A stretch of 64,000 nt of DNA from an uncultured Gemmatimonadaceae bacterium (GTDB lineage: Bacteria > Gemmatimonadota > Gemmatimonadetes > Gemmatimonadales > Gemmatimonadaceae): the NCBI GenBank assembly GCA_963740355.1, contig CAVUDW010000002.1:128001-192000 (forward strand). Direction: 5' to 3'. The notes beneath the pieces are model-generated. The model saw nothing but the letters and a program-made list of their open reading frames with translations. It did not search any database and had not been told where the DNA came from. The position numbers and the translations under genes were made by a program. How positions within the stretch are numbered: the stretch's first letter is position 1; every line of letters begins with the position of its first letter. Positions 1 to 64,000 of the stretch are shown piece by piece.

Positions 1-418
1 ATGTCGGAAGGTTTCCACCGTCGATCGGTACGCCGCACTCGATGAAGAACCCTTCGAGGCCCGCACCGCAGGTGAGTTGGATGCGGCACATCGCGTCGCT
101 CACGTTGCGGAAACCGTGATAGGCCCATGACGGCACATGCACCAGGCCACCCTGTGCGACCGGGGTCCAGGTCACGCCGGTCTCGCCGTGGCGACCGAAT
201 TCAATCGCCCCTTCCGAGATGAGGAAGGTTTCGGCGGGGGCGTGGTGATGAATCGGCACAATCGCGCCAGCCGGTACGCGCATCTCGAGCAGGCAATACT
301 GCTGGCCGGTGTCACGCTCGGTGAGCTTCCATTCCATCAGAATGCCGAGGATATCGAGCAGGCCGGTGTCGGAGCTGGGGATGAATGACGGCGTCGGTTG
401 CGCGTAGGCTGTGATCAC
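1..418 (-). CDS. Cupin-domain protein (3' end runs off the window)
   Basis: Not in the ORF track; translated by hand from GTG at 418, overlapping the TetR stop (GTGA). Reads ...LLEMRVPAGAIVPIHHHAPAETFLISEG...HVPSWAYHGFRN..., the two cupin metal-binding motifs; frame open to the window edge. Confidence 0.8.
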   Translation of the reverse strand, partial: MITAYAQPTPSFIPSSDTGLLDILGILMEWKLTERDTGQQYCLLEMRVPAGAIVPIHHHAPAETFLISEGAIEFGRHGETGVTWTPVAQGGLVHVPSWAYHGFRNVSDAMCRIQLTCGAGLEGFFIECGVPIDGGNLPT

Positions 419-1146
419 GTGGACTTCCTCTTGGTTGGGGAGCTTGGCGCGCGAGTCTTTGCGGCGTTGTTCTTTCGGTTGGTTGCCTCGGTGGCCTTGC
501 TGGTCGCAGCAGCTTTCGAGGAGCGGCGTGTGTTCGGCGTTCCGTTCGATGTCGAGGAGGTGACGGGCGCACCGTCACGTCTCGCAGCATCGAGGAGCGT
601 TTCGAGTGCCCAGGCGGCGGCATTTCCTGGCTCGTCGCCCGTGAGTTCGCCGCGGTCGCGCAACAGCTTCCAGAACGGGGCGCTATAGATCGCGAGGCAG
701 AGTGCGATCAGGCGGCGCTGCTCGATCGGCGACAGCCTGGCGGTGATGTCGGTGAGACTCTTGCGGAAGGCCGGACGACCTTCGAGCGAGCCACGCGCGC
801 CCAGCTCGGTCGCGGCCGAAAAACTGAGGCTGGCGCGCACGATCGTTTCGTGGCGATCGAACTCACCGAATTGCGTGCGTGCAAACGCCACCACCTCCGC
901 CTCGGTGGACGGGAACTGTGTTTTCGTTTCCGTGCGGATGCGCTCCCAGAGCGCCTGTATCAGGTCGGTGCGGGTGGGATAGTGCCGATAGGTGGTTCGC
1001 ACGCCGAGGCCGGCCAGCTCGGCAACCCGTTCGTGTGTGACGGGTTCTGCCGGTCCGGCGAGCGTGAGCTGGAGGGCGGCGTCGACGATGAGTTGGCGAG
1101 TAGCGGCGGCCTGTCGTTCGCGGAGCGATGGTGATGAACTGGGCAT
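415..1146 (-). CDS. TetR/AcrR family transcriptional regulator with basic low-complexity C-terminal tail
   Basis: N-terminal HTH 'TRQLIVDAAL...VTHERVAELAGLGVRTTYRHYPTRTDL'. Confidence 0.9.
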   Translation of the reverse strand: MPSSSPSLRERQAAATRQLIVDAALQLTLAGPAEPVTHERVAELAGLGVRTTYRHYPTRTDLIQALWERIRTETKTQFPSTEAEVVAFARTQFGEFDRHETIVRASLSFSAATELGARGSLEGRPAFRKSLTDITARLSPIEQRRLIALCLAIYSAPFWKLLRDRGELTGDEPGNAAAWALETLLDAARRDGAPVTSSTSNGTPNTRRSSKAAATSKATEATNRKNNAAKTRAPSSPTKRKST

Positions 1147-1148
1147 GT

Positions 1149-1185
1149 GGCAGTAATACTGTCAGCAGCGCATAACTACTGTCAA
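1149..1185 (-). promoter_or_regulatory. Putative tetR promoter/operator
   Basis: Minus-strand TTGACA at 1180-1185; TACTGTCA repeated at 1157-1164 and 1177-1184; inverted repeat CAGTA-A-TACTG just upstream of the start codon. Confidence 0.55.
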
Positions 1186-1228
1186 GTAGCACTCGGCCGC
1201 CTGGATTCAGGACCGACGCGGCTTCGAT

Positions 1229-1416
1229 CAAGGGGTCAGAGATCTTGAACGGGGAAATCAGGGGGTAAGTCGCTCGGTCGGTTGGAGTTAGGGTCCGATC
1301 AAGGGGTCAGAGATCTTGATCGATCAAGATCTCTGACCCCTTGGTGTTGTTGCGGCGCAGTGAAGTCGAAACTGCGCGCGGTGCGCGAAATCAACACCAA
1401 GATCTCTGACCCCTTG
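1229..1416. repeat. REP-like repeat cluster 1 (core CAAGGGGTCAGAGATCTTG, 4 copies)
   Basis: Copies at 1229-1247(+), 1300-1318(+), 1325-1343(-), 1398-1416(-); 1300-1343 is a perfect 44-bp palindrome. Confidence 0.9.
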
Positions 1417-1577
1417 GTGTTGTGCTCGCGCACAAAGGTGACGACTCCATCATGATGGTTCCGTCATCCAGCCTTAAGGCAACAATCATCCAAATGCTGG
1501 TTCGTGCCTAATGCTGTGCTGCAAGGATTGGGGTGTCATACGTGCAGGTCCCACATCCGACGCTCAGGAGACGGTGC

Positions 1578-2276
1578 ATGCTCAAGCAGTTGCTGGAAAC
1601 GAAGCAGGCGACGCAACGCAAGCCAGTTGGTACCGCAGTCTCGGTGGTGCTGCACGTGCTGGTGATCGGGGCCGCGATTCAGTTCACACAACACACGGCG
1701 CAGGCGCTGACGAAGCCGGATGAGACACGTGTCGTCTTCCGTGACGTGAAGCCGGAACCGGTAAAGCCGCACGAGGCACCGCCGCCGGATGCGGTGGCAC
1801 AGCAGCCCGCCGCGCGAGGATTCCCGGTGCTGAAGGCACCCATCGATGTGCCGGTCGACATTCCCGCCGTAGACCTGACCGCAGCTCATACCGATGCCAA
1901 TGCCTTCACGGGGACCGGTGTCCCTGGTGGCACTCCGGATGGCGTGGTGGGCGGCACGCCGGTGAACACGGATCTGCCATTGCTCGATTTTCAAGTCGAC
2001 AAGGCAGCGGCCGCCATCCCGGGGAACAACAACCCGGTCTATCCAGCGCAGCTGAAAGCGGCAGGCGTGGAAGGTGAGGCGCTGGTCACCTTCGTCGTGG
2101 ACACACTCGGCCGAGCCGAAGCGGGATCATTCAAGGTGCTGCAGGCGACACACGATGCGTTCGGCGAAACGGTGCGCGCAGCCCTGCCACGGATGCGATT
2201 CCTGCCGGCGGAATCGAACGGGAAGAAGGTGCGCATGGTGGTCCAGCAGAAGTTTGCGTTCGCGCTCGACAAGTAG
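1578..2276 (+). CDS. Energy transducer TonB family protein
   Basis: AGGAG RBS before ATG 1578; TM with SxxxH ('SVVLH'), Pro-rich linker, TonB_C 'PVYPAQLKAAGVEGEALVTFVVDTLG'. Confidence 0.85.
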   Translation: MLKQLLETKQATQRKPVGTAVSVVLHVLVIGAAIQFTQHTAQALTKPDETRVVFRDVKPEPVKPHEAPPPDAVAQQPAARGFPVLKAPIDVPVDIPAVDLTAAHTDANAFTGTGVPGGTPDGVVGGTPVNTDLPLLDFQVDKAAAAIPGNNNPVYPAQLKAAGVEGEALVTFVVDTLGRAEAGSFKVLQATHDAFGETVRAALPRMRFLPAESNGKKVRMVVQQKFAFALDK

Positions 2277-2360
2277 GACGGATTGTCCCGCGCGTCCCGC
2301 ATCCCGTTCGCTGGGCGTGAACGGGGTGCGGGACGACGCGCAGGATGACAACTTCCCGTC

Positions 2361-3515
2361 ATGAATGGTGACGAGAGAGAAACGGTGACCGCGGGCGCGG
2401 CGCAGGTCAGCCGGCGGACGATCGTACGTACTGGCTTCGCCGCCGCCGGAGTGCTGCTGGCCGAGCGTCTGTTCGGGCAGGCGGGTCGATTCGCGAGTGC
2501 ACCGCCAGGACTGATCATTCGCAATGCGCGTCCCCTGGATGCGGAAGCGCCGATGGCGGCGCTGCAGCGCGAGATCACGGCCACCAGCGAGTTCTTCGTG
2601 CGCAGCCATTTCGGGCCGCCGAGCAGTCTGCCAAGCGCGTGGACGTTGACGATCGACGGTGAGGTGGAGCGGCCGCTGACGTTGTCGCTGGCGGAGATCC
2701 GTGCGCTGCCAAGCGTGACGCGACCGGTGACGCTGGAATGCGCGGGCAATGGTCGGGCGTTGTTCGCGTTGCCGAGTAGTTCAGGGGTGCAATGGGAATT
2801 CGGCGCGGTGAGCACTGCGACTTGGACCGGCGTCCCGCTGCGCGCCTTGCTCGAACGCGCGGGCACGAAAGGCTCGGCGCAGCACTTCTGGACGGAAGCC
2901 GCCGATCGCGCGCCGTCGCCTGGCGTGCCGGCCTTCACGCGAAGCATTCCACGCGCTATCGCCGAGTCGGACGCGCTGGTGGCGTACGAGATGAATGGAG
3001 CGCCGATACCAGTGCTGCATGGTGGACCGCTGCGGCTGATCGTGCCTGGATGGTTCGGCATGGCGTCGACGAAGTGGCTGACGCAGATCCATGCACGAGC
3101 GACGGAGTCGGACAATCACTTTCAGGTGCGCGGCTACAGGTATGCCGATGGCAGCGCGGTGACGACGATGCGCACGAAGTCGGTGATTACGTCGCCGGAG
3201 AGCGGAACACGGGTGAAGGCTGGACGCGTGCAGGTGCAAGGGCAGGCGTGGACGTCGCTCGAGAGTGGTGGGATTCGCGGCGTGGACGTTTCGGCAGACG
3301 GCGGAACCACATGGACGCCGGCGACGCTGATCGGCGATGAGCGCCCGGGTGCTTGGCGCGGCTGGAAGGTCACGATCGATGTGCCAGCCGGGCCGCTGGT
3401 CGTGATGGCGCGTGCGACCGACCGGGCTGGCGGCGTGCAGCCACTGAAAGCGGCCGCCAATGGCGGTGGCTACGGCAACAACTCCATCCATCAGGTGCCC
3501 GTTCGTGCGGAATAG
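2361..3515 (+). CDS. Sulfite oxidase family molybdoenzyme (SorA-like), Tat-exported
   Basis: Twin-arginine 'SRRTIV'; 'FFVRSH', 'TLECAGNGR', 'HGGPLRLIVPGWFGMASTKWL'. Confidence 0.9.
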   Translation: MNGDERETVTAGAAQVSRRTIVRTGFAAAGVLLAERLFGQAGRFASAPPGLIIRNARPLDAEAPMAALQREITATSEFFVRSHFGPPSSLPSAWTLTIDGEVERPLTLSLAEIRALPSVTRPVTLECAGNGRALFALPSSSGVQWEFGAVSTATWTGVPLRALLERAGTKGSAQHFWTEAADRAPSPGVPAFTRSIPRAIAESDALVAYEMNGAPIPVLHGGPLRLIVPGWFGMASTKWLTQIHARATESDNHFQVRGYRYADGSAVTTMRTKSVITSPESGTRVKAGRVQVQGQAWTSLESGGIRGVDVSADGGTTWTPATLIGDERPGAWRGWKVTIDVPAGPLVVMARATDRAGGVQPLKAAANGGGYGNNSIHQVPVRAE

Positions 3516-3882
3516 TTCACACGTGGCCAGGGCCATTGCCGTGACCGTGCTGCTGAGTGCGTGCGCACGAGGCGGGATGTCCGCCGGGCAGCCGTCGGGC
3601 GCCCCCGCTGATGCGGATGCGGTGCTGGCTGCGAAGCTCGGTGCGGACGAGGCGGCGTCGATCGCGGCGCTACCGGGCGGTACTGGGCACGATCTGGTGC
3701 TGACGAACTGCATCGTGTGCCATTCCGCCGCGATGATCCTGCAGCAGCGGAAGGACTCCGCGGGCTGGGAGCGGACGATGACGCAGATGGTGACCTGGGG
3801 CGCACCGGTGTCGGCGGAGCAGCGGCCTGTGCTGGTCGCGTACCTGAACAAACACTTCGGACCCGGGGCCGCGAAGCCATAG
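3505..3882 (+). CDS. Monoheme cytochrome c lipoprotein (SorB-like)
   Basis: Lipobox 'LLSAC', CxxCH ('CIVCH'), 'WERTMTQM' distal Met; overlaps the sulfite oxidase stop. Start codon approximate. Confidence 0.8.
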   Translation: MRNSSHVARAIAVTVLLSACARGGMSAGQPSGAPADADAVLAAKLGADEAASIAALPGGTGHDLVLTNCIVCHSAAMILQQRKDSAGWERTMTQMVTWGAPVSAEQRPVLVAYLNKHFGPGAAKP

Positions 3883-3981
3883 TCGGCGGTCGGGAGACGG
3901 CGCCCACCAAGCACGCGGTGCGAAACCGCGGCGGCGCCAGCCCGTATCACATGGGTCGCTCCCTGCCTGTGGAGGCACCCT

Positions 3982-4878
3982 ATGCGCCGTTCTACCCCGT
4001 TCGCCCTCTCTGCCGTCGCCCTGCTGACGGCTGCATCACTTCTCCCCGCCGTGGCTCAGGCGCAGGCTCGCGCGTCGGCCACCGCTGCGCCCGTGGCGCC
4101 GCGTACCATGCCAGCCGGCCGGTACGAGTTCACGAGCACCGAGGATGACGGCGACGTCACGTCGGGCGCTGTGGCGTGGACGGGCAACCTGCTTCGCATC
4201 GATCTCGATCGGAGTCGCAATCGCGCCCGCCACGGCAACAGCAACGGCGTGACCGTCAGCACGGGCAACCGGCGCGGTGAATACATGCTGGTGGATTTTG
4301 CCAGCAACACCGTGCGCACGGTGAAGCCGGAAGAACATGAAATCAGTGAAATGCCGTTGGCGACGTTCGAACAGATCATCGGCAAGGCACTCGGCATGGT
4401 CGGCAGCGTGGTGCAGATGCAGGTGCGTGACGCCGGCATCATCGCCAAGGAAGTTGGTCCCGGCGGCGAAGTGGCTGGCCTGCCGACGGAGCAGTTCCGC
4501 GTGATCGAGGAGTACAATGTGCGCATCGGTGTCTTCGGCATGAACGCCGAAGAAAAGCATCATCGCGTGGTGACCGACTACTGGGTGCCGACGTCGATGT
4601 CGATGCCGCGCAATCCGATGTTCGAGCTGCTGATGCGGAGTGCCAGCGCCACAGCGCAGCAGGATGCAGTGCATCAGGCGAATGTGTCGCGTGCTCGCAG
4701 CGCGCTTTTTCGGGGCTTCCCGATGAAGGCGACGGTGACGGTCACGGAGACGGGTGAGTCACCGAAGCGGGCGACGGTGGAGATCACGTCGCTGTCATCG
4801 GCCACGCCGGATGCCGCGATGTTCGTGCTGCCGGCAGGGTATCGCGTGAAGAAAAACGACCTCAACTTCTCGCTTTGA
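3982..4878 (+). CDS. Secreted protein, DUF4412-like
   Basis: Signal peptide; C-terminal 'GFPMK...PDAAMFVLPAGY' typical of this family. Confidence 0.55.
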   Translation: MRRSTPFALSAVALLTAASLLPAVAQAQARASATAAPVAPRTMPAGRYEFTSTEDDGDVTSGAVAWTGNLLRIDLDRSRNRARHGNSNGVTVSTGNRRGEYMLVDFASNTVRTVKPEEHEISEMPLATFEQIIGKALGMVGSVVQMQVRDAGIIAKEVGPGGEVAGLPTEQFRVIEEYNVRIGVFGMNAEEKHHRVVTDYWVPTSMSMPRNPMFELLMRSASATAQQDAVHQANVSRARSALFRGFPMKATVTVTETGESPKRATVEITSLSSATPDAAMFVLPAGYRVKKNDLNFSL

Positions 4879-4941
4879 CCAATCTCTGATCGATCGTCCT
4901 TCGCACCAGCGCAACGCAGTTGATCGCGCTGGTGGGGACCG

Positions 4942-6633
4942 TTACTGCGGACCCTGCGTCCCGCGCGCCTTGTCGAGCGCGTCGGCCAGGGTTCGGTCGT
5001 GTCCGTACACATCGTTGAAGTAGCGCACACCGCCGTTGGCATCAGCGACGGCGGTCTGATAGACGATCAGCACCGGAATCGGCTTCGGAACGCGGACGAA
5101 GCGCTCGACACCGGCATTCATCGCTTCGGTGATCTTCGAGTCGGTCCACGCGGGCTGATTGCCCAACACGTAGCGCGCCATTGCCATCGGGTCACCGAGT
5201 CGCACACAGCCGTGGCTGAAGTCACGACGCACCCGCGAGAAGAGGCTGCGTGACGGCGTGTCGTGCAGGTAGATGTCGTACGGATTCGGCAGCAGGAACT
5301 TGACCTTGCCGAGCGAGTTGTCGTCGCCCGACTTCTGCCGCACCATGACGCCGGTGCCGATGCGGGCGATGTTGCCACGCGTGTTCGGCAACAGGCGGCC
5401 GTTCCCGGTCGTGAGCTCGTAGTTGTGCTTGTTCAGATACCCCGTGTCGCTGCTCGCCGCCGGGAGAATCTCCTTCAGCATGATCGACTTCGGCACATGC
5501 CACTGCGGGCTGAAGACGACTTGTGTCATGTTGGCCGCGAACACCGGTGTCGCGTTCGAGTCGGCGCGGCCGATGACGACGTTCATGCTCAGCGGATCGG
5601 CTGAGTCACCTTGGAATCGCCCGTACGTATGGAGGCGATACTCGGGGAGATTCACGACCAGTGGATCGTTGGAAAACGTGCGCGGCAACCAGCGCCAGCG
5701 CTCGATGGCCATCGCCAGTCGCTCGGTGCGGTTCTGGTATTCGTCGAGAAGTGTGGCGAGCACCGGTGCCGTGAGCGTGCCGGTGATGCGCCCTTTCTTG
5801 ATCTTGCGATTCTGCCAGCGCGTGATCGCATCGGCGAGCGGCTTGGTGTAGGTCGTGTGAATCGATGCAACCGGGAACGTGCGCGGGAGTTCGCCGAGGC
5901 GGACGAGCACGACCGCCAGCGCATGTGCATCGGCATACCGACCACCGGTGTTCACCGGTCGCGCTGGTGCCGCGGGCAGATGCCACGCCGGATCAGCGTC
6001 CTGCGCACGTGCGGCAGCGAGGCCTTCCACCAGCAGCTGATAGCTGCGCGTCTGCGGTTCGAGCGAGGCGAACACCTCACCAGCTGGGCGTCCCGTCGCC
6101 AAGGCGCTGCGCACCGTGGCGAGGTCGAGCTCCGCCGGCGCCAGTGACCACTCCACATGCACACGCGCCGGATCGACGCGGCCCTGCCGATGGATGAATG
6201 CGTGTCGGGCAACAGCGATATCGAGGCCAAGGTCGAACAGTCCGCGTTCCGTGGCGGTAGCCTTTCGCGACTCGAAGACCTTTGCGATGCTGTCCAGGAC
6301 CGCGACGTCCGCCCGCTCTGCCTGCGATGATTCGTCATCACTGGCGAGGTATGTGAGCAGTGGGCGTGCGGCAGCAACGGGAGCACCACTACCGGTGGTC
6401 CAGCGAATTCCTGCCGTCGAATCCGACGCGCGGGTGTCGCGCACGATGCGCTGGACATCGACGAAGCGGCCACCATTGGTGAGCCACGGGTGCGCGCCGA
6501 GCAGGAGCGTCGATGCGACGGTATCCGGTCGTATCTGGGCGGAAACCACCGAACCACAACAAAGAGCCGCACCAACGAGGGCCGCGGTGCGGAGGCGCGC
6601 GGCGAACGCAGCAACTGACGAGACTGGCGGCAC
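4942..6633 (-). CDS. L,D-transpeptidase (YcbB/LdtD-like)
   Basis: 'VNLPEYRL', 'NSLGKVKFLLPN', catalytic 'IYLHDTP...FSHGCVRL'. Confidence 0.9.
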   Translation of the reverse strand: MPPVSSVAAFAARLRTAALVGAALCCGSVVSAQIRPDTVASTLLLGAHPWLTNGGRFVDVQRIVRDTRASDSTAGIRWTTGSGAPVAAARPLLTYLASDDESSQAERADVAVLDSIAKVFESRKATATERGLFDLGLDIAVARHAFIHRQGRVDPARVHVEWSLAPAELDLATVRSALATGRPAGEVFASLEPQTRSYQLLVEGLAAARAQDADPAWHLPAAPARPVNTGGRYADAHALAVVLVRLGELPRTFPVASIHTTYTKPLADAITRWQNRKIKKGRITGTLTAPVLATLLDEYQNRTERLAMAIERWRWLPRTFSNDPLVVNLPEYRLHTYGRFQGDSADPLSMNVVIGRADSNATPVFAANMTQVVFSPQWHVPKSIMLKEILPAASSDTGYLNKHNYELTTGNGRLLPNTRGNIARIGTGVMVRQKSGDDNSLGKVKFLLPNPYDIYLHDTPSRSLFSRVRRDFSHGCVRLGDPMAMARYVLGNQPAWTDSKITEAMNAGVERFVRVPKPIPVLIVYQTAVADANGGVRYFNDVYGHDRTLADALDKARGTQGPQ

Positions 6634-6673
6634 TTGGGGAGGCAGAGAGGGTTCGAGCGACGTCGGGCGAAAG

Positions 6674-6715
6674 ATGACGGGCGGAGTGCTCAGTTAGTAG
6701 CACCCCGCCCGTCAT
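6674..6715 (-). terminator. Hairpin downstream of glutamine synthetase III
   Basis: ATGACGGGCGGAGTGCT / AGCACCCCGCCCGTCAT stem (one mismatch), short T run on the minus strand. Confidence 0.6.
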
Positions 6716-6772
6716 TGACGTTCTTCAGCCCTTCTCGGTCAAAACTTCACTGCGAAGGAACACCCTCGACGG

Positions 6773-8986
6773 TCAGACCGGGAAGAGGATTTCGCGGTAC
6801 TTCGGCAGCGGCCACATGTCGTCGGCCACGACGAGCTCGAGTGCATCGCAGCGCTCACGAACGGCCTCAGCGGCATCCGTGCCTTCGCTGGTGAGGAGCT
6901 TGCCCTGCGCGGTCGGATCGTGGTGCAGGCCCTCGGCGCGATCGATGACGCTGGCGAGCGTGTCGCGACGCGTCTGCAGTTCCTGGATCATGGTGCCGAT
7001 GTGATTGGCCTGCGCGACCTGTGGCACCACCGAGATACCGGCGGTGTGAGCTGCGGCTGCCGCCTGAGCCAGCGTCCCGTAGTACGCGAAGGCGGCAGGG
7101 AGGATGAGCGTATCGGTCATCTCCTTGAGGGTGCTGAGCTCGATCATCACATCCTTCACATACCGCTCCATGCGGACATGGAAGCGGCTCTCGAGCTCGG
7201 CCTCGGAGAGGATGCCGAGCGACGTGAGCGTGTGACGCGACTGCGGCGTGATCAGCTGCTCGAGTGCTTCCGGCGTCTTGCGATAGTTCGGCAAGCCGCG
7301 ACGCGCTGCTTCCTCGACCCACTCGGCCGAGTAGCCGTTGCCTTCGAAGCGGACGGCCTTGGTCTCGCGGAACGCTTCGCTGACGACGGCGAGGACTGCG
7401 TCATCCACCGCGACGCCATCCTTCAGCTGCTGCTTGAGCTTCTCCGTCATTTCGGCGATCGCTTCGGCGGCGGCGGCGTTGAGCAGCATGACCGGGAAGG
7501 CGATCGACTGCGACGAACCGACGGCGCGGAACTCGAACTTCATGCCGGTGAAGGCGAACGGCGAGGTACGGTTGCGATCGGTGTTGTCCTGAGCGACTTC
7601 CGGCAGCTTGTTGACGCCGAGATCGAGCATGCGCTGTGCGGCGGTCTTGCCACCCGGGCGGCCTTCGGCGATTTCGTCGATCACCTTCGTGAGCGTCTCG
7701 CCCATGAAGATGGAGATGATGGCCGGCGGTGCTTCGTTGGCGCCAAGGCGATGTTCGTTGCCGCTGGTGGCAATGCCGGCGCGCAGCAGGCCGGAGTGCT
7801 TGAAGACGGCCTTCTGGACTGCGGCAAGGAAAAGCAGGAAGCGAACGTTCTGGTGCGGCGTCTTGCCTGGCTTGAGCAGGTTGAAGCCGTTGAGCTCCGG
7901 GTTGCTGGCGGCGATGGCCATCGACCAGTTGCAGTGCTTGCCCGAGCCGTTGATGCCGGCGAATGGCTTCTCGTGCAGCAGCGCCTGCAGGCCGTGGCGC
8001 AGCGCGACCTTCCGCAGCACCGACATCACCATCTGGTTGTGGTCGACGGCGACGTCGGTCTCTTCGTAGTGCGGCGCCATCTCGAACTGGCAGGGCGCAA
8101 CTTCGTTGTGACGCGTGGTGATCGGCACGCCGAGCTTGTACAACTCGTGTTCGACTTCAGCGATGCAGGCCTGCACGCGCTCGGGGATGCCACCGAAGTA
8201 GTGGTCCTCGAGCTGCTGTCCACGCGGCGGCGGCGCGCCGATGAGCGACCGGCCACCCATGACGAGGTCGGGGCGCATCGCGAAGAAGGCGCGATCGATG
8301 AGGAAGTATTCCTGCTCGGTGCCCATGGTCGTGTAGACACGCTGCACACCCTTGTCGCCGAGCACTTCGAGCAGCTCGATGGCCTTCTGCGAGAGCACGT
8401 CGGTGCTGCGGAGGAGCGGCGTCATCTCGTCGAGCGCTTCACCGTTGTAGCCGATGAAGACGGACGGCACGCAGAGCGTCTTGACGCCGGCAGTCTCGAT
8501 GATGAAGACGGGGCTGGCCGGGTTCCAGGCGGTGTAGCCGCGGGCTTCCCAGGTGGCGCGGAGGCCGCCGGACGGGAAGCTGGATGCATCGGGCTCGGAC
8601 TGGATGAGCTGCGCAGCGCTGAATGTTTCCAGCGGCGTCATCGCGTCATCGAAGCTGAGGAAGGCGTCGTGCTTTTCGGCGGTGAGGCCGGTCTGCGGCT
8701 GGAACCAGTGCGTGAAGTGGGTCACGCCGAGCGACATCGCCCATTCCTTGATCGTCTGTGCGACGACGGGGGCGATGTCGGTGTCGAGCTTCTTGCCGAG
8801 GCGGATGGAGGCCGAGAGCTTGGCGTACACATCGGGCGGCAACTTTGCGCGCATCTGCTTGGCGCCGAATGCGAGGCTGCCGAAGTATTCAGAGGTGCGC
8901 GGCGGCAGGCCGGCGTTCTCGGTTTGCGTCGGGCGTGTTGCGATGGCCCGCAGGGCCGAGGTGCGCGGAGTGTTCGACGTGGGCAT
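6773..8986 (-). CDS. glnN: Glutamine synthetase type III
   Basis: 'HFTHWFQP', 'AEKHDAF', 'EPDASSFPSGG', 'EKPFAGINGSGKH', 'HRLGANEAPP', C-terminal 'WPLPKYREILF'. Start taken at MPTSN (8986), 737 aa. Confidence 0.93.
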   Translation of the reverse strand: MPTSNTPRTSALRAIATRPTQTENAGLPPRTSEYFGSLAFGAKQMRAKLPPDVYAKLSASIRLGKKLDTDIAPVVAQTIKEWAMSLGVTHFTHWFQPQTGLTAEKHDAFLSFDDAMTPLETFSAAQLIQSEPDASSFPSGGLRATWEARGYTAWNPASPVFIIETAGVKTLCVPSVFIGYNGEALDEMTPLLRSTDVLSQKAIELLEVLGDKGVQRVYTTMGTEQEYFLIDRAFFAMRPDLVMGGRSLIGAPPPRGQQLEDHYFGGIPERVQACIAEVEHELYKLGVPITTRHNEVAPCQFEMAPHYEETDVAVDHNQMVMSVLRKVALRHGLQALLHEKPFAGINGSGKHCNWSMAIAASNPELNGFNLLKPGKTPHQNVRFLLFLAAVQKAVFKHSGLLRAGIATSGNEHRLGANEAPPAIISIFMGETLTKVIDEIAEGRPGGKTAAQRMLDLGVNKLPEVAQDNTDRNRTSPFAFTGMKFEFRAVGSSQSIAFPVMLLNAAAAEAIAEMTEKLKQQLKDGVAVDDAVLAVVSEAFRETKAVRFEGNGYSAEWVEEAARRGLPNYRKTPEALEQLITPQSRHTLTSLGILSEAELESRFHVRMERYVKDVMIELSTLKEMTDTLILPAAFAYYGTLAQAAAAAHTAGISVVPQVAQANHIGTMIQELQTRRDTLASVIDRAEGLHHDPTAQGKLLTSEGTDAAEAVRERCDALELVVADDMWPLPKYREILFPV

Positions 8987-9192
8987 GGTGCGAACAGGGG
9001 CAGGAGTGATCGAGCGCTCTATTGAGTGTGATGCGGACACCCTCGTGCGCATCATTTTCTGCTGAATCGACAAAAGTAACTGGATTCCGGCGCGATTTCT
9101 GGCCCGAACTGGGCAAGTCGTCTGCGCCTTCGTGCAGAATCTGAAGAAATCTCGTATGGCTGAGCCCGTTACACAAGTCGTATTCCGGGGGC

Positions 9193-9879
9193 TCAGCCCT
9201 CGTAGCCGACGGGCCAGAGCTCGGTTTGCGGAATTTCGGGCTCGAGGCGCCGACGGACGGCGGCGGCGATCTCGTCGATGGCGGACGGGTCGCGGAGCAG
9301 GTCGTAGTCGGCGATGTCCAGTTGGAGCACCGGGCAGCGCCGGAACTGTCCGATCCAGGTGGCGTAGCGACCGTGGAGTGCCTTCCAGTAGGACGGCGGC
9401 ATGTCGCGTTCGGCTTCGCGCCCGCGCTGGCCGATGCGGGCCACGACCAGGTCGAGCGATCCGTGGAGGTAGATCAGGAGGCGAGGAGGGCGTGCGGCGG
9501 GACCGGTGAGCAGCTCGGCGTAGAGCCGTTCGTAGAGCTCGTACTCGTCCCTGGACAGGACCTCGGACTCGAACAATCCACGTGCGAAAATTTCGGCGTC
9601 CTCGTACCAGGTGCGATCGAGAATCCAGCCGCCGCCCAGTGCTCGCATCTTCCGCATCGAGTTGAAGCGGGTGGCGAGAAAATGGAGTTGCAGGCGAAGC
9701 GCGTACTGTTGCTGCGCCGATGGGTCGGGGCCGTAGTACGGCGTGAGCCACGGGTTTTCGTCGTCGACCGATTCGAGCGCCATCTGGAGCCCGAAGCGAC
9801 GTGCGAGTGCGCGCGTGAGCGTCGTTTTGCCAGTGCCGACCATGCCGGCAACGGCGAGGAGCATGCTCTTCGGCGGCAT
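9193..9879 (-). CDS. Deoxynucleoside kinase
   Basis: P-loop 'GMVGTGKTT', 'LQLHFLATR', 'LDRTWYED', 'RIGQRGREAE'. Confidence 0.88.
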   Translation of the reverse strand: MPPKSMLLAVAGMVGTGKTTLTRALARRFGLQMALESVDDENPWLTPYYGPDPSAQQQYALRLQLHFLATRFNSMRKMRALGGGWILDRTWYEDAEIFARGLFESEVLSRDEYELYERLYAELLTGPAARPPRLLIYLHGSLDLVVARIGQRGREAERDMPPSYWKALHGRYATWIGQFRRCPVLQLDIADYDLLRDPSAIDEIAAAVRRRLEPEIPQTELWPVGYEG

Positions 9880-10033
9880 CTGGATCGAACGGCGAGGGCG
9901 AGGTGAAGGAGTGCGTGCGGGCGACGCGGACGAGCGCGCGCGAACAATATGGCAGGATGGATGCACGGTGCCCTTGTCGCACGGGCCGTTGGGGACGACC
10001 TTTCCCGTCCGCCAGCGATGACAGGGCGGACAC

Positions 10034-10105
10034 GGCGCGGTAGCCAAGTGGTAAGGCAGCGGTCTGCAAAACCGTTATTCGCGGGTTCGATTCCCGCTCG
10101 CGCCT
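10034..10105 (+). tRNA. tRNA-Cys(GCA), CCA not encoded
   Basis: Acceptor GGCGCGG/TCGCGCC plus T discriminator; D-arm AGCCAAGTGGTAAGGC; anticodon arm GCGGT-CTGCAAA-ACCGT; T-loop GTTCGATTC. Confidence 0.95.
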
Positions 10106-10127
10106 CTGATCTGATTCAATCGTCGAA

Positions 10128-10166
10128 ACGAAGCACCCGGCAGCCGCACGCTGTCGGGTGCTTCGT
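10128..10166 (+). terminator. Terminator-like hairpin after tRNA-Cys
   Basis: ACGAAGCACCCGGCAGC / GCTGTCGGGTGCTTCGT stem. Confidence 0.65.
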
Positions 10167-10305
10167 GCTTGTTGGGCGTGCCGGGGCATGATCTGCATTC
10201 AGCACTTGTCCTTCAACGTCACGAAAGGGATCATCGTAGGACGATCTGTCAGGGCGCCATCCGTTTCTGCGCACCGCCCGCCAGGCACACTTCGCAAGAC
10301 ACTTC

Positions 10306-11079
10306 ATGACTGCAGGATCTGACGGGATGTTCTCCCTCGCCGGCAAGACGGCGCTGATCACCGGCGCGTCGCGCGGGATCGGGCTTGCGATCGCGCGGAC
10401 ATTCGCGCGCGCGGGAGCGCAGGTGATCCTGAATGCGCGGAAGGCGGAGGTGCTGGCGGCCGCGGTGGAGAGCCTGACCTCCGACGGCTACAGTGCGCAG
10501 GGCCTGGCGATGAATGCCGGTCGGGTGGAGGATGCGCCGGCGTTGATCGAGGCCGCTGCAGCGCTGTTCGGTGGCCTCGACATTCTCGTCAACAACGCGG
10601 CCGCGAACCCGATCTATGGGCCCGTGGAACTGGCGACGCCTGATGTGTTCACGAAGATCATGAACGTGAACCTGCATGCCCCGTTCGAGCTGGCGAAGGC
10701 GGCGAGACCGCACATGCGGCAGCGTGGTGGTGGCTCGATCATCAACATGTCGAGCATCGGTGGCCGCAATCCGGAGCCTGGGCTGGGCATCTACAGTGTG
10801 AGCAAGGCAGCCCTCCTCAGCCTGACGCAGGTGCTGGCCAAGGAATGGGGTGGCGATGGCATCACGGTGAACGCGATCTGCCCTGGCCTGATCAAGACGG
10901 ACTTCAGCTCGGCGCTGTGGTCGAACGACAAAACGATGCAGCACATGTTGCGTCAGCAGCCGATCCAGCGCATCGGCGAAGGTGAAGACATCGCGGCGAT
11001 GGCGTTGTACCTGGCCAGTGACGCGGCGCGCTTCACGACGGGAGCGACATTCACCGTCGATGGAGGGTATCTCGCATGA
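10306..11079 (+). CDS. SDR family oxidoreductase (DHRS4-like)
   Basis: 'TGASRGIG', 'NNAA', 'YSVSK'. Confidence 0.9.
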   Translation: MTAGSDGMFSLAGKTALITGASRGIGLAIARTFARAGAQVILNARKAEVLAAAVESLTSDGYSAQGLAMNAGRVEDAPALIEAAAALFGGLDILVNNAAANPIYGPVELATPDVFTKIMNVNLHAPFELAKAARPHMRQRGGGSIINMSSIGGRNPEPGLGIYSVSKAALLSLTQVLAKEWGGDGITVNAICPGLIKTDFSSALWSNDKTMQHMLRQQPIQRIGEGEDIAAMALYLASDAARFTTGATFTVDGGYLA

Positions 11080-12263
11080 GCGGCGTCGATGTGTCGGAAC
11101 TGGTGGCGAAGCTTCGTGCGCTGCTGGATGGGCCAGGGCTGGAAGTCGAGTCGGCGGTGCTCCGGGATGGTTTCCGCGCCGCGCTGCCACAGCTGCATGT
11201 ACTACGCGAGCAGGTAAGGCAGATGGGTGCGTGGGCGCCTCACCTGCCACCGGAGGATGGTGGCCTGGGACTGAGCCTGGTGGAGTTCGCGCGGATCAGC
11301 GAAGTGCTTGGTCGATCGCCGATTGGGCACTGGCTGTGCAATTGCCAGGCGCCGGACATCGGCAATATGGAACTGCTGCATTCACACGCGGACTCGTCGC
11401 TGAAGGGGCGCTGGCTGGTGCCGTTGATGCGTGGAGAGATTCGCAGCTGTTTCGCGATGACAGAACCGGAGCACGCGGGCTCGAATCCGGTGTGGATGTC
11501 GACGACGGCGGTGCAGAATGGCAATCACTACGTCATCAACGGCCACAAGTGGTTCACCACCGGCGCGGATGGCGCGACGTTCACGATCGTGATGGCGGTG
11601 ACCGATCCCGATGCGCCGCCTCACAAGCGTGCATCGATGATCCTCGTACCGATGGACACGACGGGCTTTTCCATCGAACAGAACATCCAGGTGATGGGTG
11701 AACGCGGCGGCGACCATGCGTCACATGCCGAGGTTCGCTTCAACGATGTGCGCGTACCGATCAGCAACCGGATCGGTGGAGAGGGGCAGGGCTTCGAGTT
11801 GGCGCAGGCACGACTTGGACCGGGGCGCGTGCATCATTGCATGCGCTGGATCGGCATCTGCGAGCGAGCGTTCGACCTGATGTGCACGCGTGCCGTGCGC
11901 CGCGAGTTGTCACCGGGCGAGCCACTGGCGCGGCGCGAGACGATTCAGCACTGGGTTGCGGAATCGCGTGCCGAGATCGACTCGGCGCGCCTGCTGGTGC
12001 TGGAAGCCGCGGCGGCGCTCGAAAGCCGGGGGCCCCTCGGCGCGCGCGAGCAGATCGCGGCGATCAAGTTCCACACCGCTGCCGTGCTGCAGCGGGTACT
12101 CGACCGTGCGATCCAGGTGCATGGCGCCATGGGTCTCACCGATGCAACTCCGCTTGCGTTCTGGTGGGCGCATGAGCGAGGCGCACGCATCTACGACGGG
12201 CCGGACGAAGTGCACAAGCAATCCCTGGGGCGCGCCATCCTGAAGCGGTACGCCGCCACGTGA
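11076..12263 (+). CDS. Acyl-CoA dehydrogenase (ACAD10/11-like)
   Basis: 'NCQAPDIGNME', 'FAMTEP', 'RLGPGRVHHCMR', 'IYDGPDEVH'. Confidence 0.92.
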   Translation: MSGVDVSELVAKLRALLDGPGLEVESAVLRDGFRAALPQLHVLREQVRQMGAWAPHLPPEDGGLGLSLVEFARISEVLGRSPIGHWLCNCQAPDIGNMELLHSHADSSLKGRWLVPLMRGEIRSCFAMTEPEHAGSNPVWMSTTAVQNGNHYVINGHKWFTTGADGATFTIVMAVTDPDAPPHKRASMILVPMDTTGFSIEQNIQVMGERGGDHASHAEVRFNDVRVPISNRIGGEGQGFELAQARLGPGRVHHCMRWIGICERAFDLMCTRAVRRELSPGEPLARRETIQHWVAESRAEIDSARLLVLEAAAALESRGPLGAREQIAAIKFHTAAVLQRVLDRAIQVHGAMGLTDATPLAFWWAHERGARIYDGPDEVHKQSLGRAILKRYAAT

Positions 12264-13342
12264 GTACTCCGACAACTGCAGTGGATGTAGAACGGTTGCG
12301 GGCGTGGTTGATGTCGGAAGTTCCATCACTCGGCGTGCAGGCTGTGACGCCATTGCGCGCAACGAGAGTCGGCGGTGGCTACTCCAACCTGACGTTCGAC
12401 ATCGGCATTGGTGATGGCGATGCGCTGCGTCACCTGATCCTGCGTCGGCCGCCGGTGGGTGTGCGGGCGGATCGTGGCGCACACGACATGCGACGCGAGT
12501 TTCGCGTGCTGTCGGCGGTGCACGGGTCGCCGGTACCGGTGCCGACACCGATTGCGCTGTGCGAGGACGAGTCGGTGCTGGGCGGGATGTTCTTCCTGAT
12601 GTCGCTGGTGCCGGGGGTGGCCGTACGCACGCTGGATGATGCGCCGGCGTTGCGCGACCCGGCGGTGATGCGCCGCATGAGTGAGGCCTGCATCGACGCG
12701 CTGGCATCGCTGCATGCGCTGCCTGTCGAAGCGATGCCGATCTACGACGCAGCAAAAGTGGACGGGTATGGCGCGCGACAGGTCGCCAACTGGCACGCGC
12801 GATGGACCGCATCACGACCACCGGATGTGCCAGACATGGATGCCGCAGTGGTGTTTGCGTGGCTGGCGGAGAAACTGCCGACGCCGATCGCGCCCGCCCT
12901 GCTGCACAACGACTGGAAGTTCGACAACCTGCTGGTCGACGCGTCCAATCCATCGGTGATCAGCGGTGTGTTGGACTGGGAGATGGCGACGATCGGCGAT
13001 CCACGCTTTGACCTGGCGACTGCGCTGGGCTACTGGGTGCAGTCTGATGATCCGCCGATGATGCAGGCGTTGGCGCTCGGGGTCACGAATGCCCCGGGGT
13101 GCCTGACGCGCGCCGAGGTGGTCGCCCGGTACGCGGAGCAGCGCGGCATCGTGGTGGATGAGCCGGTGTACTGGTGGGTGTTCGGGTTGGCGAAGGTGGC
13201 GGTAATCGTGCTGCAGCTGTACGCGCGGTATGTGGCTGGCACGACGCAGGATGCGCGGTTCGCGTTCCTTGGTGGCATGGCCGCGTTACTGATGCAGACG
13301 GCGCGGACGGCGATCGAGAACAACTCGCTGGCGGCGCAGTAG
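12260..13342 (+). CDS. APH/phosphotransferase family protein (ACAD10 kinase-like domain)
   Basis: 'GGYSNLT', 'AHDMRRE', 'LLHNDWKFDN', 'LDWEMATIGDP'. Confidence 0.88.
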   Translation: MSTPTTAVDVERLRAWLMSEVPSLGVQAVTPLRATRVGGGYSNLTFDIGIGDGDALRHLILRRPPVGVRADRGAHDMRREFRVLSAVHGSPVPVPTPIALCEDESVLGGMFFLMSLVPGVAVRTLDDAPALRDPAVMRRMSEACIDALASLHALPVEAMPIYDAAKVDGYGARQVANWHARWTASRPPDVPDMDAAVVFAWLAEKLPTPIAPALLHNDWKFDNLLVDASNPSVISGVLDWEMATIGDPRFDLATALGYWVQSDDPPMMQALALGVTNAPGCLTRAEVVARYAEQRGIVVDEPVYWWVFGLAKVAVIVLQLYARYVAGTTQDARFAFLGGMAALLMQTARTAIENNSLAAQ

Positions 13343-13378
13343 GCGCGCGAAAACAACACCGCGTCGCGCAAAAGACAT

Positions 13379-13656
13379 CAAGGGGTCAGAGATCTTGATC
13401 GTTGCCGCACAAGGATCTCGGAACCAAGATCTCTGACCCCTTGGTCGGGGGATAACGTCATGCATCACAACGACTTGTCGCCGAAATTTGCCGATCAAGA
13501 TCTCTGACCCCTTGGTCGGGGGATAACGTCATGCACCACAACGACTTGTCACCGAAATTTGCCGATCAAGATCTCTGACCCCTTGGTCGGGGGATAACGT
13601 CATGCACCACAACGACTTGTCGCCGGAATTTGCCGATCAAGATCTCTGACCCCTTG
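13379..13656. repeat. REP-like repeat cluster 2: inverted pair followed by 71-bp tandem array
   Basis: Same 19-bp core at 13379(+), 13425(-), 13496(-), 13567(-), 13638(-); period exactly 71 bp, units near-identical. Confidence 0.92.
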
Positions 13657-13668
13657 ATCGGTAACGAA

Positions 13669-13702
13669 AGAGGCCGGCATCACAGTGTGGATGCCGGCCT
13701 CT
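13669..13702. terminator. Hairpin downstream of yceI-like gene
   Basis: AGAGGCCGGCAT / ATGCCGGCCTCT stem. Confidence 0.65.
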
Positions 13703-13730
13703 ATGCCGTTCAGAATTCAACCGCAGTCGA

Positions 13731-14366
13731 TCACGGAGCTGGCGGGGCTGACTTGGCTTCGACGTCGACCATCAGCGTGATGTCGTCGGAGACGACGGCA
13801 ACACCTTCCGTCATGCGATCCCACATCAGGCCGTATTCCTTGCGCTTCACCGTGCCGGTGAGCGACAGGGCGGCGAGCCAGCCCTGCGGGGTCTGACGCG
13901 TGCCGGCCAACTCGCCATCGAGCACGATCGGCTTGGTGACGCCACGCATGGTCAGGTTGCCGTTCACCTTGTACTTGTTGCCGGCCAGCTTGGTGATGCT
14001 GGTGGAGACGAAGGTGATCTTGGGGAAGCTGTCGGCGGCGAAGAAGTCGGGCGACTTGAGGTGCGTGTTGCGGCGATCGTTGTCGGTGTTGATGCTGGCG
14101 ACGTCGATGGACAGGTTCGCGTTGGCGGCGGCGCCGGTGGCCGGGTCAAGCTGGAACGAGCCAGAGAACGTTCCGAAACGGCCGGTGACCGTGCTCAGGC
14201 CGAGGTGGCGCACCTTGAACTGCACATTGGTGTGGGCCGCATCGATCTGGAACGTGGTCATGGCGAACGGCGCAGCGGCGCTGAGCGGGGCTGCATTCCG
14301 CAGTGCCACCGGCGACGCGAGCGCGGCCCCGACGACTGCGGTTGAAACGAGAGCACGAAGCAACAT
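13731..14366 (-). CDS. YceI family polyisoprenoid-binding protein
   Basis: Signal peptide; 'IDAAHTNVQFKVRHLG', 'RNTHLKSPDFF', 'GNLTMRGVTKPI'. Confidence 0.9.
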   Translation of the reverse strand: MLLRALVSTAVVGAALASPVALRNAAPLSAAAPFAMTTFQIDAAHTNVQFKVRHLGLSTVTGRFGTFSGSFQLDPATGAAANANLSIDVASINTDNDRRNTHLKSPDFFAADSFPKITFVSTSITKLAGNKYKVNGNLTMRGVTKPIVLDGELAGTRQTPQGWLAALSLTGTVKRKEYGLMWDRMTEGVAVVSDDITLMVDVEAKSAPPAP

Positions 14367-14487
14367 GGGTCTCTTCTTTGGCTGGACGTAATCGATCGTC
14401 GGGCGCGCGCGTCGTGCGGACCCCGACATGGCTACACCAAAGATATGACTACGCTTCCTGATTCGGCATTCCCGCTTGCCGTGGCAG

Positions 14488-16161
14488 CTACTCCAGCGGC
14501 AGCGCCTGCGTGCTGACTGGGCTCGGGACGAGGAATTCGCCAGCGAGCCGAGCCGCGCGAGATGGGACTGGCAGCCCGATGCGGAAAGTCGATCCGGCGC
14601 CGGGCTCGGATTTCGCGAGCGTCAGCGAGCAGCCGATCATCTCGCACATGGCACGGGCGAGCGCGAGCCCCAGACCGGTACCCGCCGAGCGACGGACAGT
14701 TGGCCGAGCCTGACTGAAGTCGGGCTCGAATGGCAGGAAGATGCGCGGCTGGCGGTCGGGATCGATGCCTGGGCCGGCGTCTTTCACGTCGATCGCGATT
14801 GGCCGACGTTCGTCACCGTCGACGATCAGGGAGACCTTGACCTGCCCGTGCCTGGAGTAGGCGAGGGCGTTGCCGAGCAGGTGTGTGAGCGCCTGGCGGA
14901 GCCGTACCGGGTCGGTCAGGAGCGGTCCGGCCAGCTCGGGGAGGTCGACCACGATCGAGGTTGTGCTGAGCGACGGGTGGTCGCCGAACGAGGCGACGGT
15001 TTCGCCAATCACGGCGCGGACATCGGTGAGCGACTGGTCCACGACCAGATCCCCCGACTCGATCGCCGAGAAATCGTGCAGATCAGAGACGGTCTCGAGC
15101 AGGCGCATGCCATGCGCGATGGCGTCATCGAGATGGGAGCGTTCGCGTGCGGTGAGGCGCTGGTCACGATCCGCGCGCACTTCAGCCGTGAGGCCGACGA
15201 TGGCGTGCAGTGCGGCACGGAATTCATCGGTCATGCGCGCGACGTATTCACCACGCGTGTTACTCGCCTGCTCGGCGGCATCGCGCTCACTGACGAGCCG
15301 GAGCTCTGCCTTCTTGCGACTGGTGACGTCGGTGGCGATGCCAAGCAGCAGCAATGGTGCACCGGTCTCGCGGCGGCTGAAGACACTGGCGCGAGTGTGT
15401 ACCCAGCGCCAGTCGCCACCTGGCGTCTGGACGCGCATTTCGTTCGTGAGGACGTCGCTGTCACCGAATGCGGACGACATGCGGGCGCCGCTGGCGCGAA
15501 ACTGCGCACGATCATCGGGATGCACGAAACGCAGCATCTCGCGACGATTGAGTGTGCGGGCATCACGTTCTGGCCCGCCGAGGAACGCATGCACGCAGCG
15601 GTTCATCCAGACGATGCGTTCATCGGCCGGATCGTAGAGGTAAAGCAGGTCGGGTGACGCGCGTGCGATCATCTCGAACAGGCGCTGGCTCTCGGCGAGA
15701 CGGGCTGCGGCCTGGCGCTCGATGCTGACATCGCGGAACACGATGGTGAGCGAGAGCGGCTGTCCGGCTGCGGCGGGCGTGACGACGACCGTCTGCAGCG
15801 CGGGGAAGATTCGGCCATCCGCGGTCTGCAGCGCTGTGTCGCAGGTGACCTTGCCGAGCCTGAGCGCCGTCGGCACGACCTCTTCGAGCAGCAGTGCGCG
15901 CGCGGCGGGGGTGTGCGCCGGGAACAGGCATCCTTCCAGCGCGGCATCATCGTCGGCGTAGCCGAGCAGGTCGCGGCCGGCGCGATTGAGGAAGCGGAGT
16001 GTGCCGTCACCCGTCGTGATGCACACGATGTCCGACAAGGCATCGAAAACCGCGTACGACTCCGGAAAGTCGTGCTTCGGGTATTCGGCCGTGACAGGGG
16101 TGACGACGACCGTGGAATCGGTCGTCGGCCTGTGTGATCGGAAGTGGGCGAGGTGGGTCAC
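14488..16161 (-). CDS. PAS-PAS histidine-kinase-like protein lacking the canonical phospho-acceptor His
   Basis: Two PAS domains ('VHPDDR'); H-box reads 'RMTDEFRAALHAI'; N ('LLGNAL'), G1 ('DAGPGI'), F and G2 ('GTGLGL') boxes intact. Confidence 0.85.
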   Translation of the reverse strand: MTHLAHFRSHRPTTDSTVVVTPVTAEYPKHDFPESYAVFDALSDIVCITTGDGTLRFLNRAGRDLLGYADDDAALEGCLFPAHTPAARALLLEEVVPTALRLGKVTCDTALQTADGRIFPALQTVVVTPAAAGQPLSLTIVFRDVSIERQAAARLAESQRLFEMIARASPDLLYLYDPADERIVWMNRCVHAFLGGPERDARTLNRREMLRFVHPDDRAQFRASGARMSSAFGDSDVLTNEMRVQTPGGDWRWVHTRASVFSRRETGAPLLLLGIATDVTSRKKAELRLVSERDAAEQASNTRGEYVARMTDEFRAALHAIVGLTAEVRADRDQRLTARERSHLDDAIAHGMRLLETVSDLHDFSAIESGDLVVDQSLTDVRAVIGETVASFGDHPSLSTTSIVVDLPELAGPLLTDPVRLRQALTHLLGNALAYSRHGQVKVSLIVDGDERRPIAIDVKDAGPGIDPDRQPRIFLPFEPDFSQARPTVRRSAGTGLGLALARAMCEMIGCSLTLAKSEPGAGSTFRIGLPVPSRAARLAGEFLVPSPVSTQALPLE

Positions 16162-16171
16162 TGCCGTGCAA

Positions 16172-16199
16172 GTGTCGGCCGTCTTGAGGACCTTCTTGA
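16172..16199 (-). promoter_or_regulatory. Putative sigma28 (FliA) promoter of PAS kinase
   Basis: TCAAG-N15-GCCGACAC on the minus strand. Confidence 0.55.
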
Positions 16200-16340
16200 A
16201 CCCAATCCGGTCGGCGACGATGGATCTCGGCGATGTATCTGCTGGTCATCCGGGCGGCGCCATCGGGCATCGACCCGCCAGCGCCGGCACCTGAATAGGT
16301 TGTACCCGGTGACGACGGGTTTCTCCTTTCGGGGTGGTGC

Positions 16341-16706
16341 ATGGTTCATGAGATGACGACGACGGCGTTCACGATCGAGGGGTATCGCGTGACGAAGACC
16401 CTTGGCATCGTGCGCGGGATCGTGGTGAGGTCGCGATCGATCTTCGGCACGCTTGGTGGCTCGCTGCAGACGCTGGTGGGCGGCAACATCACGGCGTTCA
16501 CGAAGCTCTGCGAACAGGCGCGCGGCGAGGCGTTCGACATGATGGTGAGTCATGCCGGCCACCTGGGCGCGAACGCGGTGATCGGCGTGCGGTACGACGC
16601 CACCGAGATCATGAACGGGGTGAGCGAGGTGCTCTGTTACGGAACGGCGGTATTCGTCGAGCCGGACAGCACCGCGTCGCGCTGGCAGTCGGGCGACGCG
16701 AGGTAG
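16341..16706 (+). CDS. YbjQ/UPF0145 family protein
   Basis: 'TIEGYRV...LGIVRG...AREEA-like...LGANAVIGVRYD...YGTAV'. Confidence 0.9.
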   Translation: MVHEMTTTAFTIEGYRVTKTLGIVRGIVVRSRSIFGTLGGSLQTLVGGNITAFTKLCEQARGEAFDMMVSHAGHLGANAVIGVRYDATEIMNGVSEVLCYGTAVFVEPDSTASRWQSGDAR

Positions 16707-16738
16707 TCACGTCGCACAGCGCTGCCAGGCCGCCAGCG

Positions 16739-17863
16739 TCAGATCGAGAGTGGTGCCGGCGCGAGTTCAGGGCTGTGACGCCCTCGGGCTCCGACATGCC
16801 ACCAGGTCTCCACGATGTCGCCACGCACGCCGAGCATCGCATCGAACTGTTGCGTCACGATGCAGGCGTGATTGGGCACGATGCGCACCTGTTCGCCGAC
16901 CTTGGGGATCCAGAGCGAATCACTGAGGTCGAGGATGCCGTGCTCCTCGCTCATGCGGGCGACGCTGACTTCGGGGTGGTCGAGCACGGCGCCGTAGCCG
17001 CCCCCTTCCTGCACCCGAATCGGTTCACGACCGAGCGCCTTCACGCCGGCGTCGATCACGACCTGTCCCGGCACGGCATCGCTGATGACGGTGGCCAGCA
17101 CGGTCAGGGCGCAGTCTTCCCAGGCGCAGGCACCCATCGAGAAGGTGTCGCGGTCGTTGAAGACGTAGGTGCCCGGCCGAATTTCGGTGAGACCGGGAAT
17201 GTGGTGCATGCGGAATGCCGCCGGTGTCGATCCGCCACTGACCACTTCGGCGGGAAGACCGGCGTGATCGAGCGACTCGAGCACATTCTTCAGGTCACCG
17301 CAGAGCAGGTCGATCAATCCTTCCTGCTGTGACACCGGCTGACGGATGTGGCCGGGATAGAAACAGATCCCACGATACCGAAGGCCGGGCTGACGGCGAA
17401 TCGCGCCGGCCAGCCGGACTGCTTCACTGGGATCGGAGACGCCCATGCGCTTCATGCCGAAGTCAACTTCGACCAGCACATCGACCGTGTGATCTCGCTG
17501 ACGACAGGCCGCGCCGAGTGCTTCGATGGCGGTGTGCGAGTCGAGCGAGACGCGCAGCTGGACGTCCTCGGAGAAAGTGAGGACGCGGCGGATCTTGGCG
17601 CCGAGCGGCGGGTGCGCGAGGAAGATGTCGTCGGTGACTTCGCTCATCACCTGCAGCTCACGCGGCGTGGCACAGGTGAGGCCGACGGCGCCAAGGCGCA
17701 TCTGTTCGGCCGCGATGCGCGAGGACTTGTGCGTCTTGACGTGCGGCCGCAGGGCGAGCTGGTGCAAGGCGGCATAGGCCGCCATGCGATCCAGATTCAC
17801 CGCGAGGCGATCGAGATCGACGAGCGGGACTGGCGTCTCGATGTCGGTGAATCCGTAGGGCAT
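16739..17863 (-). CDS. D-threonine aldolase / D-serine dehydratase-like PLP enzyme (fold type III)
   Basis: 'LRPHVKTHK', 'SGGSTP', 'EIRPGTYVFND', 'SEEHG', 'PNHAC'. Confidence 0.88.
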   Translation of the reverse strand: MPYGFTDIETPVPLVDLDRLAVNLDRMAAYAALHQLALRPHVKTHKSSRIAAEQMRLGAVGLTCATPRELQVMSEVTDDIFLAHPPLGAKIRRVLTFSEDVQLRVSLDSHTAIEALGAACRQRDHTVDVLVEVDFGMKRMGVSDPSEAVRLAGAIRRQPGLRYRGICFYPGHIRQPVSQQEGLIDLLCGDLKNVLESLDHAGLPAEVVSGGSTPAAFRMHHIPGLTEIRPGTYVFNDRDTFSMGACAWEDCALTVLATVISDAVPGQVVIDAGVKALGREPIRVQEGGGYGAVLDHPEVSVARMSEEHGILDLSDSLWIPKVGEQVRIVPNHACIVTQQFDAMLGVRGDIVETWWHVGARGRHSPELAPAPLSI

Positions 17864-17950
17864 GCCTGCTAACGTGGAGCGCTTCGCAGTTCCCGGCAAG
17901 GCGCGGCAGACCGGTCGCGCGTGGTTGGTGGGATCGCTACCCTTTCCTGC

Positions 17951-18463
17951 ATGACGAAACTCTCCCGTTTTCCGTGGCGACTGCTGGTGGGTGCCGCGCT
18001 GGTGACAGCGTGCGTGGAAGCACCACCGCCGAGGCCTGCCGTATCTGGTGACCCGAAGGAACTCACCTTCGCACCGACGCTGAACGTCAAGCTCGACTCG
18101 ACCGAATTGCGGCCAAGTGGCCTCTACGTGCACGACCTGAAGGTGGGCACCGGTGCCGTCTGCGACTCGATGTCGACGGCGGAAGTGTTCTACACGGGCT
18201 GGCTGGCGGACGGCCAGAAGTTCGACAGCAACCGCGATCGGCAGGAGACGTTCCGCTTCACCGTTGGCATCGGCCAGGTGATTGCCGGGTGGGACGAAGG
18301 CCTGCGGGGCATGCGGGTCGGAGGAAAGCGCCAGCTGATCGTGCCGCCGAAACTCGGCTACGGCGACATCGGCAACGCACCGCAGATTCCGCGCATGGCT
18401 ACGTTGGTGTTCGAGGTGGAACTGGTTGGATTGCCGCAGGCATCGCCCGCAGGAGTGCGCTGA
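17951..18463 (+). CDS. FKBP-type peptidyl-prolyl isomerase (lipoprotein)
   Basis: Lipobox 'LVTAC'; '[13 protein letters not shown]', 'VIAGWDEGL', 'PPKLGYG'. Confidence 0.92.
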
Positions 18464-19029
18464 TGGATGAGACGCCGATCCACGTTGCGTCGCACGACGA
18501 ACTGACCTTCGAGCGGCCGCGTGCCGGCACGTACGGTGAGTTCTATCACAAGTACATCGAGCTGGTGCCGGACGGCGACCTGCGTCGGCTGCTGCCGGTG
18601 ATCTTCGATGCCAATTACCGGGCGATGCGCACGATCACGGCAGAGCAGGAGCGGCATCGCTACGCGCCGGGGAAGTGGTCGGTTCGCGAGGCGGTCGGCC
18701 ACATGGCCGATTGCGAGCGTGTCTTCAGCTATCGCGCGATGCGCGTGGCACGTGGAGACACGACGCCGCTCGCGTCATTCGACGAGAATGCCTACGTGCC
18801 TGCCGCGCGGTACGATGACCTGCCGCTGGAACAGATCCTCGCAGAGTTGATGGCCGTGCACGCCTCGACGATCCTGCTGTTCGAGAACCTCGCGGATGAA
18901 GCGTGGGATCGCATGGGCACCGCGTCCAACCATCCCATCAGCGTTCGTGCACTGGCGTACATCATCGCCGGCCACGAGTTGCATCACATGAACCTGTTCC
19001 GCGAACGCTACGGCGTGATGGACGTGTGA
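18463..19029 (+). CDS. DinB family protein
   Basis: 'YAPGKWSVREAVGHMAD', 'AGHELHH'. Confidence 0.85.
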   Translation: MDETPIHVASHDELTFERPRAGTYGEFYHKYIELVPDGDLRRLLPVIFDANYRAMRTITAEQERHRYAPGKWSVREAVGHMADCERVFSYRAMRVARGDTTPLASFDENAYVPAARYDDLPLEQILAELMAVHASTILLFENLADEAWDRMGTASNHPISVRALAYIIAGHELHHMNLFRERYGVMDV

Positions 19030-19142
19030 GTCAGGTGTGTGTGACGGGTGCGTGATGTGACGAGGGGACAGCGCGAACACTCAGCGCTGCCCCCTCGTCA
19101 CTCACCCGCCTCGTGTCGCCCGACCTTCGACCAGCACCGACG

Positions 19143-19778
19143 TCAGAGCGAGTCGAGCAGGTCGTCGATGGCCTTGGTATCGGCTTCGTCGAGCGGACCG
19201 CCGACGATGATCTTCTGCAGGATGTCGACGGCCTCGGCGGCCAGATCGTCATTGTGCTTCCGATCACTCTCGAAGCGCACGATATGTCCGAGGAGGACCG
19301 TCTCCATCCGCCGGCGCTCACCGTCTTCATCCGCCTCACCGAACAACTCGGCCTCGGCGTCCATGTCGTCGGTCGACCGGGAGTTCTCGTAGCTCGGCAC
19401 ACTCTCCTTCCAGGGCTCGTCGGCCGAGTCGGAGTCCTTGAGCTTGTCCGGCGGCACCAGGGCGAAGAGGCGGCACTGCAGGCCCGGCTCCTCTTCGTAT
19501 GCGAAGAGACCGAGCGGGACCGGATCGGAGAAGAGGTCGAGGCGAAGCAGATGCTGGATGGCGTCATCCGGCATGGCGCAGCGCGCGACCAGTCGTTCGC
19601 CGATGAACGCGCCGAGGCACACCCCTTCCGGGGCGCGCTCGTCTTCCATGCGCTGCACCGTGATCGGGATGGCGGTCGTGGTGGTCACGAAGACAGCGGG
19701 ACGTTCATCGTCACCGCCCTCGTCACCGTCAAATGGGTTCACGCCGTCAGGGCGCTCGTCTGCGTCGTCGTCGAACAT
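19143..19778 (-). CDS. Acidic hypothetical protein
   Basis: Coherent 211-aa Asp/Glu-rich ORF, co-oriented downstream of the ABC permease; no recognised motif. Confidence 0.7.
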   Translation of the reverse strand: MFDDDADERPDGVNPFDGDEGGDDERPAVFVTTTTAIPITVQRMEDERAPEGVCLGAFIGERLVARCAMPDDAIQHLLRLDLFSDPVPLGLFAYEEEPGLQCRLFALVPPDKLKDSDSADEPWKESVPSYENSRSTDDMDAEAELFGEADEDGERRRMETVLLGHIVRFESDRKHNDDLAAEAVDILQKIIVGGPLDEADTKAIDDLLDSL

Positions 19779-19800
19779 GATGGAAGATACGTAATCCGAC

Positions 19801-21606
19801 TCAAGGTTGTGCGGATGGGATATCGGACGGTTCGAGCTTGTCGAGCGCCTTGCCGAGCAGCCGAGCCAGTCCCAACCACTCGAACACGATCAGCACCATC
19901 GCAACCGCGAGGCAGACTGCAGCGCCGGCACCGATGGGGAATCGGGTGTGTGCGAGGAGCGCGATCCAGAGGCCCCATGCCGCTGCGACCGGTGCCGCGA
20001 GGAGCAGGGCGAGTGAGGCGAGGATCCCAAGCAGCGTGATGTACACCTGACCGACCACAGATGCACCACCGGTGGACGCGCCGCCCTGATTGAGCGGTAC
20101 CCAGGCCGGCAGCCAGAGGGCGACCGCATTGTAGAGCGTGATGTGAAGGAGGTTGATCCCGCCCAGCGCGACCGTGCCACCGAGGATGGCGAAGGCCAGG
20201 CCGGTGCGGCCCACCGGACCGCCGATACCCTGCAGGAGGAAGTAGCCGGGCAAGCCAAATAGGAGCGCCATCGCGACAGTGGTGATCCCGGCCGCGGTGA
20301 GAATCTCGGTGGCGACGATGGTATGGGCGGGCAGCGGCGCCGTCTTGAGGAAGGCGAGGTGCGCGAGATCGTGGCGCAGGTCGAGGCGGAACCAGGCCGG
20401 CGCGGTGAGCACGGCGGCCGCGAAGACGCTCAGGTAGGTGGTCAGGAACGCCGACCGGAGCGACGTGCGGGTGACGTCGAAGCCGTTGTCGCCACGGGAT
20501 GAGGCGACGGCGATGACGACGATGATGGTGACCGCGATGAGAAGCGCTCGGGGGCGGAACGTGCGCATCGCAGCGGTGACGTTCTTCCAGGCGAGCGCGA
20601 CGGCGGGATTGCCGGTGAGGCTGAGGTCCCATCGCAATCGCCCCGGCTTGATGCGCGAGAGCGAGCCGCCGCGGCGCATCTGCGCCACCCGGTCGGCGAA
20701 TCGCGCACTCGAGCCGACGGCCAGTTCCTCGAATGGCTGGGGGTCGCGCAGAATCCAGAGGTAGTGCATCGCCAGCAGCAGCAGGGCTTCCGGCATAGCG
20801 AAGAACCACTCGCGTGCGCCGTGGGCGAAGGCCGGGGCGGTGGTCACGCGGATGGGCCAGACCAGCAGGTGCACGAAGCGATCGTTGAGCAGCGACTGCA
20901 CCGCGACACGGCCGGCGAGCATGCGGTCGAAGACGTGGCTGTTGTCGTACGACGAGAGATCGAGAAAGCTGCGCCACATGGCGATGGCCACCGGCGCGGC
21001 GTGTGCGCAGGCGATGGCGAGCGCCCCGATGTAGAGCACGGCGATGACCTTGGCGACCGGCTTGCGGCGCGGGACGTCAGGGGGATGCGTGCGCGCGAGC
21101 GTTGCGCCGAGGCGATGCAGCGAGACCGTCGTGAAGAGCACCCAGAGGCCGATGGCGCGAAGCACGCCCGGGAGTTCGGCACCGCCGCGGCGCAGCAGCA
21201 GTGTCCAGATCAGCACCTGTGCCAGCAGGACGGCTTGTACGCTGAAGAGCCGCGCCTGCACCAGCGTTCGGCGCTTGACGGGTGCCGGGAAGAGGAAATA
21301 GACCTCGGCGGAGCTGAAGGCGAGGGCGTTGTCGCTGGGCGCGAGCAACCACCAGGCGCCGAGCGCCAGGCTCAGGCCGACGATGGAGAGCAGCTGCCGG
21401 ATGTCGAGCAGGTTGGGATCGAGCGCGACGGTGCTGCGTGCCGACTGCGAGAAGAGCAGCGACGCGACGTACGCCCCCATGGCCAGCGCGCCGACGATGT
21501 AGCGCGGTTGCTTGAGGCGTCGCACTTGCTGCCGCAGGCGATTGCCCCAACTCCGCGAATAGAGGAACCAGAGCGCGCTCCACGGGCGTGCCACGCCAGC
21601 ACTCAC
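19801..21606 (-). CDS. Putative ABC exporter permease
   Basis: Multi-TM 601-aa protein; 'FSSAEVYFLFPAPV' and 'FLKTAPL' motifs; overlaps the ATPase stop. Confidence 0.8.
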   Translation of the reverse strand: MSAGVARPWSALWFLYSRSWGNRLRQQVRRLKQPRYIVGALAMGAYVASLLFSQSARSTVALDPNLLDIRQLLSIVGLSLALGAWWLLAPSDNALAFSSAEVYFLFPAPVKRRTLVQARLFSVQAVLLAQVLIWTLLLRRGGAELPGVLRAIGLWVLFTTVSLHRLGATLARTHPPDVPRRKPVAKVIAVLYIGALAIACAHAAPVAIAMWRSFLDLSSYDNSHVFDRMLAGRVAVQSLLNDRFVHLLVWPIRVTTAPAFAHGAREWFFAMPEALLLLAMHYLWILRDPQPFEELAVGSSARFADRVAQMRRGGSLSRIKPGRLRWDLSLTGNPAVALAWKNVTAAMRTFRPRALLIAVTIIVVIAVASSRGDNGFDVTRTSLRSAFLTTYLSVFAAAVLTAPAWFRLDLRHDLAHLAFLKTAPLPAHTIVATEILTAAGITTVAMALLFGLPGYFLLQGIGGPVGRTGLAFAILGGTVALGGINLLHITLYNAVALWLPAWVPLNQGGASTGGASVVGQVYITLLGILASLALLLAAPVAAAWGLWIALLAHTRFPIGAGAAVCLAVAMVLIVFEWLGLARLLGKALDKLEPSDIPSAQP

Positions 21607-22463
21607 GCGGCGTGACCGGTGGGTGGGGTGGTGGCGGGCGCGACGGGTGGCTCGACGTGCGGTTCTGCAGGGGGCCCCGCCGGTGGCGCGACGGCTGCAG
21701 GTGCCGCGGAAGGTTGCGTGTCGTCGGTGAGCGCGATGAAGAGATCCTCGAGCGACGCGGTCGCCAGCTCGGGGCGAATGGCGCGCAGCTGATCCACGGT
21801 CCCGAGCGCCGCCACCGATCCACGGCGCAGCAGGAGGACTCGCGTGCAGAGTTCCTCGACGAGGTTGAGTAGGTGCGAGCTGAGAATGACTGCCGTGCCA
21901 CGTTCGGCGCGCCGACGGATGGTGTCCTTCATGCGGCGGATACCGGCGGGGTCGAGGCCGGTGAGCGGCTCGTCGAGAATCAGCACGGCGGGGTCGTGCA
22001 GCAGCGCGCAGGCCACGGAGAGCTTCTGCTTCATGCCGCGCGAGAGTTCGCTGGGGAGCACGCCGCGTTTTTCGGTGAGGTCCATTTCCGCCAGCAGTGC
22101 CGGAATCCGGTCAGCCGCGTCGGGCACGCCGTAGAGACGGGCGGTGAAGCGCAGGTGCTCCTCGACGGTGAGGTAGTCGAAGAGGTGCGGTTCATCGGGG
22201 AGGAAGGCGAGCTGCCGTTTGGCGTCGACCGGGTTGGTGGCGAGGTCGAACCCCGCGATGGCCAGGTCCCCCTCGGTGGGCCGGAGGATGCCGGCCAGCG
22301 CCCGCAGCGTGGTGGTCTTGCCGGCGCCGTTGGGTCCGACCAGGCCGAGGATTTCGCCCGGCGGGACCTCGAGGCTGAGGCCGCTGACGGCGGTGACGGT
22401 GCCGTAGCGCTTGCTGAAGTTCCGGACGAGGATGGCGGCGGGAACGGTTGGGGGTGGGGCCAT
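21603..22463 (-). CDS. ABC transporter ATP-binding protein
   Basis: 'GPNGAGKTT', 'LSRGMKQK', 'ILDEP', 'SSH'. Confidence 0.92.
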   Translation of the reverse strand: MAPPPTVPAAILVRNFSKRYGTVTAVSGLSLEVPPGEILGLVGPNGAGKTTTLRALAGILRPTEGDLAIAGFDLATNPVDAKRQLAFLPDEPHLFDYLTVEEHLRFTARLYGVPDAADRIPALLAEMDLTEKRGVLPSELSRGMKQKLSVACALLHDPAVLILDEPLTGLDPAGIRRMKDTIRRRAERGTAVILSSHLLNLVEELCTRVLLLRRGSVAALGTVDQLRAIRPELATASLEDLFIALTDDTQPSAAPAAVAPPAGPPAEPHVEPPVAPATTPPTGHAA

Positions 22464-22496
22464 GGGGGCGAAGGGTGGCCGGACCCGGGTGCGCAG

Positions 22497-22524
22497 GCAA
22501 GCCCGGAGGGGGAGCGACCGATAC
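22497..22524 (+). promoter_or_regulatory. Putative sigma28 promoter of EAL-HDOD gene
   Basis: GCAAG-N15-ACCGATAC. Confidence 0.5.
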
Positions 22525-22596
22525 TCGAAAGCACGTCTCTCGTCCGAGCTGCCCACTGGCGGCTTCGGAACCGTCGTCCCGCCTGCCGACTCCTCC

Positions 22597-23811
22597 ATGT
22601 CTGACGCCATTGTTGCCCGCCAGCCGATTTTCGATGACCGACAAAAGCTGGTCGGCTTCGAGCTGTTGTATCGACACGCTGAGGACGCGACGTCGGCGCG
22701 CGGCGCCACTCCAACGATCATGGCCTCGTCCACGGTCGTGCAGGCGGTGCTGGGCATCGGCCTCGAACGCCTGACGGAGGGTGAGCGGGTCTGGATCAAC
22801 CTGTCCCGCGACCTGATCGTCGAACGGGCGTGGGAGTTGCTCGATCCGAAGGCCGTGGTGCTCGAGATTCTCGAAAGTGTGGAGCCGGACGCGGAGGTGA
22901 TCGCCGCCTGCGCCGATGCCAAGAAGCGCGGCTACCAGTTGGCATTGGATGACTTCGTGTGGGACGAGAAGTGGGTGCCGCTGCTCGAGATGGCCTCGAT
23001 GGTGAAGGTGGATGTGCAGGGACGCACGATGGAGGAGCTGAAGCCGCTGGTCGCCAAGTTGAAGACGTTCGGCGTGAAGCTGCTGGCCGAGCGTGTCGAG
23101 ACGGATCGAGTGCGCTCCGAGTGCGCGTCGATCGGCTTCACGTTGTTCCAGGGTTATTTCTACTGCCAGCCGGAAACGGTGGTGAAGCGTGACTTGTCCG
23201 CCGCCGAGTCGAGCGCGTTGCAGCTGCTGAACCTGGTGCGGAACGAGAAGACCCCGACGGCCCAGGTCGAAGCGGGCATCAAGCGCGATCCGGCGATGAC
23301 CTTCAAGCTGCTGCGCATCGTGAACAGCGCGGCGATGGGCTTCAACGGCATCGAGTCGATTCCACACGCGCTGCGCCTGTTGGGCCGCACGCAGCTGGAA
23401 CGCTGGCTGACGTTGTTGGTGATGGCGAGCTTTTCGTCCGGTGGCGCGCGCCAGCGTGAGTTGTTCAAGCTCAGTCTCACGCGCGCCCGCCTGCTGGAGC
23501 TGATGAGCGACGCAAGCGATCGTGACCAGCGATTCCTGGTAGGGATGTTCTCGATGCTGCACGTCCTGCTGCAGGCGCCGATGAAAGACGTGATCGCCAC
23601 GCTGCAGCTTTCGCAGTCGGTGTCGGATGCGCTGCTCGAGCGGAAGGGTCCGCACGGTGCATTGCTGGCTGGCCTCGAGGCGTACGAAGTCGGCGACTGG
23701 GACCGTGTCGAGCTGGTGACCGGCAACGACGATCGCGCCCTGGTGCAGATCGCGGCGCACTATCCGGCGGCGCTGGGCTGGGCGATCGAGCAGGTCAAGA
23801 CGACGGGCTGA
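22597..23811 (+). CDS. EAL + HDOD domain protein (YuxH/PdeH-like c-di-GMP phosphodiesterase)
   Basis: 'VARQPIFD...GFELLYR', 'LEILE', 'ALDDF', 'LAERVET', 'FQGYFY'; HDOD 'DPAMTFKLLRIVNSA'. Confidence 0.9.
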   Translation: MSDAIVARQPIFDDRQKLVGFELLYRHAEDATSARGATPTIMASSTVVQAVLGIGLERLTEGERVWINLSRDLIVERAWELLDPKAVVLEILESVEPDAEVIAACADAKKRGYQLALDDFVWDEKWVPLLEMASMVKVDVQGRTMEELKPLVAKLKTFGVKLLAERVETDRVRSECASIGFTLFQGYFYCQPETVVKRDLSAAESSALQLLNLVRNEKTPTAQVEAGIKRDPAMTFKLLRIVNSAAMGFNGIESIPHALRLLGRTQLERWLTLLVMASFSSGGARQRELFKLSLTRARLLELMSDASDRDQRFLVGMFSMLHVLLQAPMKDVIATLQLSQSVSDALLERKGPHGALLAGLEAYEVGDWDRVELVTGNDDRALVQIAAHYPAALGWAIEQVKTTG

Positions 23812-23819
23812 TCATTCTG

Positions 23820-24029
23820 CGGCAAACTGCCACTGCCAAACGCAGAGACGCAGAGGCGCAGAGGGTTCAACCGCGGGGACGGCTTCGATGCACGTCTGGC
23901 AATGGCGGTGGTTTTGGGAACAGCAACGGCAACAGCAACAGCATAACGCAGAACTGAACAGCCGCAGAAGGGAACTGCCGCAGAAGAGCGAACGGCCACT
24001 GCTAAACGCAGTGGCGCGGAGGCGCAGAG
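23820..24029. repeat. Repeat-rich intergenic region, left of IS
   Basis: (R)CGCAGAG 8-bp periodic element at 23838-23863 and 24004-24029; CAACRG microrepeats; 23944-23969 is the exact reverse complement of 25430-25455. Confidence 0.75.
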
Positions 24030-25302
24030 TGTCACGTCCTGATTAGCGTCTACACGTCCCCCGCCGTTGGAGACGTAGACCCATGGCCCGATCGTTTCAC
24101 CAGTACAGTCCGGACTTGAAGCAGCGGCTCGTCGAGGAGATTGAGGGCGGGCATCTGTCGATGCGCGAAGCCGCGCGGGATGCGCAGACCACCGTGGCCA
24201 TGGTGCAGACCTGGCTGCGGGAGTACGGCCGGTTCCAGCCGAAACGCGACATCGTGGAGGTGGTCATGAAGAGCGAGCAGGATCGGATTGCGGCGTTGGA
24301 GAAGGCCCTGGCCGAGGCGCATCTCAAGCTGCAGGTGTTCGACGAGCTGATCACCCAGGCGAACAAACACTACAAGATCGACATCAAAAAAAACTTTGGT
24401 ACGCCGCCGCTGCCGTCCTCTGCGCCCCGGCCGACACCGCGCACACCGTCGCCGGGGTCTGCCGCACGCTCGGCTGCACCCGCGACGCCTACTACAAGCG
24501 ACAGCGCCGCGGGAGCGACGCAGACACCGACCCGGACGCCGCGGTGATCGCGCAGGTCGATGCCCTCCGCCGCGTCCAGCCGCGCGTCGGGACGCGGAAG
24601 CTGCACGACGCCCTCACGACCGCAGGGGTGACCGTGGGGCGGGACCGCCTGTTCACGGTGCTCCGCACCACGGGGCGCCTCGTGGCCCGGAAGCGCCGCG
24701 CCACGCAGACGACGTATGCGCACCATCCCTACGTCGTGGCGCCCAATCGCCTCAAGACGCTCACCGTCACCGGCGCGCGCCAGGTCGTCGTGAGCGACAT
24801 CACGTACCTGCGGCTCGAGCACGGCGCGTTTGCGTACCTGTTTCTTGTCACCGACCTGTACGCGCGCCACATCGTCGGCTGGCATCTTCGCACCGATCTC
24901 TCGCCGCAGGGCGCGCTGCAGGCGCTCGCGGCCGCGCAGCAGACGCTGGGTGACTGTCAGGGCATCGTGCACCACTCGGATCGCGGCAGTCAGTATTGCT
25001 GCCACGCGTACGTCCAGCAGCTGCACGCCCATCGCATGCTCCCGAGCACGACGGACGGCGCCCACTGCTATCAGAATGCGGTCGCCGAACGCGTGAACGG
25101 CATCCTGAAAGATGAATTCGACCTCGATGCCGTCTTCCCCTCGCTGGCCGACGCGCGCGCGGCGGTCACCCACGCGGTCACGATCTACAACACCGTCCGC
25201 ACGCACTGGAGTCTCGCGCTCCAAACCCCGCACGCCGTGTTTCACCAGGCGGCCTAACCCAGACCGCCTGCACCCTGTGTAGACATTATTTAGGACTAGA
25301 CA
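24030..25302 (+). mobile_element. IS3-family insertion sequence (1273 bp)
   Basis: TG...CA ends; 26-bp imperfect IRs TGTCACGTCCTGATTAGCGTCTACAC vs TGTCTAGTCCTAAATAATGTCTACAC (20/26); orfA/orfB with A8 frameshift site; no target duplication visible. Confidence 0.93.
24083..25257 (+). CDS. IS3 transposase OrfAB (-1 programmed frameshift at A8, 24386-24393)
   Basis: OrfA HTH (24083-24547); the -1 frame is open from the A8 run ('KKLWY...VCRTLGCTRDAYYK') into the DDE domain ('VSDITY', 'HHSDRGSQY', 'NAVAERVNGILKDE'). Confidence 0.9.
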
Positions 25303-25470
25303 CTGCGTTTTGCCGTGGCAGTTTTGCGGCCGTGCGCACTTTTGCGGCTGTCGCAGTATCCCGGTGCTGTTTTGCGTCAACTCAGTTCAGCCGTAGCAGT
25401 TGAGCAGTGGCTCTTCCGCGGCTGTTCAGTTCTGCGGCTGTTCAGTTCTGCGTTAAGGCAGTTGCACGTG
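25303..25470. repeat. Repeat-rich intergenic region, right of IS
   Basis: Tandem GCGGCTGTTCAGTTCT units; inverted relative to 23944-23969. Confidence 0.7.
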
Positions 25471-25488
25471 CTGCAGTGCGACGCGAGT

Positions 25489-26325
25489 TCAGCTCTTGAC
25501 GGGCGGCGGTGCGGCCGCGGCGCTGGAGTCGGGGGCGTTCTCGTCGTCGAAGGCGCGGAACGGCAGGAAGAGCGAGATGCGCCGATTGGTGGGGTCGTAC
25601 GGATTGTCCGGGTTGCGCAGGTCGCGATCCGCGAGGCCACGCACCTGCACCAGGCGATCGTTCGGGATCCCGGCGGCCTTCACCACACGCCGGGCTGCGT
25701 TGGCGCGATCGGCGCTCAACTCCCAGTTCGTGTATGAGCCGCCTTCGCCGAAGGGCGCACCGTCCGTATGCCCCTCGAGGATGATCGGATTCGAGAGCAA
25801 CGCGATCTCTTCGGCGATGAGCGCGATGGCCGTGACGGCCTTCGGCCGGAGGATCGCCGACCCGGTCGGGAAGAAGTCGTCACCACTGCCCTTCTCCACC
25901 AGCTCGATGCGCAGACCATCCTTGGTGATGATCACCTCGATGGAATTCTTCAGTCCCTGCAACGCGGGATTGCTGTCGATGCGGGCAGCGATGCGTTTTT
26001 GGAAGTCGCGAAACTGCTGCTCTTCCGCCTTTCGCACGATCAGCTTGAGCGCGTTCTTCGACACGCGTGCCGGTGAGGATCCAGCGGCCACCGGTGACGC
26101 GCCGCCGCTGTAGCCCTTCTTCTTGCCGACGGGGTTGTCGAAGTAGCCCTCGACGGCGCGCTTGGTTTCGGGGTCGAGCCCCACCAGCCAGAGCACCATG
26201 AAGAAGGCCATCATGGCGGTCACGAAGTCGGCGTACGCCAGTTTCCAGGCGCCGCCGTGGTGGCCACCGTGGCCACCACTCTTCTTCTTGACGATGACGA
26301 TCTTCTTGCCGTCCTTGGCTGCCAT
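25489..26325 (-). CDS. motB: Flagellar stator protein MotB
   Basis: 'AWKLAYADFVTAMMAFF'; OmpA-like 'EGHTD...NWELSADRA...NRRI'. Confidence 0.95.
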   Translation of the reverse strand: MAAKDGKKIVIVKKKSGGHGGHHGGAWKLAYADFVTAMMAFFMVLWLVGLDPETKRAVEGYFDNPVGKKKGYSGGASPVAAGSSPARVSKNALKLIVRKAEEQQFRDFQKRIAARIDSNPALQGLKNSIEVIITKDGLRIELVEKGSGDDFFPTGSAILRPKAVTAIALIAEEIALLSNPIILEGHTDGAPFGEGGSYTNWELSADRANAARRVVKAAGIPNDRLVQVRGLADRDLRNPDNPYDPTNRRISLFLPFRAFDDENAPDSSAAAAPPPVKS

Positions 26326-27185
26326 TACGCAGCCTTCGCCGCTTTCGCGAGTTCTTCGAGCTCGGCGAAGGTGGGACGATCGCCTGGCTCGATGTTGCGG
26401 CGGGCGAACTCGACGGCGGTCATCGGCGCGTCACCGCGCGCGAAGCTCAATAGCGCGGTCTTGATGCACATCAGGTACGCGTGTTCGCTCGCATTCCGCA
26501 TTTCGATCGATTTCGCGATCGGGCCGAAGAGGCCGTAACACAACAGAATGCCGATGAATGTCCCCACGAGTGCGGCGGCCACCTTGGCGCCGATTTCTGC
26601 CGGTGGGCCACCGATGGCGCCCATCGTGATGATGACGCCGAGCACGGCGGCCACGATGCCGAAGGCCGGCATGGCGTCGCCAACGCCGGCGATCGCGCCG
26701 GGAACGAGGCTCGCCTCGTGATGGTGCTGATCGAGATCCATGTCGAGGATCTCAGCCAGGTTGTGATCTTCAATGGTCCCGGTGAGCAGCACCTTGAGCG
26801 TGTCGGCCAGCAAGGACACGGCATGATGGTGATGCATGAAGCCGGGATACTTGCTGAAGATGTCGCTCTTCTCGGGCTCCTCGATGTGCGACTCGAGACC
26901 CACCAGGCCATCCTTGCGGGCCTTGTTGAAGATCTGGAAGAGCACCTGCAGCAACTCGCCGTACGCCTTCTTGTCGAACGGGTTCGGCTTCAGCAGTCCC
27001 ATCACGCCCGCTGCGATAGCCTTCAGCACGGCGGGAGGATTGGCCATGATCATGGAGCCGATGCCGGCACCAAGTATGATGATGAACTCGGTGGGTTGCC
27101 AGAGCACGCCAATCTTGCCATGGTGCATCATGTATCCGCCAATGACGGATCCGACGACAACCACGAGACCGATGATCAGGAACAC
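26325..27185 (-). CDS. motA: Flagellar stator protein MotA
   Basis: 'ARKDGLVGLE', 'MPAFGIVAAVLG', 'ALVGTFIGI'. Confidence 0.95.
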   Translation of the reverse strand: MFLIIGLVVVVGSVIGGYMMHHGKIGVLWQPTEFIIILGAGIGSMIMANPPAVLKAIAAGVMGLLKPNPFDKKAYGELLQVLFQIFNKARKDGLVGLESHIEEPEKSDIFSKYPGFMHHHHAVSLLADTLKVLLTGTIEDHNLAEILDMDLDQHHHEASLVPGAIAGVGDAMPAFGIVAAVLGVIITMGAIGGPPAEIGAKVAAALVGTFIGILLCYGLFGPIAKSIEMRNASEHAYLMCIKTALLSFARGDAPMTAVEFARRNIEPGDRPTFAELEELAKAAKAA

Positions 27186-27243
27186 GGGAGATAAGTCCAG
27201 GCAAAGGGTCAGCGGACGACCCGAGGTCGCCTTCCGTGTGGGA

Positions 27244-27271
27244 GTATCGGCCGGTTCTCACGCGGTCTGGA
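27244..27271 (-). promoter_or_regulatory. Putative sigma28 promoter of motAB
   Basis: TCCAG-N15-GCCGATAC on the minus strand. Confidence 0.55.
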
Positions 27272-27293
27272 CTGTAGGCCGGAGGGCGGCACC

Positions 27294-28031
27294 ATGAGCA
27301 TCGTCGTGGCACCCACTGGCCCGAGCACACCGGGCAGCGTCCGTGAACCGATGTGGTCCGACGTGCAGGGCTGGTTCGAGACCATCGACGCCATCATCCG
27401 CGGCTTGGGCCACGGTCTCAACAACCGCGCCCTCGCCCTCAGTGCCACCATCGAGTCGCTCGACCCGAAGCGCCCTGTGGGCCAGCACATCGGCAACGCC
27501 CTGACCCGTGAATCGGAACGGCTGACCGAGCAATTGCGACAGCTGCGCGCCCTGCCCTTCGCGATCGAGCGGGAGCCCATGCCCCTGCTGCTGCGCGATG
27601 TGCTGACCGCCGCCATGCAGCTGCACCGCTCCCATGCCAGTCTCGGTGATGTTCCGGTGTATCTGGAGGGGTCGGTGGACGCACCGCCGGTGCTCGCACC
27701 GGAGTCGGCGCTGCTGCATGCGACGCTGGTGACGCTGACGTCGTTGAAGCAGTTCGCCGCGCCCGGCGGGTTGGTGCGGCTGACGTTTTCCGGGACACCG
27801 GATCAGGTGGAGATCGTGCTGATGGCGCAGCGCGACCCGGGTGATGAACGCGCGACCATCGCATCGGACCTGCTGGTGAAACCGACGGCGCTGGCGGCAG
27901 CGCTCCTCGCCGGGTCGTCGCTCGAGATCGACCAGCGGATCGGGCTGACGACCGCGTCGGTGACCTGGACCCTGCCCAGCCTGCGCGAAATGCGGCGACG
28001 GGCCCGTGAAGCGAAGGCGCTGGCCGGCTGA
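27294..28031 (+). CDS. Histidine-kinase-derived protein, ChpT-like (H-box present, ATPase motifs degenerate)
   Basis: 'IIRGLGHGLNNRA' resembles an H-box; the region expected to carry N/G1/G2 boxes reads 'LLHATLVTL...APGGLVRL' with no DxGxG or GxGLG; no sensor domain. Confidence 0.55.
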   Translation: MSIVVAPTGPSTPGSVREPMWSDVQGWFETIDAIIRGLGHGLNNRALALSATIESLDPKRPVGQHIGNALTRESERLTEQLRQLRALPFAIEREPMPLLLRDVLTAAMQLHRSHASLGDVPVYLEGSVDAPPVLAPESALLHATLVTLTSLKQFAAPGGLVRLTFSGTPDQVEIVLMAQRDPGDERATIASDLLVKPTALAAALLAGSSLEIDQRIGLTTASVTWTLPSLREMRRRAREAKALAG

Positions 28032-28047
28032 TTCTGGCTGGCGATCC

Positions 28048-28163
28048 CGGCGCAAACTGCCGGACGAGCGGCAAGACCCGCCGACCTGAACGGTGATTCG
28101 AGGGAGAGCTGAATTCTCAACTCGTTGCAATACAACTGTTTACGACATGGCATGGGGGGTGCT
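28048..28163 (+). promoter_or_regulatory. sigma54 promoter A with enhancer boxes and 25-bp box
   Basis: CGGC-N7-GCCG at 28048-28062 and 28069-28083; 25-bp box 28118-28142; TGGCATGGGGGGTGCT (GG-N10-GC) at 28148-28163. Confidence 0.75.
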
Positions 28164-28207
28164 TTGGGCGAGGGGACACCCGATCGCTCACGGATCAGAG
28201 GATTCCC

Positions 28208-29159
28208 ATGTCTATGCCCAACGTCGTGCACCCGTGGTCTACCAGCCCGGCATCGTTCATCACTCCCTTCCCGGATGTGATCGTGTCGTCGGCCGAACCC
28301 GAGGTCACGACCGACGTCGCCCCGATTGCCCAGGCGCTGTTCACGGCCGGCTACCAGTCGGCGGCAATCGCGCTGGCCGAAGCGAGTCCGGACGAGATAC
28401 TGCACGGCATCGCGGCCGGCTGGCGGATGATCGTCGCGGCTGATGCCGCGCTGGCCGAGCAGATCGGCCGCGGCGGTGGGCGTGCTGATTCCATCGCTGC
28501 CGATGCGAAAGGACGGTTCGCCACGGTTCGTGGTGCAGATCCATGACGCCGACACCGCAGTCGCCGCCATCGCGCAGGAACAGGGCGATAGCGGCGTGGA
28601 CGCGGAGATGCGGCTCTTCCTCGACGAAGCGCTGCGCGATGGGGACCGGTTTGTGGACGCATCGCCGAGCGCCGGATTTGCCGCGTTGAGTGCGGCGAGC
28701 GGCGCGGCGGTGACGAGCGTGATCGTGCTCTGCGAGGACGCTGAGCAGTGTGCGGCGATCGAGGCCAGCGCGCGCTGGAGTGATCTGTCGGCAAGCGTCA
28801 CTGCACGCGAAGGCGTCTCGCTGGACGCCGTGCCGTTCGGCGCGGCTGTCGAGGGTGCCTCGACTATTCTCCACGCCGGCAGTGCGGCGGCCGTGGCTCC
28901 GCTGCTGCGCACCGCGCGGGGCGCGTTGGAACGGAGAGAGATCGGCGCGGTGGCCTGGCGCTGTGGACGCGCAGACGAATCGGGCCGCGATGCGGAGAAT
29001 CTGCAGGTCGCGGCGGCGGTGCTCGGCGTGTTCGGCTTCATCCACTTCGCACTCGCGGAAGGGGCGAACGGGACCGAGCTCGTTCCAGCCGAGGCGATGG
29101 CGAGCAATGAGATGATCTTCTCGATCGAGCCGAGCTTCCTGGCGCGGTTCGCGTCATGA
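28208..29159 (+). pseudogene. FkbM-methyltransferase-like protein split by a one-base insertion near 28466 (possibly an assembly error)
   Basis: ORFs 28208-28546 and 28443-29159 fuse into 316 aa if GATCGGCC is read GATCGCC; 'FLDEALRDGDRFVDASPSAGF' resembles a degenerate FkbM motif. Confidence 0.55.
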
Positions 29160-31250
29160 CTGCTGTGTCGTTGCGTGTGGTGCCTCCGTCGCCTGCGACG
29201 GATGTGCACGATGGCGCGACTCAGTTGTTCACCGCGCTGGCGACGTCACAGTCGCCAGCGTTTGGCGATTCAGGACGCCTGTCGACCGCTGCGGAAATTG
29301 CCACCTCGGAGATCGAGGCGGCGTGGGGAAATGCGCGAGTGGTAAGCTTCGACGTGTTCGACACGCTGATCGTGCGGAAGGTCGCGGCGCCGCGTGATGT
29401 GTTCCTGCACCTTGCAACACCGTCGCCGTTCTCGTCATGGGGGATGGGTGCGCTCGAACTGGCGCAGCACAGGCAGGAGGCGGAAAACGAGGCCCGTCGA
29501 CGCGGCGTCGTCGCACGCGGAAGTGCGGAAGTCACGCTGCACGAGATTCATGCCGTGCTGGCGGAGCGACTGTTCCGCACCGAGACGGACGTGCCGGCCA
29601 TGGTGCAGGCCGAACGACTGGTGGAGCGCGCGCTCTGCGTCGCGCATCCGCACCTGCGGCGATTGTTCGATCGCGCGCAACGCGACGGCAAGACGGTCTG
29701 GTGCGTGAGCGACACGTATCACGAAGAGGTCTTTCTCCGCGAGCTGCTCGAATTCTGCGGCTTCGCGGTGACTGGGCTGCAGGTCGTGAGCTCCGCCGAT
29801 CTGCGAATGTCCAAAGGCGAAGGGAAGGTGCTACGTCGCCTCGCGACCGAGGCGAAGGTGTCGCCCTCCGATGTACTGCACATCGGTGATCATCCGCAAT
29901 CCGACGGAGCGATTCCGCTGGAGCAGGGCTTTCGCGCCGTCTGTCATCCCTGGGCGGCCAGCCAGCATTCGGATCGGCCCAGCATCGGCGCCGGGCGATT
30001 CAGTCGCGCTCGGCCTGGCCCAGATCGGCTCACGCGTGGTGGAACCGGCGTTCCCCTTCTGGTGGCGCTTCGGTTATTCCGTTGCTGGGCCTCTGCTGAG
30101 CGGCTTCGCATTGTGGTTGCACGATCGATTCATGGCCGATGGTGTGCAGCGCGCGTACTTCCTGCTGCGCGATGGCGAGATCATCCTCGATGTGTATCGC
30201 GCATTGCTGGGTGATCGCCCGGGGCCCAGCACCGCGCTGCTCGAGTCGTCACGTCGAGCCTTCATCCTGCCAGCGCTGGAGGCGGGAAACCCATCGGTGA
30301 CCGCACAACTGCTGGCGTGCGAAAATGCGCGTCCGGCGCGCGAGTTCCTCGAGCGGATCGGGCTCCGCGCGACTGACTTTGCCGCAGCCTTTCGCGCAGT
30401 TGGCCTGGAGTCGATCGACACGATCGTCGACCGCCGAGACAACACGGCCATGGCGAAGGTGGCCGCCTTGTTCGGGCGTATGGATGTGGTGAACGCGATG
30501 GTGTCGCGATCCCGGACCGAGCGCGCATTGCTGTGGAAGTTCCTCGCGCAGGAAGGGGTGTTGGCACCCGGTCATGTCGGGCTGGTCGACATCGGGTGGA
30601 ATGGCACGATCCAGAAGGCGCTGATGTCGGTGGCGAAGGTCGAGCAGACGCCGCTCGATCTCTCTGGGTACTACCTCGGCACACAGCCGGCCATTTCCGC
30701 GGACCTGAACGGGAGTGCCGCGAGCGGATACCTGTTCAACGCCGGCGCACCTTTCGAGCGGGCGCGGGCCGTGACGCAGCTGCAGCAGTTGGTGGAATTC
30801 ATCTGTACGACCACACGCGGCAGCCTGCGTGGCTTTCGCGCTGAGGGGAAGTCGGTCGTGCCGGTGCATAGCGCCGTGGATCATCCCGCGTCGCAGCACG
30901 AGGCGGTGGCGCAACTGCGCGACGGTGCTGTCGCGTACGCGCGCGGGTTGGCGCAGGAACGAAAGGTGTTCGGTGACGATCCGATCAGCGCTGACGCTGC
31001 GCTGCGACACCTGGCGCGGACCATCCAGCAGCCGACTGCTGAAGAAGCCGCAGCCATCGGCGACATCCAGCATGGCGAAGGGCTCGGGGCGGATCGTGTG
31101 CGATCCTTCGCCGCATTCAGCGACGGCGCGTTCACCGCGCAATCGCTGCTCGAGGATCATGCGCGGGCGTACTGGCCAGCCGGGCTGCTCGCGCGTCGCG
31201 AGCCCGCTGCACTGGCGCTACGCGCGCTGCTTTGGCTGCGAAGCGCGTAA
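29156..31250 (+). pseudogene. HAD-superfamily hydrolase of polysaccharide loci split by a one-base insertion near 29976 (possibly an assembly error)
   Basis: 'SFDVFDTL', 'VSDTY', 'LHIGDHPQSD' in frame 1; 'YFLLRDG', 'VDIGWNGTIQ' in frame 2; fusion gives 697 aa. Confidence 0.75.
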
Positions 31251-31251
31251 G

Positions 31252-33096
31252 GTGAAACTGCCCGTCGTGCTCCTGCCCTCCGGCGCGTCGAGCGGTGCGC
31301 GCGAGCGGACGCTTGCGTCGGTGTCGGCACAGAGCATCGATGTCGAGGTGGTGACGACAACCGAGGCATTGCTGCGTGGCTCCGGAGAATTCGTTGCGCT
31401 CGTCTTGTCCGGCACGGTGCTGGACGCCACGGCATGTGAACGGGCTGTCTGGTTCCTGGCGTCGCATCCGGCCGTGCCGTGTGTCACAGGCGCATCGGCT
31501 ACACCATCGGCCACCTCGGCGATGTTGGCAGCGGCGCTGCAGTTCGTGGTGATGCGCATGTCTGTCGCGCAGCGACTGCTCGACGCGGGTGACCAGCTGC
31601 AGGCCGCAACAGCGATCGCTCTCATCATCGGGTCGCGACGCGAGTCGGGACGGGGTGCGGGATGGGTGTCAGACCCCCTGATTCGCGCAAACGCGGATCC
31701 GGCGATCCTCGTACGAATTGAAGCCGAGGCGCATGTCGCCCTGCAGCAGCTCGCTCTCGATGACGCAGCGTTATTCGATCTTGGCGCCAGTGGAGTGCCG
31801 GTGGCGCCGCAGCAGGCGCTGACGAGTGTTGCGTGGCCAGCCATCGACGTTAAACGCGCGCCCACCGGCGGCATGCGGATTCTCGCACTGCTGCAGGGAT
31901 TTCCGATGGGTGGCTACACCGCGTTCAACGCTGAGTTGCTGCCCCGCCTGACCGCCTCAGGGCACGCGGTGACCACCTGCACGACGGAGTTCTTCCGCAC
32001 TGACTGGCGACTCGACCTCGTGCGCGATGCAGCTCCCGACATCCATCACGCTCACGCGGTGGTACCCTCGACGGCGGTCCCGTCGTACATCGATTGGCTG
32101 ATCACGTCGCGCGCGATCGATGTCGTGCTGCTCAGTCACAGCTATCTCGGCTTCCACGCTCTGCCATATCTCCGAGCACGTCACCCGACGGTTGCGTTCG
32201 TGGACTATGTGCACACCGATTGGTTCGAGAGCGCGATGTATGGCAGCTATGCTACGATGGCATCGCGGTTCGAGGGGCAACTGGATGCACAGCTGGCCAC
32301 CAGCGTCGCGCTGGCGTCGCAGCTGATCGACGCCGGTTGCGATGCGGCTGCCGTGCGTACCGCACATATCGGCATCGATACAGCGGCGTGGCGACATGCG
32401 GGGCCGCGACTCGAGGCGGTGCGCACGTCGCTGGGTGCCTCGAAGGACACGGTCGTGTTGCTGTTTTCTGGTCGCATCTCGCCGGAGAAACGGCCGGAGC
32501 TGGCGGTCGACGCGCTGGTGCAGTTGCGTGCCGAAGGGACGGATGCGCTGCTGGTATTCGCCGGGAGTGGCCAACTCCTGCAGGCCACTCACGAGCGCTC
32601 GGTTGCGCTCGGCGTGGAGTCGTCCTGCAAGTTCCTTGGTGAACTGGACGAGGCCACACTCCGTCACGTCTATGCGGCTGCGGACCTCTTCATCGCGCCA
32701 TCGGCGATAGAAGGGATTGCACGCTCGCTGTATGAAGCGATGGCGATGGGGTGCGTGCCGGTGGTCTCAGACGTCGGTGGCCAGCGCGAGCTGGTGATCG
32801 ATGGCACGGGCAGCCTGGTGAATGCGGCCTGTGCGACTGCCTCGCCGTATGTGGACGGTATTCGTCCCTGGCTCGCCCGCGACGCGAGAAGCCGCGCGAG
32901 CGCCGCAGCACGCGCACACATCGTGGCACACTTCGACAGTCACCGCACGGTTCAGAAGGTCTGCGACGCGCTGCGCCTTGGCATCACGCGGCGAGTCATT
33001 CGGCAGGAGACGCTGCCGGCGGCGATGGCTGAGGAGCTGGCGGTGATGGCGATCGAAGTGATGCGGCGCCACGTGCTCAAGATCGTGTCGCGGTAG
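31252..33096 (+). CDS. Glycosyltransferase, C-terminal GT4 domain with degenerate GT2-like N-terminus
   Basis: 'FSGRISPEKRP', 'EGIARSLYEAMAMG...SDVGGQRE'. Confidence 0.85.
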   Translation: MKLPVVLLPSGASSGARERTLASVSAQSIDVEVVTTTEALLRGSGEFVALVLSGTVLDATACERAVWFLASHPAVPCVTGASATPSATSAMLAAALQFVVMRMSVAQRLLDAGDQLQAATAIALIIGSRRESGRGAGWVSDPLIRANADPAILVRIEAEAHVALQQLALDDAALFDLGASGVPVAPQQALTSVAWPAIDVKRAPTGGMRILALLQGFPMGGYTAFNAELLPRLTASGHAVTTCTTEFFRTDWRLDLVRDAAPDIHHAHAVVPSTAVPSYIDWLITSRAIDVVLLSHSYLGFHALPYLRARHPTVAFVDYVHTDWFESAMYGSYATMASRFEGQLDAQLATSVALASQLIDAGCDAAAVRTAHIGIDTAAWRHAGPRLEAVRTSLGASKDTVVLLFSGRISPEKRPELAVDALVQLRAEGTDALLVFAGSGQLLQATHERSVALGVESSCKFLGELDEATLRHVYAAADLFIAPSAIEGIARSLYEAMAMGCVPVVSDVGGQRELVIDGTGSLVNAACATASPYVDGIRPWLARDARSRASAAARAHIVAHFDSHRTVQKVCDALRLGITRRVIRQETLPAAMAEELAVMAIEVMRRHVLKIVSR

Positions 33097-33108
33097 TTGC
33101 TGGCCCAT

Positions 33109-33224
33109 CGGCAGTCCATGCCGCCCGTTCGATCGCACTCGGCAGAGCATGCCGTTCGAGGGTAACGAGCGGATTTCGTAAACGCATGTCGCAGAAGGCT
33201 TTAGCGAACGGCATGGCCCGTGCT
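33109..33224 (+). promoter_or_regulatory. sigma54 promoter B with enhancer boxes and 25-bp box
   Basis: CGGC-N7-GCCG at 33109-33123 and 33140-33154; 25-bp box 33179-33203; CGGCATGGCCCGTGCT at 33209-33224. Confidence 0.75.
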
Positions 33225-33311
33225 TTAGGGGGCATGTGGCGCCATGCGTTCCACAGGTGTGCCTTCAGCGTTTCGCTCGACCTTTCTCACTTCGCAACAC
33301 CCGACCATCCC

Positions 33312-35216
33312 ATGTGCGGCATCGCAGGCATCGTGAACGTGCAGGGCACGCCCGTTTCGCCGGGTGTGCTCCGTGCGATGACGGATATCGTGCGACATCG
33401 TGGTCCGGACGGCGAAGGCCAGTGGATCAGGAACGGGGTGGGCTTCGGGCATCGTCGCCTCGCGATCGTCGACCTGTCGCCTGCCGGCGCGCAACCGATG
33501 CAGAGCAGCGACGGCGCGTATGTGATCACCTTCAATGGCGAGATCTACAACTGGCGGGAGTTGCGAACGGAGCTCGGCAAGCGAGGCGCGGTGTTCCGCT
33601 CACACAGCGACACCGAGGTGTTGCTGGAAGCCTACCGAGTCTGGGGGCCGAAGTGCCTCGAGAAGCTGAATGGCATGTTTGCATTCGCGATCTGGGATTC
33701 GCGCAACTCACGTGTCTTCCTGGCGCGTGACCGCTACGGCATCAAGCCCCTCTACTATCGCTGGGATGGCCAGACGCTGCTGTTCGGCTCCGAGATCAAG
33801 TCGATCCTGCAGCATCCCTCGGTCAGTGTGCGCGTCGATCAGGCCGCACTGGGCGAATACTTCTCGTTCCAGAACGTGTTCAGTGACCGCACGTTGTTCG
33901 ACGGCATCAAGCTGCTGCCGCGTGCGTCATCGATCACGTTGGAGCTCGGCCGGCCAGAGTCCTTCGACATCACGCGCTGGTGGGACTACCAGTTCGTGGA
34001 GGAGAAGGGAGTCAGCGAGGGAGAGTATCTCGAGGAACTGGACCGACTGTTTCAGCAGGCTGTGGAGCGCCAGGTGCAGGCGGATGTCGAGGTCGGCACG
34101 TACCTCAGCGGTGGTATCGACTCAGGTGCAGTCACCTGCATCACGGCACGGCGATTCCAGAACGTGAAGAGTTTCACGGCTGGCTTCGACCTGTCGTCGG
34201 CCTCCGGGCTCGAGATGGCGTTCGACGAGCGCGCCAAGGCCGAGATTCTTTCTGCTGCCTATCGTACCGAGCACTATCAAGTGGTGCTGAAGGCGGGCGA
34301 CATGGAGCGCATCCTGCCGGACCTGGTCTGGCACCTGGAGGACCTGCGTGTCGGTCAGAGTTATCCGAACTATTACATCTCCCGGCTGGCGTCGCGCTTC
34401 GTAAAGGTGGTGCTGGCTGGCACCGGTGGCGACGAGATCTTCGCCGGCTATCCGTGGCGCTACTATCGCGCGGTGAAAAACGACGACGCGTCGCAGTATC
34501 TCGACAAGTACTACGCATACTGGCAGCGACTGGTCCCCGAGCAGCATCGTGGTTCGTTCTTCCGCCCGTCGGTGCAACGCGCGATGGTGACGCACACGCC
34601 GGAAGCGGCGTTCCGCAGTGTGCTACGCCGGCGGTCGTTCCTCGCGATGACGCCGGATGACTACGTCAACCACTCGCTCTATTTCGAGCTGTCCACCTTC
34701 CTCAGCGGGCTGCTGGTGGTGGAGGACAAACTCTCGATGGCGCACGGGCTGGAGACGCGCGTGCCGTTCCTCGACAACGACCTGGTTGACTTCGCGCTGC
34801 GTGTGCCGGTGAAGTACAAGCTGAAGAACGTGGACAAGATCGTGCGCATCGACGAGAACACCCCAGGCTTGAAGCGCCAGAAGTACTTCGATGAAACGGG
34901 TGACGGAAAGTTGATCCTGCGCAAGGCGCTCGCGCGCTATGTACCGGCCGGATACGCGAATGGCCGCAAGCAAGGCTTCTCTGCGCCCGATGGCAGCTGG
35001 TTCCGTGGGCAGAGCATCGACTACATCCGGAAGCTGCTGCACGCGAAGGATGCGCGGATCTACGAGTTCCTCGATCCCGAGACGGTGCACACCGTGCTTG
35101 ATGAACACGTGTCAGGAACGACGAATCACCGCTTGGTGATCTGGTCGATGCTCTGCTTCGAGTGGTGGCTGCGCCGGTTCCGCGACGGCGAAGCGGTCGC
35201 GGCGAACGCTGCCTGA
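33312..35216 (+). CDS. asnB: Asparagine-synthase-family glutamine amidotransferase (glycan amidation type)
   Basis: N-terminal 'MCGI', 'HRGPD', 'NGEIYN', 'LSGGIDS', 'GGDEIFAGY', 'RVPFLD', 'KQGF'. Confidence 0.92.
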   Translation: MCGIAGIVNVQGTPVSPGVLRAMTDIVRHRGPDGEGQWIRNGVGFGHRRLAIVDLSPAGAQPMQSSDGAYVITFNGEIYNWRELRTELGKRGAVFRSHSDTEVLLEAYRVWGPKCLEKLNGMFAFAIWDSRNSRVFLARDRYGIKPLYYRWDGQTLLFGSEIKSILQHPSVSVRVDQAALGEYFSFQNVFSDRTLFDGIKLLPRASSITLELGRPESFDITRWWDYQFVEEKGVSEGEYLEELDRLFQQAVERQVQADVEVGTYLSGGIDSGAVTCITARRFQNVKSFTAGFDLSSASGLEMAFDERAKAEILSAAYRTEHYQVVLKAGDMERILPDLVWHLEDLRVGQSYPNYYISRLASRFVKVVLAGTGGDEIFAGYPWRYYRAVKNDDASQYLDKYYAYWQRLVPEQHRGSFFRPSVQRAMVTHTPEAAFRSVLRRRSFLAMTPDDYVNHSLYFELSTFLSGLLVVEDKLSMAHGLETRVPFLDNDLVDFALRVPVKYKLKNVDKIVRIDENTPGLKRQKYFDETGDGKLILRKALARYVPAGYANGRKQGFSAPDGSWFRGQSIDYIRKLLHAKDARIYEFLDPETVHTVLDEHVSGTTNHRLVIWSMLCFEWWLRRFRDGEAVAANAA

Positions 35217-35242
35217 CTTTGTGTACGCCGCGCCGCTCGCGA

Positions 35243-36880
35243 TCAGGCGCGGGCGGTGATGGCTGCGTCGAGGGTACTCACGAGGTCCTGGCGCCCGCAG
35301 GCGATGAACATCGCGTTCATCTCATCGAGCGCTTCGTGGAAGGTGCGCGTTCCGCGGGCGTGAATGCTGCGCCGCGGTGCCTCGAGGTCGTCGGCAAGGG
35401 CGAGCGCGGCCGAGGCCGCGTCGGTCAGTCCGGCGGCGGTGAACACCGCCCAGCGCGCCCATTCGAGCTCGGCACGATGCATGTCCGGGAAGGTGGCAGC
35501 ATGCGACACCGCCTCATCGACACGTCCGAGCGCGAGCAGCGTGATCAGCCACATCGCCCACTCGATCGGATCAGGCTCGCGGCCACCGTGGGTGAGGATC
35601 ATCTCGATCGACGCCTTGAGGAAGAAGAGCGCGTCATTCGGCTTGCCGGTGTGCAGCAGGCAGGTGGCGAAGCCAAGTCGTGGCTCCGCCATGTACGGCG
35701 TGTAGGCCACACACTGTGCGAACTGTTCCATCGCCGAGGCAAACTCGCCACGATCAACCGCGTGCCATGCCGTGCGCAGCAGCGCTCGATCGGTCGAGGC
35801 GCTGTCGATGTGCACCTGCTGGTCGGGCGCGTGCTCCGCCACGATACGGAGATCGCCACACATCGTCGACTGCACGATACGCTGGCCAGGCTGCATTTGC
35901 TTGTGAAGCTGGTACCACTGCAGGATCTGCGGGCGTTGTTGGATGGTATGATGCGAGTGGACGAGATCGAAGCCGTTGCGCGTGATGCGCTGCATCTCGT
36001 CGGGATGCCTGAAGAGGTGGTCGACCACGTCACGCACATCACCTTCGTCGGCGAAGACACAGTTTTCCATGTGCCGGAACCCGAACTCGCGGAGGATCGG
36101 CGTCTCCTCAGTGAGCAGCAGGCTGGCCGACGCCGGGATCTCGAGGTGCTTATTGACCAGTGCCTTCACCATGCCGCCGCAGGTCGGCGTGATGTACGCC
36201 GAGTTGATCAAGCGACTATACGGCTCGTCGAAGAGTGCCTGTGATGAATACTTCGGCGAATAGCCGACATGCGGCACCACGACGGTCTGAAAGTGCTCCG
36301 ACACGGCGGCGCGGATTCGCTTGCGCCAGGCGTACTGTGCGATGTCGGTGTTCCCCATGAACAGGATGGGCAGCAGCTTCTGCTGGCCGTAGTCACGATA
36401 GATCGTGGCGTCGACGGCGAAGGGCCAGTAGAACAAATTGTCGGCGATTTCCGGCAGGTAGTCGCCGGCGTTCGACACGTACGTGAACCAGGTGTCGATA
36501 CCCCACCGCTCCATCTCGGCGTAGAACGTGGTGCGGGATGGACACATCGGGTCGGCCCGCATGAAGCCCAGTTTCGGGATTGCGGGGTGCGACGAGGTGT
36601 TGCTGATGCTGGTGTAGGGGCCGGCGTAGTTGTTGTTGCCACTTTCGAAGAGAGTCAGGTCCGGCTGGTGCAGGTCGCAGATCTCGCCGTAGTCGCAGTC
36701 GTTCTCGACGATGACGAGGTCGAACCATTCCGAGAGCCCAGTGACGAACAATCGCTCGAAGAGCCGCTGGTTGAACGGCGGGTACGAGGTCAGTGGCCAA
36801 CGGAAATACACCATCCGCGGCTTCGCGGATGGTGTATCGAGCGTCTGTGGATGCACGCAGTGCCGAATGGTGCTGATCAT
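35243..36880 (-). CDS. Glycosyltransferase (CgeB/Glyco_trans_1_2-like) with C-terminal TPR-like helices
   Basis: 'ILFMG', 'KHLEIPAS', 'RITRNGFDLVHSHHT'; TPR-like 'AEPRLGFATCLLHTGKPNDAL'. Confidence 0.7.
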   Translation of the reverse strand: MISTIRHCVHPQTLDTPSAKPRMVYFRWPLTSYPPFNQRLFERLFVTGLSEWFDLVIVENDCDYGEICDLHQPDLTLFESGNNNYAGPYTSISNTSSHPAIPKLGFMRADPMCPSRTTFYAEMERWGIDTWFTYVSNAGDYLPEIADNLFYWPFAVDATIYRDYGQQKLLPILFMGNTDIAQYAWRKRIRAAVSEHFQTVVVPHVGYSPKYSSQALFDEPYSRLINSAYITPTCGGMVKALVNKHLEIPASASLLLTEETPILREFGFRHMENCVFADEGDVRDVVDHLFRHPDEMQRITRNGFDLVHSHHTIQQRPQILQWYQLHKQMQPGQRIVQSTMCGDLRIVAEHAPDQQVHIDSASTDRALLRTAWHAVDRGEFASAMEQFAQCVAYTPYMAEPRLGFATCLLHTGKPNDALFFLKASIEMILTHGGREPDPIEWAMWLITLLALGRVDEAVSHAATFPDMHRAELEWARWAVFTAAGLTDAASAALALADDLEAPRRSIHARGTRTFHEALDEMNAMFIACGRQDLVSTLDAAITARA

Positions 36881-37893
36881 TTCACCAGCTGACCATCACG
36901 CGCCTGGTTCCAGCTGTAGGTCTGGATCGTGTCCTCGACAACCGGCTTCTCTTCCGAGAAGAGGTCGCGCAGGGCCTTGGTGTAGTCAGCGCCCCAGCGG
37001 ATCACTTTCCAGTCGGTGCAGCTGGCGCAGGTCGGATGCTTGAAGGTGCGATCGAGGTGGCTCTGGCGCAGCGCCTTGAAGGTCTCGGATTGCCAGATGG
37101 CCTGCAGCGAGCCCCCTTCGTCGAGTGTGGTGAGGGTCGTGTCCTTCATCCAGTCGTCGGGGCAGAAGCGCACGCGGCCGTCCCACGTGACCACCAGTCG
37201 CGTGAACACGACGAGGCAGGGCCAGCGGTTTTCGACTTCGCGCTCCTCGATGTTCTTCTTCGGCGTCAGGCCCTTCGTGTCGACGTAGTTGCGGATGATG
37301 ACCTTGTCCACAATCTGCGACCAGAAGGTGTTGAAAACTTCCAGCTCCTCGTTGCTCACTTCCGGCTGTTGCACGATGCTGACCATCACCTTCACGTTGT
37401 CGCGCTTCAGCTTGTCGCGCTGGAGCACGAACTCCATGATGTTGCGCATGATGCGGCGGTAGTCGCCACGGACGCGGATCTTCTCGTAGGTCTCGCGATA
37501 GAAGCCATCGAGGCTGATCTCAACCGAGACTTTCGTTTCCGACTCTCGCAGCAAGACCTCGGCGCGATCCCCTTCGAGGAACATGCCGTTGGTATTGAAG
37601 GCGAAGGTGTCGATGCCCTTGTCCTGCACGTACTCCACCTGCTCGACCCACGACTTGAGCAGCATCGGCTCGCCATCCGGCGTGATGCGGAGCGCAGCGT
37701 TGTGTTGTGCGACTTCGTCCACGACACGCTTCCAGAGCGCCATGTCGATGGTCTTCGCTTTGTAGCCGGGAATGGCCGCATGCACATCCGAGTGCGGGCA
37801 GTGAATGCACCGCAGGTTGCAGATGTTCGTCGTCTCGACGTGAACGATCGGCGGAAAGGATTCGTCTGCGGGCTTCAGGAAACCGAATGTCAT
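36877..37893 (-). CDS. Radical SAM protein with SPASM/twitch-type C-terminal domain
   Basis: 'CNLRCIHC' (CxxxCxxC), 'GEPML', 'NTNG'; 'WPC...VTWDGRVRFC...CASC'. Confidence 0.9.
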   Translation of the reverse strand: MTFGFLKPADESFPPIVHVETTNICNLRCIHCPHSDVHAAIPGYKAKTIDMALWKRVVDEVAQHNAALRITPDGEPMLLKSWVEQVEYVQDKGIDTFAFNTNGMFLEGDRAEVLLRESETKVSVEISLDGFYRETYEKIRVRGDYRRIMRNIMEFVLQRDKLKRDNVKVMVSIVQQPEVSNEELEVFNTFWSQIVDKVIIRNYVDTKGLTPKKNIEEREVENRWPCLVVFTRLVVTWDGRVRFCPDDWMKDTTLTTLDEGGSLQAIWQSETFKALRQSHLDRTFKHPTCASCTDWKVIRWGADYTKALRDLFSEEKPVVEDTIQTYSWNQARDGQLVK

Positions 37894-39005
37894 TCGCCGG
37901 CGCTCGTGGGAGTGGGACTGGATGGGGTAGTGAACTGCTCGAACGGCATCACGTAGTGCCAGGGATAGCTGGCGCGGATCGTGTCCATCGGCACCTGCCG
38001 CAGGGTGGTGATGTCGCCAGTGATGCGGGTCAGATAGTGGTGCTGGCCTTCGAGCGAGCCCCACTTCTGCTTGAACTGGTAGACGCCCGAAGTGCGGGAG
38101 CTACTCGACTGCCAATTGAAGTATCGGTAGCCCGCGTCGCGGGCCCAGTCGAGCGCATCGACGATCAGCACGCTGGTCGCGAGCGTCTTGGTGGCGGCGG
38201 AACTGCCGCTGAGCATGAAACAGTCGAGCACATCGTGCTGGCCAACGAACATGCAGCCGGCGACGACGGTGTCGCCGTCGAGCACGTAACACATGGTGCC
38301 CTTGCCGGCACCGATGACCTGGGTGCGGATGGCATCGAGGAATGCGCGTGGCAGTCGTGCAGCACTGAGTTCGGTCATGCGCGAAGCGTGAATCGCATCC
38401 CAGGCGTCGAAGTGCTGGTCGCTGTCGGTGAAGACAGTCGTGAGCCCGAACTTCGCCTTCGCCTGCGCGGCCCGTTTCACGTACTTCGCGACGTCGAAGG
38501 GCTGCAGCGCGGCGTCCTGCGCCACGTCAGCAGCGAGATCGATGTACTGGTAGAAGTTCTCGCGCACGAAGTCAGGCGCGAAGTACTCCAGATAGAGCGG
38601 CAGGTCGGCGTAGAACGGCGGCGTCGCGATGGTCGCCAGAAGGCAGCCGCGACTCCTCGCCTCGTTCGTGAACGCATCGAGCAGTGCCTGGTAAATCTCG
38701 CTGCGCTGCGGATGCGCCGGATCGACCACCACGCCACCGTATCCGCCAGGCTGGGGTACCGATAGCAGCAGTGCACCGTGTGGGCCGCTGAACTCGTACG
38801 CCGGCAGGGCGCCGAGAACTCGACCGTCGTCGTCGCGCGCGAGGAAATAGACCGGGATGTCGCGCTGGTCGAAGGCGAGTGCTTCGCGCCATTCCCACGA
38901 ATGCTGCACCAGTGCCCCAGGGCATGACGCAATGAACCGCCGATATTCGGCGGCGCTGACGTCGGCGCTGACGTCGGTGCTGACGCGGATGCAGGCGCCG
39001 ATCAT
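37890..39005 (-). CDS. GNAT/FemAB-like acyltransferase
   Basis: 'YRYFNWQSS...SGVYQFKQKWGS' typical of FemAB-related GNATs in glycan loci. Confidence 0.7.
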   Translation of the reverse strand: MIGACIRVSTDVSADVSAAEYRRFIASCPGALVQHSWEWREALAFDQRDIPVYFLARDDDGRVLGALPAYEFSGPHGALLLSVPQPGGYGGVVVDPAHPQRSEIYQALLDAFTNEARSRGCLLATIATPPFYADLPLYLEYFAPDFVRENFYQYIDLAADVAQDAALQPFDVAKYVKRAAQAKAKFGLTTVFTDSDQHFDAWDAIHASRMTELSAARLPRAFLDAIRTQVIGAGKGTMCYVLDGDTVVAGCMFVGQHDVLDCFMLSGSSAATKTLATSVLIVDALDWARDAGYRYFNWQSSSSRTSGVYQFKQKWGSLEGQHHYLTRITGDITTLRQVPMDTIRASYPWHYVMPFEQFTTPSSPTPTSAGE

Positions 39006-39006
39006 C

Positions 39007-40170
39007 TCAGGCCCCGACCGTGGCGTAAACGTCGTGCAGCGCACCCGCCACCTCGCGCACATCGTCGTCCGGCATACCGGCATAGAGCGGAATCGCGATC
39101 GACAGCGACTCGGCCAGCAGTGACTGCGGACAGGTGCTTGCGTCGAGGGCGTAGCGGCCAGCGTAGTAGGTCGTGTGCGGCACGGAGTGCGTGCCCTGAC
39201 GCGTGCCGATGCCACGCTGCTCGAGCGCGGTCATGATCGCATTGCGCTGCTCGTGCAGGCCGAGGCGATTGGCTTCGGTGGGCGCTTCGGGCGCAAAGAG
39301 GCAGACGTAAGACTGATAGCTGTGACCGACGCCGTCCCGCTGTGCAGGCAGACGCAACCAGTCACAGTCGGCCAGCAGCGTATCGTAGAGCGCAGCGCAG
39401 TGCCGACGGCTGGCGAGAATGGTCTCTGCCTTGGCCATCTGCGTGCAGCCGAGCGCACCCTGAATGTCGGTGAGGCGATAGTTGAAGCCGCCGATCGGGA
39501 AATCGGGGAGCATGAAGGGTGCTGATGGACCACTGGCGCGCACGGCACCGTGATCGCGCAGTGATCGGCAGCGACTGTCGATTGCCGCGCTGGCGGTGGT
39601 GATCATTCCCCCTTCGCCGGTCGTGATCGCCTTCCGCGGATGGAAGGAGAAGCAGCCGGCATCGCCGAAGCCCCCGACGTGTGTGCCATGCAGCGTGGTG
39701 CCGAACCCGCAGGCCGCGTCCTCGATCACGCGCAGGTCGTGCTTGCGGGCGATCGCCATGATGCGATCCATGTCGGCCGCGAAGCCGAACTGGTGCACCG
39801 GGAGAATGGCACGTGTGCGCGAGGTGATGCTGGCTTCGATCAGCTCGGGGTCGATCGTGAAGGTGTCGAGATCGATGTCCACGAAGACCGGCACGGCACC
39901 GGCCTGTTCGACGCTGTTGGCGGTCGCGATCCAGGTGAACGCAGGCACCAGCACTTCGTCACCAGCACCGATGCCGACCGCCTTCAATGCCATGTGCAGC
40001 GCCGTGGTGCAGGAGCTGGTGGCAACGCTGAATGGCTGACCCGTGAAGGTCGAGAAGCGCGACTCGAACTGTCGCACGTACTCGCCCTGCACGACCCAGC
40101 CCTTCTTCAACGGTTCAACGACGGCAGCGAAGTCGCTGTCGTCGAAGAACGTCTTCGAGATCGGAATCAC
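39007..40170 (-). CDS. DegT/DnrJ/EryC1/StrS nucleotide-sugar aminotransferase
   Basis: 'SSCTTALH', 'IEDAAC', '[14 protein letters not shown]', '[10 protein letters not shown]'. Confidence 0.92.
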
Positions 40171-41132
40171 GCCGCGATGGCGCGTTGCAGCGCGTAGTAC
40201 TCGGCGGTGCGAAGGATGCCTTCCTCAAGGTCGACTTCAGCGGTGAAGCCAAGTACGTCGGTGGCCTTCTGGGCGGCAGGGATGCGCAGTTCGATGTCGG
40301 CGTAGTCGCGGCGAATGAACTTGATCTTCGACTTCGAGTTCAGCACCCGGACGACGGCGTTGGCGAGGCCGTAGATCGTGGTGACCGCAATCGCATTGCC
40401 GATATTGAACGATTCGCCAATGGCTTCCGGCTGCTCGAGGCACATCATGAGGGCGCGCGTCATGTCATCGACGTAGCACCAGGCGCGAATCTGCGTGCCG
40501 TTGCCGTGAATCTCGATGTCCTCGTTGCGGATCGCCTTCTGGATGAACTTCATGATCGCGCCCTCGCCGACCTGACCTGGGCCGTAGACATTGAACGGCC
40601 GCACGGTGACGGTGGGGACGCCGAACTCCTTGTGATAGGAGTGCGTGAGATGTTCCGCGGCCAGCTTGCCGACCGCATACACCCAGCGCGCCTCGCCCAC
40701 GGCGCCGATCTCGCACTTGTCGCCTTCGCCGGAGTTGTAGGCACGGGAACCGAACACTTCCGAGGTCGAGAAGTCGAGGAAGCGACGACAATCCTTCAGC
40801 GTGCGACAGGCCTCGAGCACGTTGGCCGTGCCGATGAGGTTGACGCGGAGCGTCTTGGTCGGGCTGATGATGACGGTGTCGATGCCCGCGATGGCGGCAG
40901 CGTGCACCACGTAGTTCGCGCCTTCGATGGCCTTCTCGACGGCGGCTGCGTCCATCACGTCGCCGCGGATGCGCTTCAGGTTCCGGTGGCCTGCGAACGG
41001 CTTATGCTGCAGCGAGTCGCGCGAGAAGTTGTCGAAGATCGTGACTTCGTTCTTCTCGACGTAGTGGCCAGCCAGCGTTGAGCCGATGAATCCGGCTCCG
41101 CCCGTGATGAAGATCCTGGCGCCTTCGATCAT
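40167..41132 (-). CDS. NAD-dependent nucleotide-sugar epimerase/dehydratase
   Basis: 'ITGGAGFIG', 'STSEVFG', 'YAVGK', 'RPFNVYGP'. Confidence 0.92.
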
Positions 41133-41273
41133 GTGGTGCTCCACCCGGTGTTGAAAGAGTTGGTGCACCCGCCCCGCTCGGGATCCCCACACATCTGGTG
41201 GTAGAGCCGAGGCGGGACGGATGCAGCACAACGGGCGTCGCGAGGACACCTGCGCTGCACAGAGCATCGGAAA

Positions 41274-41412
41274 AGCAGCAACCGTGCCGAACCGTAAAGC
41301 GTTGCCTCGCAATAGTTTAGCAAAATGGGCGGTGGTGCCGGCAGAGAAATATTTGCCGCTCGCGACCCGAATCGGCCGTTTGATGCCGACGGACACCCGG
41401 CAGAGTTGGCCG
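41274..41412 (-). promoter_or_regulatory. sigma54 promoter C with enhancer box and 25-bp box
   Basis: Minus strand CGGCACGGTTGCTGCT (GG at 41288/41287); 25-bp box 41295-41319; CGGC-N7-GCCG at 41398-41412, partial sites at 41374-41388 and 41344-41358. Confidence 0.72.
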
Positions 41413-41575
41413 ACCTGGGACTGCCTCTGCACACCCATCGCACACCCACTCAGCAGCCGGAAAAGACATCTGTTTAGTCGTGGCCAGTCGCGCCCGACAC
41501 TGGAGCCATGAACAGGTGTTCCGTCGCGGCCGTGACGGGCTGCCGTGGGTGGATCCAGTGTGGGGGAAAACGTCG

Positions 41576-42829
41576 ATGCGACTCGACCAGAAGTACCGTG
41601 TAGTGAGTCTCTGCGAGGATGATCGCGTGGATCGGCGCATCCTCGATGGCGCACGCATGTTGAGCGAAGAAGGCTGGCCTACGCTGGTGATTGCGGCGCC
41701 ACCACTGATCGACTTGCGCGACGAGGAGAGTTATCCCGACGTACCCATCTTTCGCATGCCGTCACAGTACGTGCCTGGCGGCGAGGTGCCGACTGGTACG
41801 CTGCCACACGAGGAGTTGATCAATTCACTGTTTCGGTGGAGTCGGCGGGTGACGGCGGCGGCCCTCGCCTTTCCCGCTGAGGTCTACATCGCAAACGATC
41901 TTCCGCAATTGGCGGCTGGAATCATCGCGGCGCGCACCTACGGCAGCACGTTGATCTACGACGCACACGAGTTCTTTCCCGCGCAGCCGTTTGTCAAGGA
42001 TCGCAGTGAGAAGCTCGAGACCATCGAACGCGACCTGATCCAGTACGCCCACGGCATCGTGACGGTCAACGACAGCATCGCCGACGTCATGACCATGCAC
42101 TACAAGTGCATGCGGCCGCACATCGTGCTCAATTGCCCGACGCGACGACACCAGAAGACGGCGATGGTCGATGACGGCCGGATGCGAAAGTTCCTCGGTA
42201 TCGCACCAAGCCAGCGCATCCTGCTCTATCAGGGCAATCTGACGGCCTTTCGCAATCTCGAGGAGATGATCGAGGGCATGACGATGGTGCAGTCCGATGA
42301 TGTGGTGCTTGCACTGATGGGCCGAGCCTCCGAATTCTCGGAAGGACTGCAGCGTCGTGCGTCGGAGCTTGGAGTGCTTGGACGTCGCGTGTTCTTCATT
42401 CCCGAGAAGTCGGCCGGCGAGTTGCTGGCGTGGACGGCGGGTGCCGATGCCGGGATCATTCCCTATCCGCACACCGACCTGAATACGCTCATGTGCACGC
42501 CGAACAAGCTCTACGAGTTCCTCGCGTCCGGACTGCCGATCCTTGCCTCGCATGGGACGGAACTGCGCCGCTTCGTCGGCGATCTGGGTGTCGGGCGGAA
42601 TGCGCATCTCCAGACGCCGCGCGACTTTGCGACAGCCATCGACGCCTTCATGGCCGGGCCACTGGACGTGTGGCGCGCACGCTCGATGGAGCTGTCGGCA
42701 CGATACACGTGGGAGACGGAAGGGCGCCTCTGGTTCGACATCATTCGGCAGGCGCAGGAAGTACACCGCGCCAAGCCGTGGCCGGCGCAGCAGGTTGCCG
42801 CTTCTACACTCGAGTTGGTGTCGGTCTGA
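41576..42829 (+). CDS. Glycosyltransferase family 4
   Basis: 'IYDAHE', 'LLYQG', '[13 protein letters not shown]'. Start codon approximate. Confidence 0.85.
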
Positions 42830-44118
42830 TGCACACCACGATCACACCGGAGCGCACGATGAAGAACGGCGCGACAGGCTCCACGCCAGCCACCGCTCGA
42901 GCAGATGCCACCTCCGCACCGTCGACGGTGCCCATCGCACTCGACTGGCAAATTGGGATCGGCACGAGCGCGGAGTTGATGGCACTGCACCTCACCACAC
43001 AGCTTCAGGGAACGCCGGGTGCCCAGGTCGTCCCGTTCATCGGTCCGACGCTGCACCCGGACAAGCTGGCGCCGACGCTACGAGCCCGGGTGATCCGTGC
43101 GTTCGACATCGCCGCGGCAGAAGGACCACGGCTGGTGCGCGAATCACGGGGACAGTCGCTGCCGATGATCGCGTTGCACCTGCTCGGCCGTGGGCTGGGT
43201 GGTTTGCCGACACCGCTTCCGCTGCCGCCGCGTCGCAGCATCGGCATCGTGCAGACGTGCGACACCGCGTTCGATGACGCGTCACGCACGCGCGCGAGTG
43301 TGTGCGACGCGGTCCTGGCCGGATCCACCTGGATGCGCGAGCGCCTGGTGGATGCTGGCATCGCGAAGGTCGGCGTGTATCCGGTTGGCGTCGACACGAC
43401 GCTGTTCACGCCGGCGCCGAAGGCAGGCCACCTGTCACAGCGCTTCGTAATCTTCTCCGGCGGTCGGCTGCATCACCACAAGGGACAGGACATCGTGTTG
43501 GCGGCGGTGCGAACCTTCCGGAAGCGCCACCCGGAAACGTTGCTCCTTACCACCTGGCAGACGCCTTGGCCGGAGGCGATTGGTGACCTGACGTCGGCTG
43601 GACATGCCAAGAGTTCTCTCGACTACTACGGTGGCAAACTCGATGTGGTGAAGTGGTGTGCCGACAATGGATTACCCGCAGGTTCGGTGGTGGACCTCGG
43701 TGCACTCGATCAGGCGGCGCTGGCGGTCGTGTTGCGCGAGGCGGATGTGGCCCTGTTCCCGAATCGCGCCGAGACCGATGCCAATCCGATGCTGCTGGAG
43801 TGTTTCGCAAGCGGGGTGCCGGTGATCGCGTCCGCCAATACGGGTCATCTGGACGTTGTCTCGGCAGAGTACTGCTATCCGTTGACGGAGCAGAACGCGG
43901 TCCGAAGTGCAGCCGGCGGCGCGAGCACAATTGGTTGGGGTGAGTCGTCGGTAGATGAGATCGTGGCGCACCTGGAGGCGGTGTACACACGAACCAGCGA
44001 GGCCCGCGCGCGTGCGACTGCTGCGGCCACCTTTGCGAAGTCCTTCGGCTGGCAGGTGCACGCACCGCGGCTGTTGGAGCTTGTCGCACCGCTGATCCGC
44101 GACATCCAGGCGAACTGA
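42829..44118 (+). CDS. Glycosyltransferase family 4
   Basis: 'IFSGGRLHHHKGQD', 'PNRAE...LECFASGVPVIASANTGH'. Confidence 0.82.
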   Translation: MHTTITPERTMKNGATGSTPATARADATSAPSTVPIALDWQIGIGTSAELMALHLTTQLQGTPGAQVVPFIGPTLHPDKLAPTLRARVIRAFDIAAAEGPRLVRESRGQSLPMIALHLLGRGLGGLPTPLPLPPRRSIGIVQTCDTAFDDASRTRASVCDAVLAGSTWMRERLVDAGIAKVGVYPVGVDTTLFTPAPKAGHLSQRFVIFSGGRLHHHKGQDIVLAAVRTFRKRHPETLLLTTWQTPWPEAIGDLTSAGHAKSSLDYYGGKLDVVKWCADNGLPAGSVVDLGALDQAALAVVLREADVALFPNRAETDANPMLLECFASGVPVIASANTGHLDVVSAEYCYPLTEQNAVRSAAGGASTIGWGESSVDEIVAHLEAVYTRTSEARARATAAATFAKSFGWQVHAPRLLELVAPLIRDIQAN

Positions 44119-44164
44119 CCTCCGTTGGCGTCAATCGGCGCCGCGGGGCCGCGCATGGTCCCGC

Positions 44165-45607
44165 TCAGGTGATGCTGCTGTTGACCTTCAGCGCCAGCGT
44201 GCGTGCCATTTCTGCGGCCTGCTTTCCGAGGCCGAGCGTCACGGCTAGCTGCGCGAAGCGATGTGCATCAGCCCACGCCTCCTCCCGGCCGAGCCGTTCC
44301 GCCATCAGGAGCGCCGAGATGGCATCGTGCTGGTGCGCCGGCAGGGAGTTCCACGGCACCTGTGGGAAGAGCAGCCGCTTGTCATAGCGCGCCCACATCT
44401 CGAGCACGATCCGGCGATGCGCGTCGGCGTAGGGATTGGTGCCACCGCCGAGTCCCATGTTGGCGCCGTGCCAGCGCCAGATGTAGCCGAGCCCGGGGTC
44501 GTGCTTGAACTTCGCACGCAACGCCAGGCGTGACCAGAGGTGGTAGTCATGCCCGCGCGGGAATCCCGCGTCATACCAGCCAGCACGTGCGTAGGCTCGC
44601 ATGCTGATGAGTGTACCGCCGTCCGTCATCACGTTGCGCTGGAAGAGCGTCGCCAGGAGTGCCTCGGGGCGATCGTACCAGTCCTCGCCGATGTTCTGAC
44701 TCACCGGATTGAGCGCGGCATCGCAGAGCAGCATGTCGCCGTGAATGACATCGGCATCCGGCACGCGCTCGAGCATCGTGACGCGGCTCGTCACGACTGA
44801 CGGCACCAGCAGGTCGTCGTCGCCGATCCAGATCACGAAGGGCGTGTCGATGGTCGCGAGCGCCTGATTGCGGTTGGCCGGCGCGCCACCGTGCTGGTTG
44901 GCGATCAGCCGCACGCCGTTCGTCGCATATCCCTTCACCACATCAACGCTACCGTCGGTGGACCCATCGTCCGTCACGATCACTCGGCAGTGCGGATAGT
45001 CCTGCGCGAGACAACTGACGATCGTCTCACGCAGAAATCCGGCGCGGTTGAACGACGGGATAATGAGCGAGACAGGTGGCGGCTCGAACGTGACGCGCGC
45101 ATCGGTTGCCGCCTCTACGACGGGCCTCGGATTGCGCTGAATACTTCCCGGCACGGCGCGTGTCGGTGTTTCGTGGGCCTGCAGCGCGAAGACGGTGTCC
45201 ACGAGCGCCGCAGCGTCGCGTACGCACCAGTCAGAGGGTCCGACCAGTGACGCGTGGGCGCTTCGAATGACGGGCAGGCCTGACGCCCGCACCACCTCGA
45301 CACAATGCGCGACGGCGCCATCGATCGGTCCGAGCACCACCACCACGCGGACACTCACCGGCATCGCCCAGGCGTCGAGACGGTCTCGGTCCACCGCATA
45401 CATCGCCACGCCGCTGGGCAGTGCGTCGTCTGACGTATCAGGGCCGAGCAGGACCGGCGCAAACTCCTCGCCGAAGCGACTGCCCCAGCCCAGCGATCCG
45501 ATGCACAACTCCACCAGCCAGGCGCGATCGTCGACACTCAGGCGCGGCCAGTCGGCGATGACGGCGACAGTGATTGCATCTGGCGCGGCCGACACATCAT
45601 GCAGCAT
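44165..45607 (-). CDS. Glycosyltransferase family 2 with N-terminal extension
   Basis: 'IIPSFNR', 'DDGSTD', 'GDDD', 'HDYHLW'. Confidence 0.85.
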   Translation of the reverse strand: MLHDVSAAPDAITVAVIADWPRLSVDDRAWLVELCIGSLGWGSRFGEEFAPVLLGPDTSDDALPSGVAMYAVDRDRLDAWAMPVSVRVVVVLGPIDGAVAHCVEVVRASGLPVIRSAHASLVGPSDWCVRDAAALVDTVFALQAHETPTRAVPGSIQRNPRPVVEAATDARVTFEPPPVSLIIPSFNRAGFLRETIVSCLAQDYPHCRVIVTDDGSTDGSVDVVKGYATNGVRLIANQHGGAPANRNQALATIDTPFVIWIGDDDLLVPSVVTSRVTMLERVPDADVIHGDMLLCDAALNPVSQNIGEDWYDRPEALLATLFQRNVMTDGGTLISMRAYARAGWYDAGFPRGHDYHLWSRLALRAKFKHDPGLGYIWRWHGANMGLGGGTNPYADAHRRIVLEMWARYDKRLLFPQVPWNSLPAHQHDAISALLMAERLGREEAWADAHRFAQLAVTLGLGKQAAEMARTLALKVNSSIT

Positions 45608-47318
45608 GCGCCCGTGCCTCCAGGTCGAGCGGGGCACGAGTGCCTTCGATGAACTGGCGGTGCCAGATCGTGAGGCTGACCAGCGCGCACAACTGCGAGA
45701 GCTGCGGCCATTCCTCGTAGCGCCAGGGGCCGGCGTTCATGCGTGCGCCAAACTCACGGGCGAGGCGCGGGCCATCGAAATACGGATTCTGTTGCCAGAA
45801 CGGGAGCATCATCGTGGCGCGGAGCAGCGGACCAAGCGAACCGTTTGCCCACTCGATCAGCGGCGCGTTGAAGCCGACCTTGCTGCGCCGGAGACGCACG
45901 CGTTCCGGCACCAGGTCGCGGATCGCATCGCGCAGGACACGCTTTGTGAATCCGCCACCGAGCTTGGCATCAGGAGGCAGTGCGCGCGCGAACGTCACCA
46001 GCCGCCAATCGAGCAGCGGCATCCGCGACTCGATCCCGTGCGCCATCGTGGCCCGATCAAAGTTGCGCAGGATGCCGGGCAGTACGTCACGCGTGATCTG
46101 CCCATCGAGGTACGCATTCAGTTCGCGACGCGGCACGCGCAGGTGCGGCGTGTACCCGCCGAGTACCTCGTCGCCGCCATGGCCGTCGAGCGTGACACGT
46201 ACACCAGTGCTGGAGATCGCACGATTGAGGAGCCAGACCGGTGTGGCCGCGATACCAGCCGCGGATTCCGATGACCAGATGCTCTCGAGTGCCGCATCGG
46301 TGGCCTGCGCCGCGTCGAAGGCGATGTAGTGCGCCTCTGCGCGGACATAGTCCGCCACGGCGCGTGCATGCGCTGTCTCGTCGAGTGCGCTCCCAGGTGC
46401 CGTGCTGACGAAGGCATGACGCCAGTCGCTGGCGGACCGCTGCAAGTCGCTGCTCGTGCCGGCGTGGAGTGAAGCCATCACGCCCGCGACGGCGCTGGAA
46501 TCGATACCGCCGCTGAGGCAGGTGCCGACAGGCACGTCGCTGCGCAAGCGGAGGCGCACCGCATCGAACAGCAGGTCGCGGAACTGTGCCACCTGATCGT
46601 CGTACCGCGCGGGTGCCGCGATCAGATGTGCATCAGGATTCCACCAGCGCGTGATGCCTCCCTTGCCGCCCGCATCCAGCTGTAGCAGATGGCCGACCGG
46701 GAGCTGTACGATGCCCGCGAGCAGCGTCTCCATCTCGGTGCCTTCGATGCGCCCCGCATCCTGCAGCGTGAGCCGGAAGATGCGTTCGTTGAGCGAAGGC
46801 GCAGCGTCAGCCAGCGTGAGGAATGCCTTCAGCTCGGACGCAAAGGCGAGGCGCTTTCCGGCTTGCAGGTAGAGTGGCTTCACGCCGAAGCGATCGCGGG
46901 CGAGGATGAACCGCCGCGCGGCAGGTTCCCAGGCAGCGATTGCGAACATGCCGTTGAACCGGTCCAGCGCCGACACCCCCCAGTGCAGCAATGCGGCCGC
47001 TACGACCTCGGTGTCACCAGTGCCGCGGAAGGCGTAGCCTGCCTGCTGCAGCTCGGCGCGCAGTTCGAGGAAGTTGTACACCTCGCCGTTGTAGGTGACG
47101 ACGATGGTGCGACCATCCGGTGCGCGCTGCGTGAGTGGGCAGCTGCCGGCATCCGAGGTATCGAGAATCGCAAGGCGGCGATGGCCAAGGCCGATTTCGC
47201 CGTCGACGAAACAGCCCGACCCATCGGGGCCGCGGTGGGTGAGCGCGTCGGTGAAGCGACGGAGTTCGTCGGGATCAACCGGCGCGCCACCGAAGGCGAA
47301 GCCTGCAATGCCACACAT
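45597..47318 (-). CDS. asnB: Second asparagine-synthase-family amidotransferase (shorter paralogue)
   Basis: 'MCGI', 'HRGPD', 'NGEVYN', 'LSGGIDS', 'GHGGDE', 'RMPLLD', 'KVGF'. Confidence 0.9.
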   Translation of the reverse strand: MCGIAGFAFGGAPVDPDELRRFTDALTHRGPDGSGCFVDGEIGLGHRRLAILDTSDAGSCPLTQRAPDGRTIVVTYNGEVYNFLELRAELQQAGYAFRGTGDTEVVAAALLHWGVSALDRFNGMFAIAAWEPAARRFILARDRFGVKPLYLQAGKRLAFASELKAFLTLADAAPSLNERIFRLTLQDAGRIEGTEMETLLAGIVQLPVGHLLQLDAGGKGGITRWWNPDAHLIAAPARYDDQVAQFRDLLFDAVRLRLRSDVPVGTCLSGGIDSSAVAGVMASLHAGTSSDLQRSASDWRHAFVSTAPGSALDETAHARAVADYVRAEAHYIAFDAAQATDAALESIWSSESAAGIAATPVWLLNRAISSTGVRVTLDGHGGDEVLGGYTPHLRVPRRELNAYLDGQITRDVLPGILRNFDRATMAHGIESRMPLLDWRLVTFARALPPDAKLGGGFTKRVLRDAIRDLVPERVRLRRSKVGFNAPLIEWANGSLGPLLRATMMLPFWQQNPYFDGPRLAREFGARMNAGPWRYEEWPQLSQLCALVSLTIWHRQFIEGTRAPLDLEARAHAA

Positions 47319-47358
47319 GTGCGATGTCGCTCGAAGTCAGGCGCGTGTCAGTCGCGAA

Positions 47359-47622
47359 TCAGGCGACGTCGGGCTTCGGCGCATGCCGTCGCGGCGCGAG
47401 GGCACCACCGGTCGCGACGAGCGCCGCGGGCACTTCGCTGGTCGCGCTGGCGCGACGGTTGTGCGCCGCGACCTGATCCAGCAACTCGGCGCGCAGGATC
47501 GTGGTGTCGGCTGGCGCTTCGATCCCGATGCGCACCCCGCCCCGATCACACTGCACGACGACGATCCGGATTCCACCATCGATGACGATCGCGTCACCGG
47601 CCTTCCTGCTCAGGATCAGCAT
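47359..47622 (-). CDS. csrA: Carbon storage regulator CsrA
   Basis: 'MLILSRKAGDAIVI...VRIGIEAP...ILRAEL'. Confidence 0.9.
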   Translation of the reverse strand: MLILSRKAGDAIVIDGGIRIVVVQCDRGGVRIGIEAPADTTILRAELLDQVAAHNRRASATSEVPAALVATGGALAPRRHAPKPDVA

Positions 47623-47692
47623 CCTTGCTTCCCCATACGCCAAATTGTGAAGGGTGCGACTCCGCGCCACCCGTGAATCCTGCGACTACGAA

Positions 47693-49090
47693 CTACCGGC
47701 CGAGGTTGATCAGCGTCTGCGACATCTCGTCGATGACAGTGATCAGGCGTGCGGCCGCCTGGTACGACTGCTGGTACTTCATCAGGTTCACCATCTCCTC
47801 GTCGATCGAGACACCCTTGATGCTTTCGCGCCGACTGTCGGTCTGGGTGGCAAGGGTGCGTGCCGCGGTCGCCGTACCGGATGCGCCATTGACCATCGTG
47901 GCGATCGATGCGACGACGTTGCGGTAGCCTTCGCTGATGGACGAGGTCTGGCCGTTGACGCTGACCGGCGTGTCGCGCAGTTGCGACAGCTTGAGCGCGA
48001 CGGAGTTGTCACCGGCTTCGTTGGCAATGCCCGATGCCGCGACACGATTGACGTTGGCGACGATCGTGCTGTCGAGCTGGATCGTGCGCGCCGTGGTGCG
48101 GCTCGCATCGAAGAAGTTGCCGGCCGCTGCGCCACCGATGAAACCGGTGGTGTGTAGCGCGTTCGTGTTCGTGATGAGCGACGATGCAATGGCGTCGAGG
48201 CTCTTCAGTGCGTCGGGATAGACGGTGTTGTAGGAGTCGAGCATGCCGGCCACCTGACCGCCAATGGCATACATCGTCTCCGTCGGTGCACCACCGGCCG
48301 GCAGGTCGCCGAGGGCGATGGCCAGCTTGGTCGGATCGGCAATCGGCGCCTGCACCCGGACCGTCTTGAAGTTCGCGCCATCGACGAGCGAATCGCCGCC
48401 GATGTTGATGTTGACCGAACCATCGGCCTGGCGATACGCCGTAGCACCGATCAGCGAGGAGAGCTCGTCGATCTTGAGATCACGCTGGTCGCGCATGTCG
48501 GGCGACTGCTTGCCCGCCGCCTCGGCCGCAACGATGCGTGCGTTGATCTCGGCGACCTGCGCGGCGAGGGAATTGACCTTGTCGGTGGTTTCGAGCAACC
48601 GCGTGCGCGCGACGGTGCGTGCGTCCTCGATCTGGTTGCCGTAGGTGTTGAGCTGTGACGCCACCTGTGCACCGCGCTGGCGAACGACGCCCTTCGCGGC
48701 GCTGGACTCAGGATTGGTGGAGAGGTCACTCCACGCCGACCAGAGCTGCTCGAGGCTCGATGCGAGCCCCGTCTCCGATGGCTCGCCGAGTACACCCTCG
48801 ATCGCCTGCAAGGCGTCGCGACGTTCTTCGGTGTAGCCGGCATTCTGAGTGTCACGGCGGAAGCTCGCATCGAGCAGTTCGTCACGCATCCGCACCACGC
48901 CCTCGATCAGCACGCCGGTGCCGAAGGTGCCGTATGCCAGACGCTCCGGGTACCCAGGCGTGAGGGTGACGCGCTGACGCGAATACCCAGGTGTCTGCGC
49001 GTTGGTGACGTTCTGTGAACTGGTGCTGATCTGCGCCTGGCTGGCCATCAGGCCAGACCGCGCGATGCTCAACATGCCGCCGAAGTTCAT
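47693..49090 (-). CDS. flgK: Flagellar hook-associated protein FlgK
   Basis: 'NVTNAQTPGYSRQR', 'GVSIDEEMVNLMKYQQSYQA'. Confidence 0.93.
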   Translation of the reverse strand: MNFGGMLSIARSGLMASQAQISTSSQNVTNAQTPGYSRQRVTLTPGYPERLAYGTFGTGVLIEGVVRMRDELLDASFRRDTQNAGYTEERRDALQAIEGVLGEPSETGLASSLEQLWSAWSDLSTNPESSAAKGVVRQRGAQVASQLNTYGNQIEDARTVARTRLLETTDKVNSLAAQVAEINARIVAAEAAGKQSPDMRDQRDLKIDELSSLIGATAYRQADGSVNINIGGDSLVDGANFKTVRVQAPIADPTKLAIALGDLPAGGAPTETMYAIGGQVAGMLDSYNTVYPDALKSLDAIASSLITNTNALHTTGFIGGAAAGNFFDASRTTARTIQLDSTIVANVNRVAASGIANEAGDNSVALKLSQLRDTPVSVNGQTSSISEGYRNVVASIATMVNGASGTATAARTLATQTDSRRESIKGVSIDEEMVNLMKYQQSYQAAARLITVIDEMSQTLINLGR

Positions 49091-49100
49091 CCTGGGCTCC

Positions 49101-49673
49101 TCAGACGGAACGATCGAGGAAGCGCGGTGCCGTGGGCACCATCGCTGGCGTCAGGCGCGCCGTCGTGGGTCGCAATGCCGGCGAGGTCTGCGCCAGTGGC
49201 GCGACATAGGTCGCGGTGGGCTGCGGAGCGCCAAAGAGCTTCTGCACATAGTCGTTGCCGTTGTCCATCGCACTCTTCAGCACCTGCTTGTTGATGTCCA
49301 CTTCGCGGCTCAGCGAAACGGCGGCATCCTGCAAGGCATTGCGTGCGTCGATCACGGCGGGCGTGGCACGGTCGCCGAGGATGTCCTCGAGATCGTTCAC
49401 GTTCATGTCTTCTTCGCCACCCAGCAGGCGATTGACGCTCTTGCGACGGCGGCGGGCCTCACCCAGCGTGGCCAGCACACGGTAGGTCGCAAAGACGCTA
49501 TCGTCGAGGGCCTGCAAGTCGTCGTCAGCAACAGCAGCACGCTGCTTCTGCATCACGTGCATCAGCTCCTCGAGGAGCCTGCGCTCCGTGCCCAGCACAT
49601 CCGACAGCACCTCGACCGCGGTTTCGCGGCGGGCGGCGGTGGGGGCGTACTTCGGTGCGTAAGTCGGCAGCAT
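49101..49673 (-). CDS. flgN: FlgN-like flagellar export chaperone
   Basis: Helical protein directly upstream of flgK; 'QRAAVADDDL', 'INKQVL', C-terminal 'FLDRSV'. Confidence 0.65.
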   Translation of the reverse strand: MLPTYAPKYAPTAARRETAVEVLSDVLGTERRLLEELMHVMQKQRAAVADDDLQALDDSVFATYRVLATLGEARRRRKSVNRLLGGEEDMNVNDLEDILGDRATPAVIDARNALQDAAVSLSREVDINKQVLKSAMDNGNDYVQKLFGAPQPTATYVAPLAQTSPALRPTTARLTPAMVPTAPRFLDRSV

Positions 49674-49680
49674 GTAAGTC

Positions 49681-50052
49681 TCAGGGGAACCGGACGGGTG
49701 ACGCGAGCGGCGTGGCGGAGAGGTCGGGTACTGCGGGGGTCGGCACAACCGTCGGCGTGTCCATTCCAGCTTTCTGTCGCAAGGCGCGGTAGATCGCGTC
49801 TCCCAGCCCGCGATGCCACCGCGTACCAGTATCGGCGGCCATGCGCTCATCCATGAGTCCGGAGAAGATTTCCTCCCCCTGGCTCTTGTCGACGATGGCG
49901 CCGTCGGTTGGGACGGTTTCGCGCATCGACTTGTAGAGCTGCTGGACGAAGAGGCCCTCGAGATCCTTGGCCGCCTTTCGCATCGCGGCTTCACGCGGAT
50001 CGACGCTCACAGGCGCCAGGCCTGCAACACCGGAAACAGATGGCGTCGTCAT
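49681..50052 (-). CDS. flgJ: Rod-binding protein FlgJ (N-terminal domain only)
   Basis: 'RKAAKDLEGLFVQQLYKSMRET'; no muramidase domain. Confidence 0.85.
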   Translation of the reverse strand: MTTPSVSGVAGLAPVSVDPREAAMRKAAKDLEGLFVQQLYKSMRETVPTDGAIVDKSQGEEIFSGLMDERMAADTGTRWHRGLGDAIYRALRQKAGMDTPTVVPTPAVPDLSATPLASPVRFP

Positions 50053-51146
50053 CGGATCACGACCTCGGCCGAGATGGCGCCGACTTCGCGCAGGGCGCTG
50101 AAGATGGCGGCGATTTCCTGCGGCGATGACCGGACGCCATGGAGGGCACTGGCAATGCGTTGCACCGAGATGCCGGGTTGGAGGCGCACTTCACCGGCGC
50201 TGACGGCCGACGTATCAGCCCCGCCGCCGATCGAGAGGGTGATCTGTCCGTGTGTGACCACGGCCTCGCCGACGGTCACATCGCCACCAGCCACCACGGT
50301 CCCGTCGCGACCATCGATCACGACCTTGGCACCGCGAGCGATGCGGATCGGCAACTCGCGCAACTTGGAGATCGCTGCGCTGCGCGCCGAACCGGCGGAG
50401 TCCTTGAGGGTGAGCGTCACGGAGCCTGGATCATCGACTCGTGCAGTTCCGGCGCCCAGTGCGCTGTCGATCACGGCAGCGATTCGGCTTGCGACGGCAA
50501 TGTCGGGTTCGCGCAGCAAGAGGGCGCTGGTGGACGAGGCATAGGTGGCACGCGGCAAGTCGACTTCCACCACACCACCCGCTGGAACGCGGGCACTGGT
50601 CTCGACTCGAGTACCGTACGAACGTGCACCGCGATCCGAGCCTTCCGAGAGCAACACCCCGCCCTGCGCTGTGGCCATCGGTGCGCCGCCAACTTCCGCG
50701 ATCAGTGGAGTCATGTAGAGCACACCGCCACGCAATGACGGTGCGTCGCCGATGCTCGCGACCTGGACATCGAACCGACCACCGGGCCGCAGGTAGGCCG
50801 ACACTTCAGCCGTCACCAGCACCGCCGCCACGTTGCGCGTGCGGAGGACATTGGCCGGCACCGTGATGTCGAAGCGACGAAGCAGGTTGACGATGCTCTG
50901 CACCGTCTGGCCGCCCTGCGATCCACCCATTCCGCGATCACCAGTACCATCGAGGCCAGCCACCAAACCGTAGCCCACCATGCGCACCGGTGCCGCACCT
51001 TCCGCCAGCACCAGGTCGCGAATGCGCGACTGCGCGGACAAGACTGACGCCGTCATCATCAGCAGCATCGAGACGATGGCACACAGCGCCCCAACCTGGC
51101 GTGCACGCCGATCCGCACGTGCATCGGCAAACTCTTGCTCGATCAT
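50049..51146 (-). CDS. flgI: Flagellar P-ring protein FlgI
   Basis: 'GYGLVAGLDGTGD', 'NVAAVLVTA', 'SIGDAPSLRGG'. Confidence 0.93.
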   Translation of the reverse strand: MIEQEFADARADRRARQVGALCAIVSMLLMMTASVLSAQSRIRDLVLAEGAAPVRMVGYGLVAGLDGTGDRGMGGSQGGQTVQSIVNLLRRFDITVPANVLRTRNVAAVLVTAEVSAYLRPGGRFDVQVASIGDAPSLRGGVLYMTPLIAEVGGAPMATAQGGVLLSEGSDRGARSYGTRVETSARVPAGGVVEVDLPRATYASSTSALLLREPDIAVASRIAAVIDSALGAGTARVDDPGSVTLTLKDSAGSARSAAISKLRELPIRIARGAKVVIDGRDGTVVAGGDVTVGEAVVTHGQITLSIGGGADTSAVSAGEVRLQPGISVQRIASALHGVRSSPQEIAAIFSALREVGAISAEVVIR

Positions 51147-51802
51147 GGCCAGAACGCGCTGAGGATCTTGCCGAACATGCCCTGCTTCGCCTTGCCCAGA
51201 CTGCCCTTGTTGGTGATGTCGAGCTTCGCATCGGCCACGCGCGAGGAGGCGATGGTGTTCATGCCGCCAAGGTCCTGCGGGCGGATGGCACCGCTGAAGC
51301 TGATCTGCTGCTGTTCCTTGTCGACGCCAACGCTCTTCGTGCCCTTGATCGTGAGCACGCCGCTGACGGGATCGATGCTCATGACGCGGGCTGTAATCTC
51401 ACCATCCAGTCGCAGCTGGCGTGAACGATCGCCGCGTTGCGCACTCTCGCCATTGTTGCTTGTGCCGAACGAGGCGCCAGGTGCCGTTGCTGCGGTGGCG
51501 CCGGGTGTGATGAGCTGGAAATCGGTGTTTCGCTTCCGTCGCTGCGTCGCGTTGTCGGACATGTTGGCCGAGGCGAGCGTGTATTCGTCGATGTGGACGA
51601 TGATCAGGTCACCGACCGTGAATGCGCGGCGGTCGGAGGTCCAGTTCAGTCGCGCCGGACGGGCGTTGAGGGCCGGTGTCGGGGCGGCGGGAGCCACCAC
51701 CACACTGTCGCGCCGGGCTTGTGCGTGCGCATGCTGCGCGACGAACATCGTGAGCCCGATGAGGGCGGTGGCGCGCATCAGGTCCTGTTGCGTGATCTTC
51801 AT
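51143..51802 (-). CDS. flgH: Flagellar L-ring protein FlgH
   Basis: 'SDRRAFTVGDLI', 'GAIRPQDL...NTIASSRVADA'. Confidence 0.88.
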   Translation of the reverse strand: MKITQQDLMRATALIGLTMFVAQHAHAQARRDSVVVAPAAPTPALNARPARLNWTSDRRAFTVGDLIIVHIDEYTLASANMSDNATQRRKRNTDFQLITPGATAATAPGASFGTSNNGESAQRGDRSRQLRLDGEITARVMSIDPVSGVLTIKGTKSVGVDKEQQQISFSGAIRPQDLGGMNTIASSRVADAKLDITNKGSLGKAKQGMFGKILSAFWP

Positions 51803-52467
51803 CAGTCCAGTCTCACGGTGTTGCGCCCAGTGGCGATGCCGGCAAAACGCCGGCCGCGATCGAGGCGAATGGCGACGCGTGCGCCAAGCGACGCGTTGTG
51901 TAGGGCGGTGCCGACGAGCGCCAGGCGTACGCCGCCACGAATCAGTTCCGCATGCACGGTGTCACCGGCAAAGACCACCGGGGCGCCGGCGAGATCGATC
52001 GTGCGAATCGGCTCGCCGTCGCGCAGCACACGCCGCGTTTCGGAGCCGATGATCGACGCCATGTCAGTCGTGTTGTCGACATCCGGCGCGCCCCACACGA
52101 GGGTGTGACGCACCAGCACATCCTGCTCGGTGAGGATTGCGCCGCGCGCGACTGCATGCGACGTCACGGGCTCCTCGCGCTCGTGACCGACACGCAGGCG
52201 GGCCACCAGCACCGGCGCGGCGAACCGCGCGGGACGTATGGTGATGGTGTAGATGCCGGACCGATCGCTGCCACTCACTTCCGCCGTGCTGGCGCGAAGC
52301 GCAGTGCTGTCGCCCCGCACGAAACTCCACTCGGCGCACCAGCCACCGCGTGGCGGCGTGCCCCAGGTGCGCGTGATCTGCGACACGATGGAATCGCGCG
52401 CCGATGGCGACTGGCCCGAGACGGGCGTCGACACGACGACTGCAGCGAGAAGTGCGAGCACGAACAT
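51802..52467 (-). CDS. flgA: P-ring assembly chaperone FlgA
   Basis: Signal peptide, SAF-like 'VARGAILTEQDV', position between flgG and flgH. Confidence 0.8.
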   Translation of the reverse strand: MFVLALLAAVVVSTPVSGQSPSARDSIVSQITRTWGTPPRGGWCAEWSFVRGDSTALRASTAEVSGSDRSGIYTITIRPARFAAPVLVARLRVGHEREEPVTSHAVARGAILTEQDVLVRHTLVWGAPDVDNTTDMASIIGSETRRVLRDGEPIRTIDLAGAPVVFAGDTVHAELIRGGVRLALVGTALHNASLGARVAIRLDRGRRFAGIATGRNTVRLD

Positions 52468-53255
52468 CAGCGAACCAGCCCGTTGGCGATCTGCAGCATA
52501 TCGTCGCTGGTCTTGATCGACTTCGACGTCAGTTCGTAGGCGCGCATCGTCGTGATCATGTCCACCATCTCGGTCACGACTTCGACGTTCGACATTTCGA
52601 GTGCGCCCTGCATCAGGCGACCGGTCCCTTCGTCCTGCGGAAACGAGACCATCGGCTCACCGCTGGCTGGCGTGGCCGTGTACATGTTCTGGCCCATCGA
52701 GAGCAGGCCGGCCGGATTGGTGAAGCGGGCCAGTTCGATTCGGCCGAGTTCTTCCGGGATCGAGCTGCCCGCGCGCATTACGCTGACGATGCCCGATGGG
52801 CCAACACTGAGTGCCGACGATTGCGCGGGAATGCGAATGTTGGGCAGCACCGGATTGCCTTCCGAGGTCACAAGCACCCCCTGATCGGAGAGCTGGAGCT
52901 TGCCGTCGCGAGTGTACGCGATCTGGCCGCTCGGCAGCTGCACCTGCAGGAAGCCATCCCCTTCGATGGCGATGTCGGTCGGGTTTTGCGTGGTCTCGAT
53001 CGAGCCCTGTGCATGATCCTTCTGCACGCCGGCCAAGCGCACGCCACGGCCGATCTGCACGGCGGGCAGCGTGTTGGCAGCGGGGCCGCCGATCACCTGC
53101 GGGCCGCTCACCGTCTGGTACAGCAAGTCCTCGAAGTTGGCGCGGCTGCGCTTGTAGCCGGTGGTGTTCACGTTGGCCAGGTTGTTCGCGATCACTTCCT
53201 GGCGGGTCTGCTGTGCGCGCATGCCGGAGGCTGCGGCGCGGAGTGCTGGATCCAT
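52467..53255 (-). CDS. flgG: Flagellar basal-body rod protein FlgG
   Basis: 'ANNLANVNTTGYK', 'YTRDG', 'LEMSNVEVV'. Confidence 0.93.
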   Translation of the reverse strand: MDPALRAAASGMRAQQTRQEVIANNLANVNTTGYKRSRANFEDLLYQTVSGPQVIGGPAANTLPAVQIGRGVRLAGVQKDHAQGSIETTQNPTDIAIEGDGFLQVQLPSGQIAYTRDGKLQLSDQGVLVTSEGNPVLPNIRIPAQSSALSVGPSGIVSVMRAGSSIPEELGRIELARFTNPAGLLSMGQNMYTATPASGEPMVSFPQDEGTGRLMQGALEMSNVEVVTEMVDMITTMRAYELTSKSIKTSDDMLQIANGLVR

Positions 53256-53274
53256 CAGAGATCTCCTGTGCGGC

Positions 53275-54027
53275 TTACGCCGGCTTTCCGATCTGGTTGG
53301 CGGCAATGCCGCGGATGTCATCCATCACTGAGATGGACTTCTGCACGTCCGCGTAAGCGCGCACGGTGTCGATCATTTCCGTCAGCGACTCGATGGCGTT
53401 CACGTTGCTGCCCTCGAGTGCCCCCTGCATCACGTTGCGATCGGCTTCGGCGGCGGGCTTGCGGGCGGCGTCGGGGAGAAAGAGTCCTCCACCTGCGTGC
53501 TGCAGGACGGCTGTCGGCGGAACACTCTCGATCCGAAGAACAGCGGCGTTCAAGCGCCCGGAGAGCCCCGCCTTGCCGTTACTGCCGTCGCCCGTTGCTG
53601 GTGGCTGCACGGTGATCACACCGTTGCGGCCGATGCCGACGTCGCCGCTGGGCAGCGTGATCGGTCCGTTCTCACCGAGGACCAGGTGTCCCTGCTGCGT
53701 CACCAGGCGGCGCTGATCGTCGAGGCGGAGTGCTCCCCCACGCGTGAGGCGTTCACCGTCCGGCGTCTGCACCACCAGGAAGGCATCGCTCTGCATCGCG
53801 ACATCGAGGGAGTTGCCGGTCGGCGTGACATCGCCTTGTGAGCGATCGGTCATCGAGTCGGCCGCGGCGACCGCGTCATCCACCATGCGACCGAAGACCC
53901 GTTCCTTCTTGAAGCCGGTGGTGTCGACGTTGGCGAGGTTGTTCGCGATCGACTGCTGGCGCCGCTCATAGAAGTGCAGGGCGGCGGCAGCGCTGGTCAG
54001 ACCGGAGTTCTTGAGGATCGGGGGCAT
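53275..54027 (-). CDS. flgF: Flagellar basal-body rod protein FlgF
   Basis: 'ANNLANVDTTGFK', 'LTRGG', 'LEGSNVN'; upstream of flgG. Confidence 0.85.
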   Translation of the reverse strand: MPPILKNSGLTSAAAALHFYERRQQSIANNLANVDTTGFKKERVFGRMVDDAVAAADSMTDRSQGDVTPTGNSLDVAMQSDAFLVVQTPDGERLTRGGALRLDDQRRLVTQQGHLVLGENGPITLPSGDVGIGRNGVITVQPPATGDGSNGKAGLSGRLNAAVLRIESVPPTAVLQHAGGGLFLPDAARKPAAEADRNVMQGALEGSNVNAIESLTEMIDTVRAYADVQKSISVMDDIRGIAANQIGKPA

Positions 54028-54058
54028 GGAGGCGGGGCAGGTGTCTGCCGAGTCCATG

Positions 54059-54187
54059 TGCAAGGGGGGGGCCGAAATGTCATGATCGGCTAATTCGTTT
54101 TAGGACAACGACTTATAAGAATTATCAGCTCTCGCTGTTGCGTTGGTGGCTGGGCAATTCATGCCGGTCTCGTGGAAGGGAGTGCCG
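54059..54187 (-). promoter_or_regulatory. sigma54 promoter E (flgF operon) with enhancer boxes and 25-bp box
   Basis: Minus strand CGGCCCCCCCCTTGCA (GG at 54073/54072); 25-bp box 54091-54115; GGGC-N7-GCCG 54152-54166 and TGGA-N7-GCCG 54173-54187. Confidence 0.7.
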
Positions 54188-54346
54188 ACTACATCCCCGT
54201 TGGGGCTGTTTCAGGTCGCTTTGAAATTTTCTCCCAATTTCCATCGAGTTAGGATTCCTGCTGAAAGTGTGGAATTAATTCCTAATTTAGTAGAAATTAG
54301 GAGTTGGCTGGGAGCAATCGTACCACGCATCGCATCACTGACGAAC

Positions 54347-55717
54347 ATGAAGCTGCCCGTCCCACCGCCGGATTTCAGGACATTGCTCCGCGCGGTGTTC
54401 ACGCGGACAACTGGCTCGGCGCAGTTCGACGATTTGATGAGTCTGCGCCTTTCGGCCGCGCCCGAAGGCAAATACCGGCACTGGGATACCTTCCGGCACA
54501 CAACAGACGTCGCGGGATTTCCGGCCGACGAGCGTTGGCTCGCGGTCAAGTTCGCGCGTCGCGCGATGTACCGGACGCTCCCACTGCACGATGTGAGTGG
54601 CCGACCATTCCAGTACGCCCTGGCTAACCCCGTCCTGGAGATGCTGCACCAGATCGACCGGAACGCCGGTGGCAACATTCAAGGCAGTGAGCAGGTCACG
54701 AATCCCTCCACCCGGGATACCTACCTGTTCAAGTCGGTTCTGGAGGAGGCGATCACTTCGAGCCAGCTCGAAGGCGCGTCCACGACACGCAAGGTCGCGA
54801 AAGCGATGATTCAGGAGGCACGGGCACCTCGTAGTCGCAGCGAGCGGATGATCCTGAACAACTATCATGGGATGTTGTTCATACGCGACTACATCACGCA
54901 GCCGCTGACACCGGCCATCGTGCTCGAATTGCAGCGCTGTCTGACGGATGGGACGCTTGATGAGCCTGACGCCGCAGGACGCTTCCGGCGACAGGACGAG
55001 CACATCGTTGTCGAGGACGACACAGGAACCCGTCTCCACACCCCGCCTGACGCGAGCGAGCTTGCGGATCGTCTGCAGGCGATGTGCGACTTTGCCAACG
55101 GATCGCCACAGGACGAGTTCACTCCTCCCGCAGTGCGGGCGATCCTGCTCCACTTCTGGCTGGCGTACGACCACCCATTCGTAGACGGCAATGGCCGCAC
55201 GGCGCGAGCACTCTTTTACTGGGCGATGGCGCGTTCGGGATACTGGCTCTGCGAATACGTCTCGATCTCACGGATCCTTCGGAAAGCACGAGCGCAGTAC
55301 GCGCGCTCATTCTTGTACACGGAAACAGATGACAATGACGTCACCTATTTCCTGCTCTACCAAATGCGCGTGCTGCTCCGGGCGATTGCTGACCTCCATG
55401 AGTTCCTTGCGCGGAAAGCGACTGAGATTCAGGAAGCCGAGGAGATCGTGAGGCGCGCGTCATCCGTGAACTCGGAGCTGAATCCGCGGCAGCTTGCCTT
55501 GATCAATCATGCTCTGAAAACATCGACTGCGCGGTACACGGTCGAGTCGCATAGAATCTCTCACGGCGTGAGTTACGAGACGGCGCGCAGCGACCTGCTC
55601 AAGCTCGTCGGGCTGCGTCTGCTGGTGAAGCGGAAGGCGGGAAAGGCATTTGTGTTCTCGCCGGCAGCGGAATTGCGCGAGCTGCTGCCGGACGAACGCG
55701 AGACTCGTCTCTCCTGA
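54347..55717 (+). CDS. Fic family protein (class II-type, C-terminal wHTH)
   Basis: Catalytic 'HPFVDGNGRTAR'; inhibitory (S/T)xxxE(G/N) 'SSQLEG' N-terminal to it; C-terminal 'HGVSYETARSDLLKLV'. Confidence 0.92.
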   Translation: MKLPVPPPDFRTLLRAVFTRTTGSAQFDDLMSLRLSAAPEGKYRHWDTFRHTTDVAGFPADERWLAVKFARRAMYRTLPLHDVSGRPFQYALANPVLEMLHQIDRNAGGNIQGSEQVTNPSTRDTYLFKSVLEEAITSSQLEGASTTRKVAKAMIQEARAPRSRSERMILNNYHGMLFIRDYITQPLTPAIVLELQRCLTDGTLDEPDAAGRFRRQDEHIVVEDDTGTRLHTPPDASELADRLQAMCDFANGSPQDEFTPPAVRAILLHFWLAYDHPFVDGNGRTARALFYWAMARSGYWLCEYVSISRILRKARAQYARSFLYTETDDNDVTYFLLYQMRVLLRAIADLHEFLARKATEIQEAEEIVRRASSVNSELNPRQLALINHALKTSTARYTVESHRISHGVSYETARSDLLKLVGLRLLVKRKAGKAFVFSPAAELRELLPDERETRLS

Positions 55718-55775
55718 TCGGAACGGCTGAAGCCGTATTGCCGCCGTCTGCTGCGCTGCACGCCTTGGGAAAGTG

Positions 55776-55819
55776 ACGAGCCCCGGGAGACGCGACCATC
55801 GCATCGCCCCGGGGCTCGT
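55776..55819. terminator. Hairpin between convergent fic and swrB-like genes
   Basis: ACGAGCCCCGGG...CCCGGGGCTCGT stem extending inward. Confidence 0.65.
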
Positions 55820-55885
55820 TCCTGCCAACTTGTATTACTGGTGTCCGCATAGATCACTCAGCCCTTGCTTCGGGCGCTTTGCTAG

Positions 55886-56503
55886 TCACCCCACCCGCGC
55901 ATTGAACTGCGTCCCAAGCGTCCGGCTCTTGGCAGCGGGCTGCGGGCGTGCCGCAGTGCCGTAGGCACCCGGCGCAGTCATCGCGCCCTCGGTGGCCGCG
56001 GTGCGCGCCGGCGCCTTGGGCGCCGTCGCGGCCTTCGCCGCCGCCGCACGACGTGCGTGCGCCTTCGGGTCGGCATTGGCCATCATCATCACCACGGCAT
56101 CACGGGCGAGCCCGGTGCGGCGCGCGATGTCGAGTGCATCAGCATTCGTTGCACGCAGCGCGCGCGTCGCAACCTTGGACACCGGCGTCGAGACCTTGAT
56201 GGTCTTGTTCGAGCCGGACTTGCGGCGCGGACGCACGACCACGGCCTGCTCGGCCGGAATCGACTTCATGCCCATCGGCGTCAGCCAGCGACGGAAGCCG
56301 CTGCCGTTCGACGGCGTGGCCAGCTGTACGGCGACTTCAGCGGCCGCCCTGCGGCGACCGCGCAAGATGGCAGCGATCGAGAGCAATAGCACCACAACCA
56401 ACAGCGAACCGACAATCATCACATCGAGCTGGTCACCGGCGATCACACGCTGCACGAACTCCGTGACCTGCGTGCGAACCTGGTCGAAATCGATCGTTGG
56501 CAT
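55886..56503 (-). CDS. Single-TM protein with C-terminal HTH-like motif (SwrB/YlxL-like)
   Basis: TM 'IVGSLLVVVLLLSIAAIL'; 'ALDIARRTGLARDAVVMMM'; overlaps the fliA stop. Confidence 0.55.
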   Translation of the reverse strand: MPTIDFDQVRTQVTEFVQRVIAGDQLDVMIVGSLLVVVLLLSIAAILRGRRRAAAEVAVQLATPSNGSGFRRWLTPMGMKSIPAEQAVVVRPRRKSGSNKTIKVSTPVSKVATRALRATNADALDIARRTGLARDAVVMMMANADPKAHARRAAAAKAATAPKAPARTAATEGAMTAPGAYGTAARPQPAAKSRTLGTQFNARVG

Positions 56504-57456
56504 CAGGCCACTTCCTCGCGCAGCGGGCGCAGTTCGGTCCGCAACTTCTGCAGGGCCTTGGATCGGATCTGTGACACGCGGCTTTCCGTCAGCTGCAGGA
56601 TGTCGGCGATCTCGTGAAGCTTCAGCTCCTCGAAGTAGTAGAGGCTGAGCACGGTGCGCTCCTGTTCCTTCAGGCGCAGGATCGCATCGCGCAGGTGATG
56701 CACTTCCTGCTCGCGGGTGATCAGGTCATCGACCGAGTCATTGCCTTCGTCAGCCAGCACTTCGATCGGCGTCGGGGCCATCGTTTCGGTCTCGCTCGGG
56801 CTGCGATCGAGCGGCACATGGTGCGCGCCTTCGACATCGGAGCGCCACTTCCAGAGCGTCGGCAGATCCACCCCAAGATGTTCTGCAACTTCGCGATCAT
56901 TCGGTGCACGACCCAGCACGCGACCAAGCGTTTCGCGGGCCTGGCCGATCTCTCGCGTCTTGCGGCGAATCGAGCGCGGCACATGATCCTGGCGACGGAG
57001 TTCGTCGAGGATGGCGCCACGAATGCGCGGGGCGGCGAAGGTGCTGAACGCGAGGCCGCGATCGACATCGAAGGCTTCGAGCGCAGACATCAAGCCGATT
57101 GAACCAGAGCTTACCAGCTCGTCGAAATCCGCCTTCACTGCCAACGTCTTCGACATCTGGCGTGCGACATGGTGCACCAGGCCCAGATGTTCCTTCAGCA
57201 GCTGTTCACGAGCATCAGGATCCCCGGCGGCCATCGCGCGCCAAAGCGAAATCTGCGGGTCCATCGTCGGCTCTTTGCGCTTGGGTGAAGGCGCAGCTCC
57301 GCTGCGCGTGGTGGTCGTCAGCGTCGCGCGTGGCGAGCGAACTGGAACCGGGCTATCGGACGGCGACACGAGTGGCAGGACGGCGTTGGCCGCGGCCTCG
57401 ATCACGGGCTGGGATGCGGTGATCACGGGGCGTCGGGTGCGAGTGGAATTCGTCAT
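56503..57456 (-). CDS. fliA: Flagellar sigma factor FliA/WhiG (alternative start 57264)
   Basis: 'FSTFAAPRIRGAILDELR', 'LYYFEELKLHEIA...TESRVSQI'. Confidence 0.93.
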   Translation of the reverse strand: MTNSTRTRRPVITASQPVIEAAANAVLPLVSPSDSPVPVRSPRATLTTTTRSGAAPSPKRKEPTMDPQISLWRAMAAGDPDAREQLLKEHLGLVHHVARQMSKTLAVKADFDELVSSGSIGLMSALEAFDVDRGLAFSTFAAPRIRGAILDELRRQDHVPRSIRRKTREIGQARETLGRVLGRAPNDREVAEHLGVDLPTLWKWRSDVEGAHHVPLDRSPSETETMAPTPIEVLADEGNDSVDDLITREQEVHHLRDAILRLKEQERTVLSLYYFEELKLHEIADILQLTESRVSQIRSKALQKLRTELRPLREEVA

Positions 57457-58271
57457 GCGGCCACCTGTCCGGCCACAAGGCCGAGTGATGCGAGGATGCG
57501 CTGTGGTGCGGGCTTCAGATCGCCGGGAACATCGAGTCCGTCGGTCAGCCAGCGCGTTGGGAGGGCGAGTAAGGCAGCGAGATCGGCAACGCCGGAATCG
57601 TCCGGCAGATCGTCGAGCTTCGTGAGCAGCAGGTGCGTTGGGCGCATCGCGAGGTGTGTGTTCCAGGCGGTGGACGCGACATCGAGGCGCACCCCGGCGG
57701 GAATCACGAAGTGGATCTCGTCCGGGCGCATCGCGCGCAGGATCGGCCACCACTCTTCATCACGTGCACCGGCCTTCGGACTGCGGCCAGGCGTGTCGAC
57801 GATCACGACGTCGACGTCGTTCAGCTGCCCGATGGCGCGCGTCGCGTCAGCGGCATCATACGCCACCTCGAGCGGACAACCAGTGATCTCGGCGTAGGTC
57901 GCGATCTGCTCGAGCCCTGCCACGCGGAAGGTGTCGAGCGTGACCATGCCGACGTTCCAGGTGCCGAAGGCGTGCACGTTGGCGGCCATCTTCGCGATCG
58001 TCGTCGTCTTGCCAGCGCCGGTGGGGCCGACCAGTGCGATGATGTAGGGACGATTGCCGCGGCGCGTCTGCGGTGCAGGCAGGTGCGTCGGCGTGATCTG
58101 GTCGCGGAAGTTGTCCACGTCCGTTGCGGACGCTGCGACGACTTCGACGGCCGACTCGCTGCCGTCGCGCACGGTGCGCGTCTGCAACACGACGGCATCA
58201 TCACCGAAGAGGGCTTCTGCGCTGCGAGCGACCGAGCTGAGGTCACGCGCACGGAATGTTTCAAGCCGCAT
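57453..58271 (-). CDS. flhF: Flagellar SRP-type GTPase FlhF (short, 272 aa)
   Basis: N-terminal 'MRLETF...FGDDAVVLQTR'; 'GPTGAGKTTTIAK', 'DTFR', 'DTPGR', 'TKLD'. Confidence 0.88.
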   Translation of the reverse strand: MRLETFRARDLSSVARSAEALFGDDAVVLQTRTVRDGSESAVEVVAASATDVDNFRDQITPTHLPAPQTRRGNRPYIIALVGPTGAGKTTTIAKMAANVHAFGTWNVGMVTLDTFRVAGLEQIATYAEITGCPLEVAYDAADATRAIGQLNDVDVVIVDTPGRSPKAGARDEEWWPILRAMRPDEIHFVIPAGVRLDVASTAWNTHLAMRPTHLLLTKLDDLPDDSGVADLAALLALPTRWLTDGLDVPGDLKPAPQRILASLGLVAGQVAA

Positions 58272-60354
58272 GTGGCAACTCCCAGGTGGCAACGGACGTG
58301 AGATTGACCGACGCCGGCAATTCGGCGAGGCTGATGACCGGGACGTTGGGGAGTACCGGTTCGATGAGGCGGCGCACGCCGACACGCAGCGTGGGCGGGG
58401 TGATCAACGGCAGCGGACGACCTTCCACCGAGTACATGGTGGCAATGCCATTCAGTTCGCGCAGCAGCGTGGCGAGTGTGTCGGGATTGAGCAGCGACAT
58501 GCCCTGCTGCGTGCCACGCGGACTGAAGAGACCCATCAGCGACGCTTCGAGGCGCGGACCGATCGTGACACCGCGCACACTGCCGGTCATGTCGAGGAAC
58601 AAGCGGCTGATGGAATTGGCCAGTGCGCGACGGACGAACTCTGTCAGCTGCTCCGGATCCTTCGACTGCTCTGCCGCGTCGCCCAATGCTTCGAGAATCG
58701 AGACGAGGTCGCGGATCGGCACACGCTCGCGCAGCAGGCGCTGCAGCACGCGATGCAGCGTGCCCAGGTTAATGCGGCCGGGGATGATTTCCTCGACCAG
58801 CGCTGGATGACTCTTCTTCAGCGCGTCAACCATCTCCTGCACATCCTGGCGGCCGAGCAGATCGGCAGCATGCATCTTGAGCGTTTCCATCAGGTGCGTG
58901 GCGATCACCGTTGACGGCTCGACCACTACCCATCCAGCAGCTTCAGCTTCGACACGTGCCTGTGCGGTGATCCACTTCGCCGGCATGCCGAAACTGGGAT
59001 CGACGGTATCCATGCCGTCGATCTCCTGCATCACGCCACCGGTGTTGAGTGCGAGCAGGAAACGCGGCATGACTTCGGCGCGCGCCACTTCGGCACCGCG
59101 GATCTTGACGATGTATTCGTTCGCCGGGAGGCGGATGTCATCTCGGATGCGAATCGCCGGCACCAGGATGCCGAGTTCCTGCGCGCCCTGCTTGCGCAGC
59201 AAGGAGATGCGCTCGAGGAGGTCGCCGCCCTGCTTTTCGTCGATCAACGGGATGACGGCGTAGCCGACTTCCAGTTCGATCGGATCGATCTGCAGCAGGT
59301 CCTGCATCGGATCGGTGGTGGCGGGCAGCGCCGGCTTCGGTGTGTCGAGAATCAGCTGCGCGGCTTCGCTGCGTACTTCGATGGCGGTTGCACTGCGCGC
59401 CACGAATGCCATCGTGCCGGCCAGTGCGAAGAACGGGAACGCTGGCAGGCCAGGCATGAGTCCGAAGCTGGCCAGCACGCCGGCGGCAATCCACAATGCG
59501 CGTGGTTGACGGGCGAGCTGGCCGGTGATCACATCACCCATGCCTCGACCGTTGTTCGCCGAGTTGGTGACCATCAAGCCAGCGGCGACCGAGATGATCA
59601 ACGCTGGGATCTGACTCACCAGGCCTTCACCGACGGTCAGCATGACGTACTTGTTGGCGGCGGCGGCGAGCGGCAATCCCTTCTGCATCACGCCGATCAC
59701 GATGCCGCCAATGATGTTGATGCCGGTGATGAGCAGCGCGGCAACCGCGTCGCCCTTCACGAACTTCGATGCACCGTCCATCGAGCCGAAGAAGTCGGCC
59801 TGTTGCGACACACGTTCGCGACGGATGCGTGCGGCACCTTCGTCGATCAGGCCAGCGGCGAGATCGGCGTCGATCGCCATCTGCTTGCCGGGCATGGCAT
59901 CGAGGGTGAAGCGGGCGGCGACTTCGGCCACGCGTCCTGCACCCTTGGTGATGACGACGAAGTTGATCGCCAGCAGGATCAGGAAGACGACGATGCCGAC
60001 GACGTAGTTGCCGCGCAGGATGAATGTGCCGAACGCCTGGATGATGCTGCCAGCGTGGCCTTCACCGAGGATCAGCCGCGTCGAGCTGACGTTCAGGCCG
60101 AGGCGGAAGAGCGTGAGGATGAAGAGGACGGCGGGGAACGACGAGAACTCGAGCGGATCCTTGGTCGACAGCGCGACCAGCAGCACCACCAGTGCGCTGG
60201 CGATGCTGGAGGCCAGCAGCAGGTCGAGAATGACAGCAGGGAGCGGAACGACGAGCAGCGAGATGATCGCGACGACGCCGATGGCGAGGGCGATTTCTGC
60301 CGTGCGGGCAGGCTTTGCAGCGCCCGAAGGCAGCGCGGCCGCTGCACTGCTCAC
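58261..60354 (-). CDS. flhA: Flagellar export protein FlhA
   Basis: 'RVAEVAARFTLDAMPGKQMAIDADL', 'GSMDGASKFVKGD'. Confidence 0.96.
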   Translation of the reverse strand: MSSAAAALPSGAAKPARTAEIALAIGVVAIISLLVVPLPAVILDLLLASSIASALVVLLVALSTKDPLEFSSFPAVLFILTLFRLGLNVSSTRLILGEGHAGSIIQAFGTFILRGNYVVGIVVFLILLAINFVVITKGAGRVAEVAARFTLDAMPGKQMAIDADLAAGLIDEGAARIRRERVSQQADFFGSMDGASKFVKGDAVAALLITGINIIGGIVIGVMQKGLPLAAAANKYVMLTVGEGLVSQIPALIISVAAGLMVTNSANNGRGMGDVITGQLARQPRALWIAAGVLASFGLMPGLPAFPFFALAGTMAFVARSATAIEVRSEAAQLILDTPKPALPATTDPMQDLLQIDPIELEVGYAVIPLIDEKQGGDLLERISLLRKQGAQELGILVPAIRIRDDIRLPANEYIVKIRGAEVARAEVMPRFLLALNTGGVMQEIDGMDTVDPSFGMPAKWITAQARVEAEAAGWVVVEPSTVIATHLMETLKMHAADLLGRQDVQEMVDALKKSHPALVEEIIPGRINLGTLHRVLQRLLRERVPIRDLVSILEALGDAAEQSKDPEQLTEFVRRALANSISRLFLDMTGSVRGVTIGPRLEASLMGLFSPRGTQQGMSLLNPDTLATLLRELNGIATMYSVEGRPLPLITPPTLRVGVRRLIEPVLPNVPVISLAELPASVNLTSVATWELPHAA

Positions 60355-60593
60355 GCGATGGCTCCGGTGCGCGTGTGCGCGGTCGGTGCGTCATAGGTCG
60401 TGCCGAGGCGGGACGACGGGGCGCGGAATCGTGTGGTGCGAGCGGCCGGCACTTCGAGGCGACGGGTCGAGCCGTTCGACGGCGCGTCGTAGCGTGTGAT
60501 GGTGCGGGCAGCGGGTGCGTCGTAGCGGCGAGTATGTCCGTCGGCCGGCTGATAGCCGTAGCCGGAGCGGGACAGGGTGCGGGAGGCGGCCAT
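60351..60593 (-). CDS. Small Arg/Thr-rich protein with YDAP repeats (80 aa)
   Basis: GAGGA RBS, ATG 60593, stop overlaps the flhA start (GTGA); fills the fliQ-flhA gap. Confidence 0.6.
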   Translation of the reverse strand: MAASRTLSRSGYGYQPADGHTRRYDAPAARTITRYDAPSNGSTRRLEVPAARTTRFRAPSSRLGTTYDAPTAHTRTGAIA

Positions 60594-60604
60594 GGTGTCG
60601 TTCC

Positions 60605-60874
60605 TCAGGCCGCGAACTGGGGCAGACCGCGGAACAGCTCGGTCGTGAACTTCACGAGCAGCTGCACCATCCACGGCAGGGCCACGAGGAAGATCGCCGA
60701 GACACCGACGAGCTTCGGCAGGAAGACGAGGGTCTGTTCCTGGATCTGCGTGACGCTCTGGAAGATCGAGACGGCGAGTCCGATGCCGAGGGAGACGGCC
60801 AACATCGGGGCCGAGACCAGCAGCGAGAGCAGGATGGCGTTGCGAGCGAGGTCGACGATCTGTGCGTGTGACAT
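60605..60874 (-). CDS. fliQ: Flagellar export protein FliQ
   Basis: 'SIFQSVTQIQEQTLVFLPK', 89 aa. Confidence 0.93.
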   Translation of the reverse strand: MSHAQIVDLARNAILLSLLVSAPMLAVSLGIGLAVSIFQSVTQIQEQTLVFLPKLVGVSAIFLVALPWMVQLLVKFTTELFRGLPQFAA

Positions 60875-60909
60875 TGAGCCGTGTGGGGTCAGGGACGGTC
60901 TCAAGCAGA

Positions 60910-61062
60910 AGCACGGGCGGTGCCATATCAGGACGGGCTGGGCCATTCGACCTAACTCGTTGATTGACAATGCTTTATACGTTGTAGCGTTGAGCCGGCT
61001 GAACCTGCCGAATCGACCAATCCGGCAGGTGTTGCCGAGTGTGGGGGCGGCGCGGATTGCCG
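60910..61062 (-). promoter_or_regulatory. sigma54 promoter D (fliQ-flhA-flhF-fliA operon) with enhancer boxes and 25-bp box
   Basis: Minus strand TGGCACCGCCCGTGCT (GG at 60924/60923); 25-bp box 60953-60977; CGGC-N7-GCCG at 60996-61010, 61023-61037, 61048-61062. Confidence 0.8.
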
Positions 61063-61227
61063 CCAGAGGTGTCAGGGGATCGGACGGTCCGGTGCAATCG
61101 GCGAGTGGCGCTGGCGGTCGGGAATGCCGTGCGCGGCAAAAAAAGACAGTGCTCACGCCACTCGGCGCAAACACTGTCGGTATGACTCCAGGCGACACTC
61201 GGTGCTCGAGTGTCAGACCGAGATCAG

Positions 61228-62325
61228 CTAGTCATCGATCGTATGGGTACCGGCCCACTGACGCCCGAACTTTTCCTTCTGCCGCATCACGAAGGCCAGC
61301 ACTTCGGCGACGGCCACATACAACTCGATCGGGATCTGCGTCCCTGGGCCAGCCTTGCTGGCGAGGAGCGCACGTGCCACCGGAATGTTCTCCACCACCG
61401 GCACCCCGTGCTCGAAGGCCAGCTTCTTGATCCGCTCGGCGATCTTGCGCTGGCCGATCGCGACGATGATCGGGGCCGGTGCCACCATCGGGTCGTACTT
61501 GATCGCGACCGCGATGTGGATCGGGTTCACGATCACGACGTCGGCGGTGGCGACGTTGGACATCATGCGCTTGCGGGTCAGCGCGCGCTGGGCGCTGCGG
61601 ATGCGCTGCTTGTTCATCGGATCGCCGTCGGCATCGCGCGCCTCGTCCTTCAGCTCCTGCTTCGACATCATCAGGCTCTTGTGCCAGCGCCACCACTGGA
61701 AGCCATAGTCGGCGGCACCGAGCGCGATGAAGGCGATGCCGGCGTGACGGAGCAGGTCGATCGCATGCTTCTGGAAAAGGACAGCGACCCCCATCGGACC
61801 ATGCTGTGCCAGTCCGAGCACATCGCGCCACATGTCATCCACTGCGCTATACACGACGCTGCCGATGATGATCAGCTTGACGATGCTCTTGACCAGGTTC
61901 GCGATGCCCTGCGACCCGAACATGCTCTTGAAGTTGTTGAGCGGATTGAGCTTCTGCCACGACGGCTCGAGCGGCTTGAGGCTGAGAATGCCGCGGGCCT
62001 GCAGGGCGTTGGCCACGAGACTGATGCCGGCGAACGCACCGATCAACAGTGACAGCTGGCCGAGGGTACGCCAGCCGAGTGCAATCGTGTCATACAACAG
62101 GTCCTGCGGTTCGCGCAGGTTGGCGCCGGCGTTGTAGAGGCCTGCGGTCATCGTCTGGACGAGATACCGCCCCATGGCTGGCGCCACATTTGCAAACACG
62201 ACCGCCGCACCGAACAACATCGCCGCCGTCGTGAACTCGGCGCTGCGCGGGATGTTGCCCTTCTCTCGTTCATCCGAGAGTCGTTTGCCAGATGGGTCTT
62301 CTGTCTTGTCGGTATCGTCGGCCAT
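61228..62325 (-). CDS. flhB: Flagellar export protein FlhB
   Basis: 'DKTEDPSGKRL', 'MSKQELKDE...DGDP', 'VIVNPIH', 'VENIPVARAL'. Confidence 0.95.
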   Translation of the reverse strand: MADDTDKTEDPSGKRLSDEREKGNIPRSAEFTTAAMLFGAAVVFANVAPAMGRYLVQTMTAGLYNAGANLREPQDLLYDTIALGWRTLGQLSLLIGAFAGISLVANALQARGILSLKPLEPSWQKLNPLNNFKSMFGSQGIANLVKSIVKLIIIGSVVYSAVDDMWRDVLGLAQHGPMGVAVLFQKHAIDLLRHAGIAFIALGAADYGFQWWRWHKSLMMSKQELKDEARDADGDPMNKQRIRSAQRALTRKRMMSNVATADVVIVNPIHIAVAIKYDPMVAPAPIIVAIGQRKIAERIKKLAFEHGVPVVENIPVARALLASKAGPGTQIPIELYVAVAEVLAFVMRQKEKFGRQWAGTHTIDD

Positions 62326-62332
62326 CGGTCTG

Positions 62333-63136
62333 CTACTTCACGCCTGACAGCATGGGACCGATGTACCGGTTCAGCATCTCGTCGTGATACGACGTCCAGC
62401 CGGTGAACCAGACGGCGGTGAGGCTGAGCGCGGCGGCGAGGGTGAAGAGACCGGCAACGATCTGCAGTGGGAAGGCGACGGTGATGATCTGCAGCTGCGG
62501 AGCCGCGCGCGTCAGGATTGCGAGCGAGACGTTGGTCAGCATCGTGGCCGCCATCACGGGCGCGGAGAACATCACGCCGAGTGAAATCAACTGGCCACCC
62601 ATCTTCGACATCGCCAGCATGCCGGCGCTGAGATCGGGCACGGTGCCGATCGGGATCACATCGAGCGAGGTGCCAAGGCTGTTGATCATGACCAGATGCC
62701 CGCCGCTGGAGAACAGCAGCAGGGTGACGAAGGCCGTCATGAACTGACCGAGCACCGGCACCTGGATGTTCGTCATCGGATCGAGCACACTGGCGCCGGC
62801 GAGGCCCATCTGCACCGACATCAGGTCGCCGGATGCCGATGCAGCGCCCAGCACCAGCGCCGTGCCGAGCCCAAGGCCGAAGCCGACGAGTGTCTCGCTG
62901 AACAGCGTCAACGGCGTCAGGATCGGTAGCGAGTGCGCGTGTGCACGTGCCACCGGAACCAGCACCACCGAAAACAACACCAGGATCGCGGTACGAAGCT
63001 TCATCGGCACCGACTTCGAGGTGAAGACCGGTGCGATCAGCAGCAGTCCACCGATGCGCGCGGCGAGCAGGATGAACGAGGCGGCGCCGGCGGAAGTCAG
63101 CAGGTCCGGAATGGCCGCCGTGACGGCGGAATTCAC
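62333..63136 (-). CDS. fliR: Flagellar export protein FliR
   Basis: 'RIGGLLLIAPVF', 'QMGL', 'RAAPQLQI'; GTG start overlaps the fliP stop. Confidence 0.92.
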   Translation of the reverse strand: MNSAVTAAIPDLLTSAGAASFILLAARIGGLLLIAPVFTSKSVPMKLRTAILVLFSVVLVPVARAHAHSLPILTPLTLFSETLVGFGLGLGTALVLGAASASGDLMSVQMGLAGASVLDPMTNIQVPVLGQFMTAFVTLLLFSSGGHLVMINSLGTSLDVIPIGTVPDLSAGMLAMSKMGGQLISLGVMFSAPVMAATMLTNVSLAILTRAAPQLQIITVAFPLQIVAGLFTLAAALSLTAVWFTGWTSYHDEMLNRYIGPMLSGVK

Positions 63137-64000
63137 CGGAAGCTCTGCACGAGGCCCGTGACGACCAGCCCCCACCCATCGACCAGCACGAACAACAGCA
63201 GCTTGAATGGCAGCGAGATCATGGCTGGCGGCAACATCACCATGCCCATGCTCATCAGCACCGAGCCGACGACGACGTCGATCACGATGAACGGCAGGAA
63301 GAGTGCGAAGCCGATCTGGAACGAGGTGCGCAGCTCGCTGGTGACGAAGGCGCTCATCAGGATCGTGAGCGGCACGGCTTCACGTGACTCGGGCTGCTTG
63401 ATATCCGCGAGGTCGACGAAGGTCTGCAGGTCCTGGTCGCGCACCTGTCGCAGCATGAATGCCTTGAACGGCACCACCGCGCGCGACATCATCTCGACCT
63501 GCTCGATCTTGCCATCCATCCACGGTTCGAGCGCGTTCGTGTTGACGTCCTTGAGCGTCGGGCCCATCACGAAGCCGCTCAGCAACAACGCCATCGCGGC
63601 CAGCAACTGCCCTGGTGGTGCGGACTGTGTGCCCAGTGCCTGCTTGAGGAAATGCAGCACGATGAGGATGCGCGTGAAGCCCGTCATCATCAGCAGCAAC
63701 ACGGGGAGCATCGAGAGCAGGCCCATCATGACCACGACACCAACTGTGCCGCTCATGCGGAGCCCTTCGCCTGCACCGCCGCCGCCGATCTTGAGGTCCA
63801 TCTGTGGCGCCAGCTTGGCGATCATGCTGTCAGCACGCCCTGCGATGCGCTGTGCTTCCTGTGTGGTGAGCGGGCCATTGCCTTCGGCGCGCTTCTGCAG
63901 TGCGGCGATGTCTCGCGCCTGCGGGGCCGGCATCAGCGGAGAAATCGTGGCTTCGCCACCGCTCTTCGATCCGGTGGCTGCTGGCTTCGACGGACTCGGC
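63133..64000 (-). CDS. fliP: Flagellar export protein FliP (5' end beyond the window)
   Basis: 'MTGFTRI', 'LGTQSAPP', 'SELRTSFQIGF', 'LPFKLLLFVLVDGW'; frame open to the window edge. Confidence 0.94.
   Translation of the reverse strand, partial: PSPSKPAATGSKSGGEATISPLMPAPQARDIAALQKRAEGNGPLTTQEAQRIAGRADSMIAKLAPQMDLKIGGGGAGEGLRMSGTVGVVVMMGLLSMLPVLLLMMTGFTRILIVLHFLKQALGTQSAPPGQLLAAMALLLSGFVMGPTLKDVNTNALEPWMDGKIEQVEMMSRAVVPFKAFMLRQVRDQDLQTFVDLADIKQPESREAVPLTILMSAFVTSELRTSFQIGFALFLPFIVIDVVVGSVLMSMGMVMLPPAMISLPFKLLLFVLVDGWGLVVTGLVQSFR

Follow-up and report, generated by a model that had tools for sequence, protein, structure and literature searches.

The window analysed here, a stretch of 64,000 nucleotides, raises the question of whether the operons for flagellar assembly and those of a glycan island within the motility cluster are activated by the same sigma-54-dependent regulator. 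It holds part of a motility supercluster of ~105 kb that extends from motAB to the che genes. An initial annotation described GG-N10-GC elements with enhancer-like boxes before five transcription units, and proposed that one FlbD/FlrC-like activator encoded elsewhere co-activates the flagellar genes and three island operons. In this study, the shared layout of box and sigma-54 promoter was confirmed, and the genome (5.45 Mb, 65% G+C, 94.5% complete) was scanned for its recurrence.

Promoters and upstream elements

All five GG-N10-GC elements were present. On the plus strand, TGGCATGGGGGGTGCT (28148-28163) precedes the ATG at 28208, and CGGCATGGCCCGTGCT (33209-33224) precedes asnB at 33312. On the minus strand, CGGCACGGTTGCTGCT (41289-41274) precedes the ATG of a dehydratase/epimerase gene at 41132, CGGCCCCCCCCTTGCA (54074-54059) precedes flgF, and TGGCACCGCCCGTGCT (60925-60910) lies 51 nt upstream of the fliQ ATG. 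From the position of CGGCCCCCCCCTTGCA, the start codon of flgF would be the ATG at 54027. The consensus context of sigma-54 promoters is TGGCAC-N5-TTGCW; GG and GC dinucleotides 10 nt apart in a similar context were found at these five sites and also before fliL and flgB, just outside the window, with GGCAY-N6-TGCTT as the common -24/-12 flavour. The genome contains a single PF04552 match for rpoN (212 bits) and ten bEBP genes (strong PF00158 matches).

The eight exact copies of CGGC-N7-GCCG annotated previously were recovered at 28048, 28069, 33109, 33140, 41398, 60996, 61023, and 61048, and the motif was refined to a 15-bp palindrome, CGGCA-N5-TGCCG, followed by an IHF-like site. Box starts lie 69-137 bp upstream of the five promoters of the window, close to the 65-140 bp first estimated; the distance is 111 bp for fliL (box and promoter at C2:194787-194898) and 147 bp for flgB. 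The shared layout has 1-3 copies 69-147 bp upstream of the promoter, with about two to three helical turns between copies. Island operon 1 has CGGCGCAAACTGCCG (28048-28062) and CGGCAAGACCCGCCG (28069-28083), 21 bp apart, at -100 and -79 from its promoter; asnB has two perfect palindromes, CGGCAGTCCATGCCG (33109-33123) and CGGCAGAGCATGCCG (33140-33154), at -100 and -69; and fliQ has three boxes in 60996-61062, starting at 60996, 61023 (a perfect palindrome), and 61048, with spacings of 27 and 25 bp. The enhancer region of the epimerase operon (41339-41412) contains one exact copy, CGGCAGAGTTGGCCG (41398-41412), and a wider-spaced variant, CGGCA-N10-TGCCG (41339-41358). Upstream of flgF there is no exact copy, only the one-mismatch box GGGCAATTCATGCCG (54152-54166), 92 bp from the promoter. 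With 912 one-mismatch boxes in the genome, a lone degenerate site, as at flgF or the epimerase promoter, weighs little by itself.

An AT-rich element accompanies the boxes at every one of these promoters. It reads CGTAAA-N-CAACGAGTT on the minus strand at 28119-28144, inverted relative to the other promoters, CGTAAACGCATGTCGCAGAAGGCTTTAG at 33177-33204 (asnB), CGTAAAGCGTTGCCTCGCAATAGTTTAG at 41293-41320 (epimerase), ctaattcgttttaggacaacgacttataag at 54090-54119 (flgF, read by eye), and CGTATAAAGCATTGTCAATCAACGAGTT on the minus strand at 60954-60981 (fliQ). Three of the five genome-wide matches to CGTA[AT]A-N10-16-CAACG-NN-TT are at these promoters, and a CAA-N4-TTR core with an A/T tract upstream is present at all seven. 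The IHF consensus is WATCAANNNNTTR, and by this consensus the elements are designated IHF-like. The products of two DNABII genes match IHF models best, one of them IHF beta at 90.6 bits (cut-off 115) and the other IHF alpha at 82.3 bits (cut-off 111), both short of the cut-off. In Caulobacter, the flagellar promoters of FlbD are IHF-dependent.

Flagellar operons and the glycan island

The fliQ label was correct: the gene (60605-60874, minus strand) encodes a typical FliQ of 89 aa, with PF01313 at 60644-60862 (94.5 bits). On the same strand follow flhA (58261-60354), a gene for an FlhF-like GTPase (57453-58385), both assigned by Pfam, and fliA, within an ORF at 56503-57753 whose 3' two thirds encode the FliA/WhiG domain (TIGR02479, 219 bits; cut-off 189.6). 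The tail of the fliL operon, also on the minus strand, comprises flhB (61228-62325), fliR (62333-63175), and fliP, which runs from 63133 past the window end (Pfam). The flgF unit (44165-54027, minus strand; Pfam) consists of flgF, flgG, flgA, flgH, flgI, an ORF with a FlgN domain, flgK, and csrA, and then a second asparagine-synthase-type amidotransferase gene and a GT2 gene.

The island occupies 19 kb between motAB (motB 25489-26325 and motA 26325-27185, minus strand; Pfam MotB_plug/OmpA and MotA_N/MotA_ExbB) and csrA-flgK. Operon 1 (28208-33096, plus strand; Pfam) encodes a 112-aa ORF of no assigned family (GC3 0.85), an FkbM-like methyltransferase (Atlas score 0.94, a lead only), a HAD-like hydrolase, another unassigned protein, and a GT4 glycosyltransferase; its long ORFs have overlapping, uncertain starts. 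Operon 2 is asnB (33312-35216, plus strand), encoding a glutamine-hydrolysing asparagine synthase-type amidotransferase (Pfam; TIGR01536, 462.8 bits, cut-off 267.1). Operon 3 (35243-41132, minus strand) encodes an NAD-dependent 4,6-dehydratase/epimerase, a DegT-family aminotransferase whose best match, under the cut-off, is PseC-like, a FemAB/GNAT-like protein, a radical SAM/SPASM protein, and a TPR-glycosyltransferase-like protein. Two GT1/GT4-type glycosyltransferase genes (41480-44118, plus strand; Pfam) are divergent from operon 3, and a weak sigma-54-like site was seen by eye near 41415, close to this pair. In total, five or six glycosyltransferases are encoded in the island, along with two amidotransferases, a dehydratase, a PseC/LegC-like aminotransferase, and one protein each of the FemAB-like and radical SAM types.

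Enzymes of sugar-nucleotide modification and glycosyltransferases are embedded in the flagellar cluster, as expected of a flagellin glycosylation island. Location and gene content indicate that flagellin glycosylation is the most likely use of the island. It is unlikely that the island instead makes a different glycan of the cell surface (EPS, LPS, an S-layer glycan, or a lipid-linked sugar), merely co-expressed with motility, while flagellin stays unmodified. Several island proteins have EPS or PEP-CTERM-type NCBIfam models as best matches (EpsE/EpsD-like glycosyltransferases, an XrtA-system amidotransferase, and FemAB), all under the cut-off, and curated models identified no Maf/FlmG-type enzyme; yet the island sits within the motility cluster, a TPR-glycosyltransferase-like gene is among its members, and TPR and TPR-GT9 genes adjoin the flagellin gene. 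The two island genes after csrA also argue for flagellin: no terminator-like site lies between csrA and the amidotransferase and GT2 genes, which are presumably co-transcribed with flgF-csrA. A general link of sigma-54 to the cell exterior, as stated in a comparative study (PMC3162934), would suit a different surface glycan.

Relatives bear on the same point. Flagellin glycosylation islands are usually replaced by different islands. The same-genus genome G010 holds a different island in the same place, the sigma-54-like promoter of which is accompanied by no more than two boxes, each with 2 mismatches. In G050, a single-contig genome of another genus, a non-homologous modification island adjoins fliW and a TPR-GT9 gene and carries two promoters that combine box, AT-rich site, and sigma-54 element. 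The predicted tie between glycan island and flagellar enhancer is found again in this second genus, where the island genes are different. Footprinting of the island in the window is precluded: a search of 18 flagellated relatives gave no asnB orthologue at E<=1e-100, and the G010 island differs. In sum, flagellin glycosylation is favoured, and the island products are probably made alongside the basal body and hook.

A candidate activator

The initial annotation placed the activator outside the window, and a suitable gene was found there: an NtrC-family response regulator of domain order REC-AAA+-HTH_8 (Pfam Response_reg at residues 49-158) is encoded at C2:211343-212950 (minus strand), ~20 kb downstream of the window, where it adjoins flgL/fliW in the flagellar supercluster. 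Its receiver domain is normal and looks phosphorylatable, with the acidic pocket and conserved Asp read by eye; no sensor kinase gene was seen adjoining it. The recognition helix is LGISVRTLRNKLN, as against LGISIRTLRNKLN in true FlbD. The comparison was made with Roseibium aquae, whose FlbD is a true equivalog at 826 bits (cut-off 750): the two helices, NRTRAAELLGISVRTLRNKLN in the Gemmatimonad regulator and NRTHAAKILGISIRTLRNKLN in Roseibium, are identical save V/I. In Roseibium, two one-mismatch boxes lie at -110 and -89 of the sigma-54 site of the fliK-flgD hook operon, the sole one of 25 promoter-like sites in 80 kb with boxes. The earlier comparison with FlbD and its ftr elements is supported by the Roseibium helix and hook-operon boxes. 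In five genomes of other phyla whose regulators share the helix, perfect boxes did not exceed the control, and no perfect box lay beside a sigma-54-like site.

The regulator misses every NCBIfam equivalog cut-off. It was rejected as an FlbD equivalog (NF050807, 353.1 bits, below the cut-off of 750), it scored 311 bits against the FlgR model (cut-off 750), and a search of the 94.5% complete genome for FliX (PF10768) found no match; the Caulobacter control was detected. A FleQ/FlrA-type identity was also rejected, as Pfam shows Response_reg and no FleQ domain. Of the proposed FlbD/FlrC-like activator, the helix, the REC-AAA+-HTH architecture, and the predicted target boxes hold; membership in the FlbD or FlgR family and the FliX partner do not.

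Orthologues of the regulator, with 67-95% identity, are present in 18 of 18 flagellated relatives, in most of them directly upstream of flgBC, within ~0.5-10 kb, and several genomes have perfect boxes immediately before or after the regulator gene. Since 12 genomes in which no FlhB was found also have an orthologue, the regulator is not strictly a flagellar gene. This persistence would suit a scheme, improbable on the whole, in which the cis-architecture is real and the boxes are bound by another protein (another bEBP or a non-bEBP dimeric regulator), the resident regulator having other targets. Ten bEBPs are encoded, among them a kinase-linked one at C2:105438 that would be a candidate, and within 1.5 kb of the regulator gene there is no perfect box in this genome, only a one-mismatch site at C2:212974. 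However, the resident regulator alone has the FlbD-type helix, which is absent from the other nine paralogues and unaltered in 14 of the 17 flagellated orthologues checked; the genome with true FlbD has near-identical boxes at its hook operon; and synteny of the gene with flgBC, boxes lying between, extends across genera. The regulator at C2:211343-212950 is thus the likely activator of these promoters.

Genome-wide distribution and conservation

CGGC-N7-GCCG occurs 14 times in the window, against 8.4 +/- 2.8 in shuffles, 3 of 100 of which reach 14, and 1031 times in the genome, or 12.1 per 64 kb, so that the bulk count of the window is at the genome average. The caution that chance matches are expected in 64 kb was correct for bulk counts; enrichment over background does not hold for these and does hold for the arrangement, and clustering and co-occurrence, on which the initial annotation relied, were borne out. 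Box pairs spaced 15-45 bp number 10 genome-wide (~6 expected), four of them inside the 33-kb span 28048-61062, and 5 of 32 perfect CGGCA-N5-TGCCG palindromes in 5.45 Mb lie within C2:161109-207128. A composite was defined as a strict sigma-54-like site with a box (<=1 mismatch) 40-220 bp upstream. Among 271 strict sites genome-wide, 13 have an upstream box, versus 7 in the downstream control, and seven of the 13 composites fall in one 51-kb stretch (C2:156148-206995): those of the three glycan-island operons, flgF, fliQ-flhA, fliL, and flgB. With the loose promoter pattern (5194 sites genome-wide), no global excess was found (162 upstream, 153 downstream).

The boxes recur in related genomes. 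G010 retains the fliQ/flhA, fliL, and flgB promoters with boxes equally distant (-137/-112, -111, and -146, respectively). Upstream of flgB, 11 of 17 family genomes have the perfect palindrome, three a one-mismatch box, and three none; FlgC of the 16 that belong to other genera is only 46-57% identical. All four strict composites of G050 lie within C1:356271-402558, its flagellar region; the reversed-pattern control gave one. Chance co-occurrence in a genome of 65% G+C, compatible with the ordinary bulk frequency and the loose scan, is contradicted by the local concentration of pairs, composites, and perfect palindromes and by these comparative data, and is scarcely credible.

Proposed circuit and comparison with known systems

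We consider it probable, on computational grounds, that one NtrC-family activator and sigma-54 co-activate the flagellar operons and three glycan-island operons. Each step of the co-activation proposed initially gained computational support (rpoN, bEBPs, the resident regulator, the FlbD helix, and the recurrence in G050). As part of this explanation, at least seven operons of the supercluster would, with the same moderate confidence, be transcribed from sigma-54 promoters sharing one upstream layout. Dimers of the regulator at C2:211343-212950 would bind the palindromes, phosphorylation of the receiver would allow an active AAA+ oligomer to assemble, DNA bending would carry it to the closed sigma-54 holoenzyme, and its ATP hydrolysis would open the promoter. 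Predicted targets are flgB-to-flgE (with fliE, fliF, fliG, fliH, fliI, and fliJ), fliLMN-fliPR-flhB, fliQ-flhA-flhF-fliA, and flgF-to-flgK, which would make the regulator a top-level flagellar activator; three operons of the sugar-modification island carry the same cassette. FliA (sigma-28) would sit below the regulator, whose place above fliF, flhA, and fliA would be that of a master and not of a class III regulator.

FlbD of Caulobacter is an NtrC-family activator at sigma-54 flagellar promoters (PMC3096577, PMC7064773). The Gemmatimonad regulator is likewise NtrC-family and predicted at sigma-54 flagellar promoters with IHF-like sites; in contrast, its receiver looks phosphorylatable and no FliX was found. 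Furthermore, fliF, flhA, fliPQR, and fliA lie upstream of FlbD in Caulobacter, as outlined in PMC7064773, whereas they are among the predicted targets here. The same source describes FlrC/FleR/FlgR as response-regulator bEBPs activating sigma-54 rod and hook operons. The Gemmatimonad regulator resembles these proteins of polar flagellates in being a REC-AAA+-HTH bEBP, but has no adjacent kinase that could be seen and appears to control early genes too.

In Xanthomonas oryzae, RpoN2/FleQ are described as having master control of the flagellar structural genes, of fliA, and of the flagellin glycosylation island gigX1-10, which is embedded in the flagellar cluster (PMC8657755). Similarly, one sigma-54 and one bEBP are predicted here over flagella and an embedded putative glycosylation island. 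Unlike FleQ, with its FleQ-type N-terminal domain, the Gemmatimonad regulator has a receiver domain; the phylum is different, rpoN is single, and what joins island and flagella is a predicted enhancer motif common to both. Since flagella and glycosylation island are already joined in this published account of RpoN2/FleQ, the circuit is less exotic than first implied: of an alphaproteobacterial-style circuit in an unrelated lineage, the FlbD-like helix and boxes stand, and the coupling of flagella to glycosylation is known from Xanthomonas. The predicted sigma-54 circuit shared by flagella and glycan island is thus well supported as real and of a known kind, met here in a Gemmatimonadaceae-like bacterium of a little-studied phylum.

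Organization of the motility supercluster

Pfam and NCBIfam scans showed that the window is a section of a large motility supercluster. Coordinates below refer to the window unless they carry the prefix C2, the contig of the source genome that contains it. motB-motA (25489-27185, -) is followed by a sugar-modification island of 19 kb (28.2-47.3 kb) and then, on the minus strand, by genes for a GT2 protein and a second amidotransferase, csrA, flgK, a FlgN-domain ORF, flgI, flgH, flgA, flgG, and flgF. After a Fic-domain gene on the plus strand come fliA, an FlhF-like gene, flhA, and fliQ, and then flhB, fliR, and fliP, all on the minus strand. Beyond the window, the order continues with fliN, fliM, and fliL; flgE back to flgB with fliE, fliF, fliG, fliH, fliI, and fliJ; two metabolic genes, a gene for a bacterial enhancer-binding protein (bEBP), flgL with fliW, and genes for TPR and TPR-GT9 proteins; and finally flagellin, fliD, fliS, flgM, and che genes.

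The gene behind the promoter at 60925 was correctly labelled fliQ in the initial annotation, since PF01313 matches at 60644-60862 (-) with 94.5 bits, and reading from the ATG at 60874 yields a typical FliQ of 89 aa (gene 60605-60874, -). Its placement is unusual: it lies downstream of flhB instead of between fliP and fliR, and heads fliQ-flhA-flhF-fliA with a sigma-54-type promoter of its own. The Fic/DOC-domain ORF (54143-55717, +; Pfam, 60.7 bits) separates the flgF operon from that of fliA; because the 5' part of its longest reading contains the flgF box, translation probably begins further downstream. An rve-family integrase of an IS-like element (24083-25257, +) adjoins motB at the cluster's left edge. 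csrA (47359-47670, -) stands after flgK, and fliW (locus L022:1986-2438, +) after an flgL-like gene; we take the two to be parts of a CsrA-FliW checkpoint of flagellin translation of the Bacillus/Campylobacter type.

Enhancer boxes and sigma-54-type promoters

The initial annotation had claimed eight exact copies of a CGGC-N7-GCCG box, and all eight were found (28048, 28069, 33109, 33140, 41398, 60996, 61023, and 61048). When the regions were read directly, the motif was refined to a 15-bp palindrome, CGGCA-N5-TGCCG, which is exact at 33109, 33140, and 61023 and off by one position in each of the five remaining copies. The GG-N10-GC elements claimed for five units were likewise recovered, a good sigma-54-type element being present ahead of the ORF at 28208 (28148-28163, +), asnB (33209-33224, +), the dehydratase/epimerase operon (41289-41274, -), flgF (54074-54059, -), and fliQ (60925-60910, -). 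Together with the fliL and flgB promoters outside the window, this makes seven promoters, six of which have the GGCAY-N6-TGCTT flavour in common; in all seven the box starts 69-147 bp upstream of the promoter start.

Between boxes and promoter, all seven regions contain an AT-rich element whose CAA-N4-TTR core has a CGTAAA-like tract upstream of it; the element at 28119-28144 is reversed relative to the others. A stricter form, CGTA[AT]A-N10-16-CAACG-NN-TT, occurs five times genome-wide, three of them in this cluster. The element matches what we take to be the IHF consensus. Of two DNABII genes in the genome, one has IHF beta and the other IHF alpha as its best NCBIfam match, both below cut-off. 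We regard the element as a candidate IHF site.

Inspection by eye revealed two further features. A weak sigma-54-like site, TGGGACTGCCTCTGCA (41415-41430, +), is oriented towards the divergent glycosyltransferase operon (41480, +), and the enhancer at 41339-41412 would serve it as well. In the fliL-flgE intergenic region (C2:194990-195290), about four tandem copies of a unit of about 95 bp (gagatctctgaccccttgatcgg...) lie upstream of the fliL enhancer box.

Arrangement compared with chance

The initial annotation had cautioned that such boxes also arise by chance, and bulk counts are indeed not enriched. CGGC-N7-GCCG occurs 14 times in the window against 8.4 +/- 2.8 in shuffled sequence (3 of 100 shuffles reach 14), and 1031 times genome-wide, or 12.1 per 64 kb; one-mismatch palindromes number 912 genome-wide. 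As for clustering, the 5.45-Mb genome holds 10 box pairs 15-45 bp apart (about 6 expected), four of which are inside this 33-kb span, and 5 of the 32 perfect palindromes found genome-wide lie within C2:161109-207128. In a composite scan that allowed at most one mismatch in the box, 13 of 271 strict sigma-54-like sites in the genome had a box 40-220 bp upstream, compared with 7 for an equal interval downstream. Seven of these 13 composites fall in C2:156148-206995: the five promoters inside the window and, beyond it, those of fliL and flgB. With a loose promoter pattern (5194 sites), there was no genome-wide excess (162 upstream versus 153 downstream), so the signal stems from the cluster and is not a genome-wide property. 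The arrangement of box and promoter is far from chance.

A loose-scan match at 12131 (+) with a one-mismatch box was taken as chance. An eighth composite, outside the cluster at C2:2068693 (+), consists of TGGCATGCTCGTTGCA with a one-mismatch box at -84 and precedes a 300-aa low-complexity ORF without a family match. The simple ORF caller mis-called several genes and served for rough intergenic fractions only.

Conservation in the family

A search of 60 further family genomes detected FlhB in 18; the denominators of the FlhB and regulator surveys include G007, G033, and G034 (flagged unpublished), and no positive depends on these. The same-genus relative G010 retains the fliQ/flhA, fliL, and flgB promoters with boxes at equal distances. 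The promoter arrangement after flhB is common to G010 alone among the 18 relatives; 16 do not have it, and the single-contig relative G050 has a box and a site there in the wrong order.

The region upstream of flgC was surveyed in 17 of the 18 flagellated relatives, G018 being excluded because its FlgC match is a contig-end fragment. A perfect palindrome lies within 1 kb upstream of flgC in 11 of the 17, only a one-mismatch box in three, and no box in three, one of which offered just 911 nt to scan. Of the 17, the 16 that belong to other genera have FlgC proteins of only 46-57% identity. With about 6 perfect sites per Mb, chance would fall far short of 11 in 17. In G050, the strict composite (a perfect box, a gap, and GGCMY-N6-TGCTT) occurs four times, always within the flagellar region C1:356271-402558, against one match for the reversed-pattern control; one of the four precedes flgF-flgG. 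When the gap was fixed at 50-80 nt, the strict composite gave no match in five relatives.

Sugar-modification islands

The cassette of box, IHF-like site, and sigma-54-type promoter heads three operons of the island. The first (28208-33096, +) encodes an ORF without an assigned family, an FkbM-like methyltransferase (an Atlas lead only), a HAD-like hydrolase, and a GT4 protein. The second is the asnB-type amidotransferase gene (33312-35216, +), which has the two best boxes of the genome; the third (41132-35243, -) encodes a 4,6-dehydratase/epimerase, a PseC/LegC-like aminotransferase, a FemAB-like protein, a radical SAM/SPASM protein, and a TPR-glycosyltransferase-like protein. The amidotransferase 2 and GT2 genes lie downstream of csrA with no terminator-like site between, and may be carried on the flgF transcript.

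Gene content of the island is not shared with relatives. For the island asnB, no orthologue was found at E<=1e-100 in 18 relatives; a search of G010 with the island DNA gave flanking and scattered matches only, and the G010 island promoter aligned with 41100-41480 without meaningful homology. The G010 island adjoins flgK and encodes a 1234-aa GT2/GT4 protein, a methyltransferase, two nucleotidyltransferases, and a HAD hydrolase; at its head stand TGGCACAATTGCTGCTTTTC and two 2-mismatch boxes. The island of G050 differs again, lying between fliW and a TPR-GT9 gene with two full cassettes, whose operons read unassigned-GNAT-AMP ligase-LuxE-LuxC-GDSL and GFO/IDH/MocA-DegT-unassigned-GT41. Gene content thus varies while place and promoter cassette stay constant, and this is the strongest comparative support for the proposed tie between island and regulon. 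Because of the island's location and the TPR-glycosyltransferases beside flagellin, we infer that the glycan would end on flagellin.

Candidate activator

The genome encodes ten bEBPs and one rpoN. An activator outside the window had been predicted, and one bEBP does lie inside the supercluster (C2:211343-212950, -), with the domains REC-AAA+-HTH_8. It falls below every NCBIfam equivalog cut-off, scoring 455 bits with the AtoC model (cut-off 714), 398 with NtrC (559), 353 with FlbD (750), and 311 with FlgR (750). Every one of the 18 flagellated relatives has an orthologue (67-95% identity), usually directly upstream of flgBC with boxes between. In four genomes the regulator gene has a perfect box of its own, 59-161 bp upstream, a hint of autoregulation. 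An orphan PAS-PAS histidine kinase (14488-16161, -) and an EAL-HDOD protein (22411-23811, +), encoded a few kb from motAB, are candidate signal inputs to the regulator or the motor.

Orthologues of 68-75% identity also occur in 12 genomes without detected FlhB (G007 left out), so either the regulator has a role beyond flagella or these genomes are remnants. In two of them, G029 and G020, a FliA/WhiG-like sigma-70-family gene follows the regulator orthologue; G029 (locus L172) has a perfect box between these genes, and G020 (locus L175) has one upstream of the regulator.

Comparison with FlbD

Roseibium aquae, the comparison genome for the FlbD idea, has a true FlbD (826 bits; cut-off 750). The regulator is 40% identical to it overall, and the HTH is nearly alike (NRTRAAELLGISVRTLRNKLN versus NRTHAAKILGISIRTLRNKLN). 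The FlbD-type helix is found in none of the nine other bEBPs of the source genome, and a pattern check found it unaltered in 14 of 17 flagellated family orthologues; RTLRNKL occurs in 8 of 75 readable closest homologues from the species collection. Of 25 sigma-54-like sites in the 80 kb surrounding Roseibium flbD, a single one is accompanied by boxes: that of the fliK-flgD hook operon, which has CGGCAATCCTTTCCG at -110, GGGCACTCCTTGCCG at -89, and an AT-rich site. The resemblance to Caulobacter ftr elements noted in the initial annotation gains support from the shared helix and these boxes, which, at a single promoter in one alphaproteobacterium, also support a link between helix and palindrome.

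The regulator differs from FlbD in several respects. Its receiver domain appears intact by eye; FliX (PF10768) was not found in the 94.5%-complete genome, the PF10768 control being positive in Caulobacter; and its predicted targets take in fliF, flhA, fliPQR, and fliA, which would place it at the top of the hierarchy.

The RTLRNKL helix was also seen in bEBPs of Nitrospinaceae, Nitrospinia, Chitinispirillales, Verrucomicrobia, Chlamydiae, and an unclassified MAG (loci L042, L045, L046, L056, L063, and L103). Counts of perfect boxes in five MAGs with RTLRNKL regulators were 4 (Nitrospinaceae), 6 (Nitrospinia), 21 (Verrucomicrobia), 7 (Chitinispirillales), and 0 (Chlamydiae), versus 3, 2, 25, 8, and 2, respectively, for reversed-pattern controls. 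None of 15 inspected boxes had a sigma-54-like site within 40-240 nt, and boxes were not enriched beside the regulator genes.

Tentatively, and with considerable doubt, the helix and CGGCA-N5-TGCCG could be an old activator-enhancer pair of Alphaproteobacteria and Gemmatimonadota. In Gemmatimonadaceae, this doubtful reading would include a phosphorylatable, FliX-independent master regulator, kept (sometimes beside a FliA/WhiG-like sigma gene) even in FlhB-negative genomes, and a portable cassette by which flagellin-modification islands, newly acquired and non-homologous, were repeatedly wired into the flagellar programme.

Implications

An NtrC-family activator acting through an enhancer, a bending site, and a sigma-54 promoter is a textbook layout. 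Published work describes Caulobacter FlbD as a sigma-54 activator of rod and hook genes under FliX instead of a kinase (PMC3096577, PMC7064773), and FlrC, FleR, and FlgR as its kinase-linked equivalents in polar flagellates (PMC7064773). According to a review (PMC8657755), RpoN2/FleQ of Xanthomonas oryzae control the class II genes of the flagellum, fliA, and gigX1-10, an island of ten genes for flagellin glycosylation. Given these precedents, the circuit logic is already known. Our search of the literature on Gemmatimonadota and Gemmatimonas found nothing on flagellar sigma-54, an enhancer-binding protein, or flagellin glycosylation.

In sum, independent comparative evidence supports the core proposal that one FlbD/FlrC-like activator would join flagellar and glycan-island promoters: the locus is, as far as genome comparison can indicate, a sigma-54 flagellar regulon with a defined operator, a candidate activator, and variable sugar-modification islands wired in. 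Nothing is overturned by this, the logic being textbook and the glycosylation link having its Xanthomonas precedent; it is unsurprising in principle and provides a ready-made model in a poorly studied phylum. The model is testable, comprising a 15-bp operator, a candidate regulator, seven promoters with predicted starts, and two tiers, in which sigma-54 and the activator would act ahead of FliA. The locus also hints that helix and operator of the FlbD type predate the FlbD/FliX system of Alphaproteobacteria. For these bacteria, the small promoter cassette may be a way to plug variable sugar-modification islands into a conserved programme.

Follow-up and report, generated by a model that had tools for sequence, protein, structure and literature searches.

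A candidate flagellar glycosylation island with a ribofuranosyltransferase-like core in an uncultured Gemmatimonadaceae bacterium

A 19-kb island of 13 genes between motAB and csrA-flgK in an uncultured Gemmatimonadaceae bacterium is likely to be a flagellar glycosylation island, whose soluble cytoplasmic enzymes would build a species-specific O-linked oligosaccharide on flagellin before its export via the flagellar apparatus. A cytoplasmic glycosylation pathway linked to the flagellum had been proposed in a first-pass annotation of this DNA, and the tie of the island to the flagellum is now well supported at the sequence level by its position within the flagellar cluster, synteny in two flagellar contexts, shared sigma-54 motifs and the lack of lipid-carrier and export genes. 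We infer flagellin as the target, the order of the sugars, methylation of the ribose, the substrate of amidation and activity of the pathway in this strain. As judged by comparison with relatives, the island comprises two layers, a core that recurs in the genus and in other Gemmatimonadaceae genera, and a species-specific part. If this reading is true, an enzyme type so far described for ribose addition to capsules and O-antigens would be the conserved core of a flagellar glycosylation island.

Flagellin glycosylation islands are known from Pseudomonas aeruginosa and P. syringae, Campylobacter, Aeromonas and Clostridioides. Like those, the present island places soluble sugar-nucleotide enzymes and glycosyltransferases within a flagellar cluster, is variable among close relatives at a fixed locus and is devoid of lipid-carrier and export genes. 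It differs from them in its Gemmatimonadota host, a phylum for which our literature search found no report of glycosylated flagellin, in having neither a nonulosonate pathway nor Maf, in a recurrent core made of a putative PRPP-type ribofuranosyltransferase and a methyltransferase-like partner, and in its AsnB, FemAB-like and radical SAM enzymes.

Organization of the locus

The window, the whole stretch of DNA analysed, covers 64,000 nt (GCA_963740355.1 CAVUDW010000002.1:128001-192000) of a 5.45-Mb genome in 5 contigs, 94.5% complete. Pfam and NCBIfam scans bore out the 13 genes and the families named by the first-pass annotation, namely five glycosyltransferases, two AsnB proteins, and one each of SDR, DegT, FemAB-like, radical SAM, HAD and methyltransferase-like proteins, the last two being reinterpreted below. 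The enclosing flagellar and chemotaxis cluster of ~80 kb runs from motAB ... flgK-N-I-H-A-G-F, flhF-like, flhA, fliQ, flhB, fliR and fliP to fliN ... flgB, flgL-fliW, three TPR glycosyltransferases, fliC-D-S, flgM and che genes. Longest-ORF coordinates often overlap, and starts were chosen from domain starts, neighbouring stops and relatives. The features, in window positions, are as follows.

25489..27185, minus strand: motB and motA, boundary (PF13677, PF00691; PF20560, PF01618)
27294-28031: small hypothetical gene beside motA, the motA-side border of the island
28149..28164, plus strand: sigma-54-type motif GGCAT-N6-TGCTT, 43 nt upstream of orfX
28208..29159, plus strand: orfX, predicted methyltransferase-fold protein; what looks like a one-base frameshift divides it into 28208-28546 and 28443-29159
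29156..31250, plus strand: putative bipartite ribofuranosyltransferase with the HAD phosphatase half ahead of the glycan phosphoribosyltransferase half, broken into ORFs 29156-30214 and 29871-31250
31252..33096, plus strand: GT4, retaining-type, with a ~220-aa N-terminal extension, third core-operon gene (PF00534, PF13692, PF13439)
33210..33225, plus strand: sigma-54-type motif, 87 nt before AsnB-1 and oriented towards it, matching exactly and intergenic
33312..35216, plus strand: AsnB-1, glutamine-dependent amidotransferase, 634 aa (PF00733, PF13522, PF13537; TIGR01536, 462 bits against a cut-off of 267)
35243..36880, minus strand: CgeB/YkvP-like glycosyltransferase with TPR at its C-terminus, closing the five-gene cassette (PF13524 and PF14559)
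36877..37893, minus strand: radical SAM enzyme with a short SPASM/twitch-like C-terminal domain (PF04055 and PF13186)
37890..39005, minus strand: FemAB-like (Acetyltransf_6) transferase (PF13480, 31.9 bits against a cut-off of 22)
39007..40170, minus strand: DegT/PseC-like sugar aminotransferase (PF01041, E 7e-107)
40167..41132, minus strand: SDR, NDP-hexose 4,6-dehydratase-like, first cassette gene (PF01370, PF16363; start ATG 41132)
41273..41288, minus strand: sigma-54-type motif, 141 nt before the SDR gene and oriented towards it, matching exactly and intergenic
41516..42829, plus strand: GT4, start 41516 or 41576 (PF13692, PF13579, PF00534)
42829..44118, plus strand: GT4, start overlapping the preceding gene's stop (PF00534, PF13692)
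44165..45607, minus strand: GT2 with a ~175-aa N-terminal extension (PF00535, E 1.5e-23; ATG 45607 after GGAGG)
45597..47318, minus strand: AsnB-2, glutamine-dependent amidotransferase, N-terminal MCGI (PF00733, PF13537; TIGR01536, 363 bits against a cut-off of 267)
47359..47622, minus strand: csrA, boundary, start re-set (PF02599)
47693..49090, minus strand: flgK, boundary (TIGR02492, 355 bits against a cut-off of 171)

By Kyte-Doolittle analysis, no convincing transmembrane segment is present in any product of the 13 genes, weak signals being confined to orfX and the upstream extension of the GT2 ORF. Export, flippase and polymerase families were found nowhere within C2:108-232 kb, in agreement with the first-pass annotation, and neither an initiating phosphoglycosyltransferase nor an ABC exporter occurs in the island or within ~48 kb upstream and ~57 kb downstream of it. 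The reported lack of NeuB and Maf likewise holds: the genome has a single PF03102 (NeuB/PseI) match, to a DAHP synthase, and PF01973 (Maf) was not found in the 94.5%-complete genome. Pfam detected no sugar 6-dehydrogenase in the island, and the WbpS-type amidated uronic acid suggested earlier is a hypothetical product.

The recurrent core

The first core gene, orfX, has no Pfam or NCBIfam match, and its earlier label as FkbM-like was not sustained: the AF2 model of an orthologue (pLDDT 83) returned, among the Foldseek PDB matches listed, class-I SAM methyltransferases throughout, so that a methyltransferase fold is predicted. Orthologues in relatives are single ORFs of ~305-335 aa; here the frame breaks between 28443 and 28546, and a 95%-identical public contig has one base fewer at 28477. 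The earlier annotation also listed a HAD protein, of which the family assignment stands and the status as a separate gene does not, because the HAD ORF and the next ORF together appear, from profile matches, to be one bipartite PRPP-type ribofuranosyltransferase, which in relatives is one 696-aa protein. The family profile matches 7shg_A, named 'Ribofuranosyl transferase' (E 5.5e-53), and Bcs3 (E 1.2e-39), with both domains covered in each case. By tblastn, the reading frame changes at 29979-29995, where a CCC run near 29980 carries one C too many; the change falls within the linker that joins the catalytic domains. Both halves are otherwise free of stops and retain all family motifs, including LLRDGE and DIGWNGTIQ. 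In L056, orfX is fused to the ribofuranosyltransferase (BLASTP-confirmed), and a fusion in L061 is indicated by ORF span only. The third gene, encoding the GT4 with the longer extension, has homologues, 50-63% identical, after the ribofuranosyltransferase in 6/7 same-genus genomes and in G165, a genome of another genus, and in the PDB its profile finds only GT4 enzymes, through the C-terminal half alone. With frameshifts in two of its three genes, the core is possibly inactive here if the shifts are real.

The species-specific part

The amino-sugar genes are part of a species-specific cassette outside the recurrent core. The SDR scores 164 bits with TIGR01181, under the cut-off of 365, and the best NCBIfam match of DegT is PseC (283 bits, under the cut-off of 423). 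A FemAB-like homologue in G133, 30% identical, adjoins DegT in a fliC-linked island and also matches PF02388 FemAB. The radical SAM enzyme has a CxxxCxxC motif (residues 25/29/32) and just four Cys in its C-terminal part; its PDB matches to SkfB and BtrN are weak, and its best NCBIfam matches are peptide- or cofactor-maturase families, all under cut-off. It resembles BtrN, the twitch-domain radical SAM dehydrogenase that acts in aminoglycoside biosynthesis, in joining a radical SAM core to a short Cys-poor auxiliary-cluster domain within an amino-sugar cluster, with the reservation that the match is very weak (E 3.6e-4 over ~100 residues). The CgeB-TPR gene was found in 0/40 relatives; its family is widespread, cyanobacteria, Bacteroidota and actinobacteria included, and common in non-flagellated bacteria.

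As for the remaining genes, AsnB-1, counted from MCGI, has a Met-Cys N-terminus and has 84-88% identical copies in G009, G001 and L055, the last of which also holds, directly after AsnB-1, an 82% identical copy of the GT4 at 41516..42829. AsnB-2 follows csrA in the same orientation after a gap of 40 nt, and a 50% identical homologue stands beside a TPR glycosyltransferase in G133.

Synteny and promoter motifs

In 7/7 same-genus genomes examined, the interval from motA to csrA contains homologues of orfX and the ribofuranosyltransferase. Beyond this core the loci differ, with lengths of 9.8 to 17.6 kb compared with 20.2 kb here, which shows variability at the locus, a question raised by the first-pass annotation. 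In G165, the order is SDR-AsnB-DegT ... orfX-ribofuranosyltransferase-GT4-AsnB, with flgL-fliW on one side and, on the other, a TPR glycosyltransferase ahead of fliC-fliD-fliS. The island of G133 (~28 kb), at the same flgL-fliW/fliC site, contains homologues of both AsnB, an adjacent FemAB-like/DegT pair and SDR. Among 32 loci with ribofuranosyltransferase relatives, the motAB type accounts for 13 and the flgL/fliW/TPR-glycosyltransferase/fliC type for 7, 3 being too short for typing and 9 coming from other phyla. In those other phyla, no flagellar gene lies within 10 kb of the relative. The ribofuranosyltransferase domain occurs in 4/301 genomes of the phylum and flagellin in 78/301, so the enzyme is dispensable for flagella in general.

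The GG/TGC core of the motif before orfX is invariant in 9/9 aligned same-genus genomes. The consensus GGCAY-N6-TGCTT, derived from the island itself before the other flagellar matches were found, occurs 20 times without mismatch in the 5.45 Mb of the genome; 6 of these sites lie in the 82-kb flagellar region, against 0.3 expected from a uniform spread. Each of the six lies between genes and points the right way, three standing before island operons and three before fliQ, fliL and flgB. Matching motifs stand ahead of island operons in other genomes, including the SDR genes of G009 and G133, and rpoN was found in the present genome. Sigma-54 promoters are not confined to flagellar genes.

Flagellin and the neighbouring TPR glycosyltransferases

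Outside the island, OGT/SPINDLY-like TPR glycosyltransferases flank fliC, which lies 37 kb away, beyond the window; neither these nor the PRPP-type ribofuranosyltransferase core had been noticed in the earlier reading. FliC is a 257-aa flagellin with 33-43% Ser+Thr over residues 91-180. In a fold search with a model of the TPR glycosyltransferase (pLDDT 83), SPINDLY and OGT (GT41) rank first, and the glycosyltransferase part has weak GT9 Pfam matches. This domain is present in 34/301 phylum genomes, 32 of which have flagellin, and by hand count a match lies within 3 kb of a flagellin gene in 25/34. The fliC-side enzymes are likely to recognise flagellin. The island's own proteins match no proven flagellin glycosyltransferase family, which counts against the flagellin reading.

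Alternative explanations

The product could be a non-flagellar glycan, such as an exopolysaccharide, an LPS side chain or sugars for another glycoprotein, with the island sitting in a recombination-prone flagellar gap and export encoded elsewhere, which we hold to be unlikely. The best NCBIfam names of AsnB, FemAB-like and GT4 proteins are those of XrtA/PEP-CTERM exopolysaccharide loci, where the same three families occur together (TIGR03108 amidotransferase, TIGR03019 FemAB-like, TIGR03088 GT4), although the scores, 450 against 817, 55 (54.8 with TIGR03019) against 260 and 74 against 409, are all far under cut-off and no export gene is near the island. In addition, 7shg_A, Bcs3 and the Klebsiella O4/O7 enzymes act on capsule or O-antigens, the CgeB-TPR family extends to non-flagellated phyla, its distant homologues often adjoining SDR and DegT genes in non-flagellar loci, and on contigs labelled as Acidobacteriaceae, Acetobacteraceae or Ktedonobacteraceae the neighbour of the ribofuranosyltransferase is a large outer-membrane barrel gene rather than flagellar genes. 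Against this stand the lack of an initiating phosphoglycosyltransferase, flippase, polymerase and ABC exporter in the island and in the ~48 kb upstream and ~57 kb downstream, the occurrence of the same genes at two different flagellar positions across genera, and the promoter motif that three island operons have in common with fliL, flgB and fliQ.

A flagellar island aimed at FlgK, FlgL, FliD, the hook or another exported substrate is very unlikely in our estimate. In this genus the island abuts flgK-csrA, with AsnB-2 and GT2 co-directional with flgN-flgK-csrA at gaps of 22 and 40 nt, and fliC is distant; however, homologous genes lie directly beside fliC in other genera, the TPR glycosyltransferase family keeps close to flagellin genes, and the variable centre of FliC is rich in Ser/Thr. 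It is also quite unlikely that the core pathway is decaying in this strain, with both frameshifts real and at most the species-specific cassette active. Single-base shifts in both orfX and the adjoining ribofuranosyltransferase gene, the base at 28477 absent from the public contig and an IS3-type transposase adjoining motB in this genome only, among the same-genus genomes compared, would fit such decay, whereas the intact family motifs and lack of further stops, the position of the 29980 shift in the inter-domain linker, and the 11 other island genes, all open reading frames, argue otherwise. The extra C in a CCC run of a 5-contig assembly, moreover, suggests the pattern of a homopolymer assembly error.

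Proposed pathway and relation to known enzymes

Under the flagellin glycosylation reading, orfX, the ribofuranosyltransferase and GT4 would be transcribed from the sigma-54 promoter. By homology, the ribofuranosyltransferase would use PRPP to place ribofuranose-5-phosphate on a sugar acceptor, after which it would cleave off the phosphate. The cassette (4,6-dehydratase, aminotransferase, FemAB-like, twitch-type radical SAM and CgeB-like TPR glycosyltransferase) would be expected to synthesise an N-acylated or N-aminoacylated 4-amino-4,6-dideoxyhexose and to transfer it, and the species-specific part would also supply two GT4, GT2 and the two glutamine-dependent AsnB amidotransferases. The OGT/SPINDLY-like enzymes beside fliC probably recognise the acceptor and start the chain on the Ser/Thr-rich middle of flagellin.

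The enzymology of bipartite PRPP-dependent ribofuranosyltransferases is described, in the available text of PMC11231755, for Klebsiella O4/O7 ORF5/ORF7. The protein here shares with PDB 7SHG, Bcs3 (the Haemophilus influenzae type b capsule polymerase) and the Klebsiella O4/O7 enzymes an arrangement in which a HAD-type phosphatase domain precedes a glycan phosphoribosyltransferase domain. It departs from them in being preceded by a predicted methyltransferase-fold gene, to which it is fused in L056 and, by ORF span, in L061, and in being split by a frameshift in this assembly. According to the same text (PMC11231755), Bcs3 and the Klebsiella enzymes serve capsule or O-antigens exported by ABC transporters, whereas the gene here lies in flagellar loci with no transporter.

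For FlmG of Caulobacter crescentus and Brevundimonas subvibrioides, the part of the preprint available (bioRxiv 10.1101/2022.03.25.485807) describes binding of flagellin by the TPR part and transfer of pseudaminic or legionaminic acid, for neither of which a synthase occurs in the present genome. The fliC-side TPR glycosyltransferases, encoded outside the island, were compared with FlmG by description, their first-ranking fold matches being of the GT41 type.

Gene content and flagellar setting of the island

The block of genes between motAB and csrA-flgK encodes a set of soluble enzymes in which a recurrent core is combined with a swappable part, occurs in two flagellar contexts and carries flagellar-type promoters. 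In the window (positions 128001-192000 of the source contig, C2), where G+C content is 62-69%, ORFs were picked with GC3 guidance, families were assigned by Pfam and NCBIfam scans, and start codons were set from domain starts, the stops of neighbouring genes and relatives. By these scans, one small hypothetical gene and 13 further genes in four transcription blocks lie between motB/motA and csrA/flgK. Because the scans and the chosen starts give 13 such genes, the gene count and the family list of a first-pass annotation of this DNA are correct. The minus-strand genes of block A have overlapping stops and starts, and block C runs on from flgN-flgK-csrA on the same minus strand. In a protein atlas, the radical SAM/SPASM assignment was confirmed, the description otherwise being merely 'hypothetical, Gemmatimonadota'.

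Genes of the island and its boundaries (window positions)
25489-27185, minus: motB/motA, boundary
27294-28031, plus: 245-aa protein, motA neighbour, no family by Pfam/NCBIfam scans
28208-29159, plus: block D, orfX
29156-31250, plus: block D, HAD ORF and unknown ORF
31252-33096, plus: block D, GT4 with N-terminal extension
33312-35216, plus: block D, AsnB-1, preceded by a 216-nt gap
41132-40167, minus: block A, SDR, 4,6-dehydratase-like
40170-39007, minus: block A, DegT
39005-37890, minus: block A, FemAB-like
37893-36877, minus: block A, radical SAM/SPASM
36880-35243, minus: block A, CgeB-like glycosyltransferase with TPR (CgeB-TPR)
41516-42829, plus: block B, GT4
42829-44118, plus: block B, second GT4
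47318-45597, minus: block C, AsnB-2
45607-44165, minus: block C, GT2
47359-49090, minus: csrA/flgK, boundary

The 245-aa protein has so far been found only in Gemmatimonadota clusters, where its gene always forms a divergent pair with motA, whichever way the island is oriented. As it keeps to motA and was not found at fliC-type loci, the gene is assigned to the motAB neighbourhood rather than to the island. An IS3-type transposase of two ORFs (rve and rve_3; 24083-25257, plus) lies between an EAL/HDOD gene and motB; in five same-genus genomes (G009, G016, G017, G001 and G010) EAL/HDOD is found near motB without a match to this element, and a sixth, G004, is not informative because its contig stops at motB.

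Downstream of flgK, the genes flgN, flgI, flgH, flgA, flgG and flgF, a Fic-domain gene and a flhF-like gene are followed by flhA, fliQ, flhB, fliR and fliP. Beyond the window come fliN, fliM, fliL, flgE, flgD, fliI, fliH, fliG, fliF, fliE, flgC and flgB, then flgL-fliW, three paralogous TPR proteins with weak C-terminal GT9 matches and the sole flagellin gene, past which fliD, fliS, flgM and che genes carry the cluster to 232 kb of the source contig, C2. Flanked by motAB and, at its other end, by csrA-flgK-flgN-flgI, the island is embedded in a flagellar cluster of ~80 kb. The Fic/DOC-domain protein (524 aa; 54143-55717, plus) is encoded between flgF and flhF-like/flhA on the opposite strand. 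A flgK-flgL-fliW-csrA unit is a common arrangement in many bacteria; here csrA (47359-47622) directly follows flgK, and fliW, the usual partner of csrA, lies with flgL ~37 kb off (1096-2438 of L004, a stretch of C2 beyond the window), the unit being divided by the island and the remaining cluster.

Pfam detected no family of exporters, flippases, polymerases or initiating transferases in C2:108-232 kb, and none of the 13 island products has a convincing membrane segment by a hydropathy scan, a crude predictor. The first-pass annotation had recognised no flippase, polymerase or export gene, and Pfam found none in island and flanks. Its failure to recognise NeuB or Maf genes was likewise borne out in the genome, which is 94.5% complete: the sole PF03102 match is a DAHP synthase, and PF01973 (MptE-like) has no match, a control search with the latter giving matches only in four archaeal genomes. 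A nonulosonate (Pse/Leg) pathway was rejected on the ground of that lone NeuB-family match.

Recurrent core, variable part and second flagellar context

The names carried by homologues and loci put the organism in Gemmatimonadaceae. FlgK was present in 17/18 same-genus genomes sampled, and at all seven same-genus loci examined, orfX and the ribofuranosyltransferase gene (the HAD ORF and the next ORF of block D) lie between motA and csrA, accompanied by the core GT4 in six. Identity of orfX and the ribofuranosyltransferase in the genus is mostly 50-71%, with about 33-41% in G010 and 33% for orfX in G014. The variable parts hold AsnB-glycosyltransferase fusions (~1000 aa) and multi-domain glycosyltransferases of 970-1220 aa, along with methyltransferases, nucleotidyltransferases, a GFO/IDH/MocA oxidoreductase and a hexapeptide acyltransferase. 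Whether the island varies among relatives, a question raised with the first reading, can thus be answered: its content varies at a conserved locus in 7/7 same-genus genomes, in which it spans 9.8-17.6 kb (n = 7) compared with 20.2 kb here.

The CgeB-TPR gene was found in none of 40 relatives. The protein alone as query recovered no relative in genome or metagenome contigs, and an alignment query recovered distant matches (43% or less) at non-flagellar loci only. At one compared locus, L055, AsnB-1 is directly followed by a GT4 that is 82% identical to the first one of block B, and G+C drops to 0.606 at 36001-38000, where the radical SAM and CgeB-TPR genes lie, compared with flanking values of 0.65-0.67. 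Together, the L055 arrangement and the G+C dip make block A look like an inserted cassette, and the dip fits a recent acquisition of these five genes.

The second context, seen in other genera, adjoins the flagellin gene. In a relative, G165, the order SDR-AsnB-DegT ... orfX-ribofuranosyltransferase-GT4-AsnB is bounded by flgL-fliW and by a TPR glycosyltransferase, after which come fliC-fliD-fliS. The island of ~28 kb in another, G133, occupies the same flgL-fliW/fliC place and holds homologues of AsnB-2 (50%), AsnB-1 (80%) and an adjacent FemAB-like/DegT pair (30% and 56%). It also encodes an SDR, additional glycosyltransferases and a large CgeB-like enzyme. Among 32 genome loci with relatives of the ribofuranosyltransferase, 13 are of the motAB type, seven carry flgL/fliW, a TPR glycosyltransferase and/or fliC, and three are too short for assignment; none of the nine from other phyla shows a structural gene of the flagellum within 10 kb, and three of these nine (two Planctomycetota, one Acidobacteriaceae) adjoin a TPR glycosyltransferase homologue. 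Among genomes sampled evenly across the phylum, flagellin was found in 78/301 and the C-domain of the ribofuranosyltransferase in 4/301.

On three contigs labelled Acetobacteraceae (L067), Ktedonobacteraceae (L069) and Acidobacteriaceae (L070), a 32-36% identical ribofuranosyltransferase adjoins a gene for a 1140-1200-aa protein with CarboxypepD_reg and an outer-membrane barrel, and on L070 additionally a TPR glycosyltransferase homologue; none of these contigs has flagellar genes within reach. The closest relative of the local enzyme (94% over 269 aa; GT4, 85%) is at 868-2215 of L062, which is labelled Cytophagales and is probably a mis-binned Gemmatimonadaceae contig.

Promoters

Upstream of orfX, in 9/9 genus genomes, stands the motif GTTTACG-N4-GGCAY-N5-GTGCTTTGGG, with invariant GGCA and TGCTTT cores and the GG-N10-GC spacing of sigma-54 promoters. 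Of the 20 sites that match GGCAY-N6-TGCTT exactly in the genome (5.45 Mb), six fall in C2:150-232 kb, against 0.3 expected from a uniform distribution. All six lie between genes in the correct orientation, preceding orfX, AsnB-1, the block A SDR, fliQ, fliL and flgB; as the motif was derived from the island, the independent evidence here lies in the matches at flagellar operons. Among the other 14 sites, five have no downstream ORF and at least three lie within genes. The motif also stands before orfX at L056, L058 and L064; in G009 and G133 it precedes SDR genes, and in G014 and G010 other genes of the island. In addition, rpoN is present in the genome, and a fragment of a sigma-54 activator adjoins the flagellar genes. 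Only the exact motif is informative; a loose sigma-54 consensus with two mismatches matched at chance level (33 vs 32 expected); a generic sigma-70 and terminator scan came out below chance, and a sigma-28-like pattern gave no match.

The core enzymes and their frameshifts

The 'HAD protein' of the first-pass annotation does contain a HAD domain but is not a standalone gene, since the HAD ORF and the next ORF make up one gene. Among the matches listed, most second-ORF homologues are ~696 aa long and start with a HAD domain, and two of this length align to the window in two frames, switching at 29979-29995; near 29980, a DNA alignment with three relatives reveals an extra C within a CCC run. 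The two domains are consequently not on one polypeptide in the local copy, which is split at ~29980, and this split may be an assembly error. Apart from the frameshift's, the local copy has no stop, and it keeps the motifs SFDVFDT, SDT, HIGD..SD, LLRDGE and DIGWNGTIQ, which correspond to invariant columns of the family alignment. A 37-member family profile matched PDB 7shg_A, 'Ribofuranosyl transferase', over both domains (E 5.5e-53; profile positions 42-583 to chain residues 15-568), as well as the Bcs3 capsule polymerase (E 1.2e-39).

According to the available part of PMC11231755, ribofuranosyltransferases have two domains with catalytic activity, one a PRPP-dependent ribofuranose-5-phosphate transferase and the other a phosphatase that releases the product so that the chain can be extended, the enzymology being established for the Klebsiella O4/O7 enzymes. 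By homology, the local enzyme is inferred to use PRPP as donor and to dephosphorylate its product. In the same available text, the characterised enzymes act on polysaccharides, whereas the local gene sits in a flagellar cluster.

The product of orfX had been described as FkbM-like. A class-I methyltransferase fold was supported and membership of the FkbM family was not: neither PF05050 nor any methyltransferase HMM, nor any other Pfam or NCBIfam model, matched even at E 1. The fold result comes from an AlphaFold model of the orthologue in G001, not of the split local copy, built from 19 sequences (pLDDT 83, pTM 0.78); every Foldseek match listed is a SAM methyltransferase of class I (best E 5e-7; TM, normalised to the target, up to 0.61), and the glycine loop reads D-x-x-P-G-x-G-F. 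In relatives, orfX is one ORF of about 305-335 aa; locally it occupies two overlapping frames, and a 188-nt public contig, 95% identical, has one base fewer at 28477. At L056, a single 945-aa ORF comprises orfX at residues 21-239 and the ribofuranosyltransferase at residues 255-939, and L061 has a similar 939-aa ORF, a fusion by ORF span only. The frameshifts in the two genes may be assembly errors or real decay; independent public contigs cover 28477, and none bridges 29980.

TPR glycosyltransferases beside fliC

Outside the island, three tandem paralogues with TPR and GT-B domains, 30-33% identical to one another, lie between flgL-fliW and fliC (L004 2581-6832, equal to C2:214581-218832 of the source genome, G000; minus); other genera have one or two. 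Their GT domain was detected in 34/301 genomes of the phylum at E 1e-10 or better, of which 32 are flagellin-positive (the exceptions being G141 and G160), and by hand count, in 25 of the 34, the match and the best flagellin match share a contig and are no more than 3 kb apart; as the genomes are related, these counts are not independent. By Pfam, the enzymes contain TPR and a weak PF01075 match. An AF2 model of one paralogue (pLDDT 83, pTM 0.81) has a TPR superhelix of 12 helices followed by two Rossmann-like halves, and its best fold matches are SPINDLY and OGT, both protein O-glycosyltransferases (E 4e-12 to 1e-8), with low TM-scores, since the matches extend over both domains. Against the PDB, the profile of the whole enzyme matched TPR proteins only, and sequence searches gave no match for its GT domain, the FemAB-like and CgeB-TPR proteins or the orfX profile.

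In architecture, with N-terminal TPR and C-terminal GT-B parts, these enzymes resemble FlmG, the flagellin glycosyltransferase of Caulobacter, whose TPR part binds flagellin according to the available part of bioRxiv 10.1101/2022.03.25.485807. The name FlmG is absent from the 120 homologues listed, and unlike in the FlmG system, a nonulosonate donor pathway was not found in the genome.

A tentative flagellin O-glycan and its alternatives

It is tentatively proposed that flagellated Gemmatimonadaceae build, under a flagellar sigma-54 programme, an O-glycan of flagellin that is started by OGT/SPINDLY-like TPR enzymes without nonulosonic acid, has PRPP-derived ribofuranose in its recurrent inner part, possibly O-methylated by the fused or neighbouring methyltransferase-like domain, and ends in species-specific sugars, here an aminoacylated and amidated 4-amino-4,6-dideoxyhexose altered by the radical SAM enzyme. 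In the most likely pathway, a TPR glycosyltransferase would put the first sugar on Ser/Thr of the 257-aa flagellin, and the core GT4 and the ribofuranosyltransferase would extend the chain with ribose from PRPP, perhaps methylated by orfX. Block A would convert an NDP-hexose through a 4-keto-6-deoxy intermediate to a 4-amino sugar, whose amine the FemAB-like enzyme might acylate or aminoacylate and which the radical SAM enzyme might alter further before transfer by the CgeB-TPR enzyme. The radical SAM enzyme has CxxxCxxC and only four C-terminal Cys, and is thus twitch-like.

A non-flagellar glycan as the product is unlikely: protein families like these typify exopolysaccharide loci and the ribofuranosyltransferases characterised in the source available act on polysaccharides, but island and flanks have no export gene, the genes recur in two flagellar contexts, and the promoters are common to flagellar operons. 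The locus misses the curated cut-offs of XrtA/PEP-CTERM systems (TIGR03108, 450 vs 817 bits; TIGR03019, 54.8 vs 260; TIGR03088, 73.6 vs 409). As to the acceptor, Ser and Thr make up 33-43% of FliC residues 91-180, a region that varies between species, and this composition does no more than fit glycan carriage; that a flagellar protein other than flagellin is the target seems very improbable.

Flagellar glycosylation islands are a known kind, and what is best known of flagellin glycosylation concerns nonulosonic acids and a small number of deoxy-amino sugars, studied in Proteobacteria, Campylobacterota and Firmicutes. A literature search, with most subscription journals outside its coverage, found no paper on Gemmatimonadota flagellin glycosylation, none combining flagellin, O-linked and ribofuranose, and none in which flagellin glycosylation and asparagine synthase/synthetase occur together; judged by title, the flagellin-glycosylation papers mentioning ribose and glycan do not concern ribose on flagellin. 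If the proposed flagellin O-glycan is correct, it would, as far as this search shows, give the glycan phosphoribosyltransferase family its first role in protein glycosylation and flagellin its first pentofuranose. The locus would extend flagellin glycosylation to a little-studied soil and freshwater phylum, put a PRPP-dependent ribose-adding enzyme, so far of capsules and O-antigens, in a protein-glycosylation setting, and tie OGT/SPINDLY-like TPR glycosyltransferases to flagellin where a Pse/Leg synthase was not found. A recurrent core and a swappable cassette, each under a sigma-54 promoter of its own, offer a simple, testable model for flagellar surface diversity, and glyco-engineering of proteins with ribofuranose is a possible use.

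Both AsnB proteins start with MCGI, which provides an N-terminal Cys nucleophile, and exceed the TIGR01536 cut-off of 267 bits (462 and 363), a family name that does not fix the substrate. Uronic-acid amidation, the role first stated for them, was dropped as their stated role, as the island has no uronic-acid-forming dehydrogenase, though it may still apply. AsnB-family enzymes amidate peptidoglycan peptides, and by analogy the island enzymes might amidate a carboxylate, perhaps that of an attached amino acid. In two same-genus genomes, a complete AsnB is fused to a CgeB-like GT1 domain in a protein of ~1000 aa (L026 2080-5079; L031 15683-18673), which points to amidation and glycosyl transfer on the same intermediate.
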